Positions 1-64,000 of a DNA stretch of 64,000 bases are shown piece after piece. How positions within the stretch are numbered: position 1 is the stretch's first letter; every line of letters begins with the position of its first letter. The notes beneath the pieces are model-generated. The model did no database searches, was not told the origin of the DNA, and saw only the letters and a list, made by a program, of their open reading frames with translations. The translations under genes were made by a program, and so were the position numbers. The DNA is taken from IMG/VR virus record IMGVR_UViG_3300027793_000052, positions 186,001 to 250,000 of that record; one strand, 5' to 3'.

Positions 1-1530
1 TGCGTAGTCAAATTTAGCCACCTTCTTACTATACCCTAAGTGTAATAACCTCGATAAACCACCTGTGAAATCTCTTTTGGGTAGTATATCAGGTAATGCC
101 AAACCATTTTCATAAGACCAAGACATCATTAATAATTTCCACATTGTTGCCGTACCCATAGTTATTGAACGGTTAAATGTTGTTGGTACTAAAGCTGCCG
201 TTAAAAAACCTGCTTGTGTGTAAATATCATCTACTTGCTCAGTTTCCAACAAGTCATCCGTAAGATATTCTGTAATTAAAAATCTACCGTCAACCTCTTC
301 CCACTTATCTTCATAACCATCAATAACAACCATCTCACCTTTTTTATCTTCAAATAATTTAGGTTCAGGTTTAATACCATCTAAATCATACCATTGACCA
401 CTAGTTGGGTTGTACCAATATTTTTTATTCTGAACCCACATTCTACCTAATTGACCCCCGTCCACATAAACACGATTAGGTCTTTCTACTTTGGCTTCTT
501 TAGCGATATATTTTAAACCTGCCTCTTTTAAGTTTGAATTTAATGCCTGTGCCTGTCTAACCCTATGTAAAGTATCTAAAATGTTAATACCCCACATAAC
601 TGTTTGTTCATATTTTTCTAATTCAGCACCTAACTTAAGGGACGCTGTTTTACGATACATAGGTATTTCAGGATGTCTTGTTTTAATAATACCTTTAGTG
701 TTTATTGTGGTTGTTTTATCACCTATCTTACTAATAACAAAAGCTTCATTACTAATACCTAAGATTCTCATTCTACCTAAGATATACTTCCAGTCAAAGT
801 TTTCTGAATTATAACCTGTAATAATAGAAGCATTACGTTCATGTAAAATGTTAAAAAATTCTTTTAACATTCTACGTTCAGTTTCTTCACTCCAATTACC
901 ACTTTCATCATAGGAGTCAATAATCTTACGAAAACCACGATTGTCTTTAATCCCAATCAAAAATATGTGACCATCTTCAGGATCTAATGAGGTGGTCTCA
1001 ATATCAAATACTAACTTATGAACCTCAGTATAATCATCAAAACCTTTAAATAAACGTTTACCCGTTTGTATCATAAACTGTTCGATGGGTTGTACCATTT
1101 GAATTAGGTCTTTTCTTTTCCAAGGGTCTAAACCACCTTTTTTAAAGAAGTTTATTAATTCTCTATATGTACCAGAAGTTTTAACAATAAATTTAAAACC
1201 ATCTTCTAAACGTTCATCACCGTCAGTTCTAAGTTTCTCTGTGAAAATACCGAATTTTTTGGCTTCAGCACGCATTCTATCCATGTCATCACCATAGAAA
1301 CCACTGCCTCTAAGTGATTTTGTCCATAAGAAAGGTGTAAATTTTTGGGTTTTTATCATTTTACCCTTTTTAGGGTCATCGATAAATGTGTAAACTCTAT
1401 CGGTTTCATCTACCGACCAGTCCCCAGTTTGGGGTAACTCTACGGCTACAATATATTTTTCAGGGTCTTGGCCTTCTAGAAACACCTTAATATCTTCGGG
1501 TGTTGCTTGTTTAATTTCTTTTTTACTCAT
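1..1530 (-). CDS. polB: Family B DNA polymerase, 5' part (runs off window edge; absent from ORF track)
   Basis: Manual translation from ATG at 1530 (MSKKEIKQATPED...) is open to position 1. It contains Exo I VFDIETTS, Exo II GYNSENFDW and ends in KFDYA, the start of PolB motif A (DxxSLYP). Confidence 0.93.
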   Translation of the reverse strand, partial: MSKKEIKQATPEDIKVFLEGQDPEKYIVAVELPQTGDWSVDETDRVYTFIDDPKKGKMIKTQKFTPFLWTKSLRGSGFYGDDMDRMRAEAKKFGIFTEKLRTDGDERLEDGFKFIVKTSGTYRELINFFKKGGLDPWKRKDLIQMVQPIEQFMIQTGKRLFKGFDDYTEVHKLVFDIETTSLDPEDGHIFLIGIKDNRGFRKIIDSYDESGNWSEETERRMLKEFFNILHERNASIITGYNSENFDWKYILGRMRILGISNEAFVISKIGDKTTTINTKGIIKTRHPEIPMYRKTASLKLGAELEKYEQTVMWGINILDTLHRVRQAQALNSNLKEAGLKYIAKEAKVERPNRVYVDGGQLGRMWVQNKKYWYNPTSGQWYDLDGIKPEPKLFEDKKGEMVVIDGYEDKWEEVDGRFLITEYLTDDLLETEQVDDIYTQAGFLTAALVPTTFNRSITMGTATMWKLLMMSWSYENGLALPDILPKRDFTGGLSRLLHLGYSKKVAKFDYA

Positions 1531-1538
1531 ATAAAACT

Positions 1539-1570
1539 CTGTTTGGGACGGGTTACAGATAACCTCTCGT
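1539..1570 (-). promoter_or_regulatory. GC-rich hairpin in polB leader (candidate translational operator)
   Basis: GGTTA-N4-TAACC stem at 1551-1564, extended by ACG/CGT, about 20-40 nt upstream of the ATG. Confidence 0.35.
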
Positions 1571-1622
1571 TTATAAATTAATAACTAATAAAATTTATAT
1601 AAATAAAATGATATTGTGAATA

Positions 1623-1961
1623 TTATTTTTGTTTAATAATTAATTCACCTAAAACTTCTATCAGACCAACCAATTTTTGAAATTCAACTTGTGACATTTC
1701 AACATTTTCAGATAATTCACATAATTGGTCTAATTTTTCTTTAAATTCTTTTTTTGTTTTTTCAATATCTAACTTACCTTCCATAGCTTTTTTATAGTAA
1801 GGAAGTTTAACCCTAAAGTGATGGTAAGTTAACATCGCTGGGCCACCTTTTTCTTTAGCATTGTTTGTGATTTTTTCAGCTCCAGCTAATCTTTTTTCAG
1901 CAAAAGTTTTAAAACTTTCACTATTTTCTAATTCTTCTTTTATTAATTTTCTTATATCCAT
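1623..1961 (-). CDS. Hypothetical protein with N-terminal MDIRKLIKEE motif (putative head-packaged protein)
   Basis: ORF; the ATG at 1961 overlaps the upstream stop (TAATG coupling) and is preferred over the TTG at 1967. Confidence 0.75.
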   Translation of the reverse strand: MDIRKLIKEELENSESFKTFAEKRLAGAEKITNNAKEKGGPAMLTYHHFRVKLPYYKKAMEGKLDIEKTKKEFKEKLDQLCELSENVEMSQVEFQKLVGLIEVLGELIIKQK

Positions 1962-2350
1962 TAACAAACTATTTTACTCTTAGTAAAGCTATCCAATACC
2001 GTAACATATAAATCTTCACGAATTGGTACAATAAGGGATTCCCCATTATCTAAAAAATCAACTTTAAATTCTGCCTTGAATACTCCGGCGACATTAGTAT
2101 CTTTTAAATCAAATTCATAACCTAAATAATACTCACCATCTTCAGGACAAATTTCTTTATCCACAGGTATTAACAAACCTTGTTTGTTAAATACTTTGTA
2201 AATACCTTTATCATCCATCATGGAAAATGTTATGGCCGCGTTCTCTAAACGGTCATAAATGGTTCTATATGTTAATCTACCGTCGTTGATTAATTTTAAC
2301 TTTAATAATGGTAAATTGGAGTTTTTTCTTATGAAGAAGTTTTGTGCCAT
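1961..2350 (-). CDS. BppU N-terminal-like baseplate/fibre attachment protein
   Basis: MAQNFFIRKNSNLPLLKLKL...ITFSM...YEF...DT..AGVFKAEF pattern. Start moved to ATG 2350, which has ATATTTAT just upstream. Confidence 0.6.
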   Translation of the reverse strand: MAQNFFIRKNSNLPLLKLKLINDGRLTYRTIYDRLENAAITFSMMDDKGIYKVFNKQGLLIPVDKEICPEDGEYYLGYEFDLKDTNVAGVFKAEFKVDFLDNGESLIVPIREDLYVTVLDSFTKSKIVC

Positions 2351-2364
2351 ATCATATATAAATA

Positions 2365-4119
2365 TCAATCACACGGTATAAAAATATACGGTGGTAATGG
2401 ACTTTTACAACCACTACAATTATTATTATTTGGTTGTACAATTTGTGCTCCACCAAAATTGTTTGGTTTACAATATCTTTTACAATCAATAAAAAAGTTA
2501 TTTCTAACTTCTAAAACATTTAAAGGTTTTTCATAAAATCTTAATTGTGATAATTCACCCTCAAAAGTGCCAGCAAAATTTTCTTGAATTAATAAATTTC
2601 TATCCGCGTAATCAGGACCGTTAAAAGTTTGACTTTCCAATAAACCTTGTGTACCACCACCCCAACTTATGTTGAACGGTACGCCTATTTGTTTATCACT
2701 CCATTCGTCCAAAGCTCTAAGTTGTAAACCGATAAAATCTTTAACCGAATATTTAACCAATCCGTTAACCCAAAATTTAAGTGTACCAGAAGGTAAATCA
2801 TTTTTAAAACCACCACCAGCTGTGTATGTTACGACAATATGATTCCAAGTATTACCAGATGGTATAATGTTTGGTTCGGAATAACCTTCTTCCATTACAG
2901 TTCCAGTTATTCTATATTCATTATTATAACACCCACCTGTAACAGTTAATTTACGATAACCTATTCTACCGTCATCTGTAATTCTAAAACCTAAAGCGTT
3001 TTCTGATAATTGGTCACAATAAGAATAAGAATGACCTGTTACAACAGTTGTAGTTGTTGCACTACAAGTTTGACAACAAAACCCACTACCTTGGTATTGA
3101 AACCAATTTTGACCACCTGTTATAATATTAGGATCGGTATAAGTTGTTGTATTACCACAAGCATCACAACAACAAGAAAATGTACTTCCTTTTACCGTAA
3201 ACCAAGATTGTCCGTCATTAGGACCTTGTAAATTTTGATCCCACAATTTTTCTTCGTCGTTTGATAAAGGAATTCCTGTTGTTGTTTTATAACCAGATTC
3301 ACCAGAAAAAGTATTCCAAAATTTATTTTCAGACCTTGTACCAATATAAAAGAAAAATCCTTTATTGTTTGGGTATAGTTCATTTAAAGTATTTCCTGTT
3401 AAATTTAAACAATAACCATTGGAAGCGTTAACCCAAGTTTCCATCGACCAACCAACAGGAAATTCCGTTGGCATTATTTCCCATTTTGTTGTCGCTGAAG
3501 TTGTGGTTAATGTATAACCTGTATTATTACATGCGTCAACATCCATAACAGAAGTTGGTGCTGGTCTATCTGTATCTAATTTAAAAAACCCTTGATAAAA
3601 ACCTCCGTTTAAACAAATGGTATCTCCAACAATACAACCATCGGTTGTTGTTGTATTAGAATGAAAAGACCAAGGATAATCATAAAGACCTTTAGTTGTT
3701 GTACAACCTGTACTATCAAATACAACAGTTAAACCTGTGACTGGATATAACACTAATTTTGTATCTGTAGGTGTGATAACTAATGTTTCACCTGATAAAC
3801 AATAAGTTCTACCATTATCAACACCTGTTAAACCCCAATCATTTAAAGTAAAACCAGTAGACGGAATTATGGTACTACCAGACCATGTAATTAAAGAAGT
3901 TAAAGATGAACCATCTGTTGTTGTATTACTTTCATTAATATCAAACCAAACAACTAAACCATCAGTTATTACTGTATAATTACAAGAATTTTTACAGTTT
4001 GTTGCATAATCAAGATAATCACCTAATCTATCTGAAGATAAATTAAAATCCCAATACTCATTGTAAACAATATTAATTGCCTCAAAATTTTTAAAAAAGT
4101 AATTATTTTTGATGTCCAT
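2365..4119 (-). CDS. LamG/concanavalin A-like domain virion protein with Cys clusters
   Basis: C-terminal WNHIVVTY...LKFWVNG...FEGELSQLRFYEKPL is a LamG-like signature; Thr-rich; CCCDAC and CCQTC motifs. Confidence 0.7.
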   Translation of the reverse strand: MDIKNNYFFKNFEAINIVYNEYWDFNLSSDRLGDYLDYATNCKNSCNYTVITDGLVVWFDINESNTTTDGSSLTSLITWSGSTIIPSTGFTLNDWGLTGVDNGRTYCLSGETLVITPTDTKLVLYPVTGLTVVFDSTGCTTTKGLYDYPWSFHSNTTTTDGCIVGDTICLNGGFYQGFFKLDTDRPAPTSVMDVDACNNTGYTLTTTSATTKWEIMPTEFPVGWSMETWVNASNGYCLNLTGNTLNELYPNNKGFFFYIGTRSENKFWNTFSGESGYKTTTGIPLSNDEEKLWDQNLQGPNDGQSWFTVKGSTFSCCCDACGNTTTYTDPNIITGGQNWFQYQGSGFCCQTCSATTTTVVTGHSYSYCDQLSENALGFRITDDGRIGYRKLTVTGGCYNNEYRITGTVMEEGYSEPNIIPSGNTWNHIVVTYTAGGGFKNDLPSGTLKFWVNGLVKYSVKDFIGLQLRALDEWSDKQIGVPFNISWGGGTQGLLESQTFNGPDYADRNLLIQENFAGTFEGELSQLRFYEKPLNVLEVRNNFFIDCKRYCKPNNFGGAQIVQPNNNNCSGCKSPLPPYIFIPCD

Positions 4120-4221
4120 TAAAATGTTTAGCCATTAATTTAAATGATTTTTGGTAATTTTTATTTACAAAAAAATCTCTTATTTTACTTATAAATATAT
4201 GAAATAAGGTTAATATATAAA

Positions 4222-7200
4222 TTAATTTGCGACAAAACTAGGGTCGGAGATGTTACCGATACCAAACATCATTTGATTGGATATTGGTGCCTGATTTCTG
4301 GCAATACCATTTGGTACGTTGTTAATATATCTTATCCCTGTGTTTGTACCTTTGTTGCTATTAGCACCAGTTAATAATAATTGTCCGGGTCTTGATGCTA
4401 TACACCCCGATACCTTTACGTTATTTGCTATTTTTTCAAATGTATCTTGAAAAGTTACGGAATAATTAGCTCCAGCGGTTGCACATTGTATTCTTGTTGG
4501 GTTAGAAGCAGTACCGTTAAAAAACCTATTCATAGTGATTGTTCTTCCTGCGGTAATTGTAACTGTTATTAAATTTACCTTGTCAAAATTTATAAAAGTA
4601 CCATTAGATATTATACTGTAAACTCCAGTACATTTAACTTTTCCACCTAAATAATTCGCAGTTCCCGTTCCGTGAGTATATGCTAAAATTGTAACATTGC
4701 CACCTAAATAATTCATAGTGCCGCCATCTAAAAAGTAATTAGATATTGTTACATCTCCATTAATATTAACTGTATTTGATATTGACTGAATAACACTTAA
4801 TATACCTCCTAATATATTAATATTAGTATTAGAACCACTCGATAAAAAATTCCCTATTGATAACCCATTTCTTACATTTACATTAAATGCTCCATTAAAA
4901 GACACATTAAAACCAGAAACTCTTCCATTTACATTTAAGTCAGATAATAATGTTGTAGTACCCACATTCACATCATTCCAAATAATAGGAGCAACATTTA
5001 ATGTTCCACTTAAACTACAAGTTCCTATTACTGTTACATTTCCCGAAATGTATGTTAAAATACCTACACCAAAACCAATTGTGTTTATAGTTACATTTCC
5101 ATTTATGTTTGTATTTAACCTATGTCCACCACCGCTAAAAGTTCCACCTAATATATTTACTGTTGTTGTCCCAATTCCTTGTTGGTTAAAAGTTGAATTT
5201 ACAGTTAGTCCACCACTACAATTTATGTTAAAAGTTCCATTAAATGTTTGTATTTGATTACTTAATGTTCCTATTGTAAGTAACCCGTTTACATTTAAGT
5301 CATCAGTTAAAGTAATCGTTATTGATTGACTAAAAGTCAAAGCGTTTGGCCAAGTTTTTCCATTACTTGTAAATGTATGAGTTGCATTTACTATTAAAGC
5401 ACTACTTCCACTTATACTCATACCTGAAGCTAAAGTAACATTACCACTAACAGTCATGGTATTAGTCATTGTAAGTGTTGCTGTATATCCACTAAAATTT
5501 ACAGATTTACAAGTACCTGCTGCATTCATATTACAATTATTAACCGAATTAACATCAAAAGCTGTATCATCAGTTGATGCTGGTGCTGAAATAGAACCTA
5601 TTGGTACACCACCAGAATAAGGTGCCCAAGAACCTGTTGCACTAAAATTTGAAGCCCCTACATAGTATAAAGTTGTACTTGCGTTCCAATTATCACTATT
5701 TGTTACAGTACCACCAAATGTCCATCCGGTAGCTCCTCCACTACCATCTATATCTGTTACATTTAAATAATATTCTGACTGAACAGAATTTAAATTGATA
5801 ATAGCTTTAGATCCACTACTACTCGACCTTAATGTAACTCTTGAGGCGTTTGTTCCTGCTATATTTAAAGAATTAATACTATATGTTTGTGTAGATACAA
5901 ATGTATGAGTTGTTCCTGGTGTTGTACATGTATAAGTTCCGTTAATTGGAAACCCATTTGTTCCAGCAAATGTCACATTTGCTGATGTATTTATATTATT
6001 AAGTGTAAATCCTGTATTATTGACCGTGATAGTTGTTGCGGCACCAATATTCATCGTACTACCCGTTGAGGTCACCGTCCCACCACTATGGGTTAAAGTT
6101 CCAGTATTATAATAAACATTTCCACTTATGGTTATGTTTCCGTTTATAACTGTGTTTAATCTAATAACTCCTGTACCAGTTATACTCCAAGTACCTCCTA
6201 ATAAATTTAATACAGTTGTCCCAGTACCTTGTGCAAAAATCCCATTATTTATAACTGTTACTCCACCAGATACATTTATATTAAAACTTCCACTTATAGA
6301 ACCACCAGTTGTAGTTAATAAACCATTTATGTTTAAATTAGATAATAAAGTAATTGTATAGTTATTTGTAGCAGATGTAAAATTTACATTATTTAATGTT
6401 ACTCCGGCTAAATTAATACTAACATTCAAATTAGCAAATGAAACAGTATTATTAGTAGTATTAGTTACTACTCCACTAACATAATTTATTGAACCATTAT
6501 CTCCAATAATAAGTAAAGTTCCTATTGTTATATTTCCATCTATATAACTATCCATACTTATTCTTCCTAATGTATTTGATGATTGAACAGTACCACCTTT
6601 AAAATATAATCTTGGCGTTCCTGTTCCTTTTGCAATTGTAACACCATTTAATGTCGTTCCACCATTTGCATTTATATTAAAACTTCCGTTTACAGTAGTA
6701 CTTGAACCAATCATAGTAAGTAATCCATTTATATTTAAATCACTTGATAAAACAAGAGTTCCACCCCATAATTCAATATTTCCCCAATTTACACTACTTG
6801 TATTAAACGTACTTAAACCAACAGTATTTCTATTCACATTTATTGTTGAGCCACTTGCGTTTACAGTTCCACCACTATGAGTTACAGTAATATTATCAAA
6901 TCCAACTAAACCTGTAAAAGTAATTGTATTAACCCCACTATCAAGAACCAAGTTATTTCTAAATGAATATGGTGGGTTATTTCCTTGAAAATAGTTTACA
7001 TTTCCTTTAAAATAGATGGTAGCTGTTCCATTAATTGTTTGTGAAGCATTGTGTGTTACATTTCCAAAACAATTAAAATCACTTCCATCTAATTTAACAT
7101 TTCCTATACTAAATGTTCCATTTATTGTAATAACACTATTGTTTGTAATAGTAGGAACTCCCCCAGTAGTAGTTAATGTTATGTTATTCCAACTCATACC

Positions 7201-7878
7201 ACTTGTATTAAGTGTGGTTGAAGCACCTATGTTTAATGTACTACCTGTTGTAGTTACAGTACCACCTGTATATGTTAAAGTTCCAGTATTATAATAAACA
7301 TTTCCATTTACAGATACATTTCCGTTGAAAGTTAAATTATTTCTTAACACGCCCGTAGAACTATTACTCCAAGTACCACCATTTAATTCTATATTTGTAG
7401 TTCCTGATGTAATTGCGGTAGTGTTACTTGTTAGATTACCTGAAGAATAAATTGTACTACCATTTATTATTTGAGAAGTTGTTCCATTTAAAGTTAATAC
7501 ATTTGAGACTGTCCAATTGTCTGCTAATGTATAAGTTCGGGAAGTTCCGGATAACGTTAAAGGATTACTCCAAACCCTACCATTACTTCTAAGTGTGGCG
7601 TTAGCATTTACTATTAAAGCACTACTTCCACTTATAATCATACTTGAACCTAGGGTAACATCACCACCAACGGTGATAGTATTACTCATTGTAATTGTAT
7701 TGGTGTAAGCAGAAAAATTAATTGTTAAACAAGATCTTGCTGATGCGTTGACCGTACAAGCGGAAGATGACACATCAAAAACAACATCATCAGCAGATGT
7801 TGGTACTGCACCTTCTAACCAATTACCAGCAGTTCCCCAATTACTATCAATTGTTCCTCTCCAAGTTCTTGTAGGCAT
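4222..7878 (-). CDS. Adhesin-like beta-solenoid tail fibre/appendage protein (1218 aa)
   Basis: N-terminal W-x-G-x4-NW-x5-NW-x4-VP-x3-DDVVF module, with a second degenerate copy mid-protein; N/T/G/S-rich repeats with NGN(V/I)T motifs; located in the fibre cassette. Confidence 0.7.
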   Translation of the reverse strand: MPTRTWRGTIDSNWGTAGNWLEGAVPTSADDVVFDVSSSACTVNASARSCLTINFSAYTNTITMSNTITVGGDVTLGSSMIISGSSALIVNANATLRSNGRVWSNPLTLSGTSRTYTLADNWTVSNVLTLNGTTSQIINGSTIYSSGNLTSNTTAITSGTTNIELNGGTWSNSSTGVLRNNLTFNGNVSVNGNVYYNTGTLTYTGGTVTTTGSTLNIGASTTLNTSGMSWNNITLTTTGGVPTITNNSVITINGTFSIGNVKLDGSDFNCFGNVTHNASQTINGTATIYFKGNVNYFQGNNPPYSFRNNLVLDSGVNTITFTGLVGFDNITVTHSGGTVNASGSTINVNRNTVGLSTFNTSSVNWGNIELWGGTLVLSSDLNINGLLTMIGSSTTVNGSFNINANGGTTLNGVTIAKGTGTPRLYFKGGTVQSSNTLGRISMDSYIDGNITIGTLLIIGDNGSINYVSGVVTNTTNNTVSFANLNVSINLAGVTLNNVNFTSATNNYTITLLSNLNINGLLTTTGGSISGSFNINVSGGVTVINNGIFAQGTGTTVLNLLGGTWSITGTGVIRLNTVINGNITISGNVYYNTGTLTHSGGTVTSTGSTMNIGAATTITVNNTGFTLNNINTSANVTFAGTNGFPINGTYTCTTPGTTHTFVSTQTYSINSLNIAGTNASRVTLRSSSSGSKAIINLNSVQSEYYLNVTDIDGSGGATGWTFGGTVTNSDNWNASTTLYYVGASNFSATGSWAPYSGGVPIGSISAPASTDDTAFDVNSVNNCNMNAAGTCKSVNFSGYTATLTMTNTMTVSGNVTLASGMSISGSSALIVNATHTFTSNGKTWPNALTFSQSITITLTDDLNVNGLLTIGTLSNQIQTFNGTFNINCSGGLTVNSTFNQQGIGTTTVNILGGTFSGGGHRLNTNINGNVTINTIGFGVGILTYISGNVTVIGTCSLSGTLNVAPIIWNDVNVGTTTLLSDLNVNGRVSGFNVSFNGAFNVNVRNGLSIGNFLSSGSNTNINILGGILSVIQSISNTVNINGDVTISNYFLDGGTMNYLGGNVTILAYTHGTGTANYLGGKVKCTGVYSIISNGTFINFDKVNLITVTITAGRTITMNRFFNGTASNPTRIQCATAGANYSVTFQDTFEKIANNVKVSGCIASRPGQLLLTGANSNKGTNTGIRYINNVPNGIARNQAPISNQMMFGIGNISDPSFVAN

Positions 7879-7884
7879 GTTTTT

Positions 7885-8124
7885 TTAAATGTTTTGTGTT
7901 TGATTAATTGGTAAATCATTTATCACATCAGGTAACGCCGCAATAATACTAAGTTTTGCCTGTTCTGCTGAAGCTCTATTTATAATACCGTTAATAACAT
8001 CTTGTGATGTTCCTGGCATAGAATGTGCCACTTCTACCTTTACAATAGTTCCGTCAAAATCATACTCAACTTCTGTAAAAAGTATTTCATTAAATGTTCT
8101 AGTACTTAAAATTTTGTATGTCAT
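7885..8124 (-). CDS. Small hypothetical protein (possible fibre assembly partner)
   Basis: 79-aa ORF tightly packed between the adaptor and adhesin genes. Confidence 0.7.
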   Translation of the reverse strand: MTYKILSTRTFNEILFTEVEYDFDGTIVKVEVAHSMPGTSQDVINGIINRASAEQAKLSIIAALPDVINDLPINQTQNI

Positions 8125-8144
8125 AATTTATTTTTTTACTTTTG

Positions 8145-8582
8145 TTAGTAATTACCACCATAGGCTATAACATCATAATAGTTACCAGCACTTTGTGCTG
8201 TACCTATTGTTACAACAAGTGAAAAACCCGCTGGTAATATTATAGGAGAAGTAAAAGTCATAGTCTGTGTTTGACCAACTGTTGCAGTCTGATTTGGCGT
8301 TATTGCCGGTAATGAAACTTCTCTTAATAATCTAGGATTACTAAAATTAGTATCAGAACACTGAAACAATCTACCTATTGTTGCTACTGATGCTGTTACA
8401 CCTGTAGAAGAGTGCACCCAGTCGATTGCATCTATTCTACTACCATCTGTACCACCAGATAATAATATTACTGCGTTAGTTGTTACAGATAAATCTCTTG
8501 TTGTATTAATTCCTGTAATTCTGGCTCCCCCATTTATTCCTCTATTTGGGGTTAAAATAAATATTGGTGATGTATTTGGCAT
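8145..8582 (-). CDS. Small virion adaptor-like protein, paralogue of 30412..30840
   Basis: Shares N-terminal NT-x-PI(F/Y), E(V/I)SLPA-x-T and C-terminal GG-x-Y with 30412..30840. Confidence 0.65.
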   Translation of the reverse strand: MPNTSPIFILTPNRGINGGARITGINTTRDLSVTTNAVILLSGGTDGSRIDAIDWVHSSTGVTASVATIGRLFQCSDTNFSNPRLLREVSLPAITPNQTATVGQTQTMTFTSPIILPAGFSLVVTIGTAQSAGNYYDVIAYGGNY

Positions 8583-8594
8583 AATTTATATTTT

Positions 8595-10064
8595 TTAAAT
8601 GAAATTATAATAATTAAATAAATTTTGTGTTGCTGATATAGTACCTACAGCTAAATCAACATAATTTGTATTAGCTATTTTATTGTTATTACTAAGCGGT
8701 GGTTGATCACCCGCCGTCATATTTGTTGCGTCACCATAAACAGTTGTTGCGGAAATAATACCTGTAACAGTTAAACCTGTCATTACTGATATGTTAACAG
8801 ACAATGGTGTTTGTCCTTGGTTTTGTGATAAAATTATGTTATTATTAGAGTAAGTAAAACCGGTAACAAATGTATCACCAGAAGTAAAACCGGTAACAAT
8901 TACCAAACCATTCTGTCTATTAAGGGTTAGAGTACCACTACTAAATGTACCACCTGTTACATAAAAATCACTAGTTACTAAACCTGTTAAATATTGTCCA
9001 TTACCATAATAAGTTGTTGCCGATACTGAACCTGTAACTAAAATATCACCATTTATAGTACCACCAGAAGTGTTAAGTTTACTATCTAAAGCACTTTGTA
9101 AGCCTGTAATTTCAGATGTGGGGTGTGTATGTCCTGAAGTTAATAAAGCTAAACTATCACCTTTTAGTATAATTCTTTTTGTTGTTCCATGTAAACCAGC
9201 TTCCCACTGTGAGTTTTGTTCCTCCCATAATAAAGCTGCTGTTGTTCCTGAACCACGTAAAACTTCAATACCAGAATGACCTGGAAATGGTGTACCACCA
9301 GTTATATTAGAATTTAGTGTAACAACATTGTCAGCAACACTTAAAGTGGCGGTATTAATGGTTGTTGCCGAACCTAAAATTGTTACATTACCTAATACTA
9401 AAACATCACCATTAACAGTACCACCAGATATACTAAATTTAGAATTTAATTGGGTACTTAAGTCCGTGATATCTGATATACTGTGAGTGTGAGCAGTACT
9501 TGTTAATTGATAAAAACTAGTTTGGTGAGGATTGCTTGTATTTGCGGTATGAGATGTAAAAAGTGTTAAATCTGTTTTTAAATCTAAATCATTTTGTAAA
9601 TTTGTTATATCAGAGATACTGTGAGTGTGAGCTGTAGTGATTAACTGACTAAAACTAGTCTGATGAGGATTACTTGTGTTTGCAGTATGAGAATTAAAAA
9701 GTGTTAAATCTGTTTTTAAATCTAAAGCACTTTGTAAACCTGTGATACCTGTTAAACTAATACCTGTTAGTTTTGAACCATCTCCATAATAAAAAGTTGT
9801 GGCTGAAACAGAACCAAAAAAAACAGAATTTCCTGTCACAACAAATTTAATATCGTTTGGTATTCCATTTATAGAACCACCAACAAATAAACTAGAGTTA
9901 CCGATATTTAAAATATCACCATTACTACTACCAAATACCACAGAACCGTCATCATTAACTTTTAAGGATATGGTAGCATTTGTTTCACCACTAAAATATA
10001 TTACTGGTTCTAAACCAGCACCCGTGGTGTTTCTGTTTGGTTTTATTATAATATCTCTACCCAT
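8595..10064 (-). CDS. Tail fibre protein with His-motif (HTH-x-ISDI) repeats
   Basis: Tandem 46-aa repeats containing AHTHSISDIT, a further HTHPTSEITGL, and a FVTGFTY/SQNQG module. Confidence 0.75.
   Translation of the reverse strand: MGRDIIIKPNRNTTGAGLEPVIYFSGETNATISLKVNDDGSVVFGSSNGDILNIGNSSLFVGGSINGIPNDIKFVVTGNSVFFGSVSATTFYYGDGSKLTGISLTGITGLQSALDLKTDLTLFNSHTANTSNPHQTSFSQLITTAHTHSISDITNLQNDLDLKTDLTLFTSHTANTSNPHQTSFYQLTSTAHTHSISDITDLSTQLNSKFSISGGTVNGDVLVLGNVTILGSATTINTATLSVADNVVTLNSNITGGTPFPGHSGIEVLRGSGTTAALLWEEQNSQWEAGLHGTTKRIILKGDSLALLTSGHTHPTSEITGLQSALDSKLNTSGGTINGDILVTGSVSATTYYGNGQYLTGLVTSDFYVTGGTFSSGTLTLNRQNGLVIVTGFTSGDTFVTGFTYSNNNIILSQNQGQTPLSVNISVMTGLTVTGIISATTVYGDATNMTAGDQPPLSNNNKIANTNYVDLAVGTISATQNLFNYYNFI
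9470..9745 (-). repeat. 138-nt (46-aa) tandem duplication inside fibre gene
   Basis: ctgtgagtgtgagc at 9481 and 9619; tctgtttttaaatctaaa at 9571 and 9709; both offset by 138 nt. Confidence 0.9.
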
Positions 10065-10112
10065 TTTATTGTTTTATAATAAATATTCTTTAAAATAAAA
10101 TAGAATTAACTA

Positions 10113-13100
10113 TCATATTTCAGTTTCTAATTTTTTTATATCTTTTCTTTCACCATACACTGTGTAAAAACAGTTTATTGTTACATCATCTTCAGAACCT
10201 ACAGTAACACTATTATCTAAAATTGATGCAACATAAAGTTTTTGATAACTTCCGTTTGGTGTTAGTGTAACTGTTATAGTGTCTACATCAACTAATGACG
10301 ACCAATAATCAGGTAAATTAATTATATTAGAACCAACTAACTTTCCTCTATGGTATACACCATTTTCAGGACCTTCTAATGAACCATAAATTAATTGTTT
10401 ACCTTTTTCAGTTGGGTGTGGTATTGCGAATGATTTTGATGTCGCATATAACGTACCAGCAATATATGTGTCACCAGTAATGTTTAAATTATTGTTACAA
10501 CCATAAATGTTACTAACCCATAAATCTGTAATACAACTAGCTGAAGTGTTACCAGTAAAAGGTGTAGCCTGTGAATATACTTGTGGTACAAAATTAGTAC
10601 CATTCCAAACAATAGTATCACCAGTGTTTATACCCGTAAAATTAACACCTTGTAAACTAGCTATATTTAATAAAGAATTTCCCGAACCATCTTCAAATTC
10701 ATAATTTATTAAATCACCACCATTATCAGTATAAGTTCCACCCGATAATATAATAGAACCATTAACAAACACTAGTTGACCTGAATTTGTTATTTCACCA
10801 TCTACTAATAAATCACCAACAACTAAAGCCTGTTTTCCAAATGGAATATTAAATGTTTCCCCACTAGGGACATAATAAACATTTCTACTACCGTCATTAT
10901 CTACTGTACTACCAGATACAACATTACCATTTGTGTCTAATCCTAAACTAAAAATAGTAGGACCTGTACCAATATTTTTAACATTTAATTTATTAACATA
11001 AACTGTATTGTCTTCAGTACCAATAATTCCTGAACCTAAAACAATTGTTGTATTACCACTGGCTATAGAATTGTTACCGTGTACAAATGAATAAATACCA
11101 CTAGCGGTAGAACCACTACCACTTGCATGTGAATAATCACCACTAGCTATTGTTTGGTAACCTTGAGAATGACTACCATTTCCACTAGATAAGGTATTTA
11201 AACCAAAAGCTGTACTATATTGTGTAGATGCTGTGCTACCATTATATTGTAACTGATCCCATATAGTTATAGGTGAACACCCATGAATATTTGTAACCCA
11301 TAAATCCGTAATACAACTAGCTGAAGTGTTACCAGTAAAGGCCCCACTACCACCAGTATTACCAGATACAACATTACCATTTGCGTCTAATCCTAAACCA
11401 AAAACAATAGAACCTGTACCAATATTTTTAATGTTTAAATAAGGTACATAAACGGTATTAGATGAGTTTCCTGTTATGTTATCACCTAATATAACAACAC
11501 TACTTGTTTGACCACTAATTAATGAATTGGATCCTAATATAATCCTCGAATTCCCAACACCATTATTGGCGTCTAATATTTTATTGTTAAAACCAAATAT
11601 AAAACTATAGTCACTATTGTTTATAAAATTCGATTCACCAAAAGCTGCAGAAAGACCACTTTCATTTAATCTGTTATTTTGACCGGTAATAAAGTTAAAA
11701 TTACCTTCATTTATTGAGTTGGTTTCACCGTTTAATATTATATTGTGTTTGTTACCACTTGAAGATCCACTAATAACGTTTTTGTCACCGTTTATTATTG
11801 TTGAGTATTTTGTTGATGTCCCTAATATATTGTTTTGTCTACCATTTATTATGGTTTCATGTCCAGTTTCACCAGATATTATATTAATTGTGTTTTGTAG
11901 ACCGTTAGTAATTGTTTTCCAACCTGAAAGATTTGTGAGTGTGGATCTAGATATAATTTTATTTTGTCTACCATTAGTTATAACATTGTAAGATTGTCCA
12001 GATATTACGTTAATCAAACCACCATTTATTAATGAATAATCGGAATCGTATATATCATTAAAAAAACCATTAACAATTGTTGATAGTGGGGAACTATCAT
12101 CACTTATTGTGTTACCAGTGCCACCTAATATTATACTACCTTCTGATAAAGTTGTGTTATTACCAGATAAAGGTATAATAGATAATGTCGGTGATCCAAA
12201 TATATATGGTGAAGGTACAACGGAAGCACCAGTTGGTGCTTGCCAAGTTGCCGTACCCCCAGAATCTGAAGTTAATACATATCCTGATTGTTGATTTCCA
12301 TCGATGAATTTAAAAGAACCTGTAGTTCCGGTACCACCAATTTGTAAATTAGCGGTTGGCATTTCTGTTCCATCTGGATTTAATTTTAAACCCAAAAACC
12401 CATTACCACTTCCCGATGCACCATCACCCTTTAATATCATATTAGCGGCACCATCAATTTCAAACCATAAAGTTGCTGACGGATCGGCTGAACCAGGATT
12501 AATAACCATACCAGCAGTACTACCACTTGGTCCGGTTCTTAATACTACTTTATTTCTATAAAAATTGGGCCCCACAGGTCCTGGGTTAACTTTAATCTGA
12601 TTAGAACCTGCAACAAAAAGTTGAGCAAATGCGGATGAATTGTTATATAAAGCAACTACGGATGTGGCTGAACTACTAGTATTTATTGCAGCATAACCCA
12701 CAGCTTGTGTACCTACAGTACCATAATCCATACTTATATAATTCCCTTTAAAACCAGAAACTACTGTGGGTGCTGTTGTGGTACCGTCATTTTCATATTG
12801 ATATATGATATCAGTGTTGAACATTGTACTACCACTAATATGAAATTTTGTTTGTGGGTTAGTACCACCAACCATTACATTACCACCACCCATAACCATA
12901 TAAACATTATCTGATGATGTTGGTTGGATATTAATTGGTGAACACCCGTGAATATTTGTTACGTATAAATCAACAATACACGAACCAGTACCACCTGTAA
13001 AAATAGGTGTGATAGATGATTGTGGTACACTTTTAACATACCCACTACCATCAATTACCAATACATAATCATTAACTGTACCCGCTGAAAGTGAATCCAA

Positions 13101-13427
13101 AAATTGTACCGTACCACCATTTAATGTTAAACCACCCGATGTGATTTGTATTGTACTACCAGAGTCTGTACACGCAACTAATTGCGTTACGTTTATTATA
13201 CTATTACAACTAGCACTTAAATTCCAAGTTAATCCACTAACTGGACCCCAAACAACTTCACCATCCCAACCTGCAGCTGTGGCAACATAACCAGGTACTG
13301 GATTTTTTTGTATTCTTAATAACCCAGTTGGATAAATATTGGTTTCACCTGATAATGTAATACTGGTACCACTATATTGTACCAATTGACGATCCTCAAA
13401 ATTTGGACGTGTAAAAAAATTACCCAT
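10113..13427 (-). CDS. Tail fibre-like virion protein (1104 aa) with Cys-containing repeats
   Basis: Three FTG(N/G)T-x-SC-I-x-DL(W/Y)V-x-NI-x-GC repeats; trimeric-adhesin-like G-x-x-S-x-A-x-G stretches; C-terminal KSFAIPHP...LEGPENGVYHRG domain typical of phage fibres. Confidence 0.75.
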   Translation of the reverse strand: MGNFFTRPNFEDRQLVQYSGTSITLSGETNIYPTGLLRIQKNPVPGYVATAAGWDGEVVWGPVSGLTWNLSASCNSIINVTQLVACTDSGSTIQITSGGLTLNGGTVQFLDSLSAGTVNDYVLVIDGSGYVKSVPQSSITPIFTGGTGSCIVDLYVTNIHGCSPINIQPTSSDNVYMVMGGGNVMVGGTNPQTKFHISGSTMFNTDIIYQYENDGTTTAPTVVSGFKGNYISMDYGTVGTQAVGYAAINTSSSATSVVALYNNSSAFAQLFVAGSNQIKVNPGPVGPNFYRNKVVLRTGPSGSTAGMVINPGSADPSATLWFEIDGAANMILKGDGASGSGNGFLGLKLNPDGTEMPTANLQIGGTGTTGSFKFIDGNQQSGYVLTSDSGGTATWQAPTGASVVPSPYIFGSPTLSIIPLSGNNTTLSEGSIILGGTGNTISDDSSPLSTIVNGFFNDIYDSDYSLINGGLINVISGQSYNVITNGRQNKIISRSTLTNLSGWKTITNGLQNTINIISGETGHETIINGRQNNILGTSTKYSTIINGDKNVISGSSSGNKHNIILNGETNSINEGNFNFITGQNNRLNESGLSAAFGESNFINNSDYSFIFGFNNKILDANNGVGNSRIILGSNSLISGQTSSVVILGDNITGNSSNTVYVPYLNIKNIGTGSIVFGLGLDANGNVVSGNTGGSGAFTGNTSASCITDLWVTNIHGCSPITIWDQLQYNGSTASTQYSTAFGLNTLSSGNGSHSQGYQTIASGDYSHASGSGSTASGIYSFVHGNNSIASGNTTIVLGSGIIGTEDNTVYVNKLNVKNIGTGPTIFSLGLDTNGNVVSGSTVDNDGSRNVYYVPSGETFNIPFGKQALVVGDLLVDGEITNSGQLVFVNGSIILSGGTYTDNGGDLINYEFEDGSGNSLLNIASLQGVNFTGINTGDTIVWNGTNFVPQVYSQATPFTGNTSASCITDLWVSNIYGCNNNLNITGDTYIAGTLYATSKSFAIPHPTEKGKQLIYGSLEGPENGVYHRGKLVGSNIINLPDYWSSLVDVDTITVTLTPNGSYQKLYVASILDNSVTVGSEDDVTINCFYTVYGERKDIKKLETEI

Positions 13428-14572
13428 TATATTACTGTAATACCTAAAGGTCTGTATTGTAATGCTTTATTTAATTGTTCAGCTTCAGTTGCCTTACGTG
13501 TTAACATATTTTCAGGACGTAGTCTTTCTAATCTTTCTGTTAATCTTTCCGTTAAAACGGTTCTATCTTCTTTAGCCTCACTTAATAAGGATTCATAATC
13601 CATGGTGACTTCAGCATCTGTAACACCTAAAGCACCACCAAATTTACCTCTAACACGTCCTAGGGTTTCTTTACATAAAGCGGTAAACCAATCCCTAACC
13701 CATTGTTTGGATGGTGAATTAAGTTCTGTATAGTTAACAACATCTACAGGAACATCTGAAGGTAATTTAACAATATCTTTGTTAGCATTAAGACATCTTT
13801 GTCTTTCTTCATCAGAGGTTGTTTCATAATACCAATACCAAACTTTACTACCACCTACATTTATTTTTTGACCTCCAGCAAATCCAGCACCACCAAAAGA
13901 TAATCTACTACCTGGGGGTGGTGATAAATGTAATAATTTAGTTCCGTTTGGTCCTCCAGTCACCCAATAAGTTAATTGAGAACTGACAATTCTTTGTTTT
14001 AAATTATAATCAGCATTTCTTAATACAATATCGTATGCTGGTGCCAAATAAAATCCACCATAACCAAACCCACCACCTGCAGCACCATACGGTAATTGAG
14101 CAACACCACCACCAAAACCGTAATCACCAAAACCATAGTTTGAGTATAACGCATAATCAACTGTGGGTGGTTGGAAATATAATACTTCGTTTATTTCCCT
14201 ACCCGCAGGTATTTGATAAACTTGTCTACCATTTTCTAAAACGACGTAATCTTGTTTTAATTCCCAAGGACCTCTTGCCTGTAAACCCACAATTTTTGAA
14301 TAGGCATAAGTAAAGGAATCCTCATAGTTTAAACTTCTTGTTGTTAAAGCTTTACTTAAATCTGCCGTACTTAAATTAATACCGTCTAATGACGACCATT
14401 GAGTTTCAATTAACCATTCATTAACAAATGAAGAGTGGTCCTCTATAGCAATTTCCAATAAAGTACACATTTGTTCATCATCCAACTCAATTTTTCTAAG
14501 TGGAGCACCCAATCTGTGTCTGACCTGTCTGAATAATTTCTGTTTTTCAGCATTTTCTATTATAAGTGACAT
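13427..14572 (-). CDS. Neck protein, T4 gp13-like
   Basis: N-terminal RHRLGAPLRKIELDDEQ and C-terminal LGRVRGKF...G.T.D..LL.EA motifs; position near gp14/gp15-like genes. Confidence 0.75.
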   Translation of the reverse strand: MSLIIENAEKQKLFRQVRHRLGAPLRKIELDDEQMCTLLEIAIEDHSSFVNEWLIETQWSSLDGINLSTADLSKALTTRSLNYEDSFTYAYSKIVGLQARGPWELKQDYVVLENGRQVYQIPAGREINEVLYFQPPTVDYALYSNYGFGDYGFGGGVAQLPYGAAGGGFGYGGFYLAPAYDIVLRNADYNLKQRIVSSQLTYWVTGGPNGTKLLHLSPPPGSRLSFGGAGFAGGQKINVGGSKVWYWYYETTSDEERQRCLNANKDIVKLPSDVPVDVVNYTELNSPSKQWVRDWFTALCKETLGRVRGKFGGALGVTDAEVTMDYESLLSEAKEDRTVLTERLTERLERLRPENMLTRKATEAEQLNKALQYRPLGITVI

Positions 14573-14610
14573 GTGGACTTTATTTCATAAATATCCACAA
14601 CTTTATAATG

Positions 14611-16440
14611 TTAACGTGTATTTTGTTTTTTAATTAAAGTTTCAACTAAATCTGTCATTATATCAACAGATTGGTTTTCTTCACCCATTACAGTGGATAT
14701 AATTTCTTTTTTCTTTTGAAGGGTTTCGTATATTCTTTCTTCTATTGTGTCAGAGAAAATTGGGTAGTAAATGTTAACAGTTTTGTCTTGGCCGATGCGG
14801 TATGCCCTATCTTCAGCTTGTTGGTGATTGGACGGAACAAAATCCAAATCATGCATGATGGTTGTATCTGCAGCAGTTAATGTAATTGCAGAACCAGCCG
14901 AAATAATATTACCAATGAATACCCTAACATTAGGGTTGTTTTGAAATTCATCTATAGATTTTTGTTTTTCTTTATCTGACATTTCACCATTGTGACAAAC
15001 TGCTAAATCACCTAATTCTTTTTTCATGGATTTTAAAGATTCAGTGAATACCGTGAATACTATGATTTTTTTATTCTCAGACTGTTCCAAGAAATTATTA
15101 ATCATATCTAATGTCATTGGTACTTTTTCTTGTGAAATAAATTTTCGTAAAACAACCATTTCGACCATTTGTCTACCAGCACCCAACTTTTTACCTTCCA
15201 ATTCTAACCAAAACAAATAATCATCAAACGCCTCTTTATAACCTTTTTTATTATCCAAATCTAAATAAAAAGGTGATATAATCTTAGGTGGTAAATCCAA
15301 ATGATCCTCTTTTCTTCTTCTAATAATATAGTTTTTAGTCTTTTGGTGTAATTCTTCTAAGTTAGAGGCACCGTCTGTTAACCAAATTCTTTTAACCTTA
15401 CCTGATTTTAACTTTTTGTTAAATGATTTAGCGGCACAATATCTATAAGCAAAGTGTTGAAAATTACTAACTACGGGGACTTCACAAACTTTTAAAAGAT
15501 TATAATAATCCATGGGTCTGTTAGCTATTGGTGTGCCAGTTAATAACCAAACATTTTCTACGGTCTCAGATATTTGTGAAACAATTTTACCCCTTATAGA
15601 AGATTTATTTTTAATCATGTGAGCCTCATCAACAATAATTAAATCAAACTTTTCTTCGTTAATATAACTTTTAGGTTCTTCCTTTTTACGTTTATCTTCA
15701 ATTTCATGAAACCTATTTAATATATCATAATTAATAATGGTAAAGAATTTGGGTTGCCAAAAACCTGATTTAACAATTGTTACATATTCCTCATCAATAT
15801 ATTCTGTGATTTCACGAAACCAATTTATCTTAGCATTGGCAGGACATATAACCAATATTTTTTCTGCACCTGATAATAAAGCTGCCGATATAGCCGATTT
15901 GGTCTTACCAAGACCCATATCGTCAGAAAGAATACATTTTTTTCTCTTTAGTAAAAACTTTACAGCCTGTTCTTGGTGTTTAAATAATGACCTACCTTTT
16001 TTATTTATTTTATTAACGGAATCGAAATCAACTTCTAAATCCTCATAAGGTTCATAAAACATATCTGTTAATAACTGTGTTTTTGGTATATGAAATAAAA
16101 TAGGTTCTTTTTGATTTTTATATAATAAACCTCTTACGTGATATGACTTTTCGTTTTCAGCTAAAACTGATTGTACAAAAACTTTTTCAGGTATATTTTT
16201 TAGATTATATTTTTCTTTTAATTGTTCACCTAAATAAGAAGTTATTTCAACCACCTTATCAACCTTGGTCGGTTCTGTACCAATATTTTCCTCCACGTAA
16301 GATATTTGAGATGGGGTTAAAATATAAAAGCCTTCCACCTCTAATTTCTTTTTCATTTTTAAAATGTGATCATTACCACCTTGATAATTTTTTATCTTCT
16401 CTAATGTGGTTTTACTCTTTAATTTGGTTAAATCTACCAT
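14611..16440 (-). CDS. SWI2/SNF2-family (HARP/SMARCAL1-like) helicase
   Basis: DDMGLGKT (Walker A), IIVDEAH, LLTGTP, QAEDRAYRIGQ (motif VI). Confidence 0.93.
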   Translation of the reverse strand: MVDLTKLKSKTTLEKIKNYQGGNDHILKMKKKLEVEGFYILTPSQISYVEENIGTEPTKVDKVVEITSYLGEQLKEKYNLKNIPEKVFVQSVLAENEKSYHVRGLLYKNQKEPILFHIPKTQLLTDMFYEPYEDLEVDFDSVNKINKKGRSLFKHQEQAVKFLLKRKKCILSDDMGLGKTKSAISAALLSGAEKILVICPANAKINWFREITEYIDEEYVTIVKSGFWQPKFFTIINYDILNRFHEIEDKRKKEEPKSYINEEKFDLIIVDEAHMIKNKSSIRGKIVSQISETVENVWLLTGTPIANRPMDYYNLLKVCEVPVVSNFQHFAYRYCAAKSFNKKLKSGKVKRIWLTDGASNLEELHQKTKNYIIRRRKEDHLDLPPKIISPFYLDLDNKKGYKEAFDDYLFWLELEGKKLGAGRQMVEMVVLRKFISQEKVPMTLDMINNFLEQSENKKIIVFTVFTESLKSMKKELGDLAVCHNGEMSDKEKQKSIDEFQNNPNVRVFIGNIISAGSAITLTAADTTIMHDLDFVPSNHQQAEDRAYRIGQDKTVNIYYPIFSDTIEERIYETLQKKKEIISTVMGEENQSVDIMTDLVETLIKKQNTR

Positions 16441-16498
16441 AATGAAAAATAAATATAATAATCAACTGTGGAAAATAAAGAAAATACATATTTAGTAA

Positions 16499-16506
16499 AT
16501 ATTTAT
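16499..16506 (+). promoter_or_regulatory. Representative copy of recurrent ATATTTAT upstream motif (candidate phage late promoter)
   Basis: About 20 sense-oriented copies, mostly 5-75 nt upstream of starts; see findings. Confidence 0.6.
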
Positions 16507-16523
16507 TGAAATAAAAGTGTGCT

Positions 16524-17042
16524 ATGAGTAAGAAAAGATTTCCTGTAAATAGAATGGGCAAGTTTTACGATGAGATAGATTTTTCTATCGAAAATGAAAT
16601 GGCCCGTGAATATCTCGAAGGAGATCTAAATCTCGTGGTCGTTTTATTTCAAGTAGATAGAAAAGATACACTTGTTGATGATGTTTATGGTGAGGCTAAA
16701 GCAAATGAAATTAAATTCAAGGCACCTAAAGAACTTAGAGTTAAATTAAAATTAGAAGAGGCTCAAAATAAATCTTATTCTGGTGGTATGAATAGATATA
16801 TGGATTACGGTCAATTAATCTTTACCATTTTTCAAGAGCAATTGGATGAGTTAAATTGTGATATAAATTATGGTGATTATATAGGTTATTCAGACCGTGA
16901 AGACAATATTAAGTACTTCACAGTGACTAATGATGGTAAGATATATTCAGATAATGCTCACACAAGATTAGGATACAAAGGTTATTATAGAACAATAACT
17001 TGCACAAACGCAGATATGAACGAATTTTTACCAAATTATTAA
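16524..17042 (+). CDS. Head completion/neck protein, T4 gp14-like
   Basis: Size, DDVYGE...F.AP.EL motif and synteny ahead of the gp15-like gene. Confidence 0.6.
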   Translation: MSKKRFPVNRMGKFYDEIDFSIENEMAREYLEGDLNLVVVLFQVDRKDTLVDDVYGEAKANEIKFKAPKELRVKLKLEEAQNKSYSGGMNRYMDYGQLIFTIFQEQLDELNCDINYGDYIGYSDREDNIKYFTVTNDGKIYSDNAHTRLGYKGYYRTITCTNADMNEFLPNY

Positions 17043-17045
17043 TAT

Positions 17046-18086
17046 ATGTCACTACCAAAAAAATTTAAAAAAGATATAAATATTAAACAATTGGATCCAC
17101 AAGGTGGCCCAAAAGCTTATATTAATGATTATTTGGATAAAAACAAAACCAATTTACCCAGAGGTGTTGACCACGCCGATTTGGATAAAGGGTTTGTTGA
17201 ATGGGTCGATAATGAGTTGGGTATTGTAATTGATGGTGAAAAAGTACCTGTTAGTTTTTTAACAGCACAAAGATGGGCTGAATTTACCAAAACATGGCAA
17301 TCTTCAGACAAATATAAAAATATTAAAATACCTTTTGTATCTGTTGTTAGAAAACCTGATGCTCAACCTGGTACTAATCCATCAGATTTTAAAATACCTG
17401 TAAGGGCAAAGTTTCCTTATATGACCGTTCCTGTATGGGATGGTAATAAAAAAGGGGCTGATGTTTATATGATACCACAACCTGTTGGTGTTGATTTAAC
17501 TTATACTGTTAGATTTTTCACTTTTAGAATGAATGAGTTAAATAAGTTAAATCAAAAAGTTCTAACAACTTTTGCGTCATCACAGGCATATGTAAACATA
17601 AAGGGGCACTTCTTCCCTATCTTAATGGAAAGTATTGGGGATGAATCCACTATAGATGATATAGACGGTAAAAGATACTATGTTCAAACATATGAACTTA
17701 AAATGCAAGCTTATATTTTAGATGAAGATGAATTTGAAGTAAAACCTGGTATGGAGAGGGCTATTTTATCTTACGAGGTTGAATCTAAACGTCCTAAAGC
17801 TGTTGTTAAGTTAATCAAAGATGAAACTAAAGACGATAGAACAATAACAGCGATATTCCAATTTTTACCTGGATCACCAACCACCGTAACATTTCAAAAT
17901 GATACGTTGGCAACTTTTGTTACATTAGAAATTCAAAATATAACAGCAGCAACAATAAGAGTTAACGGCAATATAGTGTCATTACCATTTTCAGTGAAAG
18001 ATGGTGATATGATAAGTATAAGTGTTGTTAGAACGGATTCTACTTCCTTGTCGGAAATAATATTAAGAGGAACTGTACCATTATAA
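17046..18086 (+). CDS. Tail completion/terminator protein, T4 gp15-like
   Basis: VPV.F...RW...IKIPFVSVVR and QPVGVDLTY.V.F motifs; synteny. Confidence 0.6.
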   Translation: MSLPKKFKKDINIKQLDPQGGPKAYINDYLDKNKTNLPRGVDHADLDKGFVEWVDNELGIVIDGEKVPVSFLTAQRWAEFTKTWQSSDKYKNIKIPFVSVVRKPDAQPGTNPSDFKIPVRAKFPYMTVPVWDGNKKGADVYMIPQPVGVDLTYTVRFFTFRMNELNKLNQKVLTTFASSQAYVNIKGHFFPILMESIGDESTIDDIDGKRYYVQTYELKMQAYILDEDEFEVKPGMERAILSYEVESKRPKAVVKLIKDETKDDRTITAIFQFLPGSPTTVTFQNDTLATFVTLEIQNITAATIRVNGNIVSLPFSVKDGDMISISVVRTDSTSLSEIILRGTVPL

Positions 18087-18529
18087 TGAGTAATAATTTT
18101 TGTGGAAATAGTGATATAACCAAAATATTCGTAGTAGAACCTACTAATACTGTTAGTTTTAGTGCTGAAACAATCAATATTACTGGTGATGCAACAATAG
18201 GTGGTGATATTATAAATTGTGGTTCTGGAAGTACTTTATATACAGAAAATATTGTTGCTTGTGAAAGTGGTGTTACAATTAATAATGCAATCACAGTTTA
18301 TAATACTGAAGTTTTACCAACTTCCGATAATTTAATCAGTGTTGGTTCACCTAGTAGAAGATTTAGAAATGTGAACACGGTTAGCGGAACTTCAACAGTA
18401 TGGACTGCAACTGGTATAATTTACACGCCTATATTAAATTTAGGACAAGATTTAAGTGGTAATACTAGAGAAATAACAGCTGAAAATTCAATAATTCAAG
18501 ATGATATATTAAATGGAGGATCTTATTAA
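18086..18529 (+). CDS. Small fibre-associated virion protein
   Basis: ORF coupled to the upstream gene; VLP..DN...VGS...RF motif; ends ILNGGSY. Confidence 0.65.
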   Translation: MSNNFCGNSDITKIFVVEPTNTVSFSAETINITGDATIGGDIINCGSGSTLYTENIVACESGVTINNAITVYNTEVLPTSDNLISVGSPSRRFRNVNTVSGTSTVWTATGIIYTPILNLGQDLSGNTREITAENSIIQDDILNGGSY

Positions 18530-18562
18530 TAAAAAGTAGATATTTATATAAAAAAATAAAAC

Positions 18563-20263
18563 ATGGCAACAAGAAGGACAATTTATAAATTAAAAAGTAA
18601 CCAAACCAATAATGGTGCATTACCTACGAGTGGTGTACAAATGGGTGAACCGTTGGTTAACTTATTTAACGGGGTAGTATTTTTTTCGGGTACAACAGGT
18701 GGTAATTATACACCTTTTGTAGATCCATCAAATGTAACATCTGGTGGTACTTATTTTGAGGTGGGTTCTAATCTTTATGATTTAAAAATTAGAAATAAAA
18801 TAACATCATATGGTGGTGCTAGTTTAGTAGGAAAATTCCTATCTGGTACCACCACAGGTTTTGTGTTAGCAGACATATCGGCCATTGCTGCCTCTACCAA
18901 CACTTATGTGACTGGTGGTACGTGGACACCTAACACATTAACTTTAGGTTTAAATGATGGATCTATAGCATCACCAATTACTATAGGCAGTTTTAACGAT
19001 TTAAGTCTATACGGTACAACAAATGTAAACGGTAATTTAACTGTAACAGGTACCTCTAGTTTACAAGGTGTAACAGCAACAAATATTAACGCTAATAATG
19101 TTTACGCGTCTAGTACGTTAAGTGCTGTAACTGGTAATATTACAACTGTTAACTCTACTACTACAAATACTAATAATTTATTTGTTACTGGTACTGAAAT
19201 TGTAAATAACTTAACAATAACTGGTACTGGTTTATATAATACAACAGCCACAGGTACTAATCCATTTGAAATTGTTAACTTTACCTCTTTAACTGGTTAT
19301 GTAGAAACTAATGATACTTACGTAACTGGTGGTACGGTAACTACACCAGCTAGTAATAGTAGTAAAACTGTGACTGTTGGTTTGAATTACAAACGTCCTG
19401 ATGGTAATAACTATACTTTAACAACTGAAAATACATTTGTAACTGGTGGTACATATAGTTCTGGTACAATAACTTTAACAAGAAATGACGGCATTCAAGT
19501 ACCTATTAGTGGTTTAAGTTCTACAGATACGTTTGTTACGGGATTTACTTACAGTGCTTCAAGTAACAAAATAACAATTTCACAAAATCAAGGTAAAGAT
19601 GATTTAACCGAATATATTAACGCATTCTCTGGTTTAAGTATCACTGATTTAACATCTGGACAAGTTGTTTACGCTAGTACCGGTGGTAGATTAAAAACCG
19701 AATCGGATTTCTTATATAATGATAGTAATAATACTTTAACAATTGGTACTACTTCAGGTAAATTAATTGTTAATAATGGATTATCGGATGGAGCATCAAC
19801 TTTTGGTCAAGGTGGTGTAACTATAGGTTCAGGTGGTTCACACTCAACCCCTGGTATCGGTGATTTAATTGTTCACGGTAATTTCATAGTATTCGGTACA
19901 GGCACTACTGTAGCAACAAATGAACTATATGTTGAGGATCCACAAATTACATTAAACTATAACCCAACAGGTAACACTTCATCTACGTCTATCGCTTCAG
20001 GTCTTAGAATACAAGATGGTAGTGGTACACAAGGTACTGACACTTATTTTACTGTAGCAAGATTAGACACATTAACTGGTTTAACCGGTAATCAAGTACC
20101 TGTTGTAACTGAATATACGGTAGGTGGTATTGGTAACCCTAACAGAGGTTGGTTAACTCAATTGAATGACATTGTTATTAGAAATACCAATTTAAATAAT
20201 GGAGCACCTAACGGTGTAAGGGTGTTGGCCGAATTTGATATTTTAGATGGCGGGCTTTATTGA
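18563..20263 (+). CDS. Tail fibre/collar-like virion protein
   Basis: N-terminal KLKS...LP...GEP.VN attachment motif shared with 21220; T/G-rich YVTGGT repeats; ends ILDGGLY. Confidence 0.7.
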   Translation: MATRRTIYKLKSNQTNNGALPTSGVQMGEPLVNLFNGVVFFSGTTGGNYTPFVDPSNVTSGGTYFEVGSNLYDLKIRNKITSYGGASLVGKFLSGTTTGFVLADISAIAASTNTYVTGGTWTPNTLTLGLNDGSIASPITIGSFNDLSLYGTTNVNGNLTVTGTSSLQGVTATNINANNVYASSTLSAVTGNITTVNSTTTNTNNLFVTGTEIVNNLTITGTGLYNTTATGTNPFEIVNFTSLTGYVETNDTYVTGGTVTTPASNSSKTVTVGLNYKRPDGNNYTLTTENTFVTGGTYSSGTITLTRNDGIQVPISGLSSTDTFVTGFTYSASSNKITISQNQGKDDLTEYINAFSGLSITDLTSGQVVYASTGGRLKTESDFLYNDSNNTLTIGTTSGKLIVNNGLSDGASTFGQGGVTIGSGGSHSTPGIGDLIVHGNFIVFGTGTTVATNELYVEDPQITLNYNPTGNTSSTSIASGLRIQDGSGTQGTDTYFTVARLDTLTGLTGNQVPVVTEYTVGGIGNPNRGWLTQLNDIVIRNTNLNNGAPNGVRVLAEFDILDGGLY

Positions 20264-20311
20264 TGTTGTCCGAGGAATATTATACTTTTCGTAAAAACTA
20301 ACATATTTATA

Positions 20312-20342
20312 AGCCGAGTAGTCAAATCTACTCGGTTTTTTT
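20312..20342 (+). terminator. Hairpin plus T7 tract abutting the GIY-YIG start codon
   Basis: CCGAGTAG-TCAAAT-CTACTCGG-TTTTTTT immediately followed by ATG 20343. Confidence 0.75.
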
Positions 20343-21113
20343 ATGAATAAAGGTATATACAAAATTACAAACCTAAAAAACGATAAAGTTTATATTGGTC
20401 AATCAGAAAATCTTAATAACAGAGAGTGGAACCATTTTTACTGGTTGGGCAGGGGTGAGCATCATAATGAACATCTTCAAAAATCCTACAATAAATACGG
20501 TAGGGAAAGTTTTATTTTTGAAGTAATTGAATACACCGATGATTTAGATAATCGTGAGTTACATTGGATTAATGAATGTGGTGGGGTTAATTCTGAATTA
20601 AACTATAATTTAAAAGATCCTACATCCAAAGAATGGTCAGATTATGTTAGGGTTAAACAAAGTAAAAAAATGTTAGGTGAGAATAACCCTAATTTCGGTA
20701 ATAAATGGACCGATGAACAAAAAGAAATGTTATCTAAAAGAAGAAAAGGTTTAACTTTAGAAGAAAGAATTGGTGTTGAAAAGGCAAAATTAGCTAAACA
20801 AAAAATGTCAAAATCACAAACCGGACGAAAACATCCAAATGATGTTAAAGAAAAAATTAGGCAAGCCAATGTGGGTGAAAATAATCCAGCGTATGGTATG
20901 GGTGATAGGCAGAGAGGTGATAAAAACCCAATGTATGGTAAACCAAGCAGTAAACGAAAACCTATACAACAATTCACTAAAGAAGGTGTTTTCATTAAAG
21001 AATATGAATTCTTATCACAAGTAATGGACAATGGATTTAATGCTAGTAACGTTTGTACTGTAGCTAACGGTAGGTTAAAATCAACTGGTGGTTTTATTTG
21101 GAGGTATAAATAA
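20343..21113 (+). mobile_element. Free-standing GIY-YIG homing endonuclease with NUMOD3 repeats and C-terminal NUMOD1-like HTH
   Basis: KGIYKITN...KVYIGQS, RE..H, E in LDNRELHWI, YNL; GENNP.(F/Y)G repeats; QFTKEG.FIKEY...GGFIWRY. Confidence 0.9.
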
Positions 21114-21219
21114 TTTTTTACAACAATTTTTAATTGTTTAAACAATTGTAATATTTATTACTAAGGATTATATAATCCAACTAACTTAACCTAAATAGGT
21201 ACTTTAAATAGTCATAAAT

Positions 21220-24200
21220 ATGACAGGAACTACAAGACAATCAACATTTAAACTTAAGCGATCAAATGTTTCAGGTAAGATACCGACAACATCACAATTA
21301 TTAGTCGGTGAAATGGCCGTTAATACACAAGACGGTTTTTTATACACATCAATAGCCAACACAGGTGGTACTGATACGATTGAAGTTAGACAAATTGGTT
21401 GGGATAGATTGTCCGTACTTTCAGGTGGTACCGTCAATGGGAATGTAAGTATTAGTGGTAATTTATCAACAACTTCAATATCTCCAGTTAATTATATTGA
21501 TTTTAATACAGGTACTACAGTAACCAACAAATCAGGTAGATTATTTTATGATAACACCTCCGAATCCTTAGCCTATAACTCAAGTATAAACCCAAATATA
21601 ATAATTAAGGTTGGTCAACAACTATACACTAGAGTTATAAACAATACAGGTTCTTTAATCCCTAAAGGTAGTGCTGTCACAATACAAAGTGCGTCAAATT
21701 CAATTCCAGAAATTTCATTAGCTATTGCAAATGCACCCGGTAATAATAACCAAGTTGCTGGTTTAACTTCTGAAGACATTCCAAACGGAAGTAGGGGTTT
21801 AATTTTAAATCAAGGGTTATTAAGTGGTGTTACAGTATCATATCCAATTGGTTCTATTCTTTATTTATCAGACACAACACCGGGTGGTTTAATTGCCTCA
21901 ACTAATTCTTTAGAATATAATTCAAGAACCAATCAAATTGGTTATACCGTTGAGACTGGCACAACAACTGGTATTATTTATGTTAGTATAAATAATGAAG
22001 ATGTTAATTTATCTTTAACCGATATTCAAAGAAATATTTTAGAAGGTAATGTTATTTCAACAGGGGCTTTTAATTATACGGGACTAACAAAAACTTCAAA
22101 CACACAATTTTCTGTTTCTCCTCTTCAAGGTTGGGTCGTATATAACACTTATGAGTATTCAACAAACCCTAGTGTTATATTTGTAGACTATTCAGGTGTT
22201 ACAAGTGCAACAACACCTTATTTAACAACTGATGACCAAACATATGTTTTGGTTACTTCAGCATCAACATTAACACTACAATCAACATTTCCAACACCAC
22301 AACAAAGAAGAGAAAACATATTTTTAGGTAAAATATTACACCCAACAAGAAATGAAATACAAAATGTTAGTAATACGGTTGATTATGACGTGTCACCAAT
22401 GTCTGCATTACGTGATTTATGGGTGCCATTAAAATTAATTAATCAAGGTGTTATTATTTCTGCCAATGGTGCAAATTTAAGTATTAATTCTTCTGCGGGT
22501 GCATTATGGGGTAACGGTATTGGTTGGGTGACAAATCAACTTGATCCCAATCAAGTGGTAATTGCCGGTCAAAGTCCTGTTACTTTTCAATATAGAACAC
22601 GTTTAGGTGTTATTACAGGTGGAACCGCACCTTATACAGGAAATACAACATTTATAGATCCAAACAATTATGATTTAAATGGTGTTGTAACAGCAATTGG
22701 TGGTGGATTCAATTCATCGACAAATCAAAGGGTTTATTTATTCCCAACGGGGTTGATAAGAATTCAATATGGGCAACAAGTATACCCAAGTTTGGCTGCA
22801 GCGGTAGCGGGTTCACAAACTGAACAATTTGTTGAATATCCTTCTAATAGAGATACTGGCATTCTTATAGGTATAATATCGGTTCAAAAAAGTGTTACAA
22901 CTTTAAATAATTCTGCTAATGCGGTTTTTAATTTTGTTTCTAAATTTGGTGAGGTGTTGGGTGGTACTGGCGGTTTATCAACAACAACTTTACAACAAGC
23001 TTATGACAACTCAAGTAACCCAGAAATTATAACAAACGCTACACAAGACGGAGTTCAATTTAGGGGTGGTACTGGTAATGATAATGACAAAAATATTATA
23101 ATTGAAAATAATGCTGGAGTACAAACAGCATGGATTACTGGTGCTGGTGCTGGTGTTTTTAATTCTTTATCAGCAACAACTATCTCAGGAAATACATTTT
23201 TTATAACAAATACACCAACACTTAATAACTCAAACACACAGATATTAAGTAGAAATTCTTCCACTGGTGAGGTACAATATTCCGTTTTAACAGCAATCAC
23301 TGTTTCAACGTTAAGTGCGACAACTATTAACACAACAGCACTTAATGTAGATTATATTGATTTTAATACTACCGCAACTACCACAACACAATTTGGAAGA
23401 ATTAACTGGGATTCTGGAACTGGAACTTTAAATATTGGTATTGGTGATAGTACTACAGGGTTAGTAGACTTTCAAGTTGGTCAAGAAGAAGTTGTTAGAG
23501 TTTATAATAGTGAAGGTACAACACTACAAAAAGGTGAAATTGTATACGTTTCAGGATCACAAGGAAACAGACCTTCAGTAAAAAGAGCTTCAGCAGTTTC
23601 TGATGGTTATTCAGTTACAACTCTTGGTATGATCGATGTTTCAATACCATCAGGGTCAGAAGGTTATGTTACGACTTTTGGTATTATAAGTAATTTAAAT
23701 ACTTTAGGTTTAACAGGTGGAACACCAATATGGTTATCTCCAACAACACCAGGTGGTTATACATCAACTAAACCTCAAGCACCACAACATACAGTACTTA
23801 TTGGTTATGTTGTTAGGGTTTCAGCAACCGTCGGTTCAATATTTGTTAATATTTCAAATGGTTGGGAACTTGATGAAATTCATGATGTTAGAATTAGTGG
23901 CGCAACCGAAGGTGATTTATTAGTAAGAGGTTCTTATAATGGAACACCCCTTTGGGTAAATTCAAAAACACTTAAAGGTGATTATACAATTTCTGGAAAT
24001 ACATCACATATTGGTAATTTTAGTATTACTGGTAAAGTAACCACCGATAGTGTACAATTAAATACATTACGTACAGGTTCAACAAGTGTTGGGGAACTTA
24101 CCTGGAATTTAAATGAGGGGACGTTAAACATCGGTATGGCAGGTGGTGCTGTAACTCAACAAGTAGGTTTAGAAAACTATATACCCGCTTTAAATACAAC

Positions 24201-27200
24201 AACACCTTTAGGTTTAACCAATGGTAGTGTTATTAGATCCGCTGGTGTCGATCCAACAACGGGTAAGATTGTTGGAGCATATATGATTGCCGATGGTACA
24301 TATCCTTATTATACAACTTTAGGTGTCGCCACAGAAGATATATTAAGTGGTAATACTGGTTATGTTAATAATTTTGGTATTGTTAGGGATATTGATACAA
24401 CGGGAGCACCTTATGGTGAAACTTGGTTACAAGGTGACATATTATATGTCTCACCAACAATATTGGGTGGTTTAACAAACGTTGAACCCGAAGCACCAAA
24501 TTTAAAAATTCAAGTCGCAATTGTTCAAAAACTTGGTGTTTCTGATGGATCATTATTTGTTAGACCTTCTTTAGGTTACACATTAGGTAATTTACACAAT
24601 GTAAAAAATACTGGTTCGGAAAGTGATGGTGATTTATTATTTTATAGTGGATCATCCACTTGGGTTTATGGTAAAAAACTAAATGGTAATTATACAGTTA
24701 ATGGTAATTTAACAATATCTACTGGTATTTTATCAGCAACAACTATTAATACCTCTAATTTTACCACATCAGGTATACAATACACAAATGGACCATCAAG
24801 TGGTTATGTTTTAACATCTGATGCATCAGGTAATGGTTTTTGGAATTCTATACAACCAGATCAAACTTTTGTTTACATTAGTACTACAGGTAATGATACA
24901 AACGGAACTGGTCTTAGTAATAAACCATATCAAACCCTATCAAAGGCAATATCAGTATTTTCTGGAAATACAAATGTTGTATATTTTTTATACCCAGGAA
25001 TTTATACAGAAACAACAGTAAATATACCTGATAATATTACAATTGTAGGTGGTAGTATTTCCGCCCAATTCTTAAACGGGTTTAACCACACATCAACATC
25101 GGGTGTAAGTAATGTTAATATATTTATAGAAAATGTTAATATCGGTAATTTTGATATAGATTGTTCCTTAACTTCGAACAGTATTATTTCATTTAAAAAT
25201 TGTTATACAGGTATTAATAGAAAAGATTCCACACCTACTGTTTTAGTAACCTCTAGTGAATGTAGTATTTTAAATTCAACATTTATTGGTGGTACCAATA
25301 GTATAAATGAAAGTTTAATTATTGGTACTATTACTGCCAGTACTGGTTCTACAATTGTGTTTGAAAATTCAAAATTTGTATTCCCTGTAGAGGCTGAGGG
25401 TAGTTCAGTTGTAAGAATGCTGGATTGTAGTCTTTTTGGAGCACCAGTTTATATAAACGGAACAGTTGTAAATGGTAATACCCCAACATGGGAGGTGGAT
25501 GCATCGACAAATTATTTGGGTGGTTTTGCAGGTAGTATTAATAAAGTACAACTTTTTAATGATGATTACTATGTGACAGGTGCTACCTACTCAAACGGTA
25601 CTTTAATTCTTAATAGACAAAATGGGTCAGTAACAGTGACTGGTTTAACCAATGATGATATATACGTTACAGGATTTACATATAATAACTCAAATACTTT
25701 AACAATATCTAGAAATCAGGGTAAAGATGATTTAAATGTTACAATCGATACAATGTCTGGGTTAACGGTTAATGGCACCCTATCTGCAACAACAATTAAT
25801 TCAACAAATGTTATAAGTGATGGTTTTAAAATTACAAATCAAACGCAAAATAATACACTTGATGATTTCTTAGTTGTTGATGGGAATGGTGATTTTTATA
25901 CAAGAAATTATAACAGTATCAATTACATCCCAAATTTTATTAACGTATCACTTACTGGTGGTAGTTCTAATTATAGTTCAGTTAAAGCAGCTGTTGATAG
26001 TATTACGGGAGCTTCATCAACAAATCCTTGGGTTGTTAAAGTAAGACCTGGGGTTTATTATGAAGATCCTTTTCATATGAAGTCCTATGTTAGTGTAGTT
26101 GGTGATAATTCAACGACTACAATAATCGAAGCAAAAGACCCTAACCAAACTTTAATCTATGGTGCTGACCAATCTATGATACAAGATTGTCAAATTCAAG
26201 GTTGTACAGGAACAGGTGTGTCAGCAATTGTTTACTCTTCATCAACAACACCACAATTAAACGCTATATTTTATGTTGAAAATGTTAGATTTGGTTCTAA
26301 CTATACACACGTTAAAAATATAGGTACAGGTGGTGGTAATAGTATAATTCAATGTTCTAATGTTAAATATGGTGGTTTTCCTTTTACAATAGGTTTTTAC
26401 TGTACAAATGATGGTTCTGGTATTGGTAGAATGCAGTTAAGGAATGTAACATCCACTAATGGTGGTGTTGTAACTTCTTCAGGCTTAACTTTTGCCAAAG
26501 CCGATAAATCTGGTTGTGGTTTTATAGTTAACGGGGCATTACTGACAAAAGCTGTTGGTGATGCCGCTGGTACTGGTTTTTATGTTGAAAATGGTGCTTT
26601 TTTAAGGTTAACAGGGGTTAACTTTCAAAGATGGAATATTGGTATTGAAGCCCCACAAGTAGGTTCTGCACCAAGTATTGACGCAATTGCATTAAATTTT
26701 GAAAACTGTAATACCGATGTTAATATTTCACACTCAGGTGCTACAGGAAAAATACAAGGAACAGACAATTTCTTAAAAACAAAAATTAATTTTAATGCAC
26801 CACTTTATGAGGTTAATCAAGACCCAAGACAAATTACAGTTGCCAAAAAAGGTGGTGATTTTTCTTCTATTAAATCGGCTGTAGATTATTTAATCACATC
26901 AGGTAACACGTCAATATCGAATAGATATATTATATCAGTCGGTCCAGGTGAATTCACTGAAGGTGAAATTGATTTAACAAGTATACCTTATGTAAGTATT
27001 GTTGGTAGTAATATTCAAACTACATTAATTAAACCACTTACAAATACACAACATATTATTAAAATTGGTGTTAATAATGAAATATCATTCTTGTCCTTAT
27101 CGGGTGCACCATCAGGATATGCTGGTATATATGTATACGATATCGGTGATTTTGGTCAATCACACAAAGTATCATTCTATGATTGTGACACCAATGTATG

Positions 27201-29283
27201 GGTTGAATCTAACACACAAGATACAAAATTTTATGGTGAGTATTTAGATTTTAACGGTAATTTTACCTACGGTACTAGGGTTATAGGTAACAATGGTTAT
27301 TTAGCTTTAGCTAATATGGAAAATTATTATAATTTCCCTACTGGTAATAATATTGTTTATTGTAATTACGCAACAGGTAGTGGGGCAACATTAAGTGTTT
27401 TTGTTGGTGATAATGTTAGTAATGGTATTTCAGGCAGTACAGGGTTTTTTATTCAAGATGGGGCGGAATTAAACGCATCAACAGTTACACTTGATGGATT
27501 TACTTACGGTATTAGAAACCCAAATGTGGGAAATCCTATTAGATTTGACGTTGACAACGCTAGTATCGTAAACGGTGAATGGGATTTATACGTTGAACGA
27601 AATGGTACTTTTGGTACTTTTGGCGGTAGTTCGAGTCACGAAAAAATATTTACAGTCAGTCCAGATGTTTATTGGTCATTTTTAGATATTGATGATGGTG
27701 AGTTAGACATTACAAGAAAAGCTTCTGTTACATTTGCCGATGGTACACACACTGATTTTACAACTTTAGTATTTGAAGGTGCTACAATGGGTTTAATTGA
27801 GGGTGGTCACATTACAGATGTTGGTGGACTTACAATTAATGTTGCTGAAGGTTTTGGTTATTTACATAAGACGGCTACCCCAGAAGTACACGTAAGACTT
27901 GATTGGCTTTCTGCAAACACTGTTTTAACATCAGGAAGTTCTTTATATGTATTTTACAATGAAAACGGTATTTTATCAACATCAGGTTCAAAACCTGATG
28001 TCACAACTAATATTATTTTAGGTAGAGTTGTAACAAATAATTCATCAATAAGGTTTATTGATTCCAGTCCAATTAATGCTGAACATACTTCAAATAGATT
28101 TGATAATTTATTCTCTGATGCGATGGGACCAATTTACGCAACAGGTTCGATTGTAACTCAAGGAACAACACCATTTAGTTTAAACGTGTCACAGGGTGAT
28201 TATCATTACTCATCAAACGAATACTTACCTACTGGTGGTTCGGGTATTACATTTACTCAATATTACAGAGATGGTTTTAGTGATTGGGTCACAACCGCAA
28301 CCACAATTGTAACTAATACATTTTATGATGGTAATGGTGTTTTATCCGCACTTACAACAAATTATTATACAAAACATACTCTTTATCTCGTTGGTGATGG
28401 TACTAATGAACAATATATGTTGGTTTTGGGTCAAAATGAATATTCAACATTAGTTGAGACTGAAAACGCTCTACTACCAACTCCACCTTCTTTTTTTAGT
28501 GATTCCGTTGTACAAATAGCCAATATCTATGTTCAACAAGGTACAACAGGTATAACTCAAGTTGAGGATATTAGACCCACAATCGCTTTTAGAGCTGGTG
28601 GTGTAAACGCTTCTTCAGTACACGGTAACTTATTAGGTTTATCAGCAGATGACCACACACAATATCTTTTAGTTGATGGGGGTAGGTCAATGTCAGGAGA
28701 CCTTAATATGGGTGGTAATGCAATTACTAACGTTGGTAATGTTGACGGTGTAGATGTAGCTAGTCACGCAACTAGACACCAATTTGGTGGTGCTGATACT
28801 ATAGGTTCAACAACACCATCACCTAACGCAATACCTTACGCTGATGTAAGTGGTACTTTGGATAGTTGGATTTCCACGGCGACTACAACAACTTTTGGTA
28901 GGGTTAGATTGAGTGATACAAACCCAATTGTTGTTAGTGTGGCAAATTTAGGTTATAGAAAAGCCATTACAGGTTTTACTTATGGTTCAAATGTTTTAAC
29001 AGGTTCTTCTGTTGATGGAACATTAACTACTACAACTATTGGTTTAAGTACAAAAGCCGGTAGTGTGGCTGGTGCAAGTTTTGCTGGTAACCCTAAAAAG
29101 GCTACCATTACTTTTACTACCGCTTACCCAAACACAAATTACTCAATATCCATAACAGGTGCTGTTGCTAGAACATTTACATATGAAAGTAAAACAACAA
29201 CTGGTTTTGTAATAAACACTAACGCAAATGCAGCATTTACAGAAAATGTTGATTGGTCGACTATCGCACACGGAGAATCTTAA
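21220..29283 (+). CDS. Giant multidomain tail fibre/tailspike (2687 aa)
   Basis: N-terminal KLKRS..SGKIP....L.VGEMAVNT.DG attachment motif; three internal ~120-aa repeats; three beta-helix entry motifs; DDHTQYL and HATRH.FGG.D fibre motifs; C-terminal ITF..AYPNTNY domain. Confidence 0.85.
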   Translation: MTGTTRQSTFKLKRSNVSGKIPTTSQLLVGEMAVNTQDGFLYTSIANTGGTDTIEVRQIGWDRLSVLSGGTVNGNVSISGNLSTTSISPVNYIDFNTGTTVTNKSGRLFYDNTSESLAYNSSINPNIIIKVGQQLYTRVINNTGSLIPKGSAVTIQSASNSIPEISLAIANAPGNNNQVAGLTSEDIPNGSRGLILNQGLLSGVTVSYPIGSILYLSDTTPGGLIASTNSLEYNSRTNQIGYTVETGTTTGIIYVSINNEDVNLSLTDIQRNILEGNVISTGAFNYTGLTKTSNTQFSVSPLQGWVVYNTYEYSTNPSVIFVDYSGVTSATTPYLTTDDQTYVLVTSASTLTLQSTFPTPQQRRENIFLGKILHPTRNEIQNVSNTVDYDVSPMSALRDLWVPLKLINQGVIISANGANLSINSSAGALWGNGIGWVTNQLDPNQVVIAGQSPVTFQYRTRLGVITGGTAPYTGNTTFIDPNNYDLNGVVTAIGGGFNSSTNQRVYLFPTGLIRIQYGQQVYPSLAAAVAGSQTEQFVEYPSNRDTGILIGIISVQKSVTTLNNSANAVFNFVSKFGEVLGGTGGLSTTTLQQAYDNSSNPEIITNATQDGVQFRGGTGNDNDKNIIIENNAGVQTAWITGAGAGVFNSLSATTISGNTFFITNTPTLNNSNTQILSRNSSTGEVQYSVLTAITVSTLSATTINTTALNVDYIDFNTTATTTTQFGRINWDSGTGTLNIGIGDSTTGLVDFQVGQEEVVRVYNSEGTTLQKGEIVYVSGSQGNRPSVKRASAVSDGYSVTTLGMIDVSIPSGSEGYVTTFGIISNLNTLGLTGGTPIWLSPTTPGGYTSTKPQAPQHTVLIGYVVRVSATVGSIFVNISNGWELDEIHDVRISGATEGDLLVRGSYNGTPLWVNSKTLKGDYTISGNTSHIGNFSITGKVTTDSVQLNTLRTGSTSVGELTWNLNEGTLNIGMAGGAVTQQVGLENYIPALNTTTPLGLTNGSVIRSAGVDPTTGKIVGAYMIADGTYPYYTTLGVATEDILSGNTGYVNNFGIVRDIDTTGAPYGETWLQGDILYVSPTILGGLTNVEPEAPNLKIQVAIVQKLGVSDGSLFVRPSLGYTLGNLHNVKNTGSESDGDLLFYSGSSTWVYGKKLNGNYTVNGNLTISTGILSATTINTSNFTTSGIQYTNGPSSGYVLTSDASGNGFWNSIQPDQTFVYISTTGNDTNGTGLSNKPYQTLSKAISVFSGNTNVVYFLYPGIYTETTVNIPDNITIVGGSISAQFLNGFNHTSTSGVSNVNIFIENVNIGNFDIDCSLTSNSIISFKNCYTGINRKDSTPTVLVTSSECSILNSTFIGGTNSINESLIIGTITASTGSTIVFENSKFVFPVEAEGSSVVRMLDCSLFGAPVYINGTVVNGNTPTWEVDASTNYLGGFAGSINKVQLFNDDYYVTGATYSNGTLILNRQNGSVTVTGLTNDDIYVTGFTYNNSNTLTISRNQGKDDLNVTIDTMSGLTVNGTLSATTINSTNVISDGFKITNQTQNNTLDDFLVVDGNGDFYTRNYNSINYIPNFINVSLTGGSSNYSSVKAAVDSITGASSTNPWVVKVRPGVYYEDPFHMKSYVSVVGDNSTTTIIEAKDPNQTLIYGADQSMIQDCQIQGCTGTGVSAIVYSSSTTPQLNAIFYVENVRFGSNYTHVKNIGTGGGNSIIQCSNVKYGGFPFTIGFYCTNDGSGIGRMQLRNVTSTNGGVVTSSGLTFAKADKSGCGFIVNGALLTKAVGDAAGTGFYVENGAFLRLTGVNFQRWNIGIEAPQVGSAPSIDAIALNFENCNTDVNISHSGATGKIQGTDNFLKTKINFNAPLYEVNQDPRQITVAKKGGDFSSIKSAVDYLITSGNTSISNRYIISVGPGEFTEGEIDLTSIPYVSIVGSNIQTTLIKPLTNTQHIIKIGVNNEISFLSLSGAPSGYAGIYVYDIGDFGQSHKVSFYDCDTNVWVESNTQDTKFYGEYLDFNGNFTYGTRVIGNNGYLALANMENYYNFPTGNNIVYCNYATGSGATLSVFVGDNVSNGISGSTGFFIQDGAELNASTVTLDGFTYGIRNPNVGNPIRFDVDNASIVNGEWDLYVERNGTFGTFGGSSSHEKIFTVSPDVYWSFLDIDDGELDITRKASVTFADGTHTDFTTLVFEGATMGLIEGGHITDVGGLTINVAEGFGYLHKTATPEVHVRLDWLSANTVLTSGSSLYVFYNENGILSTSGSKPDVTTNIILGRVVTNNSSIRFIDSSPINAEHTSNRFDNLFSDAMGPIYATGSIVTQGTTPFSLNVSQGDYHYSSNEYLPTGGSGITFTQYYRDGFSDWVTTATTIVTNTFYDGNGVLSALTTNYYTKHTLYLVGDGTNEQYMLVLGQNEYSTLVETENALLPTPPSFFSDSVVQIANIYVQQGTTGITQVEDIRPTIAFRAGGVNASSVHGNLLGLSADDHTQYLLVDGGRSMSGDLNMGGNAITNVGNVDGVDVASHATRHQFGGADTIGSTTPSPNAIPYADVSGTLDSWISTATTTTFGRVRLSDTNPIVVSVANLGYRKAITGFTYGSNVLTGSSVDGTLTTTTIGLSTKAGSVAGASFAGNPKKATITFTTAYPNTNYSISITGAVARTFTYESKTTTGFVINTNANAAFTENVDWSTIAHGES

Positions 29284-29295
29284 TATTTATAGAAT

Positions 29296-30393
29296 ATGGC
29301 TTTAATAATTGATAACATATTATCTGAAGGTATACTAAGTGGTAGTACACTTTATATTGATAACGCTAACATAACAAATTTAATTGTAACAAATGTTACA
29401 GGTACCTCTACAACTGATACTTATGTTACGGGTTTTACTTTTGATACATCAACAAGAATTTTAAGTTTATCACAAAATGAAGGACAATCGGGTTTTACTG
29501 TAACAATACCAGATACTTTTGTTACTGGTTTAACTGTAAATAACACTACAGGTGTTTTAAATATTTCAAGAAATCAAGGTTTGTCTGATTTAACAACAAC
29601 TTTAGGTTTTATAACTGGAGGTTCTTTTACCCAATCAAACGGTACTTTAACATTAACTAAAATAACTGGTTCTAGTGTTAATATTACAGGTTTACCATTT
29701 GCTAACGGTAATAGAGGTGATGTACAATTTAGAGCAGCCACCGCAGGTGTTTTTACAGCTAATACTAGAGGTTATTTTGTATGGAATGATAATTACACAG
29801 CTGGTACCACAACAAATGTTATTGGTTCATTAACCATTGGCCCTGCTGGTACACCATTGATAAATAACCCATTATCTGTTAATATAGATTTAAATGATTA
29901 CTTTCAGGTTAATATACAAAATATTAATGCTGGTAATTTCGCTTCATCAGATTTAGTTGTAACCGCGAATAACGGTGATGATAATAATTTTTTCGGTGAC
30001 TTTGGTATAAATTCTTCCACCTTTAACGACCCAGCATACAGTGTGTTAGGGCCCAATGATGTTTATTTATACTCTAACGGTAGTAATTTAACTTTAGGTA
30101 CAGATACTGCGAACAAAAACGTAATTATTTTCGCTGGTGGTACTTTATCTGGTAACTTAGTTTCTGTTTTTAGAAGTGACGGTACTCTTGTACACCCATT
30201 AACTATCAGTGCTGGTACCACATCAACATCTAATTTAGTGGTAAGAAATTTACCAACACTTAATAACGCAAATTCAGATTTTTTAACAAGAAACACATCA
30301 ACAGGAGATATAGAATATTCAACACCTGGTAGTAATGTTTTTTACGCCTACGGAGTTGGTTTTGCTCAATCAATCGGAAATTACTTAACATAA
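29296..30393 (+). CDS. Fibre-associated protein (FVTG/NQG module)
   Basis: Shares DTYVTGF...SQNEG/SRNQG repeats with 8595, 18563 and 21220. Confidence 0.7.
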   Translation: MALIIDNILSEGILSGSTLYIDNANITNLIVTNVTGTSTTDTYVTGFTFDTSTRILSLSQNEGQSGFTVTIPDTFVTGLTVNNTTGVLNISRNQGLSDLTTTLGFITGGSFTQSNGTLTLTKITGSSVNITGLPFANGNRGDVQFRAATAGVFTANTRGYFVWNDNYTAGTTTNVIGSLTIGPAGTPLINNPLSVNIDLNDYFQVNIQNINAGNFASSDLVVTANNGDDNNFFGDFGINSSTFNDPAYSVLGPNDVYLYSNGSNLTLGTDTANKNVIIFAGGTLSGNLVSVFRSDGTLVHPLTISAGTTSTSNLVVRNLPTLNNANSDFLTRNTSTGDIEYSTPGSNVFYAYGVGFAQSIGNYLT

Positions 30394-30411
30394 AATAAAA
30401 AATATAAAAAT

Positions 30412-30840
30412 ATGGCAGCAAATACACTTCCAATTTATACAAGAAGAGGAGACGTTCAATGGACATCAAACATGACCGCTCAAAATACCACAACTGATTT
30501 AACTGCAGGTACAATTTATTTGGCCTTTTCTGCGGACACCGTAGAAGGTGGTTATGTACAAAGAATTAGGTTTAAACCTAATAACGCAGCAGGTGTTAAT
30601 AACGCAGCCACCGTAGCCAGAGTTTGGTTAAATAACGGTAGTGCAACGACAACCGCGGCTAACAATACTTTTGTTGATGAGATTTCACTTCCGGCAACAA
30701 CAGGTTCAGCCACAGCGGCATTACCAGTTTATGAATTACCTTTAAACTTCGCGATGCCACCAAGTTACGCAATTTATGTTACATTAGGTACCGCAGTTGT
30801 CGGTGGATATCGAGCCTCAGTTATAGGTGGAAAATACTAA
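30412..30840 (+). CDS. Small virion adaptor-like protein, paralogue of 8145..8582
   Basis: MAANTLPIY...EISLPATT...GGKY. Confidence 0.65.
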   Translation: MAANTLPIYTRRGDVQWTSNMTAQNTTTDLTAGTIYLAFSADTVEGGYVQRIRFKPNNAAGVNNAATVARVWLNNGSATTTAANNTFVDEISLPATTGSATAALPVYELPLNFAMPPSYAIYVTLGTAVVGGYRASVIGGKY

Positions 30841-30846
30841 TTATAA

Positions 30847-31773
30847 ATGATAGATGTTATAAATGTTCCAAGACCCGAAACTAATAATTGGGTATTTTTT
30901 CAAACCACAGCCTCTGCCTCATCAATAGATGAATGGCAAACATGGAGAAAACCAAGAAACGTTAAATTTGTTTCTTTTTTTGTAATAGGTGGTGGAGCTG
31001 GTGGCGGTGGTGGACAACAAACCGCTGGTACCGCTCGTACAGGTGGCGGTGGTGGTGGTTCTTCTGCTTATTCTAAAGGAATCTTCCAATCTAATTTAAT
31101 ACCAGATATTCTTTATCTTAGGGTGGGTACTGGTGGTCTTGGAGGTGCCACCAATACAAACGGAAATCCTGGTTCTCTTTCTTATGTTTCCGTTGAACCA
31201 ACAATTAATACAACAGATGTTATTTTAGCTAGTGGAGCTGCCGCTCCTACCGCTGGTACAGCCGCAGGTGGTGCGGGTGTTGCAGGAACAGTCTTTGTTC
31301 AAACCGCTGGATTTTATAGTTATTGGGGAATAGTTAATCTTACTGCGGGACAAGCAGGTGCTGCTGGTGGTGCAAACACAGGTGCTGCTGGCGGTTCAAT
31401 CACAATAACAAACACCATAACAACAGGTGGTGCTGGTGGTGGTGGTTCTTCCACTGCTGCAGTCAATGGAGCTGGTGGATCCATTAACGCTAGTACCGTC
31501 ACACAAGTAATATCGGGTGGTGCTGCTGGGGGTACTAATCCGGGAACAACAGGAATATACACAATGTTACCATCCCTTAATTCATCGGTTATCACACTCC
31601 CTATGTTATTTACAGGTGGTGCGGGTGGTGGTGCCAATGGGGCGGCAGGACAAACAGGTGGTGCGGGTGGTTTTGGTTCTTACGGTTCAGGTGGCGGTGG
31701 CGGTGGTGCTGGAGCCACAGGTGGACGCGGAGGAGATGGTGGTAATGGGATTATAATAATTAATTGTTGGTAA
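30847..31773 (+). CDS. Glycine-rich adhesin-like protein, copy 1
   Basis: WQTWRKP...IGGGAGGGGG; repeated TGGAGGGG; ends GG.GG.G.III.CW. Confidence 0.8.
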   Translation: MIDVINVPRPETNNWVFFQTTASASSIDEWQTWRKPRNVKFVSFFVIGGGAGGGGGQQTAGTARTGGGGGGSSAYSKGIFQSNLIPDILYLRVGTGGLGGATNTNGNPGSLSYVSVEPTINTTDVILASGAAAPTAGTAAGGAGVAGTVFVQTAGFYSYWGIVNLTAGQAGAAGGANTGAAGGSITITNTITTGGAGGGGSSTAAVNGAGGSINASTVTQVISGGAAGGTNPGTTGIYTMLPSLNSSVITLPMLFTGGAGGGANGAAGQTGGAGGFGSYGSGGGGGGAGATGGRGGDGGNGIIIINCW

Positions 31774-31780
31774 ACATAAT

Positions 31781-32683
31781 ATGGAAGTTTTTAACATACC
31801 AAATACTGATGTATTACAATGGGTTTTTCATACCAATGGTGGTACAAATTCTTGGCAAACATGGCAAAAACCAAGAAACATTGAATTTGTTTCGATGACA
31901 CTTATTGGTGGTGGCGGTGGTGGAGCCGGAGGAGGAGAAGGTGGTGCTGGTACCAATCGTATTGGCGGCGGTGGTGGTGGTTCTTCTGCCATAAGTAAGG
32001 CTCTTTTTAATGCAAATGTTTTACCCGACATACTTTTTGTTCAAGTTGGTCCTGGTGGAGCCGGTGGTGTAGGAAATGGAAATGGAACTGCTGGTTCTCT
32101 TTCTTATGTTTCAGTTGAGCCAAATATTACAGCAACCAATGTTTTATTAAGAAGTGGTAATGGTGCTGCAGGTAATGGAACTGCCGCAGGTGTGGGTGGT
32201 GGTGCTGGAACTATTTTTACACAAACAAATGGATTAGTCAGTTATTTAGGAATATTTCAAGGTATTGCTGGAACTGCTGGTGCGTCAGGAGTTTCTGCTG
32301 CAGCTGGCGGTTCAATCACAATAACTTACGTATTAACAGGTGGTGCTGCTGGTGGTGGAGCAAGTGGGGCTGCTGATTTTAATGGAGGTAATATTACTGG
32401 ATTAGGTAGTATTCCTACGGTTACAGGTGGTGCTGCAGGTGGAACAAATAATGGTAGTTCAGGTTTACAAACAATTAGACCATCATCTAATGTATCTTTA
32501 TCAGTACCTTTATTTAACACAGGTGGTGCAGGCGGTGGAGGATTTAGAACGGGTGGTGTTGCTGGTGCTGGTGGTAATGGTTCTTATGGTTGTGGCGGTG
32601 GTGGCGGTGGTGCTGGAACTAACGGTAATGGTGGAGCCGGAGGAAGAGGTGGAAATGGTTTAGTAATAATAACTGCGTGGTAA
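31781..32683 (+). CDS. Glycine-rich adhesin-like protein, copy 2
   Basis: WQTWQKP...IGGGGGGAGG; same architecture as its neighbours. Confidence 0.8.
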   Translation: MEVFNIPNTDVLQWVFHTNGGTNSWQTWQKPRNIEFVSMTLIGGGGGGAGGGEGGAGTNRIGGGGGGSSAISKALFNANVLPDILFVQVGPGGAGGVGNGNGTAGSLSYVSVEPNITATNVLLRSGNGAAGNGTAAGVGGGAGTIFTQTNGLVSYLGIFQGIAGTAGASGVSAAAGGSITITYVLTGGAAGGGASGAADFNGGNITGLGSIPTVTGGAAGGTNNGSSGLQTIRPSSNVSLSVPLFNTGGAGGGGFRTGGVAGAGGNGSYGCGGGGGGAGTNGNGGAGGRGGNGLVIITAW

Positions 32684-32696
32684 ATGGATTTAAAAT

Positions 32697-33635
32697 ATGG
32701 ATGTATTTAATTTAGTTGATGGAAATATTATAAAACATGTTTTTTTAACTAACGGAAAGACTAATGCTTGGCAAGTTTGGGAAAAACCTAAAAATTGTAA
32801 ATTTATTAATATTATAACCATAGGTGGTGGTGGTGGAGGAGGAGCCGGATTTAGTGCTTCAATTAACACTGCAACAGGTGGTGGAGGCGGAGGAGGGTCT
32901 GCGATAACCAAGGGGTTTTTTATTTCTAATACATTACCTGATAGATTATATATACAAGTTGGTCCAGGTGGTGCGGGTGGTACTAATAATCCTGTTGTTG
33001 CAGCGACTGCGGGTAGTATTTCTTACGTATCGATACAACCCAATACCACCGCTGGTAATGTTATTTTAGCTAGTGGGGCCGCTGATGCCGGTGCGGGTGG
33101 TGCTGGTACAGGTGCCGGTGCGGGTGGTGCGGGTGCTGCGGGTACTGTTTTTAGTCAGACAAACTTTTTTTTATCTACGTTAGGTAATATACAAAGTATT
33201 GCTGGAACAGCTGGTGGCGCGGGTGGTGCTAACGTACCGACTAACGTAACTTTTACCATACCTACTAGTGGAGGAGCTGGTGGTGGCGGTGTAACGGCAG
33301 CTGGTACTGGTTCTGCAGGTGCAAACATAACGGGAGCAGGCTTTGTTCCAACAACAACAGGAGGTGCCGCACAAACAGGAGCCGGTGTTAACGGTGATAA
33401 TGGTAATGTAGGTTTTAACCCCATGTTACCTAATTTTAATTCTTTTAATAGAAATACATTTTTTAATACAGGAGGTGCTGGTGGTGGAACTTCTATTTTA
33501 GCAAATGGTGGTACTGGTGGAAATGGTTCTTACGGTTCAGGTGGTGGTGGAGGGGGAGCTTCTTTTGCTGGAACTGTAAACGGTGGAGCCGGAGGAAAAG
33601 GTGGAGATGGTATTGTAATAATTAATTCTTGGTAG
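32697..33635 (+). CDS. Glycine-rich adhesin-like protein, copy 3
   Basis: WQVWEKP...IGGGGGGGAG; same architecture; ends GIVIINSW. Confidence 0.8.
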   Translation: MDVFNLVDGNIIKHVFLTNGKTNAWQVWEKPKNCKFINIITIGGGGGGGAGFSASINTATGGGGGGGSAITKGFFISNTLPDRLYIQVGPGGAGGTNNPVVAATAGSISYVSIQPNTTAGNVILASGAADAGAGGAGTGAGAGGAGAAGTVFSQTNFFLSTLGNIQSIAGTAGGAGGANVPTNVTFTIPTSGGAGGGGVTAAGTGSAGANITGAGFVPTTTGGAAQTGAGVNGDNGNVGFNPMLPNFNSFNRNTFFNTGGAGGGTSILANGGTGGNGSYGSGGGGGGASFAGTVNGGAGGKGGDGIVIINSW

Positions 33636-33637
33636 AC

Positions 33638-33817
33638 TTAAGATAGTTCGTCACCATAGATATCTTTTTTTATTTTAACAGTATTTGTTTTTTCTTTACA
33701 ACCCTCACGAATTAATTTTTCTACAAAAGCAAACATTCTTAAACCATTGTCTTCACAATAGTTTTTTAATAACTCGTGTGTGGTTTTTGTTATTTTTAAA
33801 TTTTTATCCCTTTTCAT
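33638..33817 (-). CDS. Ribbon-helix-helix-like DNA-binding protein (59 aa, below ORF-track cutoff)
   Basis: Manual translation MKRDKNLKITKTTHELLKNYCEDNGLRMFAFVEKLIREGCKEK...: alternating beta-strand KNLKI followed by two amphipathic helices; own ATATTTAT motif at 33832-33839. Confidence 0.7.
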   Translation of the reverse strand: MKRDKNLKITKTTHELLKNYCEDNGLRMFAFVEKLIREGCKEKTNTVKIKKDIYGDELS

Positions 33818-33979
33818 AATCTTAGTAATATATAAATATTACAAAAGTCTTATAAAAGTAAGACACTTATCACATTAATTCTTATTTATTATTTACTTTT
33901 TAAACACTTTTGAAAAAAGAACAAATATTTATTAGAAAATAGTATATAAACAATAACAAAAGAAAAAAAATAAAATTAA

Positions 33980-36745
33980 ATGGCTTCACAAAAAGTATTA
34001 GTATCACCAGGTGTCTTTACATCAGAAAAAGATTTAACCTTTGTGGCACAACAAGTAGGTGTGACTACATTAGGTTTAGTTGGTGAGACAACAAAAGGTC
34101 CGGCTTTTGAACCTATATTCATTGCTAACTACGATGAATTTTTAACAATTTTTGGTGGTTTAAATCCTGAAAAATTTGGGGGTTCAAACCCAATACCAAA
34201 ATATGAATTACCTTACATAGCTAAGAGTTATTTAACCGAATCTAATCAATTGTTTGTGACAAGAGTATTAGGTTTAAACGGTTATGATGCTGGTGATGCT
34301 TGGGTTATTACGGCAGATGCTAACTATGATCCTTCAACAATTACCACTGTTTCAACAAGTGCTTTTACCGCAACATTTACAGGTGGTACATATACATCAA
34401 TTAGTGATATTAATGTTAATTATCTTAACTCACTAGGTTTATTACCAAATCCAACTACTAATGTAACAACAGAAAGTGTACCAGGTGTAACAACAGCATA
34501 TCCTGAAGGAGTTGTATTTACTAAAGTTGGTTCATCTTTTACAGGGGTATCAGCAACAATTATACAAACTTCTTATGATAGTAACGCTTTTACAGGTACA
34601 ACTTCAGGTACAGTAACAACTTATACAGCTACACAATATACCGAATATGAAGGTTTAGTATTAGCAGTATTAAGATCTAGAGGTAACTATTCTACAGATG
34701 CATTTACTTGGTCTACCGTTCAAGATCCTAACGGTGTTAAAATTGGTCTAACAGATTTAACAGACCCATTAGCACAATTCACCTTATCAGCATCTTCTGT
34801 TGGTTTCAGTGCGACATCTGTTTATAACGTATCATTAGATAAAACTAATAAAAATTATATTACTGGTGTATTAGGTGTTGATTGTTACGATAAGAATAGT
34901 AGAATTTTTGTTGAAGAAATTTATACTAACATGTTACAAGATTTAATTGATAACAATTACATCTTAGGTATTAATGACACTTTAACCCATGTTAATAATA
35001 TAGATAACTACAAACAACAATACCAAACTCCTGAAACTCCATGGGTTGTATCAGAATTACGTGGTAATGAAGTTTTCAAATTATTTAAATTTATTTCAAT
35101 ATCTGACGGTAGTTCAGCAAATAAAGAAATTAAAATCTCTATACAAAACATTAAACCTGACACTAAAGAGTTTGATATTATTGTTAGACAATGGGATGAT
35201 ACTGATGCTAGACCTTCTATTTTAGAAAGTTTCCCTAAATGTAATATGGATCCTTCTTCAAACAATTTCGTAGCAAGAAGAATTGGTACTGCTGACGGTG
35301 AAAATGTTCTTAACAGTAGATTTATCATGTTGGTTATGAATCCTGACGCTCCAATAGACGCTTTCACAGCAGGTTTTGAAGGATATCGTGTGAGAGATTA
35401 TGGTACAGCAACAGCACCATTTATTGATTACAAAACCTTTTACGATCCTGAAAACGAAAGAATAAGAAAAGTATACTTAGGTATTACGGATACAAAAGGA
35501 ATTGACCAAGATTTATTTGATTGGAAAGGTTTAACTTCAAACGATACTTACTGGACAGCAACAACTAAAGGTTTCCACATGGATTCTGGAGCTACTGTGG
35601 CAGGTAACTTTGATTGTGGTCTTTATGAATTCCGTGATGATGCTGGTATCGAAGGTACTGATTATGAAACTTTAGCGTCTAGAAAATTCACATTTGTACC
35701 TTATTGGGGTTATGATGGTTGGGATTGTTATCGTAAATCTAGAACTAATACTGATAAATATCGTGTAGGTAAAGCAGGTTTTACGGCAGGTTTAGCCGCA
35801 GGACAATTTGAACAATTAGGCCCACAAGATGGTACTTCTGACTTGTACGCTTACTGGAATGGTTATAAAACATTCGCAAATCCTGAAGCTGTTAATATTA
35901 ACGTATTTGCAACACCTGGTATTGATTACGCTAACAACGGTTACTTAGTGGCTGAAGTTATTGACATGGTTGAAGAACAAAGAGCTGATTCAGTTTATAT
36001 TTTAAGTTCACCGGATAATTCTTATACCGAAACAGATAACGTAACTGAAAGTTTAGGATTTAATTCAATAACAGTAGATACGGCTGACGCACTTATTAGT
36101 TTACTTGAAGGGGCTGACATTGATTCTAACTATACAGCCACTTATTGGCCATGGATACAAGAAAGAGATTCCGAAAACACTGTTAACATTTGGTTACCTC
36201 CAACATTAGAAGTTGTTAGAAATATCGCCTTAACCGATAACGTGGCCTTCCCATGGTACGCAGTTGCTGGTTATACTCGTGGTTTAACAAACGCTATCCA
36301 AGCTCGTGTTAAATTAACAGAAGACGATAGAGATACTTTATATGAAGGTCGTGTTAATCCAATGGCAACTTTCTCCGATGTGGGTGTTGTTATTTGGGGT
36401 AATAAAAATTTACAAGTTAAGGATTCCGTTCTTGATAGATTAAACATCAGAAGATTGTTATTACAAGCTCGTAAGTTGATTACAGCGGTTGGTGTTAGAT
36501 TGTTATTCGAACAAAATGACCAAATTGTTAGAAATCAATTCTTGAACTTGGTTAACCCAATCTTAGATAACATCAGAAAAGAAAGAGGTTTAGCTGACTT
36601 TAGAGTTCAATTATCTAATGACCCTGAAGAAATAGATAGAAACGAAATGAGAGGTAAGATTTTCTTAAAACCAATACCTACATTAGAATACATCTACATT
36701 GAGTTTAACGTAACTCCTACTGGAGCTTCATTCGACAATATCTAA
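33980..36745 (+). CDS. Contractile tail sheath protein (T4 gp18-like)
   Basis: VSPGVFTSEKDLT, GETTKGPAFEP, PWYAVAG..RG, LYEGRVNP, WGNK, LNIRRLL, P.PTLEYI.I.F motifs. Confidence 0.95.
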   Translation: MASQKVLVSPGVFTSEKDLTFVAQQVGVTTLGLVGETTKGPAFEPIFIANYDEFLTIFGGLNPEKFGGSNPIPKYELPYIAKSYLTESNQLFVTRVLGLNGYDAGDAWVITADANYDPSTITTVSTSAFTATFTGGTYTSISDINVNYLNSLGLLPNPTTNVTTESVPGVTTAYPEGVVFTKVGSSFTGVSATIIQTSYDSNAFTGTTSGTVTTYTATQYTEYEGLVLAVLRSRGNYSTDAFTWSTVQDPNGVKIGLTDLTDPLAQFTLSASSVGFSATSVYNVSLDKTNKNYITGVLGVDCYDKNSRIFVEEIYTNMLQDLIDNNYILGINDTLTHVNNIDNYKQQYQTPETPWVVSELRGNEVFKLFKFISISDGSSANKEIKISIQNIKPDTKEFDIIVRQWDDTDARPSILESFPKCNMDPSSNNFVARRIGTADGENVLNSRFIMLVMNPDAPIDAFTAGFEGYRVRDYGTATAPFIDYKTFYDPENERIRKVYLGITDTKGIDQDLFDWKGLTSNDTYWTATTKGFHMDSGATVAGNFDCGLYEFRDDAGIEGTDYETLASRKFTFVPYWGYDGWDCYRKSRTNTDKYRVGKAGFTAGLAAGQFEQLGPQDGTSDLYAYWNGYKTFANPEAVNINVFATPGIDYANNGYLVAEVIDMVEEQRADSVYILSSPDNSYTETDNVTESLGFNSITVDTADALISLLEGADIDSNYTATYWPWIQERDSENTVNIWLPPTLEVVRNIALTDNVAFPWYAVAGYTRGLTNAIQARVKLTEDDRDTLYEGRVNPMATFSDVGVVIWGNKNLQVKDSVLDRLNIRRLLLQARKLITAVGVRLLFEQNDQIVRNQFLNLVNPILDNIRKERGLADFRVQLSNDPEEIDRNEMRGKIFLKPIPTLEYIYIEFNVTPTGASFDNI

Positions 36746-36765
36746 TAACAGATAAAATAACTAAT

Positions 36766-36794
36766 AAAAAGTCCACAATTTAGTGGACTTTTTT
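36766..36794 (+). terminator. Intrinsic terminator after sheath gene
   Basis: AAAAAGTCCAC-AATTTA-GTGGACTTTTTT. Confidence 0.85.
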
Positions 36795-36860
36795 GTTTTT
36801 ATTGTATATTTATATAATAATATGTTTAAGTCACGTTATAGTTTATAAAAATATTTTACC

Positions 36861-38615
36861 ATGAAAATAGAATTAATTTGTCAGTGTTGTAATAAACCCT
36901 TTGAAACAGAATTTAAGTTTAGGGATAAAAAGTTTTGTTCAAGAAACTGTTATTTTCAAAATGCTCGTCAAGGCAAAACAAAAATAGGTAGATCCAAAGA
37001 TGAAACAATAAGAGAAACTAGAGAATGTAAGGTTTGTGGTAAAGAATTCGAAGTGAAGAAAAAACAAAACAAACAAATGTGTTCTGACGAATGTAGGGTA
37101 AAATGGGGTAATAGAGATGATGTAAAACAAAAAAGATTAGATACCACTAAAAAAACGGTACAAGAAAAGTATGGTGTTGATCATATTTGGCAAGTTAAAG
37201 AGATACACCAAAAAACCATGGAAAATAGAGATATGGGGGTAGTTTCCACTAAGGTAAGTGAATCTTTAAAATCCAAAACTGATGAAGAAAAGAAAGATAT
37301 TTTAGAAAAAAGAAAAATAACAAAAGAAAAAATATATGGAAACCCATTTTATAACAACCCAAATAAGATATCTAATTCTTTAAAAGTTAGTTATCTTGTT
37401 AATGGTGATACTATAAATGAAAAAAGGGAAAAAACGATGTTAACCAAATACGGTGTTACATCTTCATTACAGTTAGATATCACTAGAGTTAAATTGGAGG
37501 AGATTAGGGATGAGGTTACAAAGAAGGGTGTTGAAGTCAGGAAGGCAAAGTATATAGAGTATTTAAAATCTAGATTAGAAGATAATAACCTATGTATATT
37601 ATCTGAGTATGATAAAAATAAGGAAGGTACCAAAAGTATAGAATATGAGTTTAAATGTTTAAAGTGCGATAATATTTTTACATCAACTGTGTTAGGTAGT
37701 GGTAAAATACCTATATGTAGAAAATGTAACCCAACATTTACAGAAACACATATTAGTAATAAAATAAAAGAGGTTTTAGATTTATATTCTATTAATTATA
37801 TACAGAATGATAGGAGGTTGATAAACCCATATGAGTTAGATTTTTATTTACCTGAACATAATTTAGCATTCGAAATTAATGGTAATTATTATCATTCTGA
37901 AATTGGTGGTGGTAAAGATAAATTTTATCATATAGATAAAACAAAATTAGCTAACCATAAAAACGTTAAAGTAATTCAACTATATGAGGATGAAATTATC
38001 CAAAACTTTGAAATAGTTAAAAGTAAGATTTTACACTTTATCGGAAAACAGGAAAATAAGATATACGCAAGAAAGTGTGTGTTAAAATTAATAGACAATA
38101 AAACTTCAAGAAAGTTTTTAGATGAAAACCATTTACAAGGTAATAGTAAATCATCTGTTAAATTAGGATTGTACCATCAAGATAAGTTGGTTTCTGTTAT
38201 GACATTCTCTAAGGGTAGGGTTGTAACATCGAATAGTGGTTGGGAGTTAATTAGGTTTTGTAATAAAAAATATACTTCTGTTATTGGTTCATTCAATAAA
38301 CTATTAAATTATTTTACCAAAAACTATGAGTTTGATGAGTTGATAACTTATTGTGATATTAGATGGTCGGGTATTAAACCAGAAGATACTGTATACTACA
38401 AAAATAATCTAAAGTTTGTTGGATTTACACCACCTTCCTATTGGTATATGGACAGGAAAAATTATAATTATAGACTACATAGATTTAACTTTAGGAAATC
38501 CAAATTAGTATCTGAAGGTTTTGATGTTAATAAAACTGAATGGGATATAATGAAAGAACGTGGTTTTGATAGAATATGGGATTGTGGTACAATGAAATTT
38601 ATTTATAATAAATAA
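36861..38615 (+). mobile_element. Putative free-standing endonuclease (Zn-finger + PD-(D/E)xK-like + C-terminal GNAT/Mom-like domain), copy 1
   Basis: CxxC/FCSRNC motifs; KYGV repeats; ELDFYLPEHNLAFEINGNYYH nuclease motif; YARKC...HLQG...WELIRFC...RIWDCG C-terminal domain. Confidence 0.75.
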
Positions 38616-38618
38616 AAT

Positions 38619-39317
38619 ATGAAACAGTTAATAAAAAAAATATTAGACGAAAACTTAAAAAGAATTATTGTAACAGACGAAAATAGGTTTGATTATGATA
38701 TAACGGAGTCTTTTGATAAACCATCTAATAATGTAAAAAAGATGGATGATTTTTTTTATGAGGTTATAGAAGATGGTGTTAAATCACATTTTAATTTTAG
38801 AATAGAATTTAATAATAATTATTTTAATGATTTTAGGTGGATATCGAATGATGTTGATGTTTTTTATGATTTTTCTTGGGATTACGAATCAAATGTGTCT
38901 AGGGGTGATAAAATAAAATATTGGAAAACGATGACAACAACATCTTTTAAGATATTGGATGATTTTATAAGAACTATGAACCCTAAGGTTATAAAATTTG
39001 GTGATAGGTATACCGGCAATTTTAAAGTCTACTTTCATGAACAATTTTTAAAAATATTAAAATCAATATTTGGTCAAAATTACGATGTGATAGATTATTC
39101 CGATAAAAATGTAATATTTTTGGTTAAAAAAGAGTTTGTAATTTTAGAAGGTACTTCTGTAAGAAAACGTATGGAATATTTAGGTGAGACATTAGCTGAA
39201 GCTGAAAACTATTGGAAATATCCACATAAGAGAAAAAGACAAATGAAAGGTATTATAAAGAATGATTACCGTAAGGAACAAATAAAACGTATTATAAATA
39301 AACTAAGATATACCTAA
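38619..39317 (+). CDS. Hypothetical protein with N-terminal MKQLIKKILDE motif
   Basis: ORF; shared N-terminal peptide. Confidence 0.75.
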   Translation: MKQLIKKILDENLKRIIVTDENRFDYDITESFDKPSNNVKKMDDFFYEVIEDGVKSHFNFRIEFNNNYFNDFRWISNDVDVFYDFSWDYESNVSRGDKIKYWKTMTTTSFKILDDFIRTMNPKVIKFGDRYTGNFKVYFHEQFLKILKSIFGQNYDVIDYSDKNVIFLVKKEFVILEGTSVRKRMEYLGETLAEAENYWKYPHKRKRQMKGIIKNDYRKEQIKRIINKLRYT

Positions 39318-39319
39318 AT

Positions 39320-39347
39320 AAAAGCCCATAGAAATATGGGCTTTTTT
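39320..39347 (+). terminator. Intrinsic terminator
   Basis: AAAAGCCCATA-GAAA-TATGGGCTTTTTT. Confidence 0.85.
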
Positions 39348-39370
39348 AATGCCAAAACTATTTATATAAT

Positions 39371-39670
39371 ATGTTAGAACATTTTGATATATTACATCTA
39401 TTATTAGCTTACACAGGTTTGTTAATACATGTAATATTAAAATTGGCACAATTACCTGGAAGTTTATTTGAGAATATTACAAAGAAAGATATATTGGTTG
39501 TTTTGGCATCCATTCTAAGTATTCCTGTAATTCTAATAGTATGTAGTGACACAGCAATGAAAGAATTTTTACCTATTAATAATGTTACAGCATTTTTAGC
39601 CGGATATCAAACACAATCATTTTTAAAAACTTTTTCAAATTTTACTAAAAAAGTAAATAAACAAGAATGA
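39371..39670 (+). CDS. Small multi-TM membrane protein (holin-like, uncertain)
   Basis: 2-3 hydrophobic segments and a basic C-terminus; no endolysin in the window to support a holin role. Confidence 0.5.
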   Translation: MLEHFDILHLLLAYTGLLIHVILKLAQLPGSLFENITKKDILVVLASILSIPVILIVCSDTAMKEFLPINNVTAFLAGYQTQSFLKTFSNFTKKVNKQE

Positions 39671-39710
39671 TTTTTATTAAATAAAGCATATTTATATATA
39701 AAAAACGACT

Positions 39711-39938
39711 ATGTCAAAAATTATTAAAAAACAAGATATCACTGTACTTATTGAAAGTACTTTAAAATCTGCTGGTATTGAACCTAAATTTGAAGGTGAA
39801 AAAGAAGTTGTATCAGAATCTAAAGTTGAGGGAGTTGTTACCGAAACTAAAAAAGAAGAAAAACCTTTAATAAACGAAGACTTCCAAAACGAAATGGATA
39901 GATTCAAAAAATTAACAAATTATACTTTTAAAAAATAA
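39711..39938 (+). CDS. Small acidic hypothetical protein (putative head core/internal peptide)
   Basis: 75 aa with multiple (I/V)-x-E sites; C-terminal LINE...EMDRFKKL. Confidence 0.65.
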   Translation: MSKIIKKQDITVLIESTLKSAGIEPKFEGEKEVVSESKVEGVVTETKKEEKPLINEDFQNEMDRFKKLTNYTFKK

Positions 39939-39944
39939 TTAAAA

Positions 39945-40472
39945 ATGGCAACAAGATATAAATTAACAAAAGACCAATTAGAAAGAATCGTTGAAAATTT
40001 CGTAATGGAATCAGCTTCTATAGAAAGTAAGAAAGCCCCTGTGAAAAATCATATACCATCACAAGGTGCTGAAGCTAAGAAACACGTTAAAAATAAGATA
40101 ACTGGTGATATTGTAGAACCTAGTGAAGGTGTACCAGCAAAACCTCCTGTAATGAAAAAGAAATTATCACAGGCTGCTGACGCTAAAAAACATGTTTCAA
40201 ATTCTAAAATGAAACATTCTAACAAGGCTAAAGTTGTTAAAGAAGAAAAAGAACAATTGATTAAAGAATTTCTTGGTGAATTCTCCGATGTGGATGTAAT
40301 GTCGGTAAGTCAGATTATTACTGTGGTAATGGCTATGTTGGGTATAGTTGGTGTAGCAGCTTGGAGATCTTTAAAAGAACCTACCAAAAAGAAATTGATG
40401 TCTTCTAAACATAAAGAAGTTGCTGACAAAATCATCAACAAGATTGATGACGAGGTGTCTAAGAAAAGTTAA
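39945..40472 (+). CDS. Hypothetical protein with internal repeat and C-terminal TM helix
   Basis: QGAEAKKHVKNK / QAADAKKHVSNS repeat; hydrophobic IITVVMAMLGIVGVAAW. Confidence 0.7.
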   Translation: MATRYKLTKDQLERIVENFVMESASIESKKAPVKNHIPSQGAEAKKHVKNKITGDIVEPSEGVPAKPPVMKKKLSQAADAKKHVSNSKMKHSNKAKVVKEEKEQLIKEFLGEFSDVDVMSVSQIITVVMAMLGIVGVAAWRSLKEPTKKKLMSSKHKEVADKIINKIDDEVSKKS

Positions 40473-40491
40473 TTTAATTATTAATTATAAT

Positions 40492-40524
40492 AAAAAAGGG
40501 TGATTATATAATCACCCTTTTTTT
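40492..40524. terminator. Bidirectional terminator between convergent genes
   Basis: AAAAAAGGGTGATT-ATAT-AATCACCCTTTTTTT. Confidence 0.88.
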
Positions 40525-40802
40525 ATGTCATCATCTGTTAAATCGTTAAAATCGAAAAACTCATCGGTCTTTCCGTTATTCAATTGGTCTACCCAGTAAC
40601 ATTTTTCTAAATAAGATTTTATAGAATCTATTAAAATATGACAAACTATGATTAGTCTGATTAAATCAAACCAAAAACCTAAAGAAACAAAAAAAACAGT
40701 TAAAAACATTAATAAAGATACTACAAGTTTAATATGGAAATCTTTATTCCAAAAGTTTATAGCGAATTCTATTTTTTCTGTTTTATTGAATATTGGTTTC
40801 AT
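40512..40802 (-). CDS. Small two-TM membrane protein
   Basis: Two hydrophobic segments; preceded by a consensus Bacteroidota-type promoter. Confidence 0.7.
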   Translation of the reverse strand: MKPIFNKTEKIEFAINFWNKDFHIKLVVSLLMFLTVFFVSLGFWFDLIRLIIVCHILIDSIKSYLEKCYWVDQLNNGKTDEFFDFNDLTDDDIKKG

Positions 40803-40824
40803 GTCTGTTTATTGTTTAATAATA

Positions 40825-40856
40825 CAAATATAAGTAAAGTTTTAAATATACACAAA
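40825..40856 (-). promoter_or_regulatory. Bacteroidota sigmaA-type promoter (TTTG-N20-TATATTTG)
   Basis: Exact -33/-7 consensus upstream of 40802. Confidence 0.75.
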
Positions 40857-40871
40857 TAAATTTTTATCAAT

Positions 40872-40896
40872 AAAAATGGGGGTATTTAACCCCCAT
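40872..40896 (-). terminator. Terminator after SPFH gene
   Basis: ATGGGGG/CCCCCAT stem followed by a T tract on the minus strand. Confidence 0.75.
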
Positions 40897-40900
40897 GTTA

Positions 40901-42142
40901 CTATTTACTAGTTTTCATATCTAAATTAATCTCTTTGGCTGTTTTTGCCATCATTAATTGGATTAGTGACGCCGCCTCTGTATTATGAGAACTACCATTC
41001 CCACCCATAACTGTAGTAGGAACCCAATTACTATTACTCATAGCTGCCGCGTATTCTTTATTAACTTTTACCCAAGCATCTAATTTTTGTTCTAATGCTC
41101 CATTAGCCTGAATAACTGCTCTTTTCTTATACGCCTCAGCGTCGGCTAGAATTTTAACCTTTGACGCTTCTTCGGTTGCCGCCATTTTAGCTATACGTTG
41201 TTGTTCCAAATCCTGTTTTGCTAACTCCACCTTAGTTTGAGCAGCTACTACCTGTTTGGTCTGTTCTTGTTTTTGAGTGTACTCAATCTCTACAAGTTTC
41301 TTCTTACCCTCAGCCTCAGCCGTTAAAGCCTGTTGTTGTGCTGTCATTAACCTCTGTTTAGATACGGAGGCCGCTGTTGACGCGTCAATTTTCTTAGCTA
41401 ACATATCATCAACTCGTTTCTCATAATCCACATCGGTAATAGAAGCGTCAGCCACTGTAATACCATATTCTTTAATACTAGACACTTTACGTTTAACTTG
41501 ACCATTCTTATCAGTTTGTACTACTGTTTGATATATACGTTTTTTGGCTTTTTCTAATGAATCATATTCAACATATTCCTTTGTTTGTAAAATAAAAGTG
41601 CCACTCTTTAATTGGTCAATATAATCTTGTGACATCTGTGCTCTACCACCAGAATAATGCATTTCAGAACTCATTAACTGAGCCGCTGATTGTAAACATT
41701 CTTTGGTGTATGGTGACAGTCTTTTAGTTACCAATGATTGTGGTGTCCTATGTGTATTATGTATTAATATCATATCCTTTTCATCATTTGGTAATATGTA
41801 TTGGGCTATACCAGATACATCGGCAGTAGTAGCATCCCCACCAAAACGAACACCTATTTTACCTATTTCAATACCATTATCTTCTAACTCTAGATTAGCC
41901 TCTTGTTTAGAATATGATACTGAAATCTGATTTGGCCAAGAAGTTTTCTTAGCGAATAACCCAGCGTAATAAACACCAGATTCAAATTGGACGAATTGTT
42001 TACCACTCATTTGTTGAACCACTGTTCTTTCACCAGCGTCATTCCAAGCAAAAGGGTTAACAAATAAAAACATAATAATAGCTAATACAGATACTACACC
42101 TGTTACAACCCATTTAATGGGGAATTTTTGATTTTCAAACAT
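40901..42142 (-). CDS. SPFH/band-7 (prohibitin/flotillin-like) membrane protein
   Basis: N-terminal TM; SPFH-like core (YGITVADASITDVDY); long AE/AQ-rich coiled coil; C-terminal WVP..VMGG. Confidence 0.85.
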   Translation of the reverse strand: MFENQKFPIKWVVTGVVSVLAIIMFLFVNPFAWNDAGERTVVQQMSGKQFVQFESGVYYAGLFAKKTSWPNQISVSYSKQEANLELEDNGIEIGKIGVRFGGDATTADVSGIAQYILPNDEKDMILIHNTHRTPQSLVTKRLSPYTKECLQSAAQLMSSEMHYSGGRAQMSQDYIDQLKSGTFILQTKEYVEYDSLEKAKKRIYQTVVQTDKNGQVKRKVSSIKEYGITVADASITDVDYEKRVDDMLAKKIDASTAASVSKQRLMTAQQQALTAEAEGKKKLVEIEYTQKQEQTKQVVAAQTKVELAKQDLEQQRIAKMAATEEASKVKILADAEAYKKRAVIQANGALEQKLDAWVKVNKEYAAAMSNSNWVPTTVMGGNGSSHNTEAASLIQLMMAKTAKEINLDMKTSK

Positions 42143-42143
42143 G

Positions 42144-42419
42144 TTATTTTAGATTTTTGGTTTTTTCTTTGATTTGTTTTACTTTTTCTAACTCTTCCTT
42201 CCAATGTTGGAGGTCTTTTTCGGCACCTTCAATACCTTCAGAGGCGTTTATTTCTGCCCTTGTTATTTTCAATTTAATCACTTCGATTAAATGTTCAACC
42301 TCTTCGGAGGTGGTTTGTTTTTTATCGTTTTGTTTAAACGACTCCAATATTTTGAATCCTGCATATACTGTAACTGTTATGAGACCCAAAATTACAAAAA
42401 ATATTAATAGCCTGAACAT
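42144..42419 (-). CDS. Single-TM coiled-coil protein (possible SPFH partner)
   Basis: N-terminal TM and charged helical tail; 1 nt from the SPFH start. Confidence 0.7.
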   Translation of the reverse strand: MFRLLIFFVILGLITVTVYAGFKILESFKQNDKKQTTSEEVEHLIEVIKLKITRAEINASEGIEGAEKDLQHWKEELEKVKQIKEKTKNLK

Positions 42420-42439
42420 ATTTTTTTATTTTTTTTTAA

Positions 42440-43120
42440 TTATTTAAAAGGAACTACTTCATCTATAATACCGTAAGCTAAAGCCTCTTTAGATGATAAC
42501 CATAAGTCACGACTAGCATCCTCCATAACTTGTTTAGGGTCCTTACCACAATATTCACCCAATAATTCAAAAAGGGTTTCATTGATTTTTTCCCATTCTT
42601 TCATTGTAATACGTGCGTCTTGGATGTTACCCATAGCACCACCACTAGATTGGTGTAACATTGTTCTAGAAAACCTTAAAGAACTTCTCATCCCTTTGGT
42701 GCCAGCACCTAACAATACTGAACCCATAGATGCTGCCATACCTGTGTTAATGGTAGCTATTGGTGCCTTTGTTACGGACATTGTATCCACTATAGATAAA
42801 CCTGACTTAACAGAACCACCTGGACTATCAATATGCATAGTAATTCTTTTCTTAGAATCTTGTTGATCCAAGAAAAGTAGTTGTGCTTGTACAATAGTCG
42901 ACATTCTGTCATTAACAGGTCCTGCCACCCAAAGGATACGGTCCATCATCAATCTGTCGAATACCGAAATTACTGTAGCGTTCATTTGTCTTTCTTCCAC
43001 AACTGCGGGTGTCATACTACCCTGAACCATTGGTATTTGTGACATAAAGGATTGGTATGCATGTAATGTGTTGGAACCAATATATTGGTCTTTGATTGCA
43101 AATTTTTCAAATTCTGTCAT
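42440..43120 (-). CDS. clpP: ATP-dependent Clp protease proteolytic subunit
   Basis: IDSPGGSV, GMAASMGS (catalytic Ser), MLHQ (His), RDLWLS (Asp), EALAYGIIDEV. Confidence 0.95.
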   Translation of the reverse strand: MTEFEKFAIKDQYIGSNTLHAYQSFMSQIPMVQGSMTPAVVEERQMNATVISVFDRLMMDRILWVAGPVNDRMSTIVQAQLLFLDQQDSKKRITMHIDSPGGSVKSGLSIVDTMSVTKAPIATINTGMAASMGSVLLGAGTKGMRSSLRFSRTMLHQSSGGAMGNIQDARITMKEWEKINETLFELLGEYCGKDPKQVMEDASRDLWLSSKEALAYGIIDEVVPFK

Positions 43121-43142
43121 ATTTTATTAATTTTTGTTTAGG

Positions 43143-43174
43143 TAAAGATATTTATAATAAAATTAATTGTCAAA
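43143..43174 (-). promoter_or_regulatory. Near-consensus Bacteroidota promoter for clpP operon (TTTG-N20-TATCTTTA)
   Basis: One mismatch in the -7 box; overlaps the plus-strand ATATTTAT at 43148-43155. Confidence 0.5.
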
Positions 43175-43185
43175 AAAATATACAC

Positions 43186-45705
43186 ATGATTACAAAAGCT
43201 GAGTTTGAAAAAGCAATGGAAATGGACCGTCAACAAACAATAAAGGAGTTGATGGAGAACTGTGACCTATTATTAAAAGGTAACCGTATGTTAACTGAAA
43301 ATAGATTATCAGAATCGGAATATATGGTTCTAGAAGAAGGTCTTTGGGAAAAGGTTAAATATGGTTTGGCTAAATTAGGTCGTTACAAAGCAGGTGGTAA
43401 AATATTCGGTAAAGGTAAGATAGACCAAGAGGCTGGGGCTAAAATACAAGCTATATTAGATAAAAAAGGTAATGAGGTTATTAAAGCTTTAGATACTAAA
43501 ATTAAAGAAGAAAACCCTGAATTTCCTAACAACGAAAAAGGTGAACAATTCTTAAAAACCGTTATGGAAATAGCGGCAGTATATGATTCTATAGTAGCTT
43601 CCACTAAGAAAAAACCTAACGAAAAAGGATTTTTACCGGCAGATGCGGCCAATTCAGTTATAGCTGATTTAGCCGAATATGTACAAAAATTCTTAGATGT
43701 CGACTTAGCTGCCGCATATACAGTTATGGATTCTGAAGAAGAAAAAGTAGATAAAGAAAATGGTAATGAGGAACTTTTAACTGATGAAGTAGAGGATATA
43801 AATGAGGACGAGGCTGAAGATGTTAGAACACAATTACAATCTAAAGCCGGTAAAAAAACCTACGATACTAAAAGAATGGGTGGTGAAGGTTTGGCATCAA
43901 ATAAATTACCTTTAGTATTGGCTGGATTAGGTGGGGCTTTAGGAGCATTAGGTTGGTTAGCACAAACTGATTTCATTAAAGAAATTATCATTAAAATTTT
44001 TGGTGGTGATATCAATGTAACCGATACTGAAAAAATAACAGAAATAATTAATGGTGGTAATCCAGATTCTGAAGGTTTTGTTCATTGGGCAAGTAAACTA
44101 ATGGGTAAGGACCTTAAAACTGGTGCTGATATTTCAGAATTTGTTAACAAGTTTGGTGCTGAAGATGTTAGTCATATGTTTGATGGTAATGGTGCCGGTG
44201 ATTCAATGACACAAGTTAAACAACTCCAACAATTAGTTGGTGGTGAAAACGCTGGTAAAAGTGTAGGTGAGTTGTTTCAATCAGAAACTTTTGGTGATAT
44301 GAAACAAGGTAGAAACTTGTTTGGTGTGTCTAAGTCGGCTAGTTTTGTTTCTAAAACAATAACAACTGTTGTTAAGAAAACAGTTGTTAAAGGTGCTGGT
44401 ACAGTTATTGCGGCTAAAGTGGCGGCAATAGGTTCTGTTTTAGCCCCAATAGGTATCGCTTTAATAGGTACAGGTGCTTTAGTTAAACTTATGAGGATGA
44501 AAGGTTTAAAACAATCTAGAGCTAAAACACTTAACGATTTACTTCAATCATTACAACCTGTAGAAGCGGGTGAAGCTACAACAGTTCCAATATTACCGGA
44601 TCCTAAACCAAATCCAACGAAAGAAGGTGGTAACGGTAAGAACGATAAAGAAGGTTTATACAACGATTTATTAGGGTTTTTCAAATATACATATAACAAT
44701 AGAAAAATAGGTGGTGTGGAATCATCTGATGATGTCGAAAACACCAGTGATATTCAAGTTGGTAAAGAATATTTCTATACTAATAAGAAAGGTGAAAAAA
44801 ATGTTGTTAAAGTTGTTTCACTATCTAACCAATATAAAGCTGGTGATGATAAAAAATTCGGTACTAATGATGATGAAAAATTAGATAGTATAGAACCTGG
44901 TACAGCTTTCGTTGTGTTTAAAAAACCTAATAACACGTATGGTAACGAACCTGCCAGGGCTGTAAATAAAAAACAATTATCAACAGAAAACATAATGAGT
45001 AACAAAGATGTCATTAACGAAGGTAAATTCATAAAAGACCCACAAGTTATAAAAATATTAGAAAAGAATAAAGGTATAGATAAAAATAAGTTGGCCTTTT
45101 TCGATAACTTCCTAAGAAGAGTAGAGGTTATTAGAAACAAGGTTAATAAGATGGGTAATACTGGTGATAATGTTCTAGACAAGTTTATACAAAAATTAAA
45201 ATCTAACCCACTAATGACAAAAGATTTTGTTAAAACATTTAGTGTTGATCCTAACAACCAACAGAACGTTGAGGCAATGGGTGATTTCATTAATGATATT
45301 ATTGAAATTGTTTATAAAGGTAGATTTAGAGGTGCTAAAATAGAGGATGTAGCTAAAGGTGTCACAACCTTCAATAAAGAAGGTGGTGCCGTTGAGAAAA
45401 TGGGTAAACTAGGTGGTGGTAATATTAATAAGGTTGGTGTGGAGGAATCTTATTTAGTCGAAAGAAAGGGTAAGAAAGCTAAAGCTAAAAGTACCTTTAA
45501 AAACCATATAATAAGTTTCATCACAGACTTAATGGGAATGTTCCAATATATGACAAAACTTAAAAAACAAGGTAAATTATCATCTGACGGTGGTAAAAAA
45601 GAAAGTAAACCTAAACAAGAACCTAAACCACAACAAGAATCTAAAATTTTTACTAATAAAGTCTTACTAGAAGAAATAAGTAGAATTAAAAAATTAATGA
45701 AATAA
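43186..45705 (+). CDS. Large hypothetical protein with hydrophobic hairpins (putative internal/ejected protein)
   Basis: Start moved to ATG 43186, downstream of the ATATTTAT motif; Gly/Ala-rich hydrophobic helices; C-terminal LLEEISRIKKLMK. Confidence 0.75.
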   Translation: MITKAEFEKAMEMDRQQTIKELMENCDLLLKGNRMLTENRLSESEYMVLEEGLWEKVKYGLAKLGRYKAGGKIFGKGKIDQEAGAKIQAILDKKGNEVIKALDTKIKEENPEFPNNEKGEQFLKTVMEIAAVYDSIVASTKKKPNEKGFLPADAANSVIADLAEYVQKFLDVDLAAAYTVMDSEEEKVDKENGNEELLTDEVEDINEDEAEDVRTQLQSKAGKKTYDTKRMGGEGLASNKLPLVLAGLGGALGALGWLAQTDFIKEIIIKIFGGDINVTDTEKITEIINGGNPDSEGFVHWASKLMGKDLKTGADISEFVNKFGAEDVSHMFDGNGAGDSMTQVKQLQQLVGGENAGKSVGELFQSETFGDMKQGRNLFGVSKSASFVSKTITTVVKKTVVKGAGTVIAAKVAAIGSVLAPIGIALIGTGALVKLMRMKGLKQSRAKTLNDLLQSLQPVEAGEATTVPILPDPKPNPTKEGGNGKNDKEGLYNDLLGFFKYTYNNRKIGGVESSDDVENTSDIQVGKEYFYTNKKGEKNVVKVVSLSNQYKAGDDKKFGTNDDEKLDSIEPGTAFVVFKKPNNTYGNEPARAVNKKQLSTENIMSNKDVINEGKFIKDPQVIKILEKNKGIDKNKLAFFDNFLRRVEVIRNKVNKMGNTGDNVLDKFIQKLKSNPLMTKDFVKTFSVDPNNQQNVEAMGDFINDIIEIVYKGRFRGAKIEDVAKGVTTFNKEGGAVEKMGKLGGGNINKVGVEESYLVERKGKKAKAKSTFKNHIISFITDLMGMFQYMTKLKKQGKLSSDGGKKESKPKQEPKPQQESKIFTNKVLLEEISRIKKLMK

Positions 45706-45762
45706 AAAATAAAATTTCAGCATATTTATAATAAAAGATAACACATTAAAAAATAAAATACC

Positions 45763-46251
45763 ATGGCAGATTTATTAATGAGAATGCCGGTTCCATACGA
45801 ACCAAAAAAACAAAATAGATTTATATTAAGATTCCCATCACCACTAGGTATTCAGGAATGGTTTGTTAAAGCAGCTTCAAGACCTAAATACACGTCACAA
45901 GAAACTGAAATTCAGTTCTTAAACACATCTACTTTTGTAACAGGTAGATTTACTTGGGAAACTATAAGTGTAACATTCCGTGACCCTATTGGTCCATCGG
46001 CGGCACAAGCTTTAATGGAATGGGTTCGTCTTCATTCTGAATCCGTAACTGGTAGACAAGGATACGCTGCTGGATACAAGAAAGATGTTGAATTAGAATT
46101 ACTAGATCCAACAGGTGTTGTTATAGAAAAATGGATTTTACAAGGTACAATGTTAAATGATGTAGATTTCGGTTCTTTGGCCTATGATGCTAATGATATA
46201 GCTGAAATTACAGCAACTTTACGTTTCGATAGAGCTATACACGTATTCTAA
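45763..46251 (+). CDS. Tail tube protein (T4 gp19-like)
   Basis: EPKKQNRF, RP......EI.FLN, GR..WE.ISVTFRD, W.R...E...G..GY...YKKD.EL.LLDPTG...EKW.L.G, F.FD.A. Confidence 0.93.
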   Translation: MADLLMRMPVPYEPKKQNRFILRFPSPLGIQEWFVKAASRPKYTSQETEIQFLNTSTFVTGRFTWETISVTFRDPIGPSAAQALMEWVRLHSESVTGRQGYAAGYKKDVELELLDPTGVVIEKWILQGTMLNDVDFGSLAYDANDIAEITATLRFDRAIHVF

Positions 46252-46268
46252 AAATTATTTGTCATATA

Positions 46269-46300
46269 CTTGACAACCAAAATGAAAGTTCATATATTTG
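46269..46300 (+). promoter_or_regulatory. Bacteroidota-type promoter (CTTG-N20-TATATTTG)
   Basis: Exact -7 box 5 nt upstream of ATG 46306. Confidence 0.6.
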
Positions 46301-46305
46301 TATAT

Positions 46306-47889
46306 ATGGACTTTTCTTTTTTTATAACAGACAATAAATCTGGTCATAAGACCAAAGAGTCGTGGTTTTCTAAAAACCACCCAAAGGAATATCAAGCGGT
46401 GATTGATTATTGTGGTAGTAAATTACCAACAGATTCTTCTTTCAAAGAGAAGGTTTGGGTTTATTTCAACGCACTAGATGGTAGACCTTGTTGTGAATCC
46501 TGTGGTTCAACGGTTAAATTTTCGGAAAGGTTCGATAGAGGTTACAATCAGTTTTGTTCGTTGGATTGTGCTAACAAGAGTGGTTTATTAATAGATAAAA
46601 TTAAAAAGTCCAACCTAGAAAACCACGGTGTTGAATTTTACACCCAACACAAAGATTTTGTTGGTAAGCAGAAAAAAACTAAATCAGTTAGATACGGTAA
46701 TGAAAACTATAATAACGTAGGAAAAATGTTATCCACCAAGTTGGATAAATATGGTAATACAAATTATAACAATTTTGACTTATATAAGAAGACGTGTTTA
46801 AATAAATACGGTGAAGATAATTTCTGTAAAACAAAACAATATAGGGATTTATTAAAGAATAAAATTAAGGAAAGATACCCTAATTTAAATATTAAAAATA
46901 TTTCAGAAGATTTATCGGAATTGGAGATTTTGTGTGACGATTGTCACACCGAATATAAGATATCCCAAAGTTTACTTAGAGAACGTGTTAAACACAAATA
47001 TGTTAATTGTACTAACTGTAATCCTGTTGGTATGTCCTTTTCTTCCTCTTATGAAGATGAGTTATCTAAGATATTAAATGAGTGGGGTGTGGCACATTTA
47101 AGACACACCAAAATACCTGGTACTAAGTTAGAATTAGATATTTTAATACCACAAATTAACCTCGCCATCGAATTCAATGGGTTATTTTGGCATAACGAAC
47201 TTTTTGTTAACACTGAGTATCATTTAAATAAGACGGAATTGTGTGATAAAAACGGAATGGATTTAATACATATATTTGAGGACGAGTGGTTGTATAAAAA
47301 AGATGTGGTACTATCTATAATAAAAAACAAATTAGGGTTGATTACCCAAAGGGTATATGCCAGAAATTGTAGGATTAAATTAGTAACAAGTGGTCAACAT
47401 AAAGATTTTTTAGAGGATAATCACATACAAGGTTCTGTCAACACAACAATCAAATTGGGTTTATTCTATGGTGACGAATTAGTTTCATTAATGACCTTTG
47501 GTAGACGAAATGGTATTGGTAAAACTATAGATTGGGAACTTATTAGATTTTGTAATAAAAAAGATACGATCGTTGTTGGTTCAGCATCTAAGTTATTTAA
47601 ATATTTTATAAAAAACTATGAACCTAAAAATGTTATCTCTTACTCTGATAGAAGGTGGTTTTCGGGTGAATTATATCAATTGTTAGGGTTTAAACCAACA
47701 ACACCATCTCAACCAAATTATTGGTACGTTAATAATACGATTAGATACCATAGATTAAATTTCAAGAAAAACGTTTTGGTTAAACAAGGGTTTGATAAAA
47801 ACAAATCTGAACGTGAAATAATGTTTGAACGTGGATATTACCGTATATATGATTGTGGTAATATAAGATGGGAATATTTTTCTGAATAG
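46306..47889 (+). mobile_element. Putative free-standing endonuclease (Zn-finger + PD-(D/E)xK-like + GNAT/Mom-like), copy 2
   Basis: CESCG/FCSLDC; KYG repeats; ELDILIPQINLAIEFNGLFWH; YARNC...HIQG...WELIRFC...RIYDCG. Start set at MDFSFF (46306), after the promoter. Confidence 0.75.
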
Positions 47890-47924
47890 AAGAATATTTA
47901 TCAAATAGATATATTTCTAACGAA

Positions 47925-48353
47925 ATGAAAAAATTTATATTAACTTTTTTATTTTTCTTTATTTGTTTAACTTCTTTATGTCAAACAAATTATATTTTTA
48001 CGACCAAAGAATATAATACTTGGAAAGTTTCTGGTAACCCTATTTGTGGTGTGGGCAATGCTTATTGTACCGTGATTAGAAGTAACCAGCCCAATATTTA
48101 CGGTAATTATATATATGAAATATATTTTGCCACAAATTCTTATTTTGTTAATTGCCAAGTTTCTAGAACTTATATTCCAAACATATATGTCTACTATTAT
48201 GATGATAAATTAAACAAATATTTATTACCATTAAATTTTTACCCTTTTTGGATAACTGTCGGTAGTACAAGTTTAGTTTATACATTGTATCACCCCAACC
48301 CCTATTTAAAATTAACCATTTCGGTGGGTAAAATGGAACCAACAAATTATTAA
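47925..48353 (+). CDS. Secreted/periplasmic protein with Sec signal peptide
   Basis: MKKFILTFLFFFICLTSLC followed by Q. Confidence 0.7.
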   Translation: MKKFILTFLFFFICLTSLCQTNYIFTTKEYNTWKVSGNPICGVGNAYCTVIRSNQPNIYGNYIYEIYFATNSYFVNCQVSRTYIPNIYVYYYDDKLNKYLLPLNFYPFWITVGSTSLVYTLYHPNPYLKLTISVGKMEPTNY

Positions 48354-48355
48354 AA

Positions 48356-48736
48356 ATGTCAAATAATATACAAGATAATGAGGTAAATATCGGTCCCCAA
48401 AAAATTGGTCCCAATACCGTAATTCAAATAAATTTAAAAACTTTATTAACATTATTAGGTATTTTGGGGTCTGGGCTTTTTTATCTTTGGTCTGACATAA
48501 GTAATAAGGTTGAGGCTTATAATAAATCCAATTATGACCAAATAGAAACTTTGAAGGATGAAATTAGGTCAATAAAGGATCAAGATTTAAAAACAATTTC
48601 AATTCAATTAAATCAAGTTGATGGTAAGGTTCAAGGAATTTTTATGAATGTTCAACGAGATATTTATAATCCAAATACTGTTGTAAATACCAATCGTCAA
48701 CCTGAAAATATAATAAAACCTAATAGTCCAAAATAA
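48356..48736 (+). CDS. Single-TM coiled-coil membrane protein
   Basis: LLTLLGILGSGLFYLW followed by a heptad-like segment. Confidence 0.7.
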   Translation: MSNNIQDNEVNIGPQKIGPNTVIQINLKTLLTLLGILGSGLFYLWSDISNKVEAYNKSNYDQIETLKDEIRSIKDQDLKTISIQLNQVDGKVQGIFMNVQRDIYNPNTVVNTNRQPENIIKPNSPK

Positions 48737-48744
48737 TATTTCAT

Positions 48745-49149
48745 ATGAATATTAAACATATAATTAAGGAACAACTTATTCTAGAGAAAAAGATAGCTCA
48801 GATAACCGCTAACCTCATAATTAATTTTGATTTAAGACATGACGAGAGAAGTGAACATGGTCAAGACAGAAAGTGGAGACATGTTGGCAAAGCTGGTGGT
48901 GAAAGAATATATGATAGTAATATAAAAGATCTTATTGAATGGGCTAAAAACGATATAAGTTTTAATATAGCAATGGAACAAATTCAAGACAATGTACGTT
49001 TTATTGTTTCACAAAAAAATTCACCATATTTAAATGTTATAATAGAACCAAAAATGAAAAATCCTTATGATTGGGTTCTTAGTGTCATCACTGTCATGAA
49101 TAAACAAGATTTCGATATAGGTCGAGGACAATTACAAATATTTGTATAA
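48745..49149 (+). CDS. Putative RelE/BECR-fold ribonuclease-like protein with N-terminal IIKE motif
   Basis: EHGQDRKWRH (H-x-x-x-R-x-x-R) and C-terminal VITVM pattern. Confidence 0.45.
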   Translation: MNIKHIIKEQLILEKKIAQITANLIINFDLRHDERSEHGQDRKWRHVGKAGGERIYDSNIKDLIEWAKNDISFNIAMEQIQDNVRFIVSQKNSPYLNVIIEPKMKNPYDWVLSVITVMNKQDFDIGRGQLQIFV

Positions 49150-49150
49150 T

Positions 49151-49187
49151 TAAAAACCCCACTAGTATTCTGACTGTGGGGTTTTTA
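49151..49187. terminator. Bidirectional terminator
   Basis: TAAAAACCCCAC-N13-GTGGGGTTTTTA. Confidence 0.85.
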
Positions 49188-49295
49188 TTTTTCACCATTA
49201 ATATCCGTTAATGATTGAGGAGTTTCACCTTGACGTTTCGTGTCATTACGTTGATTAGGTTCAAGGGACTAACCAATTCAACCCTGTTTCTTTAA
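49151..49295 (-). ncRNA. Candidate ~145-nt small RNA (or 12-aa micropeptide mRNA)
   Basis: Bounded by a consensus promoter (49301-49331) and a terminator; the only ATG-initiated ORF is MTRNVKVKLLNH (49246-49208); several potential stems. Confidence 0.45.
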
Positions 49296-49300
49296 CAATA

Positions 49301-49331
49301 CAAATATAAATATCTTTTAATTAATGGCAAA
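49301..49331 (-). promoter_or_regulatory. Bacteroidota-type promoter (TTTG-N19-TATATTTG)
   Basis: Exact consensus; overlaps a same-strand ATATTTAT at 49306-49313. Confidence 0.75.
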
Positions 49332-49362
49332 ATTTTTTCAATAAAAAAGATATTTATATGAT

Positions 49363-49845
49363 ATGAAAGATTTAATTCGTAAAATATTAAAAGAAAACGA
49401 AGATGAGTTTGGTTGGGTTGAGGCTGACGAACATTCAATAGAACAAGGAAAAAAAATTGTTTATGAAAAATGGCGTCAAATTGAAATGGATTTTGGTGCT
49501 GATTTGGAAGATGTTTTTGATGAATTGAAAGATTTTGGTGTATACGACCCTAAACAATTATTAAGTATGGCTGAAATATTGTACGATCAATTTCAAGAAG
49601 TTCACGATAACGGACATCGTGATGGTTATGATTCTGGTATGGATAATTGTACTTGTGATGGTTGTTGTGATGATTATATATGGTATGAAACTCATGAAGA
49701 AGAAGTTGAGGAAGCGAGGGAAGAAGGTTATGAAAGGGGTAAAGAAGAAAGTGAATCCGAAATAGAAGAATTAAAATCTAGAATAGAAGAATTAGAAAGT
49801 CAATTAAATGAAAACATTAATAAAAAAAATACTAAGAGAATCTGA
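49363..49845 (+). CDS. Acidic hypothetical protein with MKDLIRKILKE motif
   Basis: ORF; CTCDGCC cluster; C-terminal coiled coil. Confidence 0.75.
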   Translation: MKDLIRKILKENEDEFGWVEADEHSIEQGKKIVYEKWRQIEMDFGADLEDVFDELKDFGVYDPKQLLSMAEILYDQFQEVHDNGHRDGYDSGMDNCTCDGCCDDYIWYETHEEEVEEAREEGYERGKEESESEIEELKSRIEELESQLNENINKKNTKRI

Positions 49846-50284
49846 TTTTGAATGGGCTAATGAGTTCATTAATAATGAAACTCTGCCTTTTGAAATTGTC
49901 AAAGAACCCTTAAACAAACCACAAAAAAGTAATCTTTTTGTTATGAAAACAGAGTGGGAATATGCTGATACATATCTTAGGGAAGAATTTGTTTTTCATT
50001 CTGAAGATCCAAAAGAATTTGAAACTTTTGTTAATGTTTGTAAATTTTATTTGGTTCTATTGGATTCTCGTGGTTATAGTATATGGAAAGATGTGTCGGT
50101 ATTAGCCAAAAGTATTGATTTGGCTTTGGGGTCTTATGATGACGAAGACGCCTATGGTACATCTAAAGACATGTCAGATTTTGTTGCTGGTTCTGATGTT
50201 CCAGCTTATCTTGAAAGTGTTGAAATTTCTTATTTTGATGAAGGTGGTGTTGAATATGAAGTTAGATTAAAAGAACCTGATTAA
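49808..50284 (+). CDS. Acidic hypothetical protein with MKTLIKKILRE motif
   Basis: ORF overlapping the previous gene by 38 nt; shares IL-x-E...F-x-W N-terminus. Confidence 0.75.
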   Translation: MKTLIKKILRESDFEWANEFINNETLPFEIVKEPLNKPQKSNLFVMKTEWEYADTYLREEFVFHSEDPKEFETFVNVCKFYLVLLDSRGYSIWKDVSVLAKSIDLALGSYDDEDAYGTSKDMSDFVAGSDVPAYLESVEISYFDEGGVEYEVRLKEPD

Positions 50285-50285
50285 C

Positions 50286-50315
50286 AAAAAAAGGGACCGT
50301 TAAGTCCCCATTTTT
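50286..50315. terminator. Probable bidirectional terminator
   Basis: A7-GGGAC-N6-GTCCC-CA-T5 between convergent genes. Confidence 0.6.
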
Positions 50316-51306
50316 ACCAATCAAAATCGTATTTGGATTTATCATCATAATTACCACCGTTATAATAAGGATTTTTATTACTTCTATCTGATCCTAGAAA
50401 CTCTCCATTATTGAATAATAAATCAAAATCATCGTCATCATCTAAGTCATTAAAAAAATCACTTTTTTTTTCTTCATTTAATAAACCTCTATTGTTTGAG
50501 TTACTAAAAGAATAGGTTTTTTCTTGTTTACGATTTTCATATTTTTCTTCACCCAATTCAGATATTAATTTAAGACCTAATTCAAAACCGTTTTGGACAT
50601 CGTCGATAATAACATATTCATGGTCAGTATGATAACGATAATAGCCGGCCGCTAAGTTAAGACAAGCTATATCAAATTTCCCAACAATTTGCCAAGCGTC
50701 AGTGTAAGGGTGGTATGCCCAATCATCAATTCCAGCTTCTGTAATTAAACCCGTAACCTTGTTAGCGAATTCACTTTCTTGATTAAATAAGTAACGTCCC
50801 ATAAGTGTTAAACTCATGGAATTACCTTCAGGTGAGTCGTATTGAATACCATAACCAACATTCTTAAAGAATTCAGGGTCAGCGTACTTACTACCTTGAC
50901 ACCCTATTTCTTCAGATACAAAGAAAGCTGCCTTAACGTTTTCTAATGTGTCTAACATCTCTAAACATAGAAACACCCCACACTTGTCATCACCACCGAT
51001 ACCTGACGGTTGTTTGGTCTTACCATCAATACCTCTAAGTATTTGTTTACCGTCCTTAACTTCTTCAACCACTTTTAGGTTTAAGTTAACTCTGTGCACA
51101 GTATCAGTATGTGAAATAAAACATGGGTACCATTCAGCTTTACCTTTGGTTGCGTAAATATTACCGTGTGTGTCTGTATAATGTTCTATACCTTTTTCTG
51201 TTAGAACTTTCTGAAGATACTCAATCATTAACTTCTCATTTCTAGAATGAGTAGGTACTGATAGTACTTCTTTTAAACGATTGAGTTTTTCTTGTGTCAT
51301 TTTCAT
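50314..51306 (-). CDS. Zinc aminopeptidase, M28/M42/M20-like
   Basis: SHTDTV, GGDDKCG, SEEIG, QYD and YHTDHE metal-ligand motifs. Confidence 0.88.
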   Translation of the reverse strand: MKMTQEKLNRLKEVLSVPTHSRNEKLMIEYLQKVLTEKGIEHYTDTHGNIYATKGKAEWYPCFISHTDTVHRVNLNLKVVEEVKDGKQILRGIDGKTKQPSGIGGDDKCGVFLCLEMLDTLENVKAAFFVSEEIGCQGSKYADPEFFKNVGYGIQYDSPEGNSMSLTLMGRYLFNQESEFANKVTGLITEAGIDDWAYHPYTDAWQIVGKFDIACLNLAAGYYRYHTDHEYVIIDDVQNGFELGLKLISELGEEKYENRKQEKTYSFSNSNNRGLLNEEKKSDFFNDLDDDDDFDLLFNNGEFLGSDRSNKNPYYNGGNYDDKSKYDFDW

Positions 51307-51327
51307 CTTTGATTCTATTTGTTATTA

Positions 51328-51358
51328 CAAACTTACTAATTTAATCATTATTGGCAAA
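51328..51358 (-). promoter_or_regulatory. Bacteroidota-type promoter (TTTG-N19-TAAGTTTG)
   Basis: Exact consensus 22 nt upstream of the peptidase ATG. Confidence 0.75.
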
Positions 51359-51468
51359 ACTAATTTTAATAAAAATGTGAATTAAATCTATTTATTAATA
51401 AACCTTTACATATTAAAACAAGGTTTTATTATTAGTCTGAATAACAAATTTAAAAAAAAGTTTTAAAC

Positions 51469-52245
51469 ATGTCAAATGTAAAACAACAAACACAAGAGAT
51501 TCAATTTCAAACACCATTCGATGTTATACCTTTGCCATCAAAAGGTTTATTATATCCAGGTCAAAATGGAAATGTAAAAGTTGAATATATGACAGCTATG
51601 GATGAAAACATCTTAACATCACCTAATTTAATTAAGAGTGGTAAAGTTATTGATGTTTTAATGGAAAGGAAAATAAAAGAAGCACCAGTACCTTTTGAAC
51701 AATTATTGGTGGGTGATAGAAATGCTATTATGATTTGGTTACGAGCTACAGGGTATGGTGAAATTTATCCTGTTAAATTAACTGATCCTAATAGTGGTGT
51801 TGAATTTGAGTATGAGGTCGATTTAAGTCAATTAAAGTCTAAGCCCTTACTTGATGGTATAGAACCTGATGAAAACGGTGAATTTTCTTTTGAATTACCT
51901 AGAAGTAAGAAAATGATTAAGTTTAAACTTTTAACAGTGGGTGATGAAAAAAGCATTGCTTCAAAAACTGAAAAATATGAAAAAGCCACTAAGTCACAAA
52001 TATCAAATACATTAACTTATAGATTACAAACACAAATTAAAGAAGTTGATGGTAATAGAGATATAAACTTTATACAACAATTTATAAATGTAATGCCAGC
52101 TTACGATTCACTTAAGTTTAGAGAATATTCAGATAAAATTGAACCAGGAATAGACATGTCGGTTGAGGTGGAGGGGCCGACTGGTACATTTCAAGCTCCA
52201 ATTACCATCGGACTCAACTTTTTTTGGCCTAACGTCAGAATATAG
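51469..52245 (+). CDS. Baseplate hub assembly/tail assembly chaperone, T4 gp26-like
   Basis: IPLPSKG..Y, V.YMTA.DENILTS, GDRNAI.I.LR...YG, F.LP.SK..I.FK.LT..DE; ends NFFW. Confidence 0.8.
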   Translation: MSNVKQQTQEIQFQTPFDVIPLPSKGLLYPGQNGNVKVEYMTAMDENILTSPNLIKSGKVIDVLMERKIKEAPVPFEQLLVGDRNAIMIWLRATGYGEIYPVKLTDPNSGVEFEYEVDLSQLKSKPLLDGIEPDENGEFSFELPRSKKMIKFKLLTVGDEKSIASKTEKYEKATKSQISNTLTYRLQTQIKEVDGNRDINFIQQFINVMPAYDSLKFREYSDKIEPGIDMSVEVEGPTGTFQAPITIGLNFFWPNVRI

Positions 52246-52273
52246 TTTAAGTTTACGTAGGGAAATATATTAT

Positions 52274-52417
52274 ATGGTAAAACATATGAGATTTTCTTAC
52301 GAATCTGTTCAAAATATGCCAGTATGGGAAAGAAGGATTTTTCTGGATTTATGGCAAAAAGAACTAGAGGAACAAAAACAGGAATATGAAAAAATTAAAA
52401 ACAAATCTAAAAGATAA
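52274..52417 (+). CDS. gp51-like small chaperone segment (probably also made as a frameshift fusion with the upstream ORF)
   Basis: MRFSYESVQNMPVWERRIFL matches the gp51-like M-P-x-W-E-R motif; the frame is open well upstream of this ATG. Confidence 0.7.
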   Translation: MVKHMRFSYESVQNMPVWERRIFLDLWQKELEEQKQEYEKIKNKSKR

Positions 52418-52442
52418 AATGGGGCTAATAGTCCCATTTTTT
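52416..52442 (+). terminator. Intrinsic terminator
   Basis: AAAATGGGGCT-AAT-AGTCCCATTTTTT. Confidence 0.75.
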
Positions 52443-52472
52443 ATTTATGTGATATTTATAATATAAACTATA

Positions 52473-53813
52473 ATGATAATAAAGGTTAAAGATATTATTA
52501 AAGAAGTTGATGTTACTGGCGGAAAATACAATCCATTGAACCCTTACGCTTCTGAACCTTCTGATCCTACAAGAGTTATAAAAAATTTAGGTGGTGACGA
52601 TGCTGGTTCAGCTGAAGCACGTTCAGAATATCTTAGAGATAAAATAGAACAAAACTTTAGTAAGTTAGGTATACCCGCTTATGACCTAAGGTCTTATATG
52701 AAAATACAGGGTATATATACTGAAGAATTATTAAAAAGTTATACCCAACCATTTGATTTTTCTTTTATGAAAGAAAATGGTGAAAAATTTTCTGGTAAAG
52801 CCACTTATAATAAAGAATTATCTAAACAAAATAATACTATAGTTTTAAATTTTAATAATGGTAGTATAATATTTTCTCAGGATTCTATTAAAAGACCTTT
52901 CTTAGCTAAAAAAGGTTTTTGGGCTAAATATAAAGAAAAGTTATCATTAAGGGGTCTACAAACTAATTCTATTTTTGACGTAAAAATAATCGGTAATATC
53001 TCTAATACCAACCAAGAAGGCGGTGATAAAAAAGGTTCAGAAAATTATAAAGTAGGTGATAAGGTTAATTTTAAGACAAATGATGGTAAATTAGGTTCTG
53101 GTACGATTTCAAAAATAGATGGTGATAACTATGTTATCGGTGACGGTAAAGGTGGTGAAATTACTATCAAAAAAAGTAATATAACATCTAAAATAGACAT
53201 TTCAACTAAAAAAGAGGATAATAAACAAATAGGTCTATATAATGATTTAGCAGGATTTTTTAAGTTCATTTTTAATAGTAATAAAAAGTTACAAAATAAA
53301 ATAAATACAGTAGAGTCTATAATAGATGATATATCTAAAAGTCTTTTAATTACAGAACAAGATGAACAATCTACTCCGATAGAAAAAATTAAAATTTTAA
53401 AAATAGGTATATTAGGTGATTTATACCCAAAAGAAGATGATTCTGACACATCAGGAGGTTCAGTAGATAAGATTCCTACTGATGAATATGTAAAATGTAA
53501 GGCAGAATTAAAATTTAAAGAAGAAGATGATGGTTTCTTTAATAAACAACTAAAGAAACAAATACAAGATGGTTTAAAGAACGGTAATTTTTTTGTTAGA
53601 ATGTCACAAAAACCAAAAGGTATTGTGTTAATATTCAGTAAAACAGAAAATCAGTCCGGTGATTTCTTCACATTAGCAGGTCAAAATATAAAATCACCAA
53701 AAGACCCTAAACAGTGGAAAGGTAATGTTAAAGTCGGTAAGAAGGCTTTGGGTGATAAAGATTTTGAGGGATCAGACGCTCAAATAAATAATTTGGTTTT
53801 AATGAATAAATAA
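52473..53813 (+). CDS. Hypothetical protein with KDIIKE N-terminus, sharing modules with 43186
   Basis: GLYNDL-x-GFFK motif and a KVGDKV SH3/KOW-like module. Confidence 0.75.
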   Translation: MIIKVKDIIKEVDVTGGKYNPLNPYASEPSDPTRVIKNLGGDDAGSAEARSEYLRDKIEQNFSKLGIPAYDLRSYMKIQGIYTEELLKSYTQPFDFSFMKENGEKFSGKATYNKELSKQNNTIVLNFNNGSIIFSQDSIKRPFLAKKGFWAKYKEKLSLRGLQTNSIFDVKIIGNISNTNQEGGDKKGSENYKVGDKVNFKTNDGKLGSGTISKIDGDNYVIGDGKGGEITIKKSNITSKIDISTKKEDNKQIGLYNDLAGFFKFIFNSNKKLQNKINTVESIIDDISKSLLITEQDEQSTPIEKIKILKIGILGDLYPKEDDSDTSGGSVDKIPTDEYVKCKAELKFKEEDDGFFNKQLKKQIQDGLKNGNFFVRMSQKPKGIVLIFSKTENQSGDFFTLAGQNIKSPKDPKQWKGNVKVGKKALGDKDFEGSDAQINNLVLMNK

Positions 53814-56434
53814 TGGCTGAAGATAGTAATTACAAAAGAACTAAAGCTGAAGCTGAACTCAGGGAGAAGATAGCCGAAAGTATACAAGACGCCACAAAAA
53901 ATTTAGACAGTTTTGCTGACGCCCAAAAAACTATAGTTAAGAACTATAAGTTAATGAAAGAGTTATCAGAAGAGACTGCTAATAACGAACGTAAAATATC
54001 CGAACTTAACGAAAAAATTAAAAACGCTAGTGAGGAACAGAAGAAAATATTATTAAAAGAAGTTCAGGCTCTTGAGAAGATAAACGAAGAAAATAGACAA
54101 CAATACGCTTTATATCAAGGTATCAATAAAGAGTTATCCAAGAAAAGAAATTTATTAAAGTCTGTTGGTGGTTCAATAATGGATGGTGCCAAGGCTTTAA
54201 AAAACTATTTCATACCATCTTTAGGTGAGGTATTTAATAAATTCTTAGAAATAGACAACTTAGCCCATCAAACAGCGAACACAATAGGTTTTCAAGGTGA
54301 TAGATTTAAATTCATGCAAGATAATTTAACTGTCACTAGAGATACTTTTGTTGAGATGGGTTACAGTATTGAGTCAGCTTACAAGGCTCAATCAGCATTA
54401 TCTGACGCTACAGGTAGACAAGTTATGTTGAGTAAACAAGCTTCTGTGGCTATGGCGGAAACAGCTAGAATTACAGGTATGGAGGTTGAGGAATTAACCG
54501 CTATGGCTGGTCAAATGGATGCATTTGGTTTAGGGGCTAAACAGTCAGCTGATATTGTCTTACAAATTTCTAGAGAGTCTGCGGCAATGGGTCTTAATTC
54601 TGGTAAGGTTATTAAAAAATTTGAACAAAACTTAAACCTATTAAATAAGTTAAACTTCAAGAACGGTGTTCAAGGTCTTAAAGAAATGACCAAGTTTTCT
54701 GAGAAATATAAAATAGATATGCAAGCCGTAGCTGGTGTAGCTGATAAAGTGTTTAGACCTGAAGGTGCTATTGAAGCTGCAGCACAGTTACAAGTTTTAG
54801 GTGGTGACTTGGCGGCATTAGGTGACCCTTTTACTTTAATGTATAAAGCCCGTAACTCTCCTGAAGAATTGGCTAAGAGTTTAACAAAGGCAGCAACAGC
54901 TTCAGCAACTTTTAACGCTAAAACTGGTGAGTTTGAAGTTAACGCTCATGAATTGGATAGACTTAGAGAAGCTGCTCAAGCTTTAGGTATGGATTACTCA
55001 CATTTAGTTGAGGTTGCAAAACAAGGTGCTAAAGTTGGTAAGTTTGAAGGTTTATTGGGTGGTAAAGGTTTAGATAAGGAAACAATGGATGCTTTGGTTG
55101 GTGCAGCACAAATGGGTAAGGATGGGGCGTTTTTAACTATTAACGGTAATGAGGTTTTACTTAAAGATATCACAAAAGAACAAGCTGCTATGTTTAAGGA
55201 GGATCAATCTAAAAGGGATGAATTAGCTAAAAAAGCTATGTCAATACAGAACAATTTTGATGCTATTAAAAATGAACTAATGGTTGCTTTAGTAAAAGTA
55301 TTCGAAGGTGTAGATTGGAAATCTGTTATGGAGACTTTAAAATCGGTGGCTGGTTGGATTAAGAACGCTATAGATTGGTTACGAGAAACATTTAGTCCAA
55401 CTGGGTTATTATTAAGTGGTCTGGCCATATATTTCGGTGGTAAAGCTGTATGGGCTTTTATACAAGGTAGGATATTCGGTTCCTCAGCTGCAGCAGCATT
55501 TAATACTGGTACCATGGGTGGTGGTGGAAAAGGTGGGATTATGAGTAAAATATTCGGTGGGAAAACTAAAGAAGGTGGACCCGGATGGACTCCTACAGGT
55601 GTACCCGGACAATTCAGGGAAGATGCTACAGGTGAAATAGCACAAAATAACCCTTCCAATATGACCAAAGGTATGGATATGGGTAATATGGTAAAAGGTG
55701 CGGCAGCTGTATTAATATTATCTGGTGCTTTATTTGTATTCGGTAAGGCTTTACAGGAATTAGATAAAGTGACAAATAAAGGTGAAACTATAGCTATGGC
55801 CGCAGCAGGTTTAATAACATTAGGTTTAACGGCACGAATATTATCTAACGGTTCTGTACAAATGATTTTAGGTGCCGCAGCTGTAGTTGTACTGAGTGGT
55901 GCATTATATGTTTTAGGGTCGGCTATGCAACAATTTAATGGTATAGATTGGGGTACTATGGCTAAAGCTGGTGTAGCTATTGTAGGTTTCTCTGCCGCTA
56001 TGTTCGGTTTAGGGGCTTTATTATTTGCCGGTGGTGGTTTAGGGGCTTTATTATTCGGGGCAGGTGTAGCTGGTTTTCTAGCTTTAGGTGTTGCTCTTAA
56101 TGTATTCGGTGAAGGTTTAACAAAAGTAACAGATCCTATAGAAAGGGTTAGTAAAATAGACTCTAGTGGGTTGGGTAAAACTATAGATGCTATAAACAGA
56201 GTTGATACCGATAAATTGGAAGCTCTAAAGGAATTGTCACTATTTATGTCGTTACTAGGGGCTACAACAACAATAAAATTCGACGAGACATTAAAAGTTA
56301 GTGGAAGTATAGAAGTTAAAGGTGAGGCCGGTGGTAGGTCTAGTATGGATTTAGTCAACAACGATAGTTTTGTTAGAGCACTGAGTACAAAATTAGCTAA
56401 AACTAAAGTTGAAAGTAGAAATCAAAAATCTTAA
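53813..56434 (+). CDS. Tape measure protein
   Basis: Long helical Ala/Gly/Lys-rich protein; N-terminal coiled coil; EGAIEAAAQLQVLGG motif; C-terminal hydrophobic repeats; sits between chaperones and baseplate genes. Confidence 0.85.
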   Translation: MAEDSNYKRTKAEAELREKIAESIQDATKNLDSFADAQKTIVKNYKLMKELSEETANNERKISELNEKIKNASEEQKKILLKEVQALEKINEENRQQYALYQGINKELSKKRNLLKSVGGSIMDGAKALKNYFIPSLGEVFNKFLEIDNLAHQTANTIGFQGDRFKFMQDNLTVTRDTFVEMGYSIESAYKAQSALSDATGRQVMLSKQASVAMAETARITGMEVEELTAMAGQMDAFGLGAKQSADIVLQISRESAAMGLNSGKVIKKFEQNLNLLNKLNFKNGVQGLKEMTKFSEKYKIDMQAVAGVADKVFRPEGAIEAAAQLQVLGGDLAALGDPFTLMYKARNSPEELAKSLTKAATASATFNAKTGEFEVNAHELDRLREAAQALGMDYSHLVEVAKQGAKVGKFEGLLGGKGLDKETMDALVGAAQMGKDGAFLTINGNEVLLKDITKEQAAMFKEDQSKRDELAKKAMSIQNNFDAIKNELMVALVKVFEGVDWKSVMETLKSVAGWIKNAIDWLRETFSPTGLLLSGLAIYFGGKAVWAFIQGRIFGSSAAAAFNTGTMGGGGKGGIMSKIFGGKTKEGGPGWTPTGVPGQFREDATGEIAQNNPSNMTKGMDMGNMVKGAAAVLILSGALFVFGKALQELDKVTNKGETIAMAAAGLITLGLTARILSNGSVQMILGAAAVVVLSGALYVLGSAMQQFNGIDWGTMAKAGVAIVGFSAAMFGLGALLFAGGGLGALLFGAGVAGFLALGVALNVFGEGLTKVTDPIERVSKIDSSGLGKTIDAINRVDTDKLEALKELSLFMSLLGATTTIKFDETLKVSGSIEVKGEAGGRSSMDLVNNDSFVRALSTKLAKTKVESRNQKS

Positions 56435-56570
56435 AAATTCTCTAATTAGATCCTATTATTTATTTAAGTTGCTTTATTATATATTATTTGCTTATTGCTT
56501 TAGGGATCTGCGCTAAATTTAGCAAGAAAATACCAATAAGTAAATATTTATAAGAAAAAGATTTAAGGAT

Positions 56571-59500
56571 ATGTCAAACCAAATAAATCCGTTCAATTAC
56601 AATATAGACAACTTCGATAGTGGTTTTTTAGGACCAATATCGGATACCAATTTTCGTAATTTCTTATTTACACATAGTTTAGCTTCTGTAAATCCAATAG
56701 TGGGAGGTGTTTTAGGTGGAAACCCTTTAGCTGATAGAGGTACAGAATATGATATTGCACAATCAACATTTAACGTTATAGACATACCAAATCTTACAGA
56801 CGTTGCTGTTCAACCTTCATTTTATAATAACCTAACAGAACCAAGACCGGATAATTTAGATAGAAATTTACAACAAATAAATCAACAAGTTGTTGATAAT
56901 ACAAGTGTAAGTTCGACTAATCCTGATCAGGAAGGTCGAAACGTGGATGCTGCAACATTATTAAATATCAACCCAACAATTATTGATTTACCAGGGTTAA
57001 AAGAAGTTTCCAATACACCTTCATTTTATAATAATTTTACTAACCCTAAACAAGATAATTTAGACTTTAATCCAACTAAAGATGAATTAATAAGTTGGTA
57101 CCCTTACCAAAATTATATAAATATATTAAACCAAGAATATGATACATACAATACTGATTGGACGGTACCAACAACACTTAGAATAGGGTATGTTGGCAAT
57201 GTTGATGAATGGGTATTGGGTGGTAATATAGTCACAACGTCTGATGTAAGGGATCGTGGTTATTATATGTTAAACAACGTATATGGACCTAAAGATATTA
57301 TACAGTACTATACCTCTAACAATAAAAGAGAAAATAATTCTTCTGTAGTAGAACAATTAGATGAAGTATTAACACAAGGTACAGGTTTTAAACAATACAA
57401 TACAAAAGTTAGTGGTGATTTTAGAGACGCTTTATTATCTAGAAGTTTAGGTGTTGGTATTATACCTTTTAGCGAAGTTAGTTCAGGCATAAATTATGAA
57501 CCAATAGAAGGTGAAGGACCATCAGAGTTGGATAAAGAGGCTAGAAAAAGACGTGGTATTGAGTTAAAAAATAGGATACAATTAAACTTTGTTGATGATA
57601 CTTTAGGTATTGTAAACACGAATGTTTTTGGTATTTTAGCCGGTGGCACTTTATTAAATAGAGATTTTAGTATTACAAGACCTAAGAGTAATCTAGGTAA
57701 GGTGGCCGATTTTATAGCAAACCTTACAGGTTTTAATTACCCTAAGAGTATATTAGAACCAGATGATTTAAATTTATTATCTTATAATAAAGAAGTACAA
57801 GTAGGTAGAGAAATAAACCCAAGCAACATTAATGAAATTGATGTTGCGAGTGATTTATTGGATAGAACAGGTAAAGCCACTCGTGAACTAATAATAGATA
57901 CTACAAATATAAATAAATACGGTCCTAACTTTGAAGGTGAATATACAAAATTTAACGATGGTACGTATTTAAGTGATGATGATAGTTTAATAACTAAACA
58001 AAATCAAAAAAGGGGACCCATACCAACAAATGATGGTGAAGTATCTGATGATACACAAGAAGGTGGTTTTTACGGACAAAATGAATACCCAAGAAAAAAT
58101 CCGTTTTCTTATGTTTCCGGATTTAACTCATTGGACAATAATCCAGACATTACAGACCACACCAAATTTGTATGGACATCAAATGAAACCGAAAATAAAA
58201 AATCATCTAACCCTTTTAAAAAAGGTTTATTAAAATATACACAAAATATAGTAAACAATAGTAAGAGTGATTTAAATAAATTAGGTGGTTATATAGGTTA
58301 TTTCGATTCATTGGAATCTAAAAAAGATGGTGTACACAAAACAGGAAGTGACAATCCATCCACAAATCCAACACTACCATCAAAAGGTAATCAAGTTAGG
58401 AATGTTAGAGTTAAAAAAGGTGGTGGAACTGAAGGTGGTGATTTGTATTGTCGTTCATGGGCATCAACTAATAGGTTTGGTAAGTCATATGAAGATTTGG
58501 TTAGAAGTGGCGGTAATTGGTGGTTAGGTGTAAAAAATAATAAAAATTTAGTTAAAGATGATAATTCATTATTAACTATGAATTACGGTAAAAACCCAAC
58601 TGGTATACCTAAAATAGCTTGGACAAAGGAAGATTTAGATAGGTTTAAAAAAATTGTACGTTCAGAGGGTGATACTAGAGGTATGGTAATACCATACATG
58701 TTTTCAATTGAAAACTTGGCTTGGAAGGATGCTGTTCAATACAGATACTTACCACCATCAGAAAGAGGACCTAATAGTGGTAGAATTATGTGGTTTCCAC
58801 CTTATAATTTAAATTTTAGTGAAAATAATTCCGTTAATTGGGAAACAACAAGTTTTATAGGTAGAGGAGAACCAATATATACTTACAATAATTCAGAACG
58901 TACTGGTAATTTAGATTTTACTATAATTGTTGATCATCCTTCAGTATTAAACCAACTTAGGGATGACTTTGTTAGTAAAGTAACCGATGAGAAAGCTAGA
59001 GATAATATATACCATTCATTTTTTGCTGGATGTAATATGAAAGAACTAGAAGAATTATTTTCAAGTTATCAAATAGCGGATAAAGAATTAACAAACGAAG
59101 AAATAGGTTTTACACCAGATACACAACAATATCAACCCGTGACTGCTTCTAAACCAAAAGCCCCACCATTTGATGAGATTAAAATTTATTTTGAAAATTG
59201 TAGAAGTAGTACAGGAGATTATGGACCACCCAAAAATATAGGAAGATCTGTAAGTGATTTATTTGTATATGGTTATGAAGACACCAAATCAACAATAGCA
59301 GGTGATAACCCTAATTTAGATATTTGTAGTGGTACCACTGGATTAAACGCCGGTGTTATTGATAAAATTTCTAAATTAGTTGAGTTTCTTTTGACGCCTG
59401 ATGGTAAAAATTATAAAATAAACATTGTTGGTTACACATCACCTGCCGACCCTTCTTCAGGTTTTAATCAAAAATTAGCGGAAGACAGAGTTAACAGTGT

Positions 59501-61016
59501 TTATAATTTACTTTATGATGATTTAGTTAATTTTGAAGACGGTGATGGTGTAAAATTAGATTGTGGTGAGGGTTGTAACGAATATTATCCTAAAGAAGTT
59601 GATATGCCAAGAGACATAAGGTGGTCTTTAAAATATAACCCACTTAGTGATGATGTTGGTAGTGGTTGCCCTAATTCTACAAAAATTAATGGTCGTTGTC
59701 CTGACGGTAATCCTTGTTCAAGTACACCTTTGGAAGACGGTCAAGCAAATTCAAAAACCGCTAAACTACAAAGATATGTTTCTATTACATTAGAAGAAAA
59801 TACTGATATACAAACTTCTATTTTAAATACAATAAATTTAAAAAATCAACCAGAGTTTTTAAAACAACAAGAATTAAAAAACAAACAAGAAAGGGACGCT
59901 AGAGAAAGTTTAATAGGTAGATTTATAACAGAAATGGATTATTTTTCAGAATTAGAAAGAACCGACCCTGTGGCTTTTAAAAATTTACATGACAAAATTG
60001 ATAACTTTCATCCAGCCTTTCATTCTATGACACCTGAAGGTCTTAACTCTCGTTTAACATTTTTATTACAATGTACAAGACAAGGACCACAATTAATAGA
60101 TGAAGGTACTACACCACAAAACATGGTGTTCGGTAGACCACCCATTTGTGTTTTAAGAATTGGTGATTTTTATCATACTAAAATTGTTATCGATTCCGTT
60201 AATATAACTTATGAACCTTTACAATGGGATTTAAATCCAGAAGGTATTGGTGTACAACCTATGATTGCCAAAGTTAGTATGGGATTTAAGTTTATTGGTG
60301 GTTCTTCATTGGGTGGACCTATAAAACAACTACAAAACGCTGTGTCTTATAACTTTTTTGCTAACACAGGTGTTTATAGACCGTTTAAGAAAATTGTCGA
60401 CGATAACGTTCAAAGTAAAAAATCTTTAGTTTATGGAGCCTTTTTAACACCTGATCAGGCAGAAGATTTTTATAACCCAAAATTAGGTAGTGAGGATAAT
60501 CCAATACAACTAAAGGAGGTTGAAATAACCGCTGGTAATGATGATACTAGTAATGTAACTACGGATGATAAAACTAAAAAAGAAATAGAAGACGGTTCGT
60601 CAAAAAATTTAGATGACAAAGAAAAAACAACAGACGGTGACAATAAACCTAAAACAACAACACCAAAAGAAAAAGTAGATGTAGGTCAAATAATAGTTAA
60701 CGCAAACGGTACTGTAACAGTAAGTGACATAAACACAACAGTTAAAAAAGGTGGTACATATAGAGTTCTTTACAAACTTGTTAATAAAATGATATCACCG
60801 GTTATTATAACAAATGTTAGTTATTCTGATTGTCCTTCTTGTACTAAACCCACATCACAATTCCCAAAACAACCTGTTTTAAAAAATCAAACAATAGATA
60901 TATGGGTTTACGACACACCAAAAATAGACTTATATACGCAGAAAAGTGCAAATATAAATTTAATTACTAATGGACCTAAAAGTATTGTAATAAAACCTAT
61001 AATAAAACCAGAATAA
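56571..61016 (+). CDS. Large baseplate/tube-initiator protein with OmpA-like and DUF1573-like domains
   Basis: WFPPY...WETTSFIGRGEPIYTYNNSER tube-like domain; IVGYTS...FNQKLAEDRVNSV...RYVSI OmpA-like; C-terminal PVIITNV..SDCPSCT.P...P..PV. Confidence 0.7.
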   Translation: MSNQINPFNYNIDNFDSGFLGPISDTNFRNFLFTHSLASVNPIVGGVLGGNPLADRGTEYDIAQSTFNVIDIPNLTDVAVQPSFYNNLTEPRPDNLDRNLQQINQQVVDNTSVSSTNPDQEGRNVDAATLLNINPTIIDLPGLKEVSNTPSFYNNFTNPKQDNLDFNPTKDELISWYPYQNYINILNQEYDTYNTDWTVPTTLRIGYVGNVDEWVLGGNIVTTSDVRDRGYYMLNNVYGPKDIIQYYTSNNKRENNSSVVEQLDEVLTQGTGFKQYNTKVSGDFRDALLSRSLGVGIIPFSEVSSGINYEPIEGEGPSELDKEARKRRGIELKNRIQLNFVDDTLGIVNTNVFGILAGGTLLNRDFSITRPKSNLGKVADFIANLTGFNYPKSILEPDDLNLLSYNKEVQVGREINPSNINEIDVASDLLDRTGKATRELIIDTTNINKYGPNFEGEYTKFNDGTYLSDDDSLITKQNQKRGPIPTNDGEVSDDTQEGGFYGQNEYPRKNPFSYVSGFNSLDNNPDITDHTKFVWTSNETENKKSSNPFKKGLLKYTQNIVNNSKSDLNKLGGYIGYFDSLESKKDGVHKTGSDNPSTNPTLPSKGNQVRNVRVKKGGGTEGGDLYCRSWASTNRFGKSYEDLVRSGGNWWLGVKNNKNLVKDDNSLLTMNYGKNPTGIPKIAWTKEDLDRFKKIVRSEGDTRGMVIPYMFSIENLAWKDAVQYRYLPPSERGPNSGRIMWFPPYNLNFSENNSVNWETTSFIGRGEPIYTYNNSERTGNLDFTIIVDHPSVLNQLRDDFVSKVTDEKARDNIYHSFFAGCNMKELEELFSSYQIADKELTNEEIGFTPDTQQYQPVTASKPKAPPFDEIKIYFENCRSSTGDYGPPKNIGRSVSDLFVYGYEDTKSTIAGDNPNLDICSGTTGLNAGVIDKISKLVEFLLTPDGKNYKINIVGYTSPADPSSGFNQKLAEDRVNSVYNLLYDDLVNFEDGDGVKLDCGEGCNEYYPKEVDMPRDIRWSLKYNPLSDDVGSGCPNSTKINGRCPDGNPCSSTPLEDGQANSKTAKLQRYVSITLEENTDIQTSILNTINLKNQPEFLKQQELKNKQERDARESLIGRFITEMDYFSELERTDPVAFKNLHDKIDNFHPAFHSMTPEGLNSRLTFLLQCTRQGPQLIDEGTTPQNMVFGRPPICVLRIGDFYHTKIVIDSVNITYEPLQWDLNPEGIGVQPMIAKVSMGFKFIGGSSLGGPIKQLQNAVSYNFFANTGVYRPFKKIVDDNVQSKKSLVYGAFLTPDQAEDFYNPKLGSEDNPIQLKEVEITAGNDDTSNVTTDDKTKKEIEDGSSKNLDDKEKTTDGDNKPKTTTPKEKVDVGQIIVNANGTVTVSDINTTVKKGGTYRVLYKLVNKMISPVIITNVSYSDCPSCTKPTSQFPKQPVLKNQTIDIWVYDTPKIDLYTQKSANINLITNGPKSIVIKPIIKPE

Positions 61017-61017
61017 T

Positions 61018-61338
61018 ATGGCAAAACAATATTACGATAGATATCAAAATTTTAAAATTAACAATGAAGTAAAACCCTTACCTTTTATAAAAATACCAGA
61101 AAACACTTCTGATATTTTTATCGAATATAAAAGTAGGACAAGACTTGACATTGTTTCACAAAGGTATTATGGTGTACCTTATTATGGTTGGTTAATATTA
61201 CAGGCTAACCCACAATACGGTGGTTTAGAATTTGATATACCTGTCGGTAGTGTTATAAGAGTACCATACCCGTTAAACACCGTCCTACAAAGATACCAAG
61301 AAAATTTAAATACATATAATATTTTATACAATAAATAA
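61018..61338 (+). CDS. LysM-like/gp53-like baseplate wedge protein
   Basis: RLDIVSQRYYG.P.YGWLILQANP...DIP.G.VIRVP. Confidence 0.8.
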   Translation: MAKQYYDRYQNFKINNEVKPLPFIKIPENTSDIFIEYKSRTRLDIVSQRYYGVPYYGWLILQANPQYGGLEFDIPVGSVIRVPYPLNTVLQRYQENLNTYNILYNK

Positions 61339-61347
61339 TTTTAATTA

Positions 61348-64000
61348 ATGGGTTTATCGGAAAGTGAATTTAAACCAAAAGTTGATCCGACGGTTGGTGG
61401 TTTTAACAATATTAAAATAATAGATCCAAATCCTGCTGGTCAAGTTGTACCACATGAAGATATGATTATTTATGCTAGTTTAAGAGCTAGACAAAAAACA
61501 AAAACAGTACTTACTGAAGACGAAAATAGTAATTTAGTTATAGAACCAATTACACCAGTAAATACTATAGAATTAATATCACCACAACAAACAGAAATAA
61601 TTGATAATAAATTATTATTTAAAACAAAACCCAATCTTACTACTGATTGGACTGAGATTGGTGGGACATTAAAAAATGTGGGTAGTGATTTTGAAGGTTT
61701 TGGAATAACTAATATAAATATAGAAATAAAATCACAAACAACACCGATAGTTAACATAGATTTTGTTGATGTTCGTGGGGCTACATTATTTGAACAAGGT
61801 TCTTGTTCACCTTATGGTTTATTTTTTAATTTACCATACCCTATTTTTGAATTAACTTTAAAAGGATATTATGGTAGACCAGTAAAATATTACCTTAATT
61901 TAATGAATTTTACTTGTAAATTTAATTCATCTAACGGTAACATGGAGTGTTCTGGTAAATTCATAGGTTATACATTTGCTTTTCTTTCTGACATGATTGT
62001 TGGTTACATAGCTGCTTCACAATTTTTAGATGAAGATAAATATAAACCACAACAAATATTAAGAGAAAAATACAAAGCCACTAAAATACATTACAACAAT
62101 CAAGAATTGGATAGTGATATAGATGATACATCACCATTTTCACCTTGGTGTGACAATACGGCTATAGGTGATAATAGATGTACTACTATAATGGATTTGG
62201 TAAAACTTATTAATGTTTTTGAAAAAGACAACAAATCCAACATTATTAAAAGTCCGGAATTTTTTGAGTTACAAAACTTAGAGGCTCTACAAAAATTATT
62301 GACACAATATCGTGACACTGTTACAACTTTAATTAATCAATTACAAAGCCAAAACTATCTTTTTGAAAATAGTGAGGCTTATAAAGATGAAAATTTACCA
62401 CCACTTAAACAAAAATTAGTTTTAAATAACCCTGATCAAATTAATGAATTAAATAAACAAGATAGTGGTTTATTATACGGTTATTTTAATAAAAAAAATG
62501 GTACATTTTTAAATTTAGTAAAAGATATTTTAATAAAAAAAATAACAAATAATGATGTTTATGGTGATAGGTATACTAATTGTTTAAGTGAGGGTTTTAA
62601 CAATGATTATGTAAAAAGTATAGAAGAAAAAAATCCTGAAGAACAATTATATACTTTTTTTTATAATCTATTAGATAATAAACCTTTTCAATACGGTATT
62701 TTAAAAGGAATGTCTTATGCTGATAGCAATCAGATACAAAAAGATAAAAACGGTCAAACAATAAGTTTTATAGATTTTGGTTTTATATTAAAAGATATTG
62801 ACAATTCTTTAAAAATTTTAAATAACAACTCCTCAGACCCAAATCAACTTGGTGTAATAAATAAAAAAAGGTTAGAAGTTAATAAGGCAATCAATAATGT
62901 TTTTAGCACAACAATTGGTTTTAAACCCTCAATAAGAAATATATTTACTGTCATACTATGTAACACTGAAACTTTTATTGACATATTAGTAGACTTACAA
63001 GTAAAGGCTGAAGAATACCATGAACAAAACACACAAGTAACACCAAATGGACAAGGTGATATTTTTTCTGGTTATGATAAAGTATACCCATGGCCAACTT
63101 ACATTGAAAAAGGTTATACACCCCCATCTGGTTCTGCCAAAAACCAAGGTGAAAAAGAAGTATATCCAGGTAGAAGATACCCTAATTGGGTTGAGTGTAT
63201 ATTTGTTGAAGATTTTTTAAAAGCATTAAAAAAGTTTAAAGAAGAGACAAAAATAATTGAAAATGATACAACTGGTATAGGTGGTTTTGACAATTATGTA
63301 CCAATAAACCCATTGGAGTCACCTTTGTGGTATGAAAACCCTACAAAATACAAAGATGTTCACGATAAAGAAACCACTTACAGGATTATAGGTGAAAGAG
63401 CTTTTATTAATTTAGATCACAGTTATTTTTCACCAATTAGAATGACACCTGACATGTTGGACATGCCATTAGGTATTAGAAGGAAAGAAACAGAATGGAA
63501 TCCTATTAAAAACACAGATAATGGTCAGGACGATATTGCATCTATATTAGGAGCAATGGATGCTTGGAATTTATTAAACAGTAAAGATGACGGTGATAAA
63601 ATAAGTCTTGAGTTAAATTTAATTCTTAAAGAAAATGATCCCGAAAAATTTATACAATCCGTATTAAGTCGTTTAAAAACAGACGGATTTAATTGGACGG
63701 AAAAAACAGCAGCAGAAATATCCAATTTAAATACTACAATATCAACTGGAAGTACGTTAGGTGCTTCATATGGTTTTAATTGGGATGACGTGTATTATGT
63801 ATTAGATACTGGTAATAATGGAATAAAGTTAGACACTCTTGGAAAAGTTGTTATTCATGCTAATCCACATAAAATGGATTTCAATAATTTATTTAAAATA
63901 ATACCAGCACCAAACGGATCACCTGAAAGTAGTACTAGACAAATAGAAATAACCAATGACAAATTAGTTAGTCAAATAAACAACTACTCCGATAAAATAT
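61348..64000 (+). CDS. Large putative baseplate hub protein, partial (runs off window; absent from ORF track)
   Basis: ATG 61348; spot-checked stretches are open in frame and the track reports no stop-terminated ORF here; EDMIIYASL and IDFVDVRGATLF...SPY..FF.LPYP.F.LT.KGYYG motifs. Confidence 0.7.
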   Translation, partial: MGLSESEFKPKVDPTVGGFNNIKIIDPNPAGQVVPHEDMIIYASLRARQKTKTVLTEDENSNLVIEPITPVNTIELISPQQTEIIDNKLLFKTKPNLTTDWTEIGGTLKNVGSDFEGFGITNINIEIKSQTTPIVNIDFVDVRGATLFEQGSCSPYGLFFNLPYPIFELTLKGYYGRPVKYYLNLMNFTCKFNSSNGNMECSGKFIGYTFAFLSDMIVGYIAASQFLDEDKYKPQQILREKYKATKIHYNNQELDSDIDDTSPFSPWCDNTAIGDNRCTTIMDLVKLINVFEKDNKSNIIKSPEFFELQNLEALQKLLTQYRDTVTTLINQLQSQNYLFENSEAYKDENLPPLKQKLVLNNPDQINELNKQDSGLLYGYFNKKNGTFLNLVKDILIKKITNNDVYGDRYTNCLSEGFNNDYVKSIEEKNPEEQLYTFFYNLLDNKPFQYGILKGMSYADSNQIQKDKNGQTISFIDFGFILKDIDNSLKILNNNSSDPNQLGVINKKRLEVNKAINNVFSTTIGFKPSIRNIFTVILCNTETFIDILVDLQVKAEEYHEQNTQVTPNGQGDIFSGYDKVYPWPTYIEKGYTPPSGSAKNQGEKEVYPGRRYPNWVECIFVEDFLKALKKFKEETKIIENDTTGIGGFDNYVPINPLESPLWYENPTKYKDVHDKETTYRIIGERAFINLDHSYFSPIRMTPDMLDMPLGIRRKETEWNPIKNTDNGQDDIASILGAMDAWNLLNSKDDGDKISLELNLILKENDPEKFIQSVLSRLKTDGFNWTEKTAAEISNLNTTISTGSTLGASYGFNWDDVYYVLDTGNNGIKLDTLGKVVIHANPHKMDFNNLFKIIPAPNGSPESSTRQIEITNDKLVSQINNYSDKI

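What the first reader, a model, noticed from the sequence alone, without database searches (positions are those of the whole stretch)
36861..47889. Two paralogous nuclease + GNAT/Mom-like fusions directly behind the sheath and tube genes
Seen: both have Zn-finger and KYG repeats, an ELD(F/I)...E(I/F)NG..(Y/W)H nuclease motif and a conserved ~190-aa C-terminal domain (YAR.C...H.QG...WELIRFC....V.GS..KL...Y.D.RW...RI(W/Y)DCG). Each follows a highly conserved tail gene. They have different promoter types (ATATTTAT versus host-type). Established: free-standing homing endonucleases insert beside the conserved genes they target; Mu Mom is a GNAT-fold DNA adenine modifier. Inference: selfish elements that may couple cutting with self-protective DNA modification, like a one-gene restriction-modification unit.
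Basis: partly seen in the sequence, partly recalled or inferred. Interest (0 to 1): 0.6.

Follow-up and report, generated by a model that had tools for sequence, protein, structure and literature searches.

The report
Hef-type homing endonucleases with Mom domain
The two genes are ordinary members of the known, very large "Hef-like" family of mobile phage homing endonucleases. Their C-terminal domain is a Mom-type DNA-modifying fold with its catalytic residues kept, a fusion already noted in print but never tested at the bench.

Summary
Window 36861-38615 (HefA, 584 aa) and 46306-47889 (HefB, 527 aa; the listed TTG at 46270 is a promoter -35 box) are paralogs with 33% identity (E 2e-66). They sit 116 nt behind the tail sheath gene and 55 nt behind the tail tube gene of a 318-kb uncultured freshwater jumbo phage.

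Both have the same layout:
- Zn finger(s), helical "KYG" repeats (DUF7487) and a Zn ribbon.
- A Vsr-like EDxHD nuclease. Its best and only PDB sequence hit, and its best fold hit, is I-Bth0305I (3R3P).
- A GNAT domain. The top Foldseek hit is the Mu Mom crystal structure 8BV8, and hhalign to a Mom profile gives 89.5%.

The Mom residues H58, R111, D149, R151 and Y159 are kept in 138-139 of 139 family members.

Both genes are sporadic insertions with sharp borders. Only 6 of 128 related loci carry such a gene behind the sheath and 4 of 92 behind the tube, and 16 of 92 hold a shorter Mom-less nuclease gene at the tube site.

The family is known: PHROG 3339, "Hef-like homing endonuclease". Mom-nuclease fusions in jumbo phages were described in 2021 with a restriction-modification reading. 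This is therefore a new member of a known kind. Whether the Mom domain modifies DNA remains untested.

The parts
33980..36745 (+). Tail sheath gene (921 aa), the conserved gene upstream of HefA
   Evidence: PHROG 23 tail sheath E 2.7e-52; Pfam Phage_sheath_1/1C
36766..36793 (+). Terminator-like hairpin after the sheath gene; an equivalent hairpin is present in relatives with and without HefA
36806..36813 (+). ATATTTAT promoter-like motif 55 nt upstream of HefA. The same motif precedes the sheath (33925), the 39711 ORF (39688), the tube (45722), the 47925 ORF (47894) and the 49363 ORF (49350)
36861..38615 (+). HefA (P0001, 584 aa): Hef-like free-standing homing endonuclease with a Mom-like C-terminal domain
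   Evidence: PHROG 3339 'homing endonuclease' E 2e-97. It is absent from most relatives, with sharp borders
36879..37100 (+). HefA: two CxxC...CSxxC (FCS-like) zinc fingers (aa 7-31 and 56-80)
   Evidence: read from the sequence; PHROG 1271/2308 partial matches
37113..37475 (+). HefA: three KYG repeats (aa about 85-205)
   Evidence: read from the sequence; aligned to the HefB repeats
37656..37727 (+). HefA: CxxC...CxxC zinc ribbon (aa 266-289)
   Evidence: Pfam Zn_ribbon_8, weak; the cysteines are invariant in alignment A4
37734..38042 (+). HefA: Vsr-like EDxHD nuclease domain (ELDF...EINGNYYH...YEDE)
   Evidence: Pfam DUF559, weak; family profile A3 hits only 3R3P, E 1.5e-5
38034..38612 (+). 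HefA: Mom-family GNAT domain. Equivalents of Mom H58, R111, D149, R151 and Y159 are present; the S124 equivalent is Asn
38619..39670 (+). Second, separate insertion: two ORFs (232 aa and 99 aa) with no family match and GC about 25%. It is absent even from relatives that carry HefA. It is not part of the endonuclease gene
45763..46251 (+). Tail tube gene (162 aa), the conserved gene upstream of HefB
   Evidence: PHROG 4542 tail tube E 5e-25; Pfam gp19, weak
46270..46298 (+). Sigma-70-like promoter match TTGACA-17-TATATT (11/12), conserved in HefB orthologs. Its -10 box ends 7 nt before the ATG. TATATTTG also fits the Bacteroidota -7 consensus TAnnTTTG (from my own knowledge)
46306..47889 (+). 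HefB (527 aa from ATG 46306; P0002 as listed starts at 46270): Hef-like free-standing homing endonuclease with a Mom-like C-terminal domain
   Evidence: PHROG 3339 E 2.5e-116. More than 4486 homologs at E<=1e-10. Precise 1.66-kb indel against L007
46492..46569 (+). HefB: CxxC...CSxxC zinc finger (four invariant cysteines)
46594..46878 (+). HefB: four KYG helix-loop repeats (Pfam DUF7487)
   Evidence: Pfam DUF7487 E 3.3e-8, above its cut-off; AF2 predicts a row of helices, pLDDT 83-96
46933..47019 (+). HefB: CxxC...CxxC zinc ribbon
47023..47325 (+). HefB: Vsr-like EDxHD nuclease domain (ELDI...EFNGLFWH...FEDE)
   Evidence: Profile hit to 3R3P E 1.5e-5. AF2 model against 3R3P: TM 0.74, rmsd 2.6 A; then Vsr 1CW0/1VSR
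47317..47886 (+). HefB: Mom-family GNAT domain with all tested Mom catalytic residues
   Evidence: AF2 pLDDT 91.8. Foldseek top hit 8BV8 (Mom) E 3e-8. GNAT Z about 14. hhalign to the Mom profile 89.5%

Best explanation
HefA and HefB are two of four free-standing Hef-type homing endonuclease genes in a 318-kb freshwater jumbo phage.

**Modules.** Each protein has three parts:
- A variable N-terminal DNA-recognition region: FCS-like Zn finger(s), KYG helix-loop repeats and a Zn ribbon.
- A Vsr-fold EDxHD nuclease of the I-Bth0305I type.
- A C-terminal GNAT domain of the Mom family.

**Shown here.**
- The domain identities.
- Intact catalytic residues in both enzymatic domains.
- The genes are discrete insertions in the intergenic DNA just behind the sheath and tube genes.
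- The same sites in relatives are mostly empty, or hold a different endonuclease gene.

**Inferred from the Hef and EDxHD families.** During co-infection the nuclease cuts the allele of a related phage that lacks the gene, in or near the neighbouring conserved structural gene. Recombinational repair then copies the endonuclease gene across.

**Inferred from residue conservation only.** The Mom-like domain is probably an active nucleic-acid-modifying enzyme working on DNA next to the nuclease. Its donor (Gly-tRNA, as in Mu Mom, or something else) and its purpose are not established. Possible purposes are immunity of the phage's own site, general anti-restriction, or help in target binding.
For: **Family membership.**
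- PHROG 3339 'homing endonuclease' at E 2e-97 and 2.5e-116.
- tblastn finds 419 phage records with matches annotated Hef, Hef-like or EDxHD homing endonuclease, in T4-like, Campylobacter, PA5oct and Lak phages.
- More than 4486 homologs at E<=1e-10.

**Nuclease.**
- The profile hits only 3R3P, E 1.5e-5.
- The fold match to 3R3P has TM 0.74 and rmsd 2.6 A, followed by Vsr.
- E37, H57, D87 and E88 are invariant; D39 and E50 are kept in at least 90% of sequences.

**Mom domain.**
- 45 of 53 family members hit Pfam Mom, best E 3.6e-9.
- Foldseek ranks 8BV8 first, E 3e-8.
- hhalign to 43 stand-alone Moms gives probability 89.5%, E 2e-6.
- Equivalents of Mom H58, R111, D149, R151 and Y159 are kept in 138-139 of 139 distinct sequences. 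These residues are reported as needed for Mom activity (PMC13219725). R111 is reported as specific to Mom within the GNAT superfamily (PMC7261163).

**Mobility.**
- Relatives lacking HefA keep homology up to window 36758 and resume at 39671-39688, with about 40 bp between.
- L007 goes from window 46260 to 47925 with 68 bp between.
- Occupancy is 6 of 128 loci behind the sheath and 4 of 92 behind the tube. Another 16 of 92 carry a roughly 295-aa Mom-less EDxHD gene at the tube site, and 6 of 92 have a Hef on the other side of the tube.
- The third paralog lies behind the major capsid gene.

**Precedent.**
- Hef of phage U5 cleaves nrdB (PMC2988022).
- A Hef-like gene lies beside the tail tube gene in phage LIMEstone1 (PMC3296691).
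- Hef was placed in the EDxHD family (PMC3239194).
Against: - No cleavage, homing or modification was or could be measured here.
- No co-conversion gradient was seen in the sheath gene. The relatives are about 25% diverged, so the test has little power.
- No allele lacking the gene was found among reads or contigs of four runs that hold the phage.
- Both proteins score below Pfam's gathering cut-off for Mom: 14.8 and 17-21 bits against 27.1.
- By pure structure (VIA Z), generic N-acetyltransferases score about 14 and Mom is not among the top 50. Kinship to Mom therefore rests on sequence and 3Di evidence and on residue conservation.
- The S124 equivalent, essential in Mu Mom, is Asn in HefA, and is N, G or D in 33 of 139 family members.
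Confidence: 0.75

Rival explanations
1. One-gene restriction-modification unit. The Mom-like domain modifies an adenine in the recognition site of its own nuclease. The carrier genome becomes immune while unmodified alleles of co-infecting relatives are cut.
For: - Every one of the four Mom-like domains in the genome is fused to a nuclease, and there is no stand-alone Mom.
- 25 of 26 Mom-domain ORFs in the related loci also carry the nuclease. The exception is cut by a contig end.
- Each paralog keeps the catalytic residues despite only 33-46% identity. That argues for selection on each copy rather than one genome-wide modifier.
- The N-terminal recognition region varies while the nuclease-plus-Mom module is constant.
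- A similar reading has been published for jumbo phages (PMC7824862).
Against: - Mom-less EDxHD homing genes hold the same tube site in 16 of 92 relatives, and the genome has two more nuclease-only copies. Modification is therefore not needed for such elements to persist.
- There is no evidence that modification and cleavage share a site.
- HefA carries Asn at the S124 position.
Confidence: 0.3
2. The Mom-like domain is a recognition or base-flipping module rather than a transferase. It helps the nuclease bind or distort the target and transfers nothing.
For: - The Mom fold has a DNA-binding cleft and a helical insertion. In Mu Mom this insertion is required and is modelled in the major groove (PMC13219725).
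- The AF2 model shows a helical insertion between the last strands at the same topological place.
- The serine essential in Mu Mom is replaced in 24% of family members.
Against: Five residues needed for catalysis in Mu Mom are invariant in 139 sequences. That is more than a binding role would be expected to demand, although binding of a flipped adenine could use the same residues.
Confidence: 0.25
3. These are not homing elements but weapons. The Mom domain protects the whole phage genome against host restriction, and the nuclease degrades host or competitor DNA. This is the reading in the jumbo-phage survey.
For: - Proposed in PMC7824862. That survey counts five 'momylating enzymes' in PA5oct, and tblastn finds five Hef-like places in PA5oct.
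- HefB has a host-type promoter match, compatible with early expression.
Against: - Occupancy is sporadic and site-specific, with sharp insertion borders beside conserved genes.
- Alternative endonuclease genes occupy the same site. Both features are the signature of homing elements, not of a fixed defence gene.
- A genome-wide modifier would not need four diverged copies.
- The long modular DNA-binding region suggests rare, long targets.
Confidence: 0.15
4. The GNAT domain acts on something other than DNA, for example an aminoacyl-tRNA or a protein, as in TacT-like toxins or protein N-acetyltransferases.
For: By structure alone the best Z-scores are to protein N-alpha-acetyltransferases such as Naa50 and RimI (Z about 14).
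Against: - Sequence profiles and Foldseek place the domain nearest Mom.
- The arginine specific to Mom, together with the D..R pair, is invariant.
- The domain is always fused to a DNA nuclease and DNA-binding modules.
Confidence: 0.05

Closest known systems
Hef and Hef-like free-standing homing endonucleases (phage U5; Acj9, Yersinia, Campylobacter, LIMEstone1 and PA5oct phages; PHROG 3339)
   Same: - Full-length similarity of 31-37% identity over 79-99% of HefB, including the C-terminal domain.
- PHROG 3339 matched end to end.
- Free-standing position beside conserved genes. LIMEstone1 already has one next to its tail tube gene.
   Different: - The host phage is an uncultured freshwater jumbo phage with no close cultured relative (best tube match 41% identity).
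- The N-terminal recognition regions differ.
- No experimental data exist for these copies.
I-Bth0305I, prototype of the EDxHD (Vsr-fold) homing endonucleases (PDB 3R3P)
   Same: - Nuclease domain with the same fold (TM 0.74, rmsd 2.6 A).
- Conserved E/D/H/D-type catalytic residues.
- DNA-binding region N-terminal to the nuclease.
   Different: - I-Bth0305I is intron-encoded.
- It uses NUMOD/HTH modules.
- It ends with the nuclease (266 aa) and has no Mom-like domain.
Bacteriophage Mu Mom (PDB 8BV8; Pfam PF25680)
   Same: - GNAT fold with a helical insertion near the C-terminus.
- Equivalents of H58, E108, R111, D149, R151 and Y159 are conserved.
   Different: - Mom is a stand-alone 241-aa dimeric enzyme under Com control.
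- Here the domain is the C-terminal third of a nuclease.
- The Y59 and W48 equivalents differ (I/L and F).
- The S124 equivalent is variable.
- Scores are below Pfam's cut-off for these two proteins.
- Donor and product are unknown.
Mom-REase fusions of jumbo phages (Iyer et al. 2021, PMC7824862)
   Same: Apparently the same architecture and the same proteins. That paper counts five 'momylating enzymes' in PA5oct, and tblastn finds five Hef-like places in the PA5oct record.
   Different: That paper reads them as restriction-modification-like conflict systems. It does not mention Hef or EDxHD (0 occurrences). The data here add evidence for site-specific mobility.
Single-chain restriction-modification enzymes (Type IIG/IIC, e.g. 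MmeI or BcgI; from my own knowledge)
   Same: A nuclease and a DNA-modifying domain lie in one polypeptide with a shared recognition part. This is a 'works like' comparison only.
   Different: - Those enzymes use SAM-dependent methyltransferase domains and PD-(D/E)xK or similar nucleases.
- They are not homologous to a GNAT/Mom domain.
- They are not known as homing elements.

Membership tests
EDxHD / Vsr-like homing endonucleases (I-Bth0305I, Hef) | Vsr-like nuclease fold | tested here: met
   AF2 model of HefB aa 13-352 (pLDDT 89). Top Foldseek hits are 3R3P (TM 0.74, rmsd 2.6 A), then 1CW0 and 1VSR
EDxHD / Vsr-like homing endonucleases (I-Bth0305I, Hef) | Conserved catalytic acidic and histidine residues (composite EDxHD motif) | tested here: met
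   E37, H57, D87 and E88 are invariant, and D39 and E50 are kept in at least 90% of 53 sequences. They align with the D196 and H213 positions of 3R3P. Both window proteins carry them
EDxHD / Vsr-like homing endonucleases (I-Bth0305I, Hef) | Sporadic, site-specific presence beside or within conserved genes (mobility signature) | tested here: met
   Sharp indel borders. Occupancy is 6 of 128 loci (sheath site) and 4 of 92 (tube site). Other endonuclease genes occupy the same site
EDxHD / Vsr-like homing endonucleases (I-Bth0305I, Hef) | Site-specific cleavage of the allele lacking the gene, and gene conversion | not testable with these tools
   Needs cleavage assays and phage crosses. The co-conversion scan was uninformative
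Hef-like family (PHROG 3339) | Full-length profile match | tested here: met
   E 2.2e-97 (aa 33-583) and 2.5e-116 (aa 39-536) over profile positions about 41-534 of 536
Mom family (Pfam PF25680) / GNAT superfamily | GNAT fold | tested here: met
   AF2 pLDDT 91.8. VIA Z 13-14 and rmsd 2.3-2.9 A over about 130 residues to many GNATs. The Foldseek top hit is 8BV8
Mom family (Pfam PF25680) / GNAT superfamily | Score above the curated Pfam cut-off (27.1 bits) | tested here: not met
   HefA scores 14.8 bits; HefB scores 17.0 bits (21.0 for the domain alone). However, 45 of 53 homologs match at E<=0.01 (best 3.6e-9), and hhalign profile against profile gives 89.5%
Mom family (Pfam PF25680) / GNAT superfamily | Residues required for Mom activity (H58, R111, S124, D149, R151, Y159) | tested here: met
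   Five of the six are kept in 138-139 of 139 sequences and in all four paralogs. The S124 equivalent is Ser in HefB and in 106 of 139 sequences, but Asn in HefA. The residue list comes from PMC13219725
Mom family (Pfam PF25680) / GNAT superfamily | Helical (HTH-like) insertion near the C-terminus, required in Mu Mom | tested here: inconclusive
   The model has helices at residues 146-171 between the last strands. The Foldseek alignment to 8BV8 spans 190-192 columns. The sequence there does not align with Mom by hhalign
Mom family (Pfam PF25680) / GNAT superfamily | Gly-tRNA-dependent N6-adenine modification of dsDNA | not testable with these tools
   Needs expression and nucleoside LC-MS. The genome encodes 22 tRNAs including tRNA-Gly(UCC), which is compatible but not specific
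Single-chain restriction-modification enzymes | Modification by the same polypeptide blocks its own cleavage at a shared site | not testable with these tools
   Only the co-occurrence of the two domains in one chain is shown

The most novel reading that the evidence does not exclude
Hef-type homing endonucleases, a family with thousands of members across T4-like, Campylobacter and jumbo phages, are active Mom-type DNA adenine modifiers, possibly dependent on aminoacyl-tRNA. They would mark their own genome at the nuclease's target. That would make them the first homing elements whose immunity comes from an enzymatic DNA modification rather than from target-site sequence change: a mobile, single-chain, R-M-like selfish gene.
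Probability: 0.25. Interest if true: 0.7.

Novelty: new member of a known kind. Interest (0 to 1): 0.33.

Why it matters
As an annotation this is routine: two more Hef-like homing endonuclease genes in a phage.

The useful point is that two literatures describe the same proteins without referring to each other:
- Phage geneticists call them Hef-like homing endonucleases.
- A comparative-genomics survey calls them Mom-REase 'momylation' systems.

The 2026 biochemical and structural work on Mom built its search profile only from sequences containing nothing but a Mom domain. Its text mentions neither fusions nor homing endonucleases.

The data here show that Mom's catalytic constellation is invariant across 139 Hef-like proteins. 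They also show that these genes have the population signature of mobile elements. Together this makes a concrete question directly testable: does a homing endonuclease carry its own DNA-modifying immunity function?

The natural contrast at the tube site offers a ready comparison for that test: a Hef with a Mom domain, a short Mom-less endonuclease, or an empty site.

Tried and rejected
- **Megablast, phages.** The 12-kb region found nothing in the phage collection, so there is no close sequenced relative.
- **Single-sequence search, PDB.** phmmer of the HefB C-domain against PDB sequences found nothing. A family profile found only a marginal GNAT (E 0.39). Kinship to Mom needed profile-profile and fold searches.
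- **hhalign, single Mom sequence.** This gave a correct-looking alignment with no statistical weight (probability 1.3%). It was replaced by a 43-sequence Mom profile.
- **VIA-align.** It did not single out Mom among GNATs.
- **Co-conversion scan.** Identity to the window along the sheath gene, comparing relatives with and without HefA, showed no gradient. This is uninformative at about 25% divergence.
- **Reads.**
  - Four runs were laid on window 43500-49400. No joint skipping HefB was found.
  - The raw-read run gave one read.
  - RNA-library contigs identical to the window span the 869-aa ORF, the tube and HefB (43500-47880). In a second RNA run, depth falls from 29 to about 5 at 46275.
  - The tool warns that DNA can be present in such libraries and that contigs do not measure expression, so I do not claim transcription.
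- **NCBIfam and PADLOC.** Neither gave a family.
- **Papers not held.** The original Hef paper (PMC1275590) and Iyer et al. 2009 (PMC2995806) are not held. What is said about them comes from papers that cite them.
- **Rejected readings.**
  - The interval 36861-47889 is not one system. The Clp protease, SPFH and other genes between the two endonucleases are unrelated cargo with their own presence/absence pattern.
  - The TTG at 46270 and the ATG at 46282 are not the start of HefB.
- **Not run.** No complex prediction was run, because no protein-protein binding is claimed.

Full report
**Setting.** The window is bases 186001-250000 of a single 317,983-bp IMG/VR virus record estimated 96% complete. 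GC is about 31%. The record carries 22 tRNA genes. Near-identical DNA occurs in many freshwater metagenomes from 2017 to 2025. The best tail-tube match among sequenced phages is only 41% identical (Microcystis, Flavobacterium and Rhodothermus phages). It is therefore an uncultured freshwater jumbo myovirus.

**Observation.**
- ORF 36861-38615 (HefA, 584 aa) and ORF 46270-47889 (HefB) are paralogs: 33% identity over 454 aa, E 2e-66.
- HefA lies 116 nt behind the tail sheath gene (33980-36745). HefB lies behind the tail tube gene (45763-46251).
- The HefB start needs correcting.
  - The family consensus begins MDFSFF..., which is ATG 46306. This gives the family-typical 527 aa.
  - The TTG at 46270 belongs to TTGACA-17-TATATT. 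This is the only 11/12 sigma-70-type match on the + strand in 36.6-48.1 kb, and it is conserved in the orthologs of L004 and L006.
- Upstream of HefA there is a terminator hairpin and then ATATTTAT.
  - This octamer occurs 33 times in the window against 16.6 +/- 4.2 expected.
  - Genome-wide, 79 of 155 sense copies lie 8-80 nt upstream of a long-ORF ATG, against 25 of 155 in the opposite orientation.
  - It precedes the sheath, tube and neighbouring genes.
  - The 'two promoter types' remark is therefore a fair description of the sequence, although function is not shown.

**Domains.** Both proteins match PHROG 3339 ('homing endonuclease') end to end, at E 2e-97 and 2.5e-116. By tblastn HefB matches 419 phage records. 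Many are annotated Hef, Hef-like or EDxHD homing endonuclease, in Yersinia, Acinetobacter Acj9, Campylobacter, PA5oct, Lak and other phages. The word search found more than 4486 homologs at E<=1e-10.

- *N-terminal region.* It holds CxxC...CSxxC zinc finger(s) and three (HefA) or four (HefB) KYG repeats. The repeats are Pfam DUF7487 (E 3.3e-8) and are predicted as a row of helix-loop units. A four-cysteine zinc ribbon follows.
- *Nuclease.*
  - A 53-sequence profile hits only 3R3P among all PDB sequences, at E 1.5e-5. 3R3P is the catalytic domain of I-Bth0305I.
  - The AF2 model (pLDDT 89) matches 3R3P best (TM 0.74, rmsd 2.6 A), followed by E. coli Vsr.
  - The catalytic-type residues are invariant or nearly so.
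  - The I-Bth0305I paper had already placed 'bacteriophage Hef type homing endonucleases' in this EDxHD family (PMC3239194).
- *C-terminal domain.*
  - The last 190 aa fold with pLDDT 91.8.
  - Foldseek ranks the Mu Mom crystal structure 8BV8 first (E 3e-8), ahead of ordinary GNATs.
  - VIA-align confirms the GNAT fold (Z about 14) but does not single out Mom.
  - 45 of 53 family members hit Pfam Mom (best E 3.6e-9). The two window proteins stay below the curated cut-off.
  - A profile-profile comparison with 43 stand-alone Moms gives 89.5% probability and E 2e-6 over 132 columns.
- *Residue mapping to Mom.*
  - In that alignment, Mom H58, E108, R111, D149, R151 and Y159 fall on HefB-domain H36, E74, R77, D111, R113 and Y120.
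  - Across 139 distinct Hef-like domains the five catalytic positions are kept in 138-139 sequences and E74 in 137.
  - The 2026 structural study reports R111, S124 and R151 as essential, and H58, Y59, D149 and Y159 as important (PMC13219725).
  - The 2020 study notes that the arginine is specific to Mom within the GNAT superfamily (PMC7261163).
  - The S124 equivalent is Ser in HefB and in 106 of 139 sequences. It is Asn in HefA.
- Mom is now reported to use Gly-tRNA(Gly) rather than acyl-CoA.

**Mobility.** I fetched 160 related loci using the tube and sheath proteins as queries.

- *Sheath-tube spacing.* In distant relatives the sheath and tube genes are adjacent, about 110 bp apart (for example L051, L053, L057). 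Here they are 9 kb apart.
- *Sheath site.*
  - Relatives without HefA keep DNA homology up to window 36758 and resume at 39671-39688, with only about 40 bp between.
  - Relatives with HefA go from its stop straight to 39688.
  - The two small ORFs at 38619-39670 are therefore a second, separate insertion.
- *Tube site.* L007 runs from window 46260 to 47925 with 68 bp between. This is a precise 1.66-kb indel equal to HefB.
- *Occupancy*.
  - A Hef-plus-Mom gene follows the sheath in 6 of 128 loci.
  - A Hef-plus-Mom gene follows the tube in 4 of 92 loci.
  - In 16 of 92 loci the tube site holds a gene of about 295 aa with a C2H2 finger, KYG repeats and an EDxHD nuclease but no Mom domain (L011:6559-7443; Pfam DUF559 E 1.8e-8).
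  - In 6 of 92 loci another Hef sits on the opposite strand just upstream of the tube.
- *Own genome.*
  - It has four Mom-like domains, all fused to the nuclease, and two further nuclease-only copies.
  - The third paralog lies 41 nt behind the gp23-like major capsid gene.
- *Interpretation.* Sporadic, site-specific occupancy beside the most conserved structural genes, with different endonuclease genes competing for one site, is the classic signature of free-standing homing endonuclease genes.
- *Precedent.* Hef of phage U5 cleaves nrdB (PMC2988022). LIMEstone1 has a Hef-like gene next to its tail tube gene (PMC3296691).

**What is not shown.**
- No cleavage, homing or modification can be measured here.
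- The co-conversion scan was flat.
- No allele lacking HefB appeared in four sequencing runs.
- RNA-library contigs identical to the window cover the tube and HefB. By the tool's own caveats this does not prove transcription.

**Mechanism.** I am confident that these are mobile Hef/EDxHD homing endonuclease genes.

- *For an active Mom-like domain.* Five catalytic residues are invariant across 139 sequences and in all four diverged paralogs. That points to an active enzyme, selected in each copy and working together with its own nuclease.
- *Against modification being necessary.* Mom-less relatives live at the same site, so modification is not needed for this way of life.

**Novelty.** The family is known.
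- The jumbo-phage survey of Iyer et al. [quoted passage not shown] It proposes protection plus attack and counts five such enzymes in PA5oct.
- tblastn finds five Hef-like places in PA5oct.
- That paper does not mention Hef or EDxHD. The Mom biochemistry paper built its search profile only from sequences containing nothing but a Mom domain, and its text mentions neither fusions nor homing endonucleases.
- The finding is thus a new member of a known kind. The open, testable question is whether a homing endonuclease carries an enzymatic immunity function.

Noticed in passing
window 38619-39670: Two ORFs (232 aa; and 99 aa, hydrophobic) form a separate insertion right after HefA. GC is about 25%, the lowest in the window. 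They have no Pfam or PHROG match, and they are absent even from relatives that carry HefA.
   Followed up: partly
L011:6559-7443 (also L008, L013, L014, L020, L023, L024, L051, L088 and others): A gene of about 295 aa occupies the same site behind the tube gene in 16 of 92 related loci. It has a C2H2 finger, KYG repeats and an EDxHD/DUF559 nuclease, but no Mom domain. It offers a natural Mom-less comparison.
   Followed up: partly
L003:3112-4794 (genome 144112-145794) and L002:3184-4890 minus strand (genome 107184-108890): These are the third and fourth Hef-plus-Mom paralogs. The third lies 41 nt behind the gp23-like major capsid gene and has a different N-terminus (an HTH-like region and a C2H2-like finger). 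The fourth lies next to an AAA/KaiC-like ATPase gene.
   Followed up: partly
window 36746-45762: The sheath and tube genes are 9 kb apart here. The gap holds HefA, small ORFs, an SPFH/Band-7 protein (40901-42142, minus strand), a ClpP-like protease (42440-43120, minus strand) and an 869-aa ORF with no family match. In distant relatives the two tail genes are about 110 bp apart. The SPFH and 869-aa genes are themselves present or absent among close relatives.
   Followed up: partly
window 46293-46308: The -10 box of the HefB promoter-like site ends 7 nt before the ATG, and no Shine-Dalgarno sequence is visible. The mRNA may be leaderless or nearly so. TATATTTG also fits the Bacteroidota -7 element, which hints at the host.
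   Followed up: no
whole genome; window 33925, 36806, 39688, 45722, 47894, 49350: ATATTTAT(A) is an orientation-specific motif upstream of genes. 79 of 155 sense copies lie 8-80 nt before a long-ORF ATG, against 25 of 155 for the reverse orientation. It is probably a phage promoter element for the structural genes.
   Followed up: partly
window 34342-34481 against L104-L110: The sheath genes of some close relatives carry about 300 extra bases at this point. This is an insertion domain within the sheath protein.
   Followed up: no
window 48369-49363: One DNA contig of run X14 joins 48369 to 49363 and skips 993 bases, which hold the ORFs 48356-48736 and 48745-49149. The anchor is short (22 letters), so support is weak. 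It may be another indel among strains.
   Followed up: no
window 45763/46317 (run X14): One contig joins the start of the tube gene to an inverted copy of a Hef N-terminus. This matches relatives such as L004-L006, which carry a Hef on the minus strand just upstream of the tube. It shows that such an arrangement exists in the same lake samples.
   Followed up: partly
L011:8675-9184 minus strand: A further small nuclease-like ORF (...FDFYLLEYNTCIEFDGIQHF...) lies 2 kb downstream of the tube gene in a relative. It suggests that the region is crowded with endonuclease genes.
   Followed up: no
genome 2410-21688 (outside the window): There are clusters totalling 22 tRNA genes, including tRNA-Gly(UCC).
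   Followed up: no

Follow-up and report, generated by a model that had tools for sequence, protein, structure and literature searches.

A short basic N-terminal tag on unrelated proteins of T4-like freshwater jumbo phages is a candidate capsid-targeting propeptide

The presence of nearly the same short peptide at the start of several small, otherwise unrelated proteins raises the question of what this peptide does. The window analysed here is a stretch of 64,000 nucleotides, positions 186001-250000 of the 317,983 bp genome of a T4-like freshwater jumbo phage. The first-pass annotation had read the peptide as a capsid-targeting signal that brings a varied payload into the head for injection. 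Its three clearest examples, MKQLIKKILDE (38619), MKDLIRKILKE (49363), and MKTLIKKILRE (49808), read exactly so at the starts of their ORFs. The tagged genes discussed below, labelled by tag class, are as follows:

1623 to 1961, minus strand: class B-like gene, 112 aa, N-terminus MDIRKLIKEE
38619 to 39317, plus strand: class A gene, 232 aa, tag MKQLIKKILDE coded by 38619-38651
39945 to 40472, plus strand: class C-like gene, 175 aa, with a C-terminal membrane helix; N-terminus MATRYKLTKDQLERIVENFVME, in line with the MKKVIKLTENDIEKLVKKIINE pattern
48745 to 49149, plus strand: class B gene, 134 aa, N-terminus MNIKHIIKEQLILE
49363 to 49845, plus strand: class A gene, 160 aa, tag MKDLIRKILKE coded by 49363-49395
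49808 to 50284, plus strand: class A gene, 158 aa, tag MKTLIKKILRE coded by 49808-49840
52473 to 53813, plus strand: gene for 446 aa with a weak class B-like N-terminus, MIIKVKDIIKE, whose membership is uncertain

Class A is defined by the N-terminal 11-residue consensus M-(K/R)-x-L-I-(K/R)-K-I-L-x-E, carried by unrelated small proteins. A genome-wide motif search bore out the proposed tag family: the strict pattern matched 20 times, where residue shuffles predict 0.41 matches and never gave more than 3, and the reversed strict pattern, which served as a control, had no match. A 12-mer HMM gave 16 matches in the genome at 18.4-24.8 bits, all precisely on Met1. It also picked up a copy inside a fused gene and another whose start codon is GTG; the remaining matches scored 9.5 bits or less. 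Three of the 16 Met1 copies lie within the window (38619, 49363, 49808), and most of the roughly 29 tagged genes of all classes lie outside it. The looser forms that had been grouped with class A fared unevenly. Those at 48745, 52473, and, on the minus strand, 1961 represent a real second class, class B (...I-K/R-x-I-I-K-E-x-L-L-x-E), for which a looser pattern found 28 matches (0.74 expected), most of them no more than 5 residues from Met1; the form at 52473 is a weak member at best. The N-terminus at 39945 fits class C, a tag of 22 residues with the pattern of MKKVIKLTENDIEKLVKKIINE, whereas those at 39711 and 43186 match no class and do not rise above chance level. Classes A, B, and C have the core (L/I)-(I/V)-K-K-I-(I/L)-x-E in common.

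BLASTP agreed with the earlier claim that the bodies behind the tags are unrelated, save for the 38619 body, which has a paralog at genome position 11853. In the AF2 model of the 38619 protein, the tag forms a helix (residues 2-13) detached from the body and followed by a disordered linker (14-30) and a confident globular domain (31-232). A fold search with this model gave nothing beyond weak GNAT matches (E of 0.03 or worse, TM 0.24-0.40), and the modelled body may be weakly GNAT-like. Orthologs of this protein retain the tag, with variations. The 49363 protein carries an acidic-aromatic motif, DEFGWV, after its tag, and a search for its look-alikes in the ESM Atlas gave nothing usable. The start of the 49808 gene overlaps the 3' end of the 49363 gene, and this pair is conserved in IMG/VR contigs. 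Orthologs of the 48745 protein in IMG/VR keep the N-terminus M-I-R/K-x-I-I-K-E-x-L-L-L-E, and the 52473 gene is located directly upstream of the tape-measure gene. No Pfam or PHROGs families were found for the tagged proteins of the window. Two further details of the original description did not hold: the density of L/I-x-E sites in tagged bodies is the same as in the other proteins (an observed/expected ratio of 1.17 for each set), and the C-terminal E-x-x-R-x-KKL occurs only two to three times in the genome, which is chance level and makes no family.

A scan of IMG/VR found at least 119 further tagged loci beyond this genome. The matches listed, combined with those of the phage's own genome, gave 136 tagged proteins with a median length of 162 aa, whose bodies fall into at least 72 unrelated clusters. 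Recognisable folds and domains among them are PolyA_pol, Peptidase_C39, L5_gp82, a zinc ribbon, and GNAT-like, and one cargo protein is a 769-aa CCA-adding/2H-phosphoesterase enzyme of the tRNA-repair type. Tandem arrays of tagged genes are common, and one body family bears a class A or a class B tag depending on the contig. Among the cultured relatives examined, none has the tag and none has homologs of two of the cargo bodies. The nearest capsid proteins are those of RM378 and Flavobacterium immuto phages. The phage studied here belongs to the T4 / Far-T4 lineage, not to that of phiKZ. The tag-bearing clade is one of uncultured 295-380-kb T4-like freshwater phages, and its hosts are probably freshwater Bacteroidota. 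The motif was not found in the literature searched, and it is a sharp marker of this phage clade, whatever its function.

Across the 136 tagged proteins listed, positions 4, 5, 7, 8, 9, and 11 of the tag are near-invariant, any residue is tolerated at positions 3 and 10 (P2), and sequence conservation stops sharply after residue 11-12. Position 9 is Leu or Ile, position 10 is variable, and position 11 is Glu in all 136, where Glu11 was a condition of the pattern used for the IMG/VR set but not of the HMM that found the 16 genes. Hydrophobic residues at positions 1, 4, 5, 8, and 9 and Lys or Arg at 2, 6, 7, and 10 give the pattern of a basic, amphipathic helix. The synonymous codons of the tag vary about as they do genome-wide (Leu TTA/CTA/CTT/CTC, Arg AGA/CGT/AGG), which argues that selection acts on the peptide and not on the DNA. 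On the same ground, a DNA-level repeat was rejected as the explanation of the tag.

The genome also encodes T4-type head proteins, with the acidic scaffold at genome positions 140787-142268. A Peptidase_S77 (PF03420) protease at genome positions 138056-138868 (E 7e-31, 104.7 bits) is 34% identical to T4 gp21, keeps the ELNHP and SSRG motifs with the conserved His and Ser, and has a conserved N-L-I-K-E near its N-terminus. In the gp23-type capsid protein (PF07068, 209.6 bits), L-I-S-E/T aligns with the T4 cleavage site L-T-E/A, the T4 cut falling between E and A and the corresponding bond here lying between E and T, and this alignment suggests that the capsid protein would be processed at the I-S-E site. 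Both here and in several contigs of IMG/VR, the protease gene is immediately followed by class C tagged genes. The S77 protease is present in all three tag-bearing records tested besides this genome (98-100% complete), and a complete 131-kb record with a single weak tag match gave no S77 match. Class A genes did not cluster with head genes, as the protease was found in 3 of the 119 loci listed, about the chance rate; this counts against a role in the capsid.

The position of the tagged genes behind a promoter-like motif, ATATTTAT, bears on their timing. This motif is 12-fold enriched upstream of genes and is found ahead of the terminase, portal, protease, scaffold, sheath, tube, and fibre genes. 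Most of the tagged genes had been placed downstream of it, and this is correct for 49363, 52473, 39711, and 43186 (gaps to the start of 5, 13, 15, and 30 nt, respectively) but not for 38619, which has only the variant TTATTTAT. The two motifs adjacent to class A genes are:

38599 to 38606, plus strand: variant promoter-like motif TTATTTAT, 12 nt before the 38619 gene
49350 to 49357, plus strand: promoter-like motif ATATTTAT, separated by 5 nt from the ATG at 49363

The mRNA of the 49363 gene would be almost leaderless. Across the genome, ATATTTAT occurs no more than 70 nt upstream of 14 of 29 tagged genes compared with 73 of 371 others (p 0.0015), while the host-type motif TAnnTTTG precedes none of the 29 compared with 47 of the 371 (p 0.036). 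The tagged genes thus prefer the virion-gene motif, which bears on the pattern that the first-pass annotation had named as damaging to its proposal, a tag equally common in early genes. The kinds of genes that stand behind ATATTTAT suggest late timing for the tagged genes. Metatranscriptome contigs demonstrated that the region is transcribed, in data that carry neither strand nor timing information.

In the reading that we favor, with a probability of roughly 0.52, the tag serves this phage clade as a portable capsid-targeting propeptide, and so do the class B and C variants. Cargo proteins made late would dock via the basic amphipathic helix on the acidic scaffolding core of the prohead, the gp21-type prohead protease would cut behind the invariant Glu (P3 Leu/Ile, P2 free, P1 Glu), and the freed proteins would remain in the head and enter the host along with the DNA. 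We infer core binding, cleavage, packaging, and injection by analogy with T4, and the cargo would presumably consist of counter-defence or take-over effectors. The points of the T4 analogy that could be checked in the sequence (protease, capsid site, tag length and end, promoter motif, and a related tag on the genes next to the protease gene) came out in its favor, and the L-x-E and C-terminal details did not. Several observations count against a capsid tag. Pro replaces the Glu at position 11 in some orthologs, others no longer carry the tag, and a few have K-P-E; the 769-aa CCA-adding/2H-phosphoesterase enzyme could equally act in the cytoplasm; and, to our knowledge, all known sets of proteins with capsid-targeting sequences (CTS) are far smaller than the ~29 tagged genes seen here in one genome. 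More tentative, and somewhat short of an even chance, is the broader picture of a clade that loads an open-ended, ready-made arsenal into its capsid via one interchangeable 11-residue label and two sister labels, to be injected ahead of gene expression, in which the arsenal would comprise at least 72 families in the clade and ~29 genes here, including the tRNA-repair-type enzyme, a papain-like protease, and GNAT-like proteins.

As a short helix, basic and amphipathic, the peptide has an ideal pattern; the AF2 model shows it apart from the body, and cytoplasmic-type enzymes are among its cargo. These features would also suit a docking or localisation helix for some other common partner, such as a membrane or a non-capsid hub protein, with no cleavage involved. 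We consider this unlikely. Six near-invariant positions over at least 72 families and many contigs point away from lipid and to a single specific protein as the receptor, the tag's last residues fit the T4 protease rule, and the tag has ties to the head operon and to the virion-gene promoter motif.

Another conceivable receptor is the phage's own Clp machine. ClpP is encoded in the window at 42440-43120 (E 1e-57) and present in every complete tag-bearing relative tested, and this genome has a ClpC-like unfoldase (839-aa ATPase with a V-G-Y ClpP-docking loop, genome 111681-114200). N-terminal degrons for Clp ATPases are known, and the tag might be such a degron or an adaptor site that gives phage proteins a controlled lifetime. 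This has a low probability, in our estimate lower than docking without cleavage. ClpP is also present in two of four tag-less relatives, and here it is paired with an SPFH protein, as in stomatin/NfeD operons. The tagged genes stand behind the virion-gene motif and not the host-type one, and proteins made late would hardly be worth clearing. A degron would also leave unexplained the invariant Glu with its free P2 and the class C genes in the head operon. A phylogenetic profile of the tag versus ClpP and gp21, over the complete tag-bearing and the four tag-less relatives, was not discriminating.

Many tags start 5-8 nt downstream of ATATTTAT, which places their codons at the 5' end of the mRNA, and the Ile8 codon is ATA in 85% of tag copies versus 47% in the genome. 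Both would fit a conserved nucleic-acid element, either the boundary of a promoter-plus-leader cassette that serves recombination or the translation start region of near-leaderless mRNAs, with the peptide as a by-product. This is highly improbable, as the Leu, Ile, Lys, Arg (CGT/AGA/AGG), and Glu codons vary synonymously, genes outside the tagged set that lie at an equal distance from the promoter motif begin with unrelated N-termini, and about half of the tagged genes lack ATATTTAT. Least credible is a functionless N-terminal remnant inherited from a single old family of fast-diverging paralogs: the proteins at genome 11853 and window 38619 are demonstrable paralogs and tandem arrays are common, but the at least 72 body clusters have recognisably different folds and domains, conservation falls sharply past residue 11, and neutral leftovers are not expected to stay near-invariant.

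If the tag is a capsid-targeting propeptide, the injected proteome of a large uncultured group of giant phages could be read off from the N-termini alone, which would yield a catalogue of candidate first-strike proteins for counter-defence and take-over, most without a known family. The T4 CTS principle would then be ancient, able to change its consensus, and able to scale to dozens of cargoes, and this virion cargo system would surpass all known ones in size and modularity. It would also supply a second, sequence-distinct, plug-and-play tag for packaging foreign proteins in phage heads.

The closest known system is T4, whose CTS spans 10-19 residues, of which the early residues target and residues 8 and 10 serve processing (PMC9026906). 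Similar to the T4 CTS (IPI/IPII/IPIII, Alt, and the gp24 propeptide), the tag is a short N-terminal peptide that forms the sole common part of unrelated small proteins, and its length of 11 or about 22 residues is comparable. Both end in hydrophobic-x-Glu, the gp21 cleavage rule; gp21-, gp22-like, and gp23-type head genes are present here; and, as in T4, the cargo genes are scattered and hypervariable. According to the T4 record, the propeptide MKTYQEFIAE of IPII and IPIII is cut before A, and MAKINELLRE of gp24 before S. The consensus here, MKxLIKKILxE, is in contrast strongly basic, and the first-pass annotation was right that it differs from that of T4: only the initial Met-Lys and the terminal hydrophobic-x-Glu are common with MKTYQEFIAE, so the tag is at most an analogue or a distant variant of the T4 CTS. 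Further differences from T4 are the three tag classes, the ~29 tagged genes in one genome and the 72 or more cargo families across the clade versus a handful in T4, the inclusion of a large tRNA-repair-type enzyme in the cargo, and the fact that the present system is known from sequence alone.

In the phiKZ-like giants (phiKZ, 201phi2-1, and SPN3US), many proteins of the inner head are processed by a prohead protease of the T4 type and subsequently ejected, and paralogs have conserved N-termini (PMC5694885). Their propeptides are mostly >100 residues and are cut at (S/A/G)-x-E. The phage studied here is likewise a giant with a T4-type prohead protease, but those propeptides are long and do not follow one short portable consensus as the tag does. 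The cargo-loading peptides of encapsulins and bacterial microcompartments are usually C-terminal and kept on, and the shell holds no genome and performs no injection. They resemble the tag as a short amphipathic helix that is joined by a flexible linker to unrelated enzymes and brings them into a protein shell, whereas the peptide here is N-terminal and is proposed to be removed.

The first-pass annotation proposed that otherwise unrelated proteins of this region share an N-terminal capsid-targeting tag, and three strong N-termini of the class A form, M-(K/R)-x-L-I-(K/R)-K-I-L-x-E, were present as claimed at 38619 (MKQLIKKILDE), 49363 (MKDLIRKILKE) and 49808 (MKTLIKKILRE; gene starts in window coordinates). 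A genome-wide N-terminal motif search placed all three in a larger set. Searched against all six-frame ORF segments, a 12-residue N-terminal HMM gave 16 matches of 18.4-24.8 bits, 16/16 beginning at the initiator Met, together with a GTG-start member (genome 65063) and a copy lying inside a fused gene (genome 80454); the next best score was 9.5 bits. The strict pattern was observed 20 times versus 0.41 in residue shuffles, and its reverse had zero occurrences in the genome. Without the first 12 residues the bodies gave no mutual BLASTP match, except for the paralog pair at genome 11853 and window 38619 (40% identity), which bears out their description as unrelated. In the fused gene (genome 80025-80831), two tagged genes are joined in frame and the second tag persists internally as …ETKSLIKKILKENEWEWA, with ACA replacing the start codon.

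The looser forms noticed in the first pass fared unevenly. The proteins at 48745 and 1961(-), and weakly that at 52473, belong to a second class (B), …I-(K/R)-x-I-I-K-E-x-L-(L/I)-x-E, with 28 matches versus 0.74 expected, likewise concentrated at N-termini; the 48745 N-terminus is kept in orthologs from other contigs. The protein at 39945 fits a third class (C) of 22 residues, typified by MKKVIKLTENDIEKLVKKIINE, and those at 39711 and 43186 fit none. All three classes have the core (L/I)-(I/V)-K-K-I-(I/L)-x-E, and they look interchangeable, since the 38619-like body family ('ESFDxP' motif) bears class A in some contigs and class B in others. The further L/I-x-E sites noted in tagged bodies did not stand out (observed/expected 1.17, the same as all other proteins), and the proposed C-terminal E-x-x-R-x-KKL occurred only two or three times.

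A degenerate DNA pattern found at least 119 class A loci in IMG/VR; among the matches listed, almost all lay at an ORF start, in contigs of ~30% G+C, often with gATATTTATa just upstream. The listed matches and the genome's own copies together comprised 136 distinct tagged proteins (median 162 aa), forming 72 clusters at E<1e-5. In this pool the tag is near-invariant at positions 1, 4, 5, 7, 8, 9 and 11, takes Lys or Arg at position 2 and varies freely at positions 3 and 10, and conservation falls away past residue 11-12. An acidic-aromatic (D/E)(D/E)-F-x-W-(A/V) follows next after the tag in 30% of the pool and recurs inside larger proteins at apparent module boundaries; sites lie at window 49402-49419 and 49844-49858 and genome 6264, 135696 and 40204. 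Few cargo domains were recognisable.

Domains in tagged proteins
Genome 135696-138005, also IMG/VR locus L087: CCA-adding (PolyA_pol) + 2H-phosphoesterase enzyme
IMG/VR locus L070: Peptidase_C39/C70
Tagged cargo: L5_gp82 and GP88 domains
Tagged cargo: Acb1-like, weak match
Window 38619: protein model, weakly GNAT-like

The exact pattern occurs one to five times in each of the complete relatives (295-380 kb). The nearest cultured phages had no tag copy with two mismatches allowed, and the motif was not found in the searchable literature. The tag is a real feature that belongs specifically to a clade of uncultured giant T4-like phages, and it appears to be undescribed so far.

The source record (317,983 bp, 30% G+C, judged 96% complete), from which bases 186001-250000 were taken, is that of a T4-like giant phage. 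Its closest cultured capsid proteins are those of Rhodothermus phage RM378 and the Flavobacterium 'immuto' phages (29-41% identity), and most sequencing runs containing its DNA carry the label freshwater metagenome. Around the protease and capsid genes lie those for the portal, the terminase and an acidic scaffold-like protein, and the window holds the tail module, broken up by two HNH homing endonucleases, an SPFH-ClpP operon, a peptidase and many small ORFs.

Head, tail and inserted genes
Genome 138056-138868: Peptidase_S77 (gp21-type) prohead protease
Genome 142300-144069: gp23-type major capsid protein
Window 33980: sheath
Window 45763: tube
Window 51469: baseplate hub protein
Window 53813: tape measure
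Window 36861-38615 and 46270-47889, + strand: two paralogous large HNH homing endonuclease genes (phrog_3339), inserted in the tail module
Window 40901-43120, - strand: operon of SPFH/band-7 protein (413 aa), 91-aa ORF and true ClpP (Pfam E 1e-57), between sheath and tube genes
Genome 111681-114200, - strand: ClpC-like double-AAA unfoldase, V-G-Y ClpP-docking loop

The first endonuclease gene ends 3 nt before tagged gene 38619, and genome 107183-108868 holds a third copy. Outside the window, beside tagged gene 11853, a 184-aa ORF (genome 11262-11816) holds a near-verbatim stretch of the major capsid protein (…WTPELAQD…AEAELTALL…), a piece of the capsid gene located well away from the head module.

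The promoter-like motif ATATTTAT is enriched 12-fold upstream of genes. It precedes terminase, portal, protease, scaffold, sheath, tube and fibre genes and was not found before the DNA polymerase, ribonucleotide reductase, DnaB and SbcC genes. The first-pass annotation had held that a tag equally common in early genes would speak against its proposal. ATATTTAT lay within 70 nt upstream of 14/29 tagged versus 73/371 other genes (p 0.0015), and the host-type motif TAnnTTTG preceded 0/29 versus 47/371 (p 0.036), so the virion-gene motif is favoured, timing being read here from promoter association. Upstream motifs across the genome are of two distinct kinds, gATATTTATa before virion and many tagged genes and TAnnTTTG before 47 others (examples of upstream motifs: window 49350-49357, 45722-45729 and 33925-33932). 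The former often lies just 5-8 nt from the ATG, implying nearly leaderless mRNAs; the latter, the Bacteroidota-type -7 promoter box, suggests a Bacteroidota host.

Several other genes follow ATATTTAT. An 839-aa (window 43186-45705) and a 446-aa protein (52473-53813) have a common 'GLYNDLxGFFK' segment and Lys/Gly-rich low-complexity regions; one precedes the tube gene, the other the tape-measure gene, and the motif lies ahead of both. It also precedes all four members of a paralog family (genome 45795, 55049, 99389 and 123707) with a common longer N-terminal domain (…EGRLEDVKKKYPxVD…), one directly upstream of the terminase gene, and lies 61 nt upstream of a 2,687-aa single ORF in the tail-fibre region (window 21220-29283, +).

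Freshwater metatranscriptome assemblies contain window 45600-51400, indicating that these genes are transcribed in nature, although the assemblies resolve neither strand nor timing. Depth was uneven: 19-38 for the tube gene, 2-5 for the homing endonuclease, 1-2 in three runs and 26 in one for the 49363 gene, and 4-26 for the 49808 gene. The phage must thus be active in several of the communities sampled. A separate metatranscriptome contig covers the tag region of the gene at genome 39472.

We consider the most likely function of the tag to be T4-style capsid targeting and cleavage, the consensus being new and basic and the cargo set modular and unusually large; judged from sequence, this reading has a probability of about one half. 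The protease and T4 gp21 share 34% identity, with the ELNHP and SSRG motifs preserved, and the capsid protein aligned to T4 gp23 has L-I-S-E|T at T4's L-T-E|A (I-V-S-E|A in the immuto protein). Tag variation fits the T4 cleavage rule, with P3 and P1 fixed, P2 free and conservation stopping at the predicted scissile Glu. Class C genes lie directly 3' of the protease gene in this genome, two close relatives and several more IMG/VR contigs, including one with three such genes in succession, which links the core common to the three classes with the head-morphogenesis operon. Close to the N-terminus of the protease itself is a conserved N-L-I-K-E, and a small head-operon neighbour starts MNFIDRVILE|A. 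AlphaFold2 models the tag of the 38619 protein as a helix of its own (2-13), followed by a disordered linker (14-30) and a confident globular domain (mean pLDDT 79.6).

Some observations weigh against capsid targeting. Class A genes are scattered, with the protease in 3/119 listed loci, about the chance rate; in two of these (L087 and L124) the CCA-enzyme and protease genes are arranged divergently, an arrangement that this genome has too. In some orthologs the tag is lost or position 11 is Pro, and about 29 cargo genes, including a 769-aa enzyme, would be unprecedented for a capsid targeting sequence (CTS). An N-terminal Clp recognition signal is a genuine rival, because the phage encodes ClpP (window 42440-43120) and the ClpC-like unfoldase with its ClpP-docking loop, and ClpP was present in every complete tag-bearing relative tested. 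However, ClpP was found in tag-less relatives too, and a Clp signal leaves unexplained the association of tagged genes with the virion-gene promoter motif, the invariant Glu and the head-operon link. A generic docking or membrane helix, a conserved nucleic-acid element and a neutral family remnant are weaker readings. Codons at conserved tag positions vary roughly like the genome at large (TTA, CTA, CTT and CTC at Leu4; AAA, AAG, AGA, AGG and CGT at position 6), and the bias at Ile8 is only mild, so selection acts on the peptide.

The capsid-targeting reading takes its model from T4, in which the first ten residues are enough for encapsidation and the CTS uses early residues for targeting and residues 8 and 10 for processing (PMC9026906). 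T4 internal proteins have been characterised as a diverse set of defence proteins with only the CTS in common (PMC3012670). The propeptides in the T4 record, MKTYQEFIAE|A (IPII, IPIII) and MAKINELLRE|S (gp24), are of the same length class as the tag, and both they and the tag end hydrophobic-hydrophobic-x-Glu.

What the first reader, a model, noticed from the sequence alone, without database searches (positions are those of the whole stretch)
49151..49331. Orphan transcription unit: candidate structured small RNA convergent with the RNase-like gene
Seen: a perfect host-type promoter overlapped by an ATATTTAT motif fires into about 145 nt with no ORF longer than 12 codons from an ATG, ending in a terminator shared with 48745..49149. 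The RNA can form UUGGUUAG/CUAAUCAA (8 bp), whose loop CCUUGA is complementary to downstream UCAAGG (pseudoknot), in competition with a UGAC/GUCA hairpin. It is more GC-rich than the flanking spacers. Inference: an undescribed phage sRNA, possibly an antitoxin for the neighbouring nuclease or a protein-sponging RNA. A 12-aa micropeptide is the alternative.
Basis: partly seen in the sequence, partly recalled or inferred. Interest (0 to 1): 0.65.

Follow-up and report, generated by a model that had tools for sequence, protein, structure and literature searches.

The report
Conserved structured small RNA of jumbo phages
The flagged spacer holds a real, strongly conserved gene for a roughly 146-nt folded non-coding RNA of uncultured freshwater jumbo phages; it matches no described RNA family, and its function and expression are still unproven.

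Summary
The minus strand of 49151-49331 carries a consensus Bacteroidota-type promoter (TTG-N19-TATATTTG) and about 146 nt with no conserved ORF. It ends in a bidirectional terminator. I found 21 distinct homologues in related phage contigs. The RNA core is 83-98% identical where the neighbouring gene's DNA is 63-80% and the promoter spacer about 52%. Five helices are 98.6% paired. 14 of 31 pairs carry compensatory double changes, and no shuffle in 500 reaches this. 37 G.U pairs assign the RNA to the minus strand. The proposed pseudoknot is not supported. The H1 loop instead pairs with an upstream AGGG, and the downstream AGG forms its own mini-hairpin. The 12-aa peptide is broken in 6 of 21 homologues. 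Rfam, cultured phages and 185,579 bacterial genomes hold no match. Four metatranscriptome assemblies cover the flanks but not 49195-49290, so transcription is unproven. Most unpaired bases are invariant, which points to a fold-dependent, probably protein-binding RNA. The partner may be the co-inherited 134-aa protein, whose resemblance to RelE/RegB RNases is weak. The verdict is a new family of a known kind, with function unresolved.

The parts
49325..49330 (-). -33 promoter element TTGCCA (TTG core at 49330..49328)
   Evidence: TTG is kept in 19 of 21 homologues while the spacer diverges.
49301..49308 (-). -7 promoter element TATATTTG (Bacteroidota TAnnTTTG)
   Evidence: The consensus, with G at -5, is from PMC6847099.
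49306..49313 (-). ATATTTAT phage promoter-like motif overlapping the -7 box. It is one arm of the 15-bp inverted repeat 49304-49318 / 49345-49359.
   Evidence: It overlaps the promoter in only 4 of 21 homologues (L070 has a copy just upstream), so it is not a conserved part of the RNA gene.
49150..49296 (-). Predicted primary transcript, about 146 nt. The start at 49296 is inferred from G(-5) of the -7 box. The 3' end is inferred to lie in the U-tract.
   Evidence: Inference. The covariance model match spans 49146-49300 (G000 235146-235300).
49282..49285 (-). AGGG, 5' strand of the proposed H-type pseudoknot
   Evidence: 100% paired with CCCU of the H1 loop, and A-U becomes C-G in L070.
49251..49276 (-). 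Helix H1 (49276..49269 with 49258..49251) and its 10-nt loop. CCCU at 49267..49264 is the 3' strand of the pseudoknot.
   Evidence: 99-100% paired, 4 pairs with double changes.
49231..49245 (-). Helix H2, UGAC/GUCA, with loop ACGAAAC
   Evidence: 96% paired, 2 pairs with double changes. 1-nt indels in the loop are tolerated.
49218..49230 (-). Mini-hairpin H2b, AGG / CCU, with 7-nt loop UGAAACU
Evidence: The closing pair appears as AU, UA, CG, GC and GU.
49194..49215 (-). Helix H3, 8 bp, with a variable loop
   Evidence: 99% paired, 4 pairs with double changes.
49182..49193 (-). Near-invariant A-rich linker GAAAAAUAAAAA
49152..49181 (-). Terminator hairpin H4 (49181..49174 with 49165..49157), near-invariant loop UCAGAAUA (49173..49166; L070 lacks the C) and U-tract 49156..49152. 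On the + strand it also terminates gene 48745..49149.
   Evidence: The stem covaries (entirely rebuilt in L068) while the loop stays the same.
48745..49149 (+). Convergent 134-aa gene, co-inherited with the RNA. It has a weak RelE/ParE/RegB-like fold.

Best explanation
The minus strand of 49150-49296 is a genuine, independently promoted gene for a roughly 146-nt structured non-coding RNA. It belongs to a family found so far only in a clade of uncultured, roughly 320-kb T4-like jumbo phages.

Shown:
- Unmodified host RNA polymerase should be able to read the gene, because the promoter is a conserved Bacteroidota sigma-A type.
- The RNA folds into helix H1, two small adjacent hairpins (H2 and H2b), helix H3, an A-rich linker, and an intrinsic terminator whose 8-nt loop UCAGAAUA is near-invariant.
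- It does not encode a conserved peptide.

Supported by a single covariation event: the H1 loop is tied back to an upstream AGGG, giving an H-type pseudoknot.

Inferred:
- The RNA is made early in infection.
- It acts through its three-dimensional fold and invariant loops, most likely by binding a protein as a decoy, regulator or cofactor. A single antisense seed is less likely.
- The most plausible partner is the co-inherited 134-aa protein with a weak RelE/RegB-like RNase fold. That link is unproven.

My odds: a real functional structured RNA gene, about 0.9. A fold-dependent or protein-binding mode rather than seed pairing, about 0.45. The 134-aa protein as the partner, about 0.15-0.2.
For: Homologues:
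- 21 distinct homologues came from IMG/VR, JGI, ENA and Logan contigs.
- The RNA core is 83-98% identical to the window copy. The adjacent gene's DNA is 63-80% identical.
- Mean pairwise identity is 0.90 in the core, 0.52 in the promoter spacer and 0.48 upstream.

Structure:
- On a plain MAFFT alignment, 99.0% of cells pair and 8 pairs carry double changes. Slid controls pair 23-46%.
- On the 21-sequence model alignment, 98.6% of cells pair and 14 of 31 pairs carry double changes. No shuffle in 500 reaches the observed value on any of the five measures.
- Strand: 641 of 650 cells pair when read as the minus strand, including 37 G.U. Only 607 of 650 pair when read as the plus strand.
- Pseudoknot AGGG/CCCU: 100% paired, with A-U changed to C-G in L070.

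Promoter:
- TTG-N19/20-TAnnTTT(G/A) is kept in 19 of 21 homologues.
- This promoter type is about 20-fold enriched in the genome's intergenic DNA.

Fold-dependent mode:
- 55 of 76 unpaired core columns are invariant. Unpaired columns are more conserved than paired ones, 94% against 92%.
- The terminator loop stays the same while its stem is rebuilt (L068).
- The loop motif G-UCAGAAUA-C recurs in a different, non-terminator hairpin of the otherwise unrelated convergent RNA next to the 41-43%-identical protein in L032/L033.
- No phage translation-start region pairs with any RNA segment better than shuffled controls do.

Partner:
- The RNA and the 134-aa gene co-occur within 1.5 kb in every contig with enough sequence. 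The independent DNA-pattern scan of IMG/VR found the RNA only in contigs that also carry the protein.
- The fold list for the protein is dominated by RelE/ParE/YoeB/HigB toxins and T4 RegB.
Against: - No transcript evidence. In four metatranscriptome assemblies the flanking genes are covered but no contig covers 49195-49290. The peptidase gene 50314-51306 has the same promoter type and is the best-covered part. Contigs, size selection against RNAs under 200 nt, and the tool's own caveat ('a hole proves nothing') prevent a negative conclusion.
- All homologues come from one syntenic phage clade. Co-occurrence with the 134-aa gene may simply reflect common descent.
- In L023, L024, L026 and L053 other genes lie between the two.
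- The protein's fold matches are weak: Z <= 4.7, no Foldseek hit under 1e-3, and no Pfam, PHROG, PADLOC or NCBIfam family.
- The pseudoknot rests on one covariation event.
- Host targets could not be tested, because the host is unknown.
Confidence: 0.55

Rival explanations
1. It is a classical trans-acting, base-pairing sRNA. It is made early from the host-type promoter. One or more exposed conserved segments (the 5' AGGGUUGAAU, the H1 loop, or the terminator loop) pair with host mRNAs, or possibly phage mRNAs, to change their translation or stability.
For: - It is a stand-alone unit with a host-type promoter and an intrinsic terminator.
- It has conserved single-stranded segments.
- This is the commonest mode of known phage sRNAs (review PMC12197685).
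Against: - Conservation is not confined to a seed. Nearly all unpaired bases along the whole RNA are invariant.
- No phage translation-start region pairs better than with shuffled RNA segments.
- The 5' AGGG and the H1 loop appear to pair with each other.
- Host targets are untestable here.
Confidence: 0.25
2. It is a cis-antisense or toxin-antitoxin-like regulator of the convergent gene. The RNA and the mRNA of 48745..49149 share the terminator hairpin. Their complementary 3' ends interact, or the RNA binds the RNase-like protein, which keeps the RNase-like product in check.
For: - The arrangement is convergent with a shared hairpin.
- The RNA is linked to the 134-aa gene in every contig, including the distant L032/L033 pair, where the RNA has otherwise changed but keeps the G-UCAGAAUA-C loop.
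- The protein's structural neighbours are mostly RelE/ParE-type toxins and T4 RegB.
Against: - The overlap is only about 40 nt of terminator. A complementary overlap would not require an invariant loop sequence.
- In L023, L024 and L026 a different gene abuts the RNA, and in L053 three genes intervene.
- There are no tandem repeats as in type III antitoxins.
- The neighbour is not a small hydrophobic type I toxin.
- Toxicity of the protein is unknown and its fold evidence is weak.
Confidence: 0.15
3. It is a micropeptide gene: the 12-aa MTRNVKVKLLNH or the 22-aa TTG-started version.
For: The ORF exists in the window.
Against: - The ATG is followed directly by TGA in L015, L017 and L029.
- A 1-nt deletion shifts the frame in L021, L050 and L052.
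- Indels of 1-3 nt in several loops break every frame on both strands.
- Substitutions keep base pairs, not codons.
Confidence: 0.02
4. It is not an RNA gene. Conservation would reflect a DNA-level element, such as a homing-endonuclease target, a recent gene-conversion tract, or only a terminator plus promoter spacer.
For: - Free-standing homing endonuclease genes sit at varying positions around this locus (window 46270-47889; L070; the P0004 contig).
- No transcript was seen in the contigs.
Against: - Compensatory changes occur in 14 pairs.
- There is a 37:3 excess of G.U over A.C on one strand.
- Conservation stops exactly at the RNA's ends, while the promoter hexamers are kept across a diverged spacer.
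Confidence: 0.03

Closest known systems
Stand-alone sRNA genes of virulent phages (for example the PAK_P4 sRNAs; functions mostly unknown; review PMC12197685)
   Same: A short non-coding unit with its own promoter and an intrinsic terminator inside a lytic phage genome. Function is not evident from sequence.
   Different: - No sequence or Rfam relationship.
- The host phylum is inferred to be Bacteroidota, which the review does not mention.
- Here the evidence is comparative (covariation), not transcriptomic.
Type I toxin-antitoxin pairs with convergent 3'-overlapping antitoxin RNAs (B. subtilis txpA/RatA and bsrG/SR4; from my own knowledge)
   Same: An sRNA is transcribed convergently to a protein gene, and the 3' ends overlap.
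   Different: - The neighbour is a 134-aa soluble alpha/beta protein, not a small membrane peptide.
- The overlap is limited to the terminator.
- Adjacency is broken in several lineages.
Type III toxin-antitoxin systems (ToxIN, with pseudoknotted ToxI RNA bound to an endoRNase; from my own knowledge)
   Same: A pseudoknotted RNA may partner with an RNase-like protein. The setting is phage-related.
   Different: - There are no tandem repeats.
- The orientation is convergent, not upstream and co-directional.
- The protein resembles RelE/RegB weakly. I did not see ToxN/AbiQ among the 50 structural neighbours listed.
T4 RegB endoribonuclease and the RelE/ParE superfamily (for the neighbouring protein only)
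   Same: Similar size, helix-helix-beta-sheet order and T4-like phage context. The structural neighbour list is dominated by this superfamily.
   Different: Z is only 3.7-4.7, with no sequence-family match. Catalytic residues were not compared.

Membership tests
Any Rfam 15 family | Covariance-model score at or above the family's gathering threshold | tested here: not met
   There are 0 hits in the whole window. In E-value mode only terminator-driven hits appear, at 14-25 bits against gathering scores of 39-175.
Bacteroidota sigma-A promoter | -33 TTG and -7 TAnnTTTG about 19 nt apart | tested here: met
   The promoter reads TTG-N19-TATATTTG. It is conserved in 19 of 21 homologues. The consensus is from PMC6847099.
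Intrinsic (Rho-independent) terminator | GC-rich hairpin followed by a U-tract on the transcribed strand | tested here: met
   There is a 6-8 bp GC-rich stem followed by UUUUU. All 21 homologues have 5-7 U.
Structured ncRNA (generic criterion) | Compensatory base-pair changes beyond controls, with conservation exceeding the flanks | tested here: met
Expressed sRNA | Discrete transcript of the predicted size and strand | tested here: inconclusive
   Four metatranscriptome assemblies leave 49195-49290 uncovered. Contigs show no strand or ends. Short RNAs are often lost.
Micropeptide gene | ORF conserved in frame and length among homologues | tested here: not met
   A stop at codon 2 in 3 lineages and a frameshift in 3.
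Type III antitoxin RNA (ToxI-like) | Tandem direct repeats of about 34-36 nt, upstream of and co-directional with the toxin gene | tested here: not met
   No tandem repeat was found. The orientation is convergent.
Type I antitoxin RNA | Antisense overlap with the mRNA of a small hydrophobic toxin, and strict adjacency | tested here: not met
   The neighbour is 134 aa and not hydrophobic. Only the terminator overlaps. Adjacency is lost in L023, L024, L026 and L053.
RNA anti-CRISPR (solitary repeat mimic) | Close similarity to a CRISPR repeat of a host | tested here: inconclusive
   Two pattern scans of 185,579 species genomes gave 0 hits and 9 chance hits, with no arrays. Only near-exact mimicry was testable, and the host is unknown.
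RelE/ParE/RegB RNase fold (neighbouring 134-aa protein) | Significant structural or sequence match and catalytic residues | tested here: inconclusive
   The model has pLDDT 80. The best Foldseek E-value is 0.28. The best VIA Z is 4.7, though the list is dominated by this superfamily. There is no HMM family.

The most novel reading that the evidence does not exclude
The RNA and the co-inherited 134-aa protein form a new kind of RNA-protein module in jumbo phages. A RelE/RegB-fold endoribonuclease would have its activity or specificity set by a dedicated pseudoknotted sRNA, which it recognises through the near-invariant G-UCAGAAUA-C hairpin loop. The RNA would act as antitoxin, decoy substrate or guide-like cofactor during host takeover.
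Probability: 0.15. Interest if true: 0.8.

Novelty: new member of a known kind. Interest (0 to 1): 0.58.

Why it matters
Phage-encoded small RNAs are known almost only from phages of Proteobacteria and Firmicutes, and mostly from transcriptomics. This one was found from sequence alone in uncultured freshwater jumbo phages that appear to infect Bacteroidota, a phylum without Hfq or ProQ (from my own knowledge).

The RNA is conserved more strongly than the adjacent 134-aa gene's DNA. It has a well-supported secondary structure and a plausible pseudoknot. Its loop motif survives even where the rest of the RNA has been replaced. That makes it a concrete target: synthesise and probe the RNA, and test its binding to the neighbouring RNase-like protein. 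It is also a seed for a new RNA family model.

If the RNA-protein link holds, it would be a new way for a phage to control an RNase.

Tried and rejected
- Rfam, at gathering thresholds and in E-value mode: only terminator look-alikes. No tRNA or tmRNA in the window.
- blastn of 48300-50300 against 50,697 cultured-phage records: no match.
- IMG/VR exact-pattern scan: only the contigs already found through the protein, plus 3 chance hits.
- Two pattern scans of species-representative bacterial genomes: 0 hits, then 9 chance hits with no CRISPR arrays. The covariance model found nothing in those loci.
- Covariance-model search of the whole phage genome and four relatives' records: a single copy each. 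The other hits are terminator-driven.
- The alternative single-sequence fold of the H1 region (GUUGA/UCAAC plus GGUU/AACC): compatible at 92.8% paired, but with no compensatory change.
- Duplex-energy target search of four RNA segments against all 382 crude gene starts of the phage: nothing better than shuffled controls. A first version timed out.
- Relatives cannot be drawn for a virus record.
- The distant protein subgroup (L033 type) has 8 relatives.
- PADLOC, NCBIfam, Pfam, PHROGs and the PDB sequence profile for the 134-aa protein: nothing meaningful. The ESM Atlas gave only viral hypothetical clusters.
- Sigma-factor adjacency: seen in relatives, but in this genome the sigma gene lies at 302.9 kb. 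I dropped it as a clue.

Full report
CONTEXT

The window is bases 186001-250000 of a 317,983-bp IMG/VR virus record with 30% GC, judged 96% complete. It carries T4-type structural genes: a baseplate protein (PF12322), a weak gp19-like tail tube match, and a baseplate-hub PHROG. No cultured phage matches the region at the DNA level. Runs holding the DNA are mostly freshwater metagenomes.

THE OBSERVATION

On the minus strand, 49330..49301 reads TTGCCA, 16 nt, TATATT. This was the best sigma-70-like hit in the local scan, although such hits as a class are no more frequent than chance there: 21 found against 22 expected.

The same bases read as TTG-N19-TATATTTG. That is the Bacteroidota -33/-7 consensus TTTG/TAnnTTTG, in which the G lies at -5 (PMC6847099). 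This places the start at 49296.

This promoter type is what the phage really uses. It occurs 28 times in the genome's 23.3 kb of intergenic DNA, against 1.4 +/- 1.1 in shuffles. Most copies lie in the 2-107 kb region and have the recurring form TTTGCCA...TTATATTTGTA.

ATATTTAT overlaps the -7 box at 49313..49306. Genome-wide, 97 of its 155 copies are intergenic, although only 8% of the genome is intergenic by my crude gene calls. 92 copies lie within 150 nt upstream of a same-strand start, typically 5-35 nt away. It is therefore a second, phage-specific promoter-like motif. The copy at 49349-49356 serves gene 49363. The two copies are the arms of a perfect 15-bp inverted repeat.

The hairpin at 49157-49181 has A/T runs on both sides and ends both the 134-aa gene and the minus-strand unit. 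GC is 0.36 here, against 0.22-0.29 in the neighbouring spacers. ORFs inside the unit are a 12-aa ATG ORF, its 22-aa TTG extension, and a 26-aa TTG ORF on the + strand. A 34-aa ATG ORF from 49198 runs out through the terminator.

HOMOLOGUES

The neighbouring 134-aa protein has 37 relatives at 44-97% identity. I fetched their contigs from IMG/VR, JGI metagenomes, ENA and Logan. nhmmer and a covariance model then found the spacer sequence in all of them that reach far enough. This gave 21 distinct copies.

- The RNA core is 83-98% identical to the window's copy. The adjacent gene's DNA is only 63-80% identical.
- Mean pairwise identity is 0.90 in the core, 0.70 in the short 5' leader, 0.52 in the promoter spacer and 0.48 further upstream.
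- Conservation therefore begins and ends with the predicted RNA.
- The promoter hexamers survive across a scrambled spacer in 19 of 21 copies. One of the other two is cut by its contig end.
- ATATTTAT overlaps the promoter in only 4 of 21 (L070 has a copy just upstream), so it is not part of the conserved gene.

STRUCTURE

I tested the following structure on a plain MAFFT alignment of 17 sequences (A2):
- H2b, a new 3-bp hairpin (AGG, a 7-nt loop, CCU).
- H3, 8 bp.
- H4, the terminator.

On A2, 99.0% of cells pair and 8 pairs carry changes on both sides. No more than 1 shuffle in 500 reaches the observed value on any measure. Sliding the 3' partners by 1-3 columns drops pairing to 23-46%.

RNAalifold independently recovered H1, H2b, H3 and H4.

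On the 21-sequence model alignment (A3), 98.6% of cells pair and 14 of 31 pairs carry double changes. No shuffle in 500 reaches this on any of the five measures. That alignment is fitted to the model, so it leans towards the structure, but A2 is not fitted.

The strand is settled. 641 of 650 cells pair on the minus strand, including 37 G.U. Reading the plus strand turns those into A.C and pairs only 607.

- It is 80% paired with no compensatory change.
- The G-C pair is present in 3 of 17.
- The variable first base of AGG covaries with the base after CC in H2b, appearing as AU, UA, CG, GC and GU.

Instead, the invariant AGGG five bases upstream of H1 can pair with the invariant CCCU in the H1 loop. 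The one sequence that changes either base changes both, A-U to C-G in L070. That gives an H-type pseudoknot. It is geometrically reasonable but rests on a single event.

The window's minimum-free-energy fold of this region uses another register. That register is tolerated but has no covariation support.

NOT A PEPTIDE

The 12-aa ORF becomes ATG TGA in L015, L017 and L029, and is frameshifted by a 1-nt loop deletion in L021, L050 and L052. Indels of 1-3 nt in the H1, H2 and H3 loops and in the H4 stem break all frames.

WHAT KIND OF RNA

No Rfam family matches. The phage has one copy and no paralogue, and so do four relatives' records. Two pattern scans of 185,579 bacterial and archaeal species genomes found nothing real and no CRISPR repeat resembling H1.

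The conservation pattern is informative:
- 55 of 76 unpaired core positions are invariant, and unpaired columns are slightly more conserved than paired ones.
- Stems drift by compensation while loops and linkers stay fixed along the whole length.
- The clearest case is the terminator. In L068 its stem is rebuilt base by base while the loop UCAGAAUA is untouched.
- Next to the most distant protein relatives (L032/L033, 41-43% identity) lies a convergent RNA with the same promoter type and an otherwise unrelated sequence. It carries the same G-UCAGAAUA-C loop on a different, non-terminator hairpin.
- A simple duplex search found no phage translation-start region that pairs with any part of the RNA better than with shuffled versions.

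Together this reads more like an RNA that works through its fold and is recognised by a protein than like a seed-pairing antisense regulator. The latter cannot be excluded, because the host is unknown.

THE NEIGHBOUR

The 134-aa protein has no Pfam, PHROG, PADLOC or NCBIfam family. An AlphaFold model from 23 sequences has pLDDT 80. Foldseek finds nothing below E = 0.28.

The exhaustive structural search gives at best Z = 4.7, below the level the tool advises trusting. More than half of the top 30 rows are nonetheless RelE/ParE/YoeB/HigB/YafQ toxins, plus T4 RegB at Z = 3.7. 'RNase-like' is therefore a reasonable lead, not a finding.

The RNA and this gene co-occur within 1.5 kb in every contig. 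The DNA-pattern scan of IMG/VR, which did not use the protein, returned only contigs that also carry it. All of these are syntenic relatives, however.

In L023, L024 and L026 a small gene of the MKNLIRKILKE family lies between the 134-aa gene and the RNA. In L053 three genes do. The RNA stays at the end of the + strand gene block rather than next to one particular gene. The overlap with any convergent mRNA is only the terminator.

EXPRESSION

Six metatranscriptome runs hold the 5.9-kb stretch as assembled contigs. I laid four of them on 5,901 letters, within the operators' limit.

- The flanking genes are covered in all four.
- The depth table is fully explained by the listed contigs plus a 33-nt cross-match from paralogues. 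No contig covers 49195-49290 in any run.
- One contig ends at 49194, just after the + strand terminator. Another begins at 49291, five bases from the predicted start of the RNA.
- The peptidase gene 50314-51306 has the same promoter type and is the best-covered part.

The holes show that the signal is not uniform DNA carry-over. Contigs carry no strand or ends, RNAs under 200 nt are commonly lost in such libraries, and the tool warns that a hole proves nothing. Transcription is therefore not demonstrated, and abundant expression in these samples is not supported.

VERDICT

This is a real feature and a new RNA family of a known general kind, a phage-encoded small structured RNA.
- The micropeptide alternative is refuted.
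- The antitoxin idea is open and somewhat weakened.

No alternative genetic code was used.

Noticed in passing
whole genome G000; in the window e.g. 49349-49356 (+), 49306-49313 (-): ATATTTAT(A) is a sense-oriented motif 5-35 nt upstream of many start codons. 92 of 155 copies lie within 150 nt of a same-strand start. It is probably the phage's own middle or late promoter. It is not the T4 late box TATAAATA, whose orientation shows no such bias (29 of 141).
   Followed up: partly
window 49363-49845 and 49808-50284; also G000 48681, 75837, 78698, 80010, 81160, 140649, 145812: A multi-copy gene family has the conserved N-terminus M(K/R)xLI(K/R)KILKE...W. Each copy has ATATTTAT 5-7 nt before the ATG. 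Paralogue contigs cross-match 49363-49395 in the metatranscriptomes. A member is inserted between the 134-aa gene and the RNA in L023, L024 and L026.
   Followed up: partly
G000 60762-60960 (outside the window; locus L064): A second orphan Bacteroidota-type promoter is followed by about 170 nt without an ORF. This stretch folds into a very stable long hairpin (-56.7 kcal/mol). It contains UGGUGAAAAUCCACA, the same 15-mer as the H2b hairpin of the L017/L029 versions of the RNA studied here. It has no Rfam family and may be a second sRNA sharing a module.
   Followed up: partly
G000 66305-66485 minus strand (locus L065): Three tandem Bacteroidota-type promoters lie within 180 nt. They are followed by a stretch in which my crude gene calling found no gene.
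   Followed up: no
window 46270-47889 (+): A free-standing homing endonuclease gene of 539 aa (PHROG 3339, DUF7487). Related genes sit at different positions around the RNA locus in relatives: directly upstream of the RNA in L070, and directly upstream of the 134-aa gene in the P0004 contig. This suggests a homing hot spot next to the highly conserved RNA gene.
   Followed up: no
window 50314-51306 (-): An M42/M20-like peptidase gene with a consensus host-type promoter (G000 237328), embedded in a late structural region on the opposite strand. It is the best-covered segment in all four metatranscriptome assemblies.
   Followed up: no
L048, L050, L053, L066, L069; G000 302968-303180: In relatives a phage sigma-70 family gene (regions 1.2, 2 and 4) lies next to the 134-aa gene. 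In L066 it lies directly upstream of the RNA on the same strand. In this genome the sigma gene is about 68 kb away.
   Followed up: partly
L032:562-690 and L033:1349-1473, minus strand: The most distant relatives of the 134-aa gene are followed by a different convergent RNA. It has the same promoter type, its own terminator, and the same G-UCAGAAUA-C loop on another hairpin.
   Followed up: partly
window 49304-49318 / 49345-49359: A perfect 15-bp inverted repeat, ATATAAATATCTTTT / AAAAGATATTTATAT, lies between the divergent promoters of the RNA and gene 49363. It is present only in the closest relatives.
   Followed up: partly

What the first reader, a model, noticed from the sequence alone, without database searches (positions are those of the whole stretch)
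52163..52417. Probable programmed +1 frameshift fusing the gp26-like and gp51-like tail chaperones
Seen: the gp26-like ORF ends AAC TTT TTT TGG CCT ... TAG, with a T7 run at 52219-52225. The gp51-like ORF is in the +1 frame and is open from before this run. Both Phe tRNAs can re-pair perfectly after a +1 slip (TTT TTT to TTT TTT, next codon GGC), skipping a Trp codon. The residues between the slip and the first ATG (SEYSLSLRREIYY) look like coding sequence. Established: tail chaperones upstream of tape measure genes are usually made as G/G-T pairs by -1 frameshifting (-2 in Mu). Inference: a +1 variant in a T4-like myophage.
Basis: partly seen in the sequence, partly recalled or inferred. Interest (0 to 1): 0.7.

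Follow-up and report, generated by a model that had tools for sequence, protein, structure and literature searches.

The report
Conserved +1 frameshift in tail chaperone
A giant freshwater phage most likely makes a short and a long version of a tail-assembly protein from one gene by letting the ribosome slip one base forward, which would explain why phage T4 carries two related genes (26 and 51) for the same job.

Summary
The gp26-like ORF (51469-52245) ends AAC TTT TTT TGG CCT...TAG, and a +1-frame ORF is open across the T7 run through to 52417.

- In 115 of 119 relatives (down to about 25% identity; hosts from Flavobacterium and Microcystis to Bacillus, Listeria and Rhodothermus) the downstream domain sits in the +1 frame.
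- Homology starts exactly at a conserved Phe-Phe site (UUU_U, CUU_U or UUU_C).
- Half of the loci have no start codon upstream of the site.
- The P-site Phe codon is never TTC (0 of 110).
- Frame 0 stops 3-6 codons later.

Natural single-ORF relatives carry the predicted junction (NFF-GL) with non-slippery TTC TTC. Another lineage, like T4, carries a short and a long paralogue.

T4 gp26 and gp51 both match PF12322 over its full length, and gp51 is that domain plus the extension.

Gene order in relatives (sheath, tube, this gene, tape measure) and a TAC-like N-terminal fold fit a G/GT-type chaperone pair.

T4-like cyanophages place the same extension in the -1 frame behind an invariant U_UUU_UUC.

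No report of this recoding was found. No protein evidence exists, and efficiency is unknown.

The parts
51469..52245 (+). Frame-0 ORF, the short product (258 aa): a gp26-like protein, equivalent to T4 gp26 or lambda gpG
   Evidence: ORF list. PF12322 at 1.6e-9, above the cut-off, and phrog_150 at 2.4e-11. AF2 model pLDDT 89. N-terminal residues about 4-105 resemble tail assembly chaperone structures 3fgx, 3klu and 2ob9.
52219..52228 (+). Shift site TTT TTT TGG C. tRNA-Phe on UUU (52222-52224) re-pairs with UUU (52223-52225), and the next codon read is GGC (52226-52228).
   Evidence: Sequence. In 115 +1-type loci the P-site codon plus next base is UUU_U in 105, CUU_U in 4 and UUU_C in 4. It is never UUC, although 24% of the other Phe codons in the same genes are UUC.
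52210..52234 (+). 25-nt block (GGACTCAACTTTTTTTGGCCTAACG) invariant among 12 distinct close relatives
   Evidence: 82% of frame-0 third positions vary across the gene, but none varies in this block.
52226..52417 (+). +1-frame extension (63 aa plus TAA), a gp51-type C-terminal domain. The fused long product is 51469-52224 joined to 52226-52414, 315 aa.
   Evidence: phrog_634 at 1.5e-6. The fused piece P0003 matches phrog_150 positions 181-281 of 282 across the junction, and the unfused piece does not. It aligns without a gap at the junction to the single-ORF protein P0232 (E 1e-13). Codon-position variability fits +1 coding downstream of the site only.
52154..52218 (+). Stretch where the +1 frame is open by chance upstream of the shift site; not coding in +1
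   Evidence: variability follows frame 0 (third positions 15/22, first 8/21, second 6/22). In relatives the +1 frame often opens only 0-3 codons before the site.
52416..52450 (+). Terminator-like hairpin and T tract directly after the extension's stop codon
   Evidence: Contigs from RNA libraries end just before it, at 52392 and 52384.
45763..46251 (+). Tail tube protein gene (context)
   Evidence: phrog_4542 at 4.8e-25.
53813..56434 (+). Tape-measure-like protein gene (context), two genes downstream
   Evidence: phrog_4372 at 4.8e-7. Gly/Ala-rich hydrophobic segments are visible in the translation.

Best explanation
One gene gives two proteins. Most ribosomes read frame 0 and stop at 52243-52245, making a 258-aa gp26-like protein. 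A fraction of ribosomes, with tRNA-Phe in the P site on UUU (52222-52224), slip one base forward onto UUU (52223-52225). They then read GGC and continue in the +1 frame to 52417. This gives a 315-aa protein with the same first 252 residues plus a 63-residue helical extension homologous to the C-terminus of T4 gp51.

By position and fold, the pair is the T4-superfamily counterpart of the lambda G/GT tail assembly chaperones that act with the tape measure protein.

Shown here: the anatomy; deep conservation of the site, the offset and the junction; in-frame and two-gene equivalents in other lineages.

Inferred: that the slip is ribosomal, its efficiency (probably a few percent, as at UUU-Y sites in E. 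coli), and the chaperone function.
For: 1. Anatomy.

2. Frame offset. 93 of 94 distinct IMG/VR and isolate loci, and 22 of 25 loci from MAG contigs, carry the homologous domain in the +1 frame as a 55-95-codon extension. Frame 0 stops 3-6 codons after the second Phe.

3. No independent start. 46 of 94 loci have no ATG, GTG or TTG in the +1 frame upstream of the site, and 80 of 94 have no ATG. The first ATG lies a median of 28 codons into the conserved domain. The extension alignment starts at the site without length variation.

4. Codon choice. The P-site codon is TTT in 110 loci and CTT in 4, never TTC, against 24% TTC elsewhere in the same genes. Two of the four loci without a +1 extension put it in the -1 frame behind a canonical heptamer: A_AAT_TTC in L084, where the Phe codons are TTC TTC, and T_TTT_TTT in L219.

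5. Natural in-frame equivalents. P0232 (331 aa, PF12322 plus extension) has the junction ...SNFFGLPDNY... encoded by AAT TTC TTC GGA CTC. P0152, P0153, P0163 and P0173 are further single-ORF fusions. The window's fused piece aligns to P0232 across the junction at E 1e-13.

6. Two-gene equivalents. L228 has tandem short (272 aa...SFFWPSLGEIN*) and long (308 aa) paralogues next to a TMP-like gene. T4 gp26 and gp51 both match PF12322 over its full length, with gp51 about 45 residues longer. The window's genome has only one PF12322 gene.

7. Selection pattern. The +1 frame is not coding upstream of the site but is coding downstream, and a 25-nt block around the site is invariant.

8. RNA. A 977-nt contig from an RNA library covers 51416-52392 with no difference or gap, so the dominant RNA form keeps T7.

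9. Chaperone reading. Relatives have the order sheath, tube, this gene, tape measure. 3fgx, 2ob9 (HK97 tail assembly chaperone) and 3klu (YqbN) are among the four best of 48,161 chains for both models; they are the top three for the window model (Z 4.8-7.7).

10. CUU_U and UUU are known +1-prone motifs (PMC10885494; Schwartz and Curran 1997 on UUU-Y sites, from my own knowledge).
Against: - There is no protein-level evidence for the fused product in any member.
- No stimulatory element was found. Downstream structure is not enriched (mean z -0.81, against -0.62 and -0.42 in control regions). There is no conserved Shine-Dalgarno-like motif and no Rfam hit.
- The 0-frame A-site codon UGG is not rare in this genome (10.7 per 1000, against 3.4 for GGC).
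- Close relatives of the window all keep an ATG at the position of 52286, so a separate 43-aa peptide (or 47 aa from 52274) could also be made here.
- The direct profile link from the extension to the T4 gp51 C-terminus is weak and rests on phrog_634 and phrog_150.
- Counts of loci are not phylogenetically independent.
- The structural Z-scores (5-8) are in a range the tool calls unreliable on their own.
Confidence: 0.85

Rival explanations
1. No recoding. The gp51-like ORF is translated on its own from ATG 52274 or 52286 (47 or 43 aa), perhaps coupled to termination of the upstream ORF. The open +1 frame and the T7 run are incidental.
For: ATGs exist at 52274 and 52286, and the second is kept in all close relatives. 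Annotators of relatives called small separate ORFs. T7 runs occur in frame elsewhere in the window.
Against: Across the family there is no conserved start. 46 of 94 loci lack any canonical start upstream of the site, and the first ATG is a median of 28 codons inside the conserved domain. Homology begins exactly at the Phe-Phe site. TTC is never used at the P-site codon. Natural single-ORF fusions have the predicted junction.
Confidence: 0.04
2. The long form arises by transcriptional slippage. RNA polymerase drops one U in the U7 run, and a normal ribosome reads the edited mRNA.
For: 105 of 115 loci have a run of at least four T at the site, and most have T7. Homopolymer slippage is known in bacteria and phages (own knowledge).
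Against: About a dozen lineages keep the +1 arrangement with interrupted runs: TTT CTT TGG, TTC TTT TGG, TTC TTT CGT, TTT CTA TTC. Polymerase slippage is not expected at such runs, but P-site re-pairing still works. Contigs from RNA libraries show only T7. Being contigs, they exclude only a dominant edited form, not a minor one.
Confidence: 0.07
3. The shift is -2 rather than +1, as in phage Mu, giving a product one Phe longer (...NFFFGL...).
For: On T7, a -2 slip of the P-site tRNA-Phe also re-pairs perfectly. For TTT CTT T, tRNA-Leu(GAG) could pair with UUC at -2 (reasoning from the sequence).
Against: A -2 slip cannot re-pair at TTC TTT CGT. The natural in-frame homologue P0232 has NFF-GL, and the +1 product aligns to it without a gap. 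No downstream structure of the kind that usually drives -2 shifts was found.
Confidence: 0.03
4. Artefact or decay: a homopolymer sequencing error, or a recent frameshift mutation, split one gene.
For: Homopolymers are error-prone, and single-ORF relatives exist.
Against: The same arrangement is found in more than 100 independent assemblies and isolates, including sites without a homopolymer. 120 protein clusters at 68-100% identity all end at the same place. Several DNA and RNA runs hold the identical sequence.
Confidence: 0.01

Closest known systems
Lambda gpG/gpGT and the conserved tail-assembly-chaperone frameshift of long-tailed phages (Xu, Hendrix and Duda 2004; P2 E/E+E'; Mu -2)
   Same: Two products share an N-terminus. 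The shift lies a few codons before the stop of the short form. The gene sits between the tube and tape-measure genes. The N-terminal fold is TAC-like.
   Different: The direction is +1, by a single P-site slip on UUU_Y or CUU_U, rather than a -1 tandem slip on X_XXY_YYZ. The short form is about 250 aa and belongs to PF12322, with extra domains, rather than being a gpG of about 100-140 aa. No sequence similarity to G or T.
T4 gp26 (hub assembly chaperone or hub subunit) and gp51 (hub assembly catalyst)
   Same: Both are PF12322 proteins. gp26 ends ...EFFELL*, like the short forms here. gp51 is the same domain plus a C-terminal extension linked to the window's extension through phrog_634 and phrog_150. 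Both are assembly factors for the hub that contains the tape measure gp29 (PMC3004832).
   Different: T4 uses two divergently transcribed paralogous genes and no recoding. Pairwise identity to the window protein is undetectable by BLAST.
gp26 and gp51 of T4-like cyanophages and pelagiphages (Kyanoviridae: S-PM2, HTVC008M)
   Same: A single PF12322 gene is followed by an overlapping ORF that encodes the same extension (...MPWER...).
   Different: The extension is in the -1 frame behind an invariant T_TTT_TTC heptamer in 62 of 62 distinct loci. It is annotated as a separate small gene. 34 of 62 have an ATG four codons after the site.
prfB (RF2) +1 frameshift and UUU-Y shift-prone sites of E. coli
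   Same: A P-site tRNA slips one base forward on CUU_U or UUU_Y and re-pairs (PMC10885494; Schwartz and Curran 1997, own knowledge).
   Different: The A site holds a sense codon (UGG, UAY, CGU), not a stop codon. No Shine-Dalgarno-like stimulator three bases upstream. No autoregulatory logic.
Listeria phage PSA +1 frameshifts in capsid and tail genes (Zimmer et al. 2003)
   Same: A +1 programmed frameshift gives C-terminally extended structural-module proteins in a phage.
   Different: Different proteins (major capsid and tail), different sites, and a narrow distribution. Known to me from the literature only, not tested here.

Membership tests
G/GT-type tail assembly chaperone pair made by programmed frameshift | Overlapping ORF pair located between the tail tube gene and the tape measure gene | tested here: met
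   Relatives have sheath, tube, gp26-like gene, small overlapping ORF, TMP. In the window the tube gene (45763-46251) is separated from the pair by a homing endonuclease and small ORFs, and one 446-aa gene lies before the TMP-like gene.
G/GT-type tail assembly chaperone pair made by programmed frameshift | Conserved slippery sequence shortly before the stop of the upstream ORF, with the downstream ORF lacking its own conserved start | tested here: met
   UUU_U, CUU_U or UUU_C in 113 of 115 loci. The stop follows 3-6 codons later. 46 of 94 loci have no canonical start upstream.
G/GT-type tail assembly chaperone pair made by programmed frameshift | -1 direction on an X_XXY_YYZ heptamer | tested here: not met
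   The window and 115 of 119 relatives need +1. A -1 shift on a canonical heptamer is seen in L084, L219 and the Kyanoviridae.
G/GT-type tail assembly chaperone pair made by programmed frameshift | Tail assembly chaperone fold | tested here: inconclusive
   3fgx, 3klu (YqbN) and 2ob9 (HK97 TAC) are the top three hits for the window model and rank 1, 2 and 4 for the P0232 model. Z is 4.8-7.7 and the alignments cover most of the target chains. Z is below the tool's reliability range, and Foldseek found nothing significant.
G/GT-type tail assembly chaperone pair made by programmed frameshift | Both the short and the fused protein are made, and both are needed for tail assembly with the tape measure | not testable with these tools
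   Indirect only: lineages with separate short and long genes (T4; L228), and T4 genetics (PMC3004832).
Pfam PF12322 T4_baseplate (gp26/gp51 family) | Match above the gathering score | tested here: met
   38.2 bits against a cut-off of 24.5. BFVD structural matches to 'baseplate hub' proteins down to E 1.7e-23.
gp51 'baseplate hub assembly catalyst' (phrog_634) | Profile match of the extension, colinear with T4 gp51 | tested here: met
   Extension residues 13-62 match profile positions 71-120 (E 1.5e-6). T4 gp51 residues 147-246 match positions 2-103 (E 1.2e-23). The fused piece spans phrog_150 positions 181-281. Direct profile comparisons are weak.
prfB-type +1 programmed frameshift | P-site slip on CUU_U or UUU_N with re-pairing | tested here: met
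prfB-type +1 programmed frameshift | Stop codon (or rare codon) in the A site, and a Shine-Dalgarno-like stimulator just upstream | tested here: not met
   The A site holds UGG, UAY or CGU. UGG is not rare. No conserved purine-rich motif is seen in the upstream codons, which vary.
Transcriptional slippage (polymerase stuttering) | Uninterrupted homopolymer conserved at the site | tested here: not met
   Interrupted runs are kept in about a dozen +1 lineages. Contigs from RNA libraries show T7.

The most novel reading that the evidence does not exclude
The gp26/gp51 pair is the long-missing G/GT-type tape-measure chaperone pair of the whole T4 superfamily, and making a short and an extended form is ancestral and obligatory. 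Evolution has met this need in four interchangeable ways: a +1 slip (this window's broad clade), a -1 tandem slip (T4-like cyanophages and pelagiphages, and sporadic members of the +1 clade), a single in-frame long gene, or duplicated short and long genes (T4 itself). This would mean that well-studied cyanophage genomes carry an unannotated programmed frameshift. [quoted passage not shown]
Probability: 0.6. Interest if true: 0.8.

Novelty: new variant of a known kind. Interest (0 to 1): 0.75.

Why it matters
Programmed frameshifting in tail chaperone genes is one of the most conserved recoding events in phages. T4-type phages have stood outside it, and gp26 and gp51 have remained poorly understood assembly factors.

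If correct, this finding does four things:
- It adds a large, deeply conserved +1 class that uses a bare UUU_Y or CUU_U site with no obvious stimulator. This is a useful natural test bed for +1 slippage.
- It explains T4's two paralogous genes as a replacement for recoding.
- It predicts a mis-annotated fused protein in hundreds of environmental and isolate myophage genomes, with a parallel -1 case in cyanophages.
- It gives direct, cheap experiments: a junction peptide, and synonymous slip-site mutants.

In practice, gene callers and annotation pipelines should join these ORFs.

Tried and rejected
Searches that found nothing useful:
- blastn of the 6.5-kb region against phage records found nothing.
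- tblastn with the 63-aa extension found nothing.
- The 13-sequence alignment A1 was too diverse for a locus scan.

Weak or negative homology tests:
- An HMM of 93 extensions did not detect T4 gp51.
- hhalign gave only E 0.07 over 24 columns. The link to T4 therefore rests on phrog_634 and phrog_150.
- BLASTP of T4 gp51 against the window proteins was negative.
- A profile of the gp26-like family found no solved structure by sequence.
- Foldseek against the PDB gave nothing significant.

Searches for a stimulatory element:
- Downstream RNA structure is not enriched over control regions.
- Rfam gave only a sub-threshold sraA match over the terminator.
- A codon-usage argument for a 'hungry' UGG codon is not supported.

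Other:
- The word-indexed protein search listed only short forms among its best 120 hits. In-frame fusions appeared only in the exhaustive profile search.
- A four-letter-word translation with TGGC=G shifted frame a second time, so AACT=N on a sub-range was used instead.
- DUF6760 (PF20546) matches 9 of 54 extensions below its threshold. This was not pursued.
- Complex prediction was not used. Which partner the extension binds (tube, hub or tape measure) is a guess, and a negative result would say nothing.
- Seven literature searches found no description of gp26/gp51 recoding. The library covers open-access papers only, so prior publication cannot be excluded.

Full report
**What is in the window**

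The + strand carries a 258-aa ORF at 51469-52245 that matches Pfam PF12322 (T4_baseplate, the gp26/gp51 family) above its cut-off, and phrog_150 'baseplate hub'. Its last codons are AAC TTT TTT TGG CCT AAC GTC AGA ATA TAG.

The +1 frame is open from 52154 to the TAA at 52415-52417. Its product matches phrog_634, 'baseplate hub assembly catalyst' (gp51), through its last 50 residues. The first ATGs in that frame are at 52274 and 52286.

A terminator-like hairpin follows directly at 52416-52440. A tail tube gene lies upstream at 45763-46251. It is separated from this gene by a homing endonuclease, several small ORFs and a peptidase gene on the opposite strand. A tape-measure-like gene (53813-56434) lies two genes downstream.

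The window belongs to a 318-kb virus record that holds only this one PF12322 gene. The sequence occurs in freshwater metagenomes and metatranscriptomes.

**Is it more than chance?**

The T7 run by itself is not. In-frame TTTTTTT occurs four times in the long ORFs of this 32% G+C window. The comparative evidence is what decides.

I collected four sets of relatives:
- isolates found by tblastn;
- 23 close IMG/VR loci;
- the best 80 of 590 IMG/VR relatives found with a profile;
- 26 MAG contigs.

Of 94 distinct loci in the first three sets, 93 carry a 55-95-codon ORF in the +1 frame that overlaps the end of the gp26-like gene. Of the 25 analysed MAG contigs, 22 do. The relatives go down to about 25% identity and include phages of Flavobacterium, Microcystis, Bacillus, Listeria, Streptococcus and Rhodothermus.

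The frame-0 protein always ends with a Phe-Phe (rarely Phe-Leu) motif followed by 3-6 variable codons and a stop. The conserved +1-frame protein begins immediately after that motif, with no length variation.

**The site**

In 115 +1-type loci the second codon of the motif plus the next base is:

| Codon plus next base | Loci |
|---|---|
| UUU_U | 105 |
| CUU_U | 4 |
| UUU_C | 4 |
| other | 2 |

In the two other loci, a slip one codon earlier works. The codon is never UUC, although 24% of the other Phe codons in the same genes are UUC. This holds in loci of 45-51% G+C, where the first Phe codon is TTC but the second stays TTT.

The following 0-frame codon is UGG in most loci, but UAC/UAU, CGU, CAC or AGU in others. 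It is simply the shadow of the first residues of the extension (Gly-Leu, Thr-Leu, Val-Pro).

The common denominator is therefore a single P-site tRNA that can re-pair one base downstream. This is what is known for CUU_U in prfB and for UUU-pyrimidine sites in E. coli (PMC10885494; Schwartz and Curran 1997, from my own knowledge). A -2 slip cannot re-pair at TTC TTT CGT. Polymerase stuttering is not expected at TTT CTT T or TTC TTT C. Both are therefore poor general explanations.

**No independent start**

- In 46 of 94 loci there is no ATG, GTG or TTG in the +1 frame between the preceding stop and the site. In 80 of 94 there is no ATG.
- In many loci the +1 frame opens only 0-3 codons before the Phe-Phe.
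- The first ATG lies a median of 28 codons into the conserved domain.

Among 12 distinct close relatives of the window, nucleotide variability upstream of the site follows frame 0 only. Downstream it follows the +1 frame. A 25-nt block (52210-52234) is invariant, while 82% of frame-0 third positions vary across the gene.

**Natural controls**

An exhaustive profile search with the extension found 2145 proteins. Most are short ORF calls. Several are 308-331-aa proteins with the extension at their C-terminus and PF12322 at their N-terminus.

P0232 has the junction ...SNFFGLPDNY..., encoded by AAT TTC TTC GGA CTC. This is the junction predicted for a +1 slip, but with non-slippery Phe codons. The window's fused C-terminal piece aligns to it across the junction without a gap (E 1e-13).

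Contig L228 has a short paralogue (272 aa, ending ...SFFWPSLGEIN*) directly followed by a long one (308 aa, with the extension in frame) and a tape-measure-like gene.

Two of the four loci without a +1 extension carry it in the -1 frame behind canonical heptamers:
- L084: A_AAT_TTC, with TTC TTC at the Phe-Phe;
- L219: T_TTT_TTT.

So wherever the +1 site is absent, another route to the long form is present.

**Link to T4**

T4 gp26 (208 aa) and gp51 (249 aa) both match PF12322 over its full length (8.8e-64 and 3.9e-52), and gp51 is about 45 residues longer. gp26 ends ...KEFFELL*, the same Phe-Phe plus short tail.

| Profile | T4 protein or window piece | Residues | Profile positions |
|---|---|---|---|
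| phrog_634 | T4 gp51 | 147-246 | 2-103 |
| phrog_634 | window extension | 13-62 | 71-120 |
| phrog_150 | T4 gp51 | 3-248 | 13-280 |
| phrog_150 | T4 gp26 | 5-208 | 14-235 |
| phrog_150 | window fused piece | 5-100 | 181-281 |
| phrog_150 | window unfused piece | none | no match |

Direct profile comparisons of the extension with gp51 are weak.

The picture is that T4 encodes the short and the long form as two paralogous genes. The 1380 Straboviridae records found all have a full-length gp51, and one of them annotates it 'tape measure protein assembly chaperone'. [quoted passage not shown]

**Chaperone reading**

In relatives the gene sits between the tube and tape-measure genes, the classical place of G/GT.

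AlphaFold models of the window protein (pLDDT 89) and of the natural fusion P0232 (pLDDT 93) were compared with 48,161 solved chains. Three entries head both lists: they are the top three hits for the window model and rank 1, 2 and 4 for the P0232 model, covering the N-terminal 100 or so residues:
- 3fgx;
- 2ob9, the HK97 tail assembly chaperone;
- 3klu, YqbN, which I know as an XkdN-like chaperone.

Z is 4.8-7.7. That is modest, but it is reproduced in two proteins of about 30% identity and covers most of each target chain. The extension is predicted as three helices. The function remains an inference.

**RNA evidence**

Logan contigs from two RNA libraries cover 51416-52392 and 51489-52384 with no indel. 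So the unit probably forms one transcript, and its dominant form keeps U7. Contigs cannot exclude a minor edited species or DNA carry-over.

**What is missing**

There is no protein evidence. No stimulator was found: no excess downstream structure, no conserved upstream motif and no Rfam hit. Efficiency is unknown. UUU-Y sites shift at roughly the percent level in E. coli (own knowledge), which would suit a G:GT-like ratio.

In the window's subclade a separately initiated 43- or 47-aa peptide cannot be excluded as an additional product.

**A wider pattern seen in passing**

T4-like cyanophages and pelagiphages (S-PM2, HTVC008M and 62 distinct IMG/VR loci) have a single PF12322 gene ending ...SFF plus one codon. 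The gp51 ORF is in the -1 frame behind an invariant T_TTT_TTC. No start is available upstream, and the annotated ATG is absent in 28 of 62. This looks like a canonical -1 version of the same recoding, and it is unannotated in the reference genomes.

**Novelty**

Seven full-text searches found no description of recoding between gp26 and gp51. None of the isolate records inspected joins the ORFs.

Frameshifting in tail chaperone genes is well known, and +1 events exist in phages (PSA). I therefore rate this a new variant of a known kind. It is unusually well supported by comparison, and it bears on the roles of T4 gp26 and gp51.

Noticed in passing
L117/L119 (S-PM2, record 150471-151363), L118/L120 (HTVC008M), L121-L200: In T4-like cyanophages and pelagiphages the gp51 ORF overlaps gp26 in the -1 frame behind an invariant T_TTT_TTC heptamer (62 of 62 distinct loci). 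One sense codon and a stop follow. There is no start upstream, and the annotated ATG four codons later is replaced by CTC, CTA, CTG or TTG in 28 of 62. This is probably an unannotated -1 frameshift.
   Followed up: partly
L084:2200-2420 and L219:800-1128: Two members of the +1 clade carry the extension in the -1 frame behind canonical heptamers: A_AAT_TTC (with TTC TTC TGG) and T_TTT_TTT (a T8 run). Either the direction of recoding has switched, or, for L219, there is a homopolymer assembly error.
   Followed up: partly
L228:603-2356: Tandem short (272 aa) and long (308 aa, extension in frame) PF12322 paralogues lie next to a tape-measure-like gene. This is a two-gene solution like T4's, but co-oriented and adjacent.
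   Followed up: partly
window 46270-47889: A 539-aa homing/HNH endonuclease gene (phrog_3339, E 3.5e-116), followed by several small ORFs and a reverse-strand M42/M20-like peptidase gene (50314-51306), separates the tail tube gene from the chaperone gene. In relatives these two genes are adjacent.
   Followed up: no
window 51469-52245 (protein residues about 105-115 and 235-245): The window's gp26-like protein, like those of phage immuto and Mel-JY01, lacks the two CxxC pairs (a zinc-ribbon-like motif) that most relatives and T4 gp26/gp51 have.
   Followed up: no
window 52226-52414: The extension and 9 of 54 homologues give sub-threshold matches to Pfam DUF6760 (PF20546; best E 1.6e-4). That family may consist of the same domain called as a separate small ORF in other contractile-tail systems.
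   Followed up: no
window 51416-52392: A contig from a metatranscriptome library begins about 50 nt upstream of the start codon and ends about 25 nt before the terminator-like hairpin. This suggests that the two ORFs form a small transcription unit of their own.
   Followed up: partly
window 52473-53813: A 446-aa ORF between the chaperone gene and the tape-measure-like gene has no Pfam or PHROG match. Most relatives have no gene, or only a small one, at this position.
   Followed up: no
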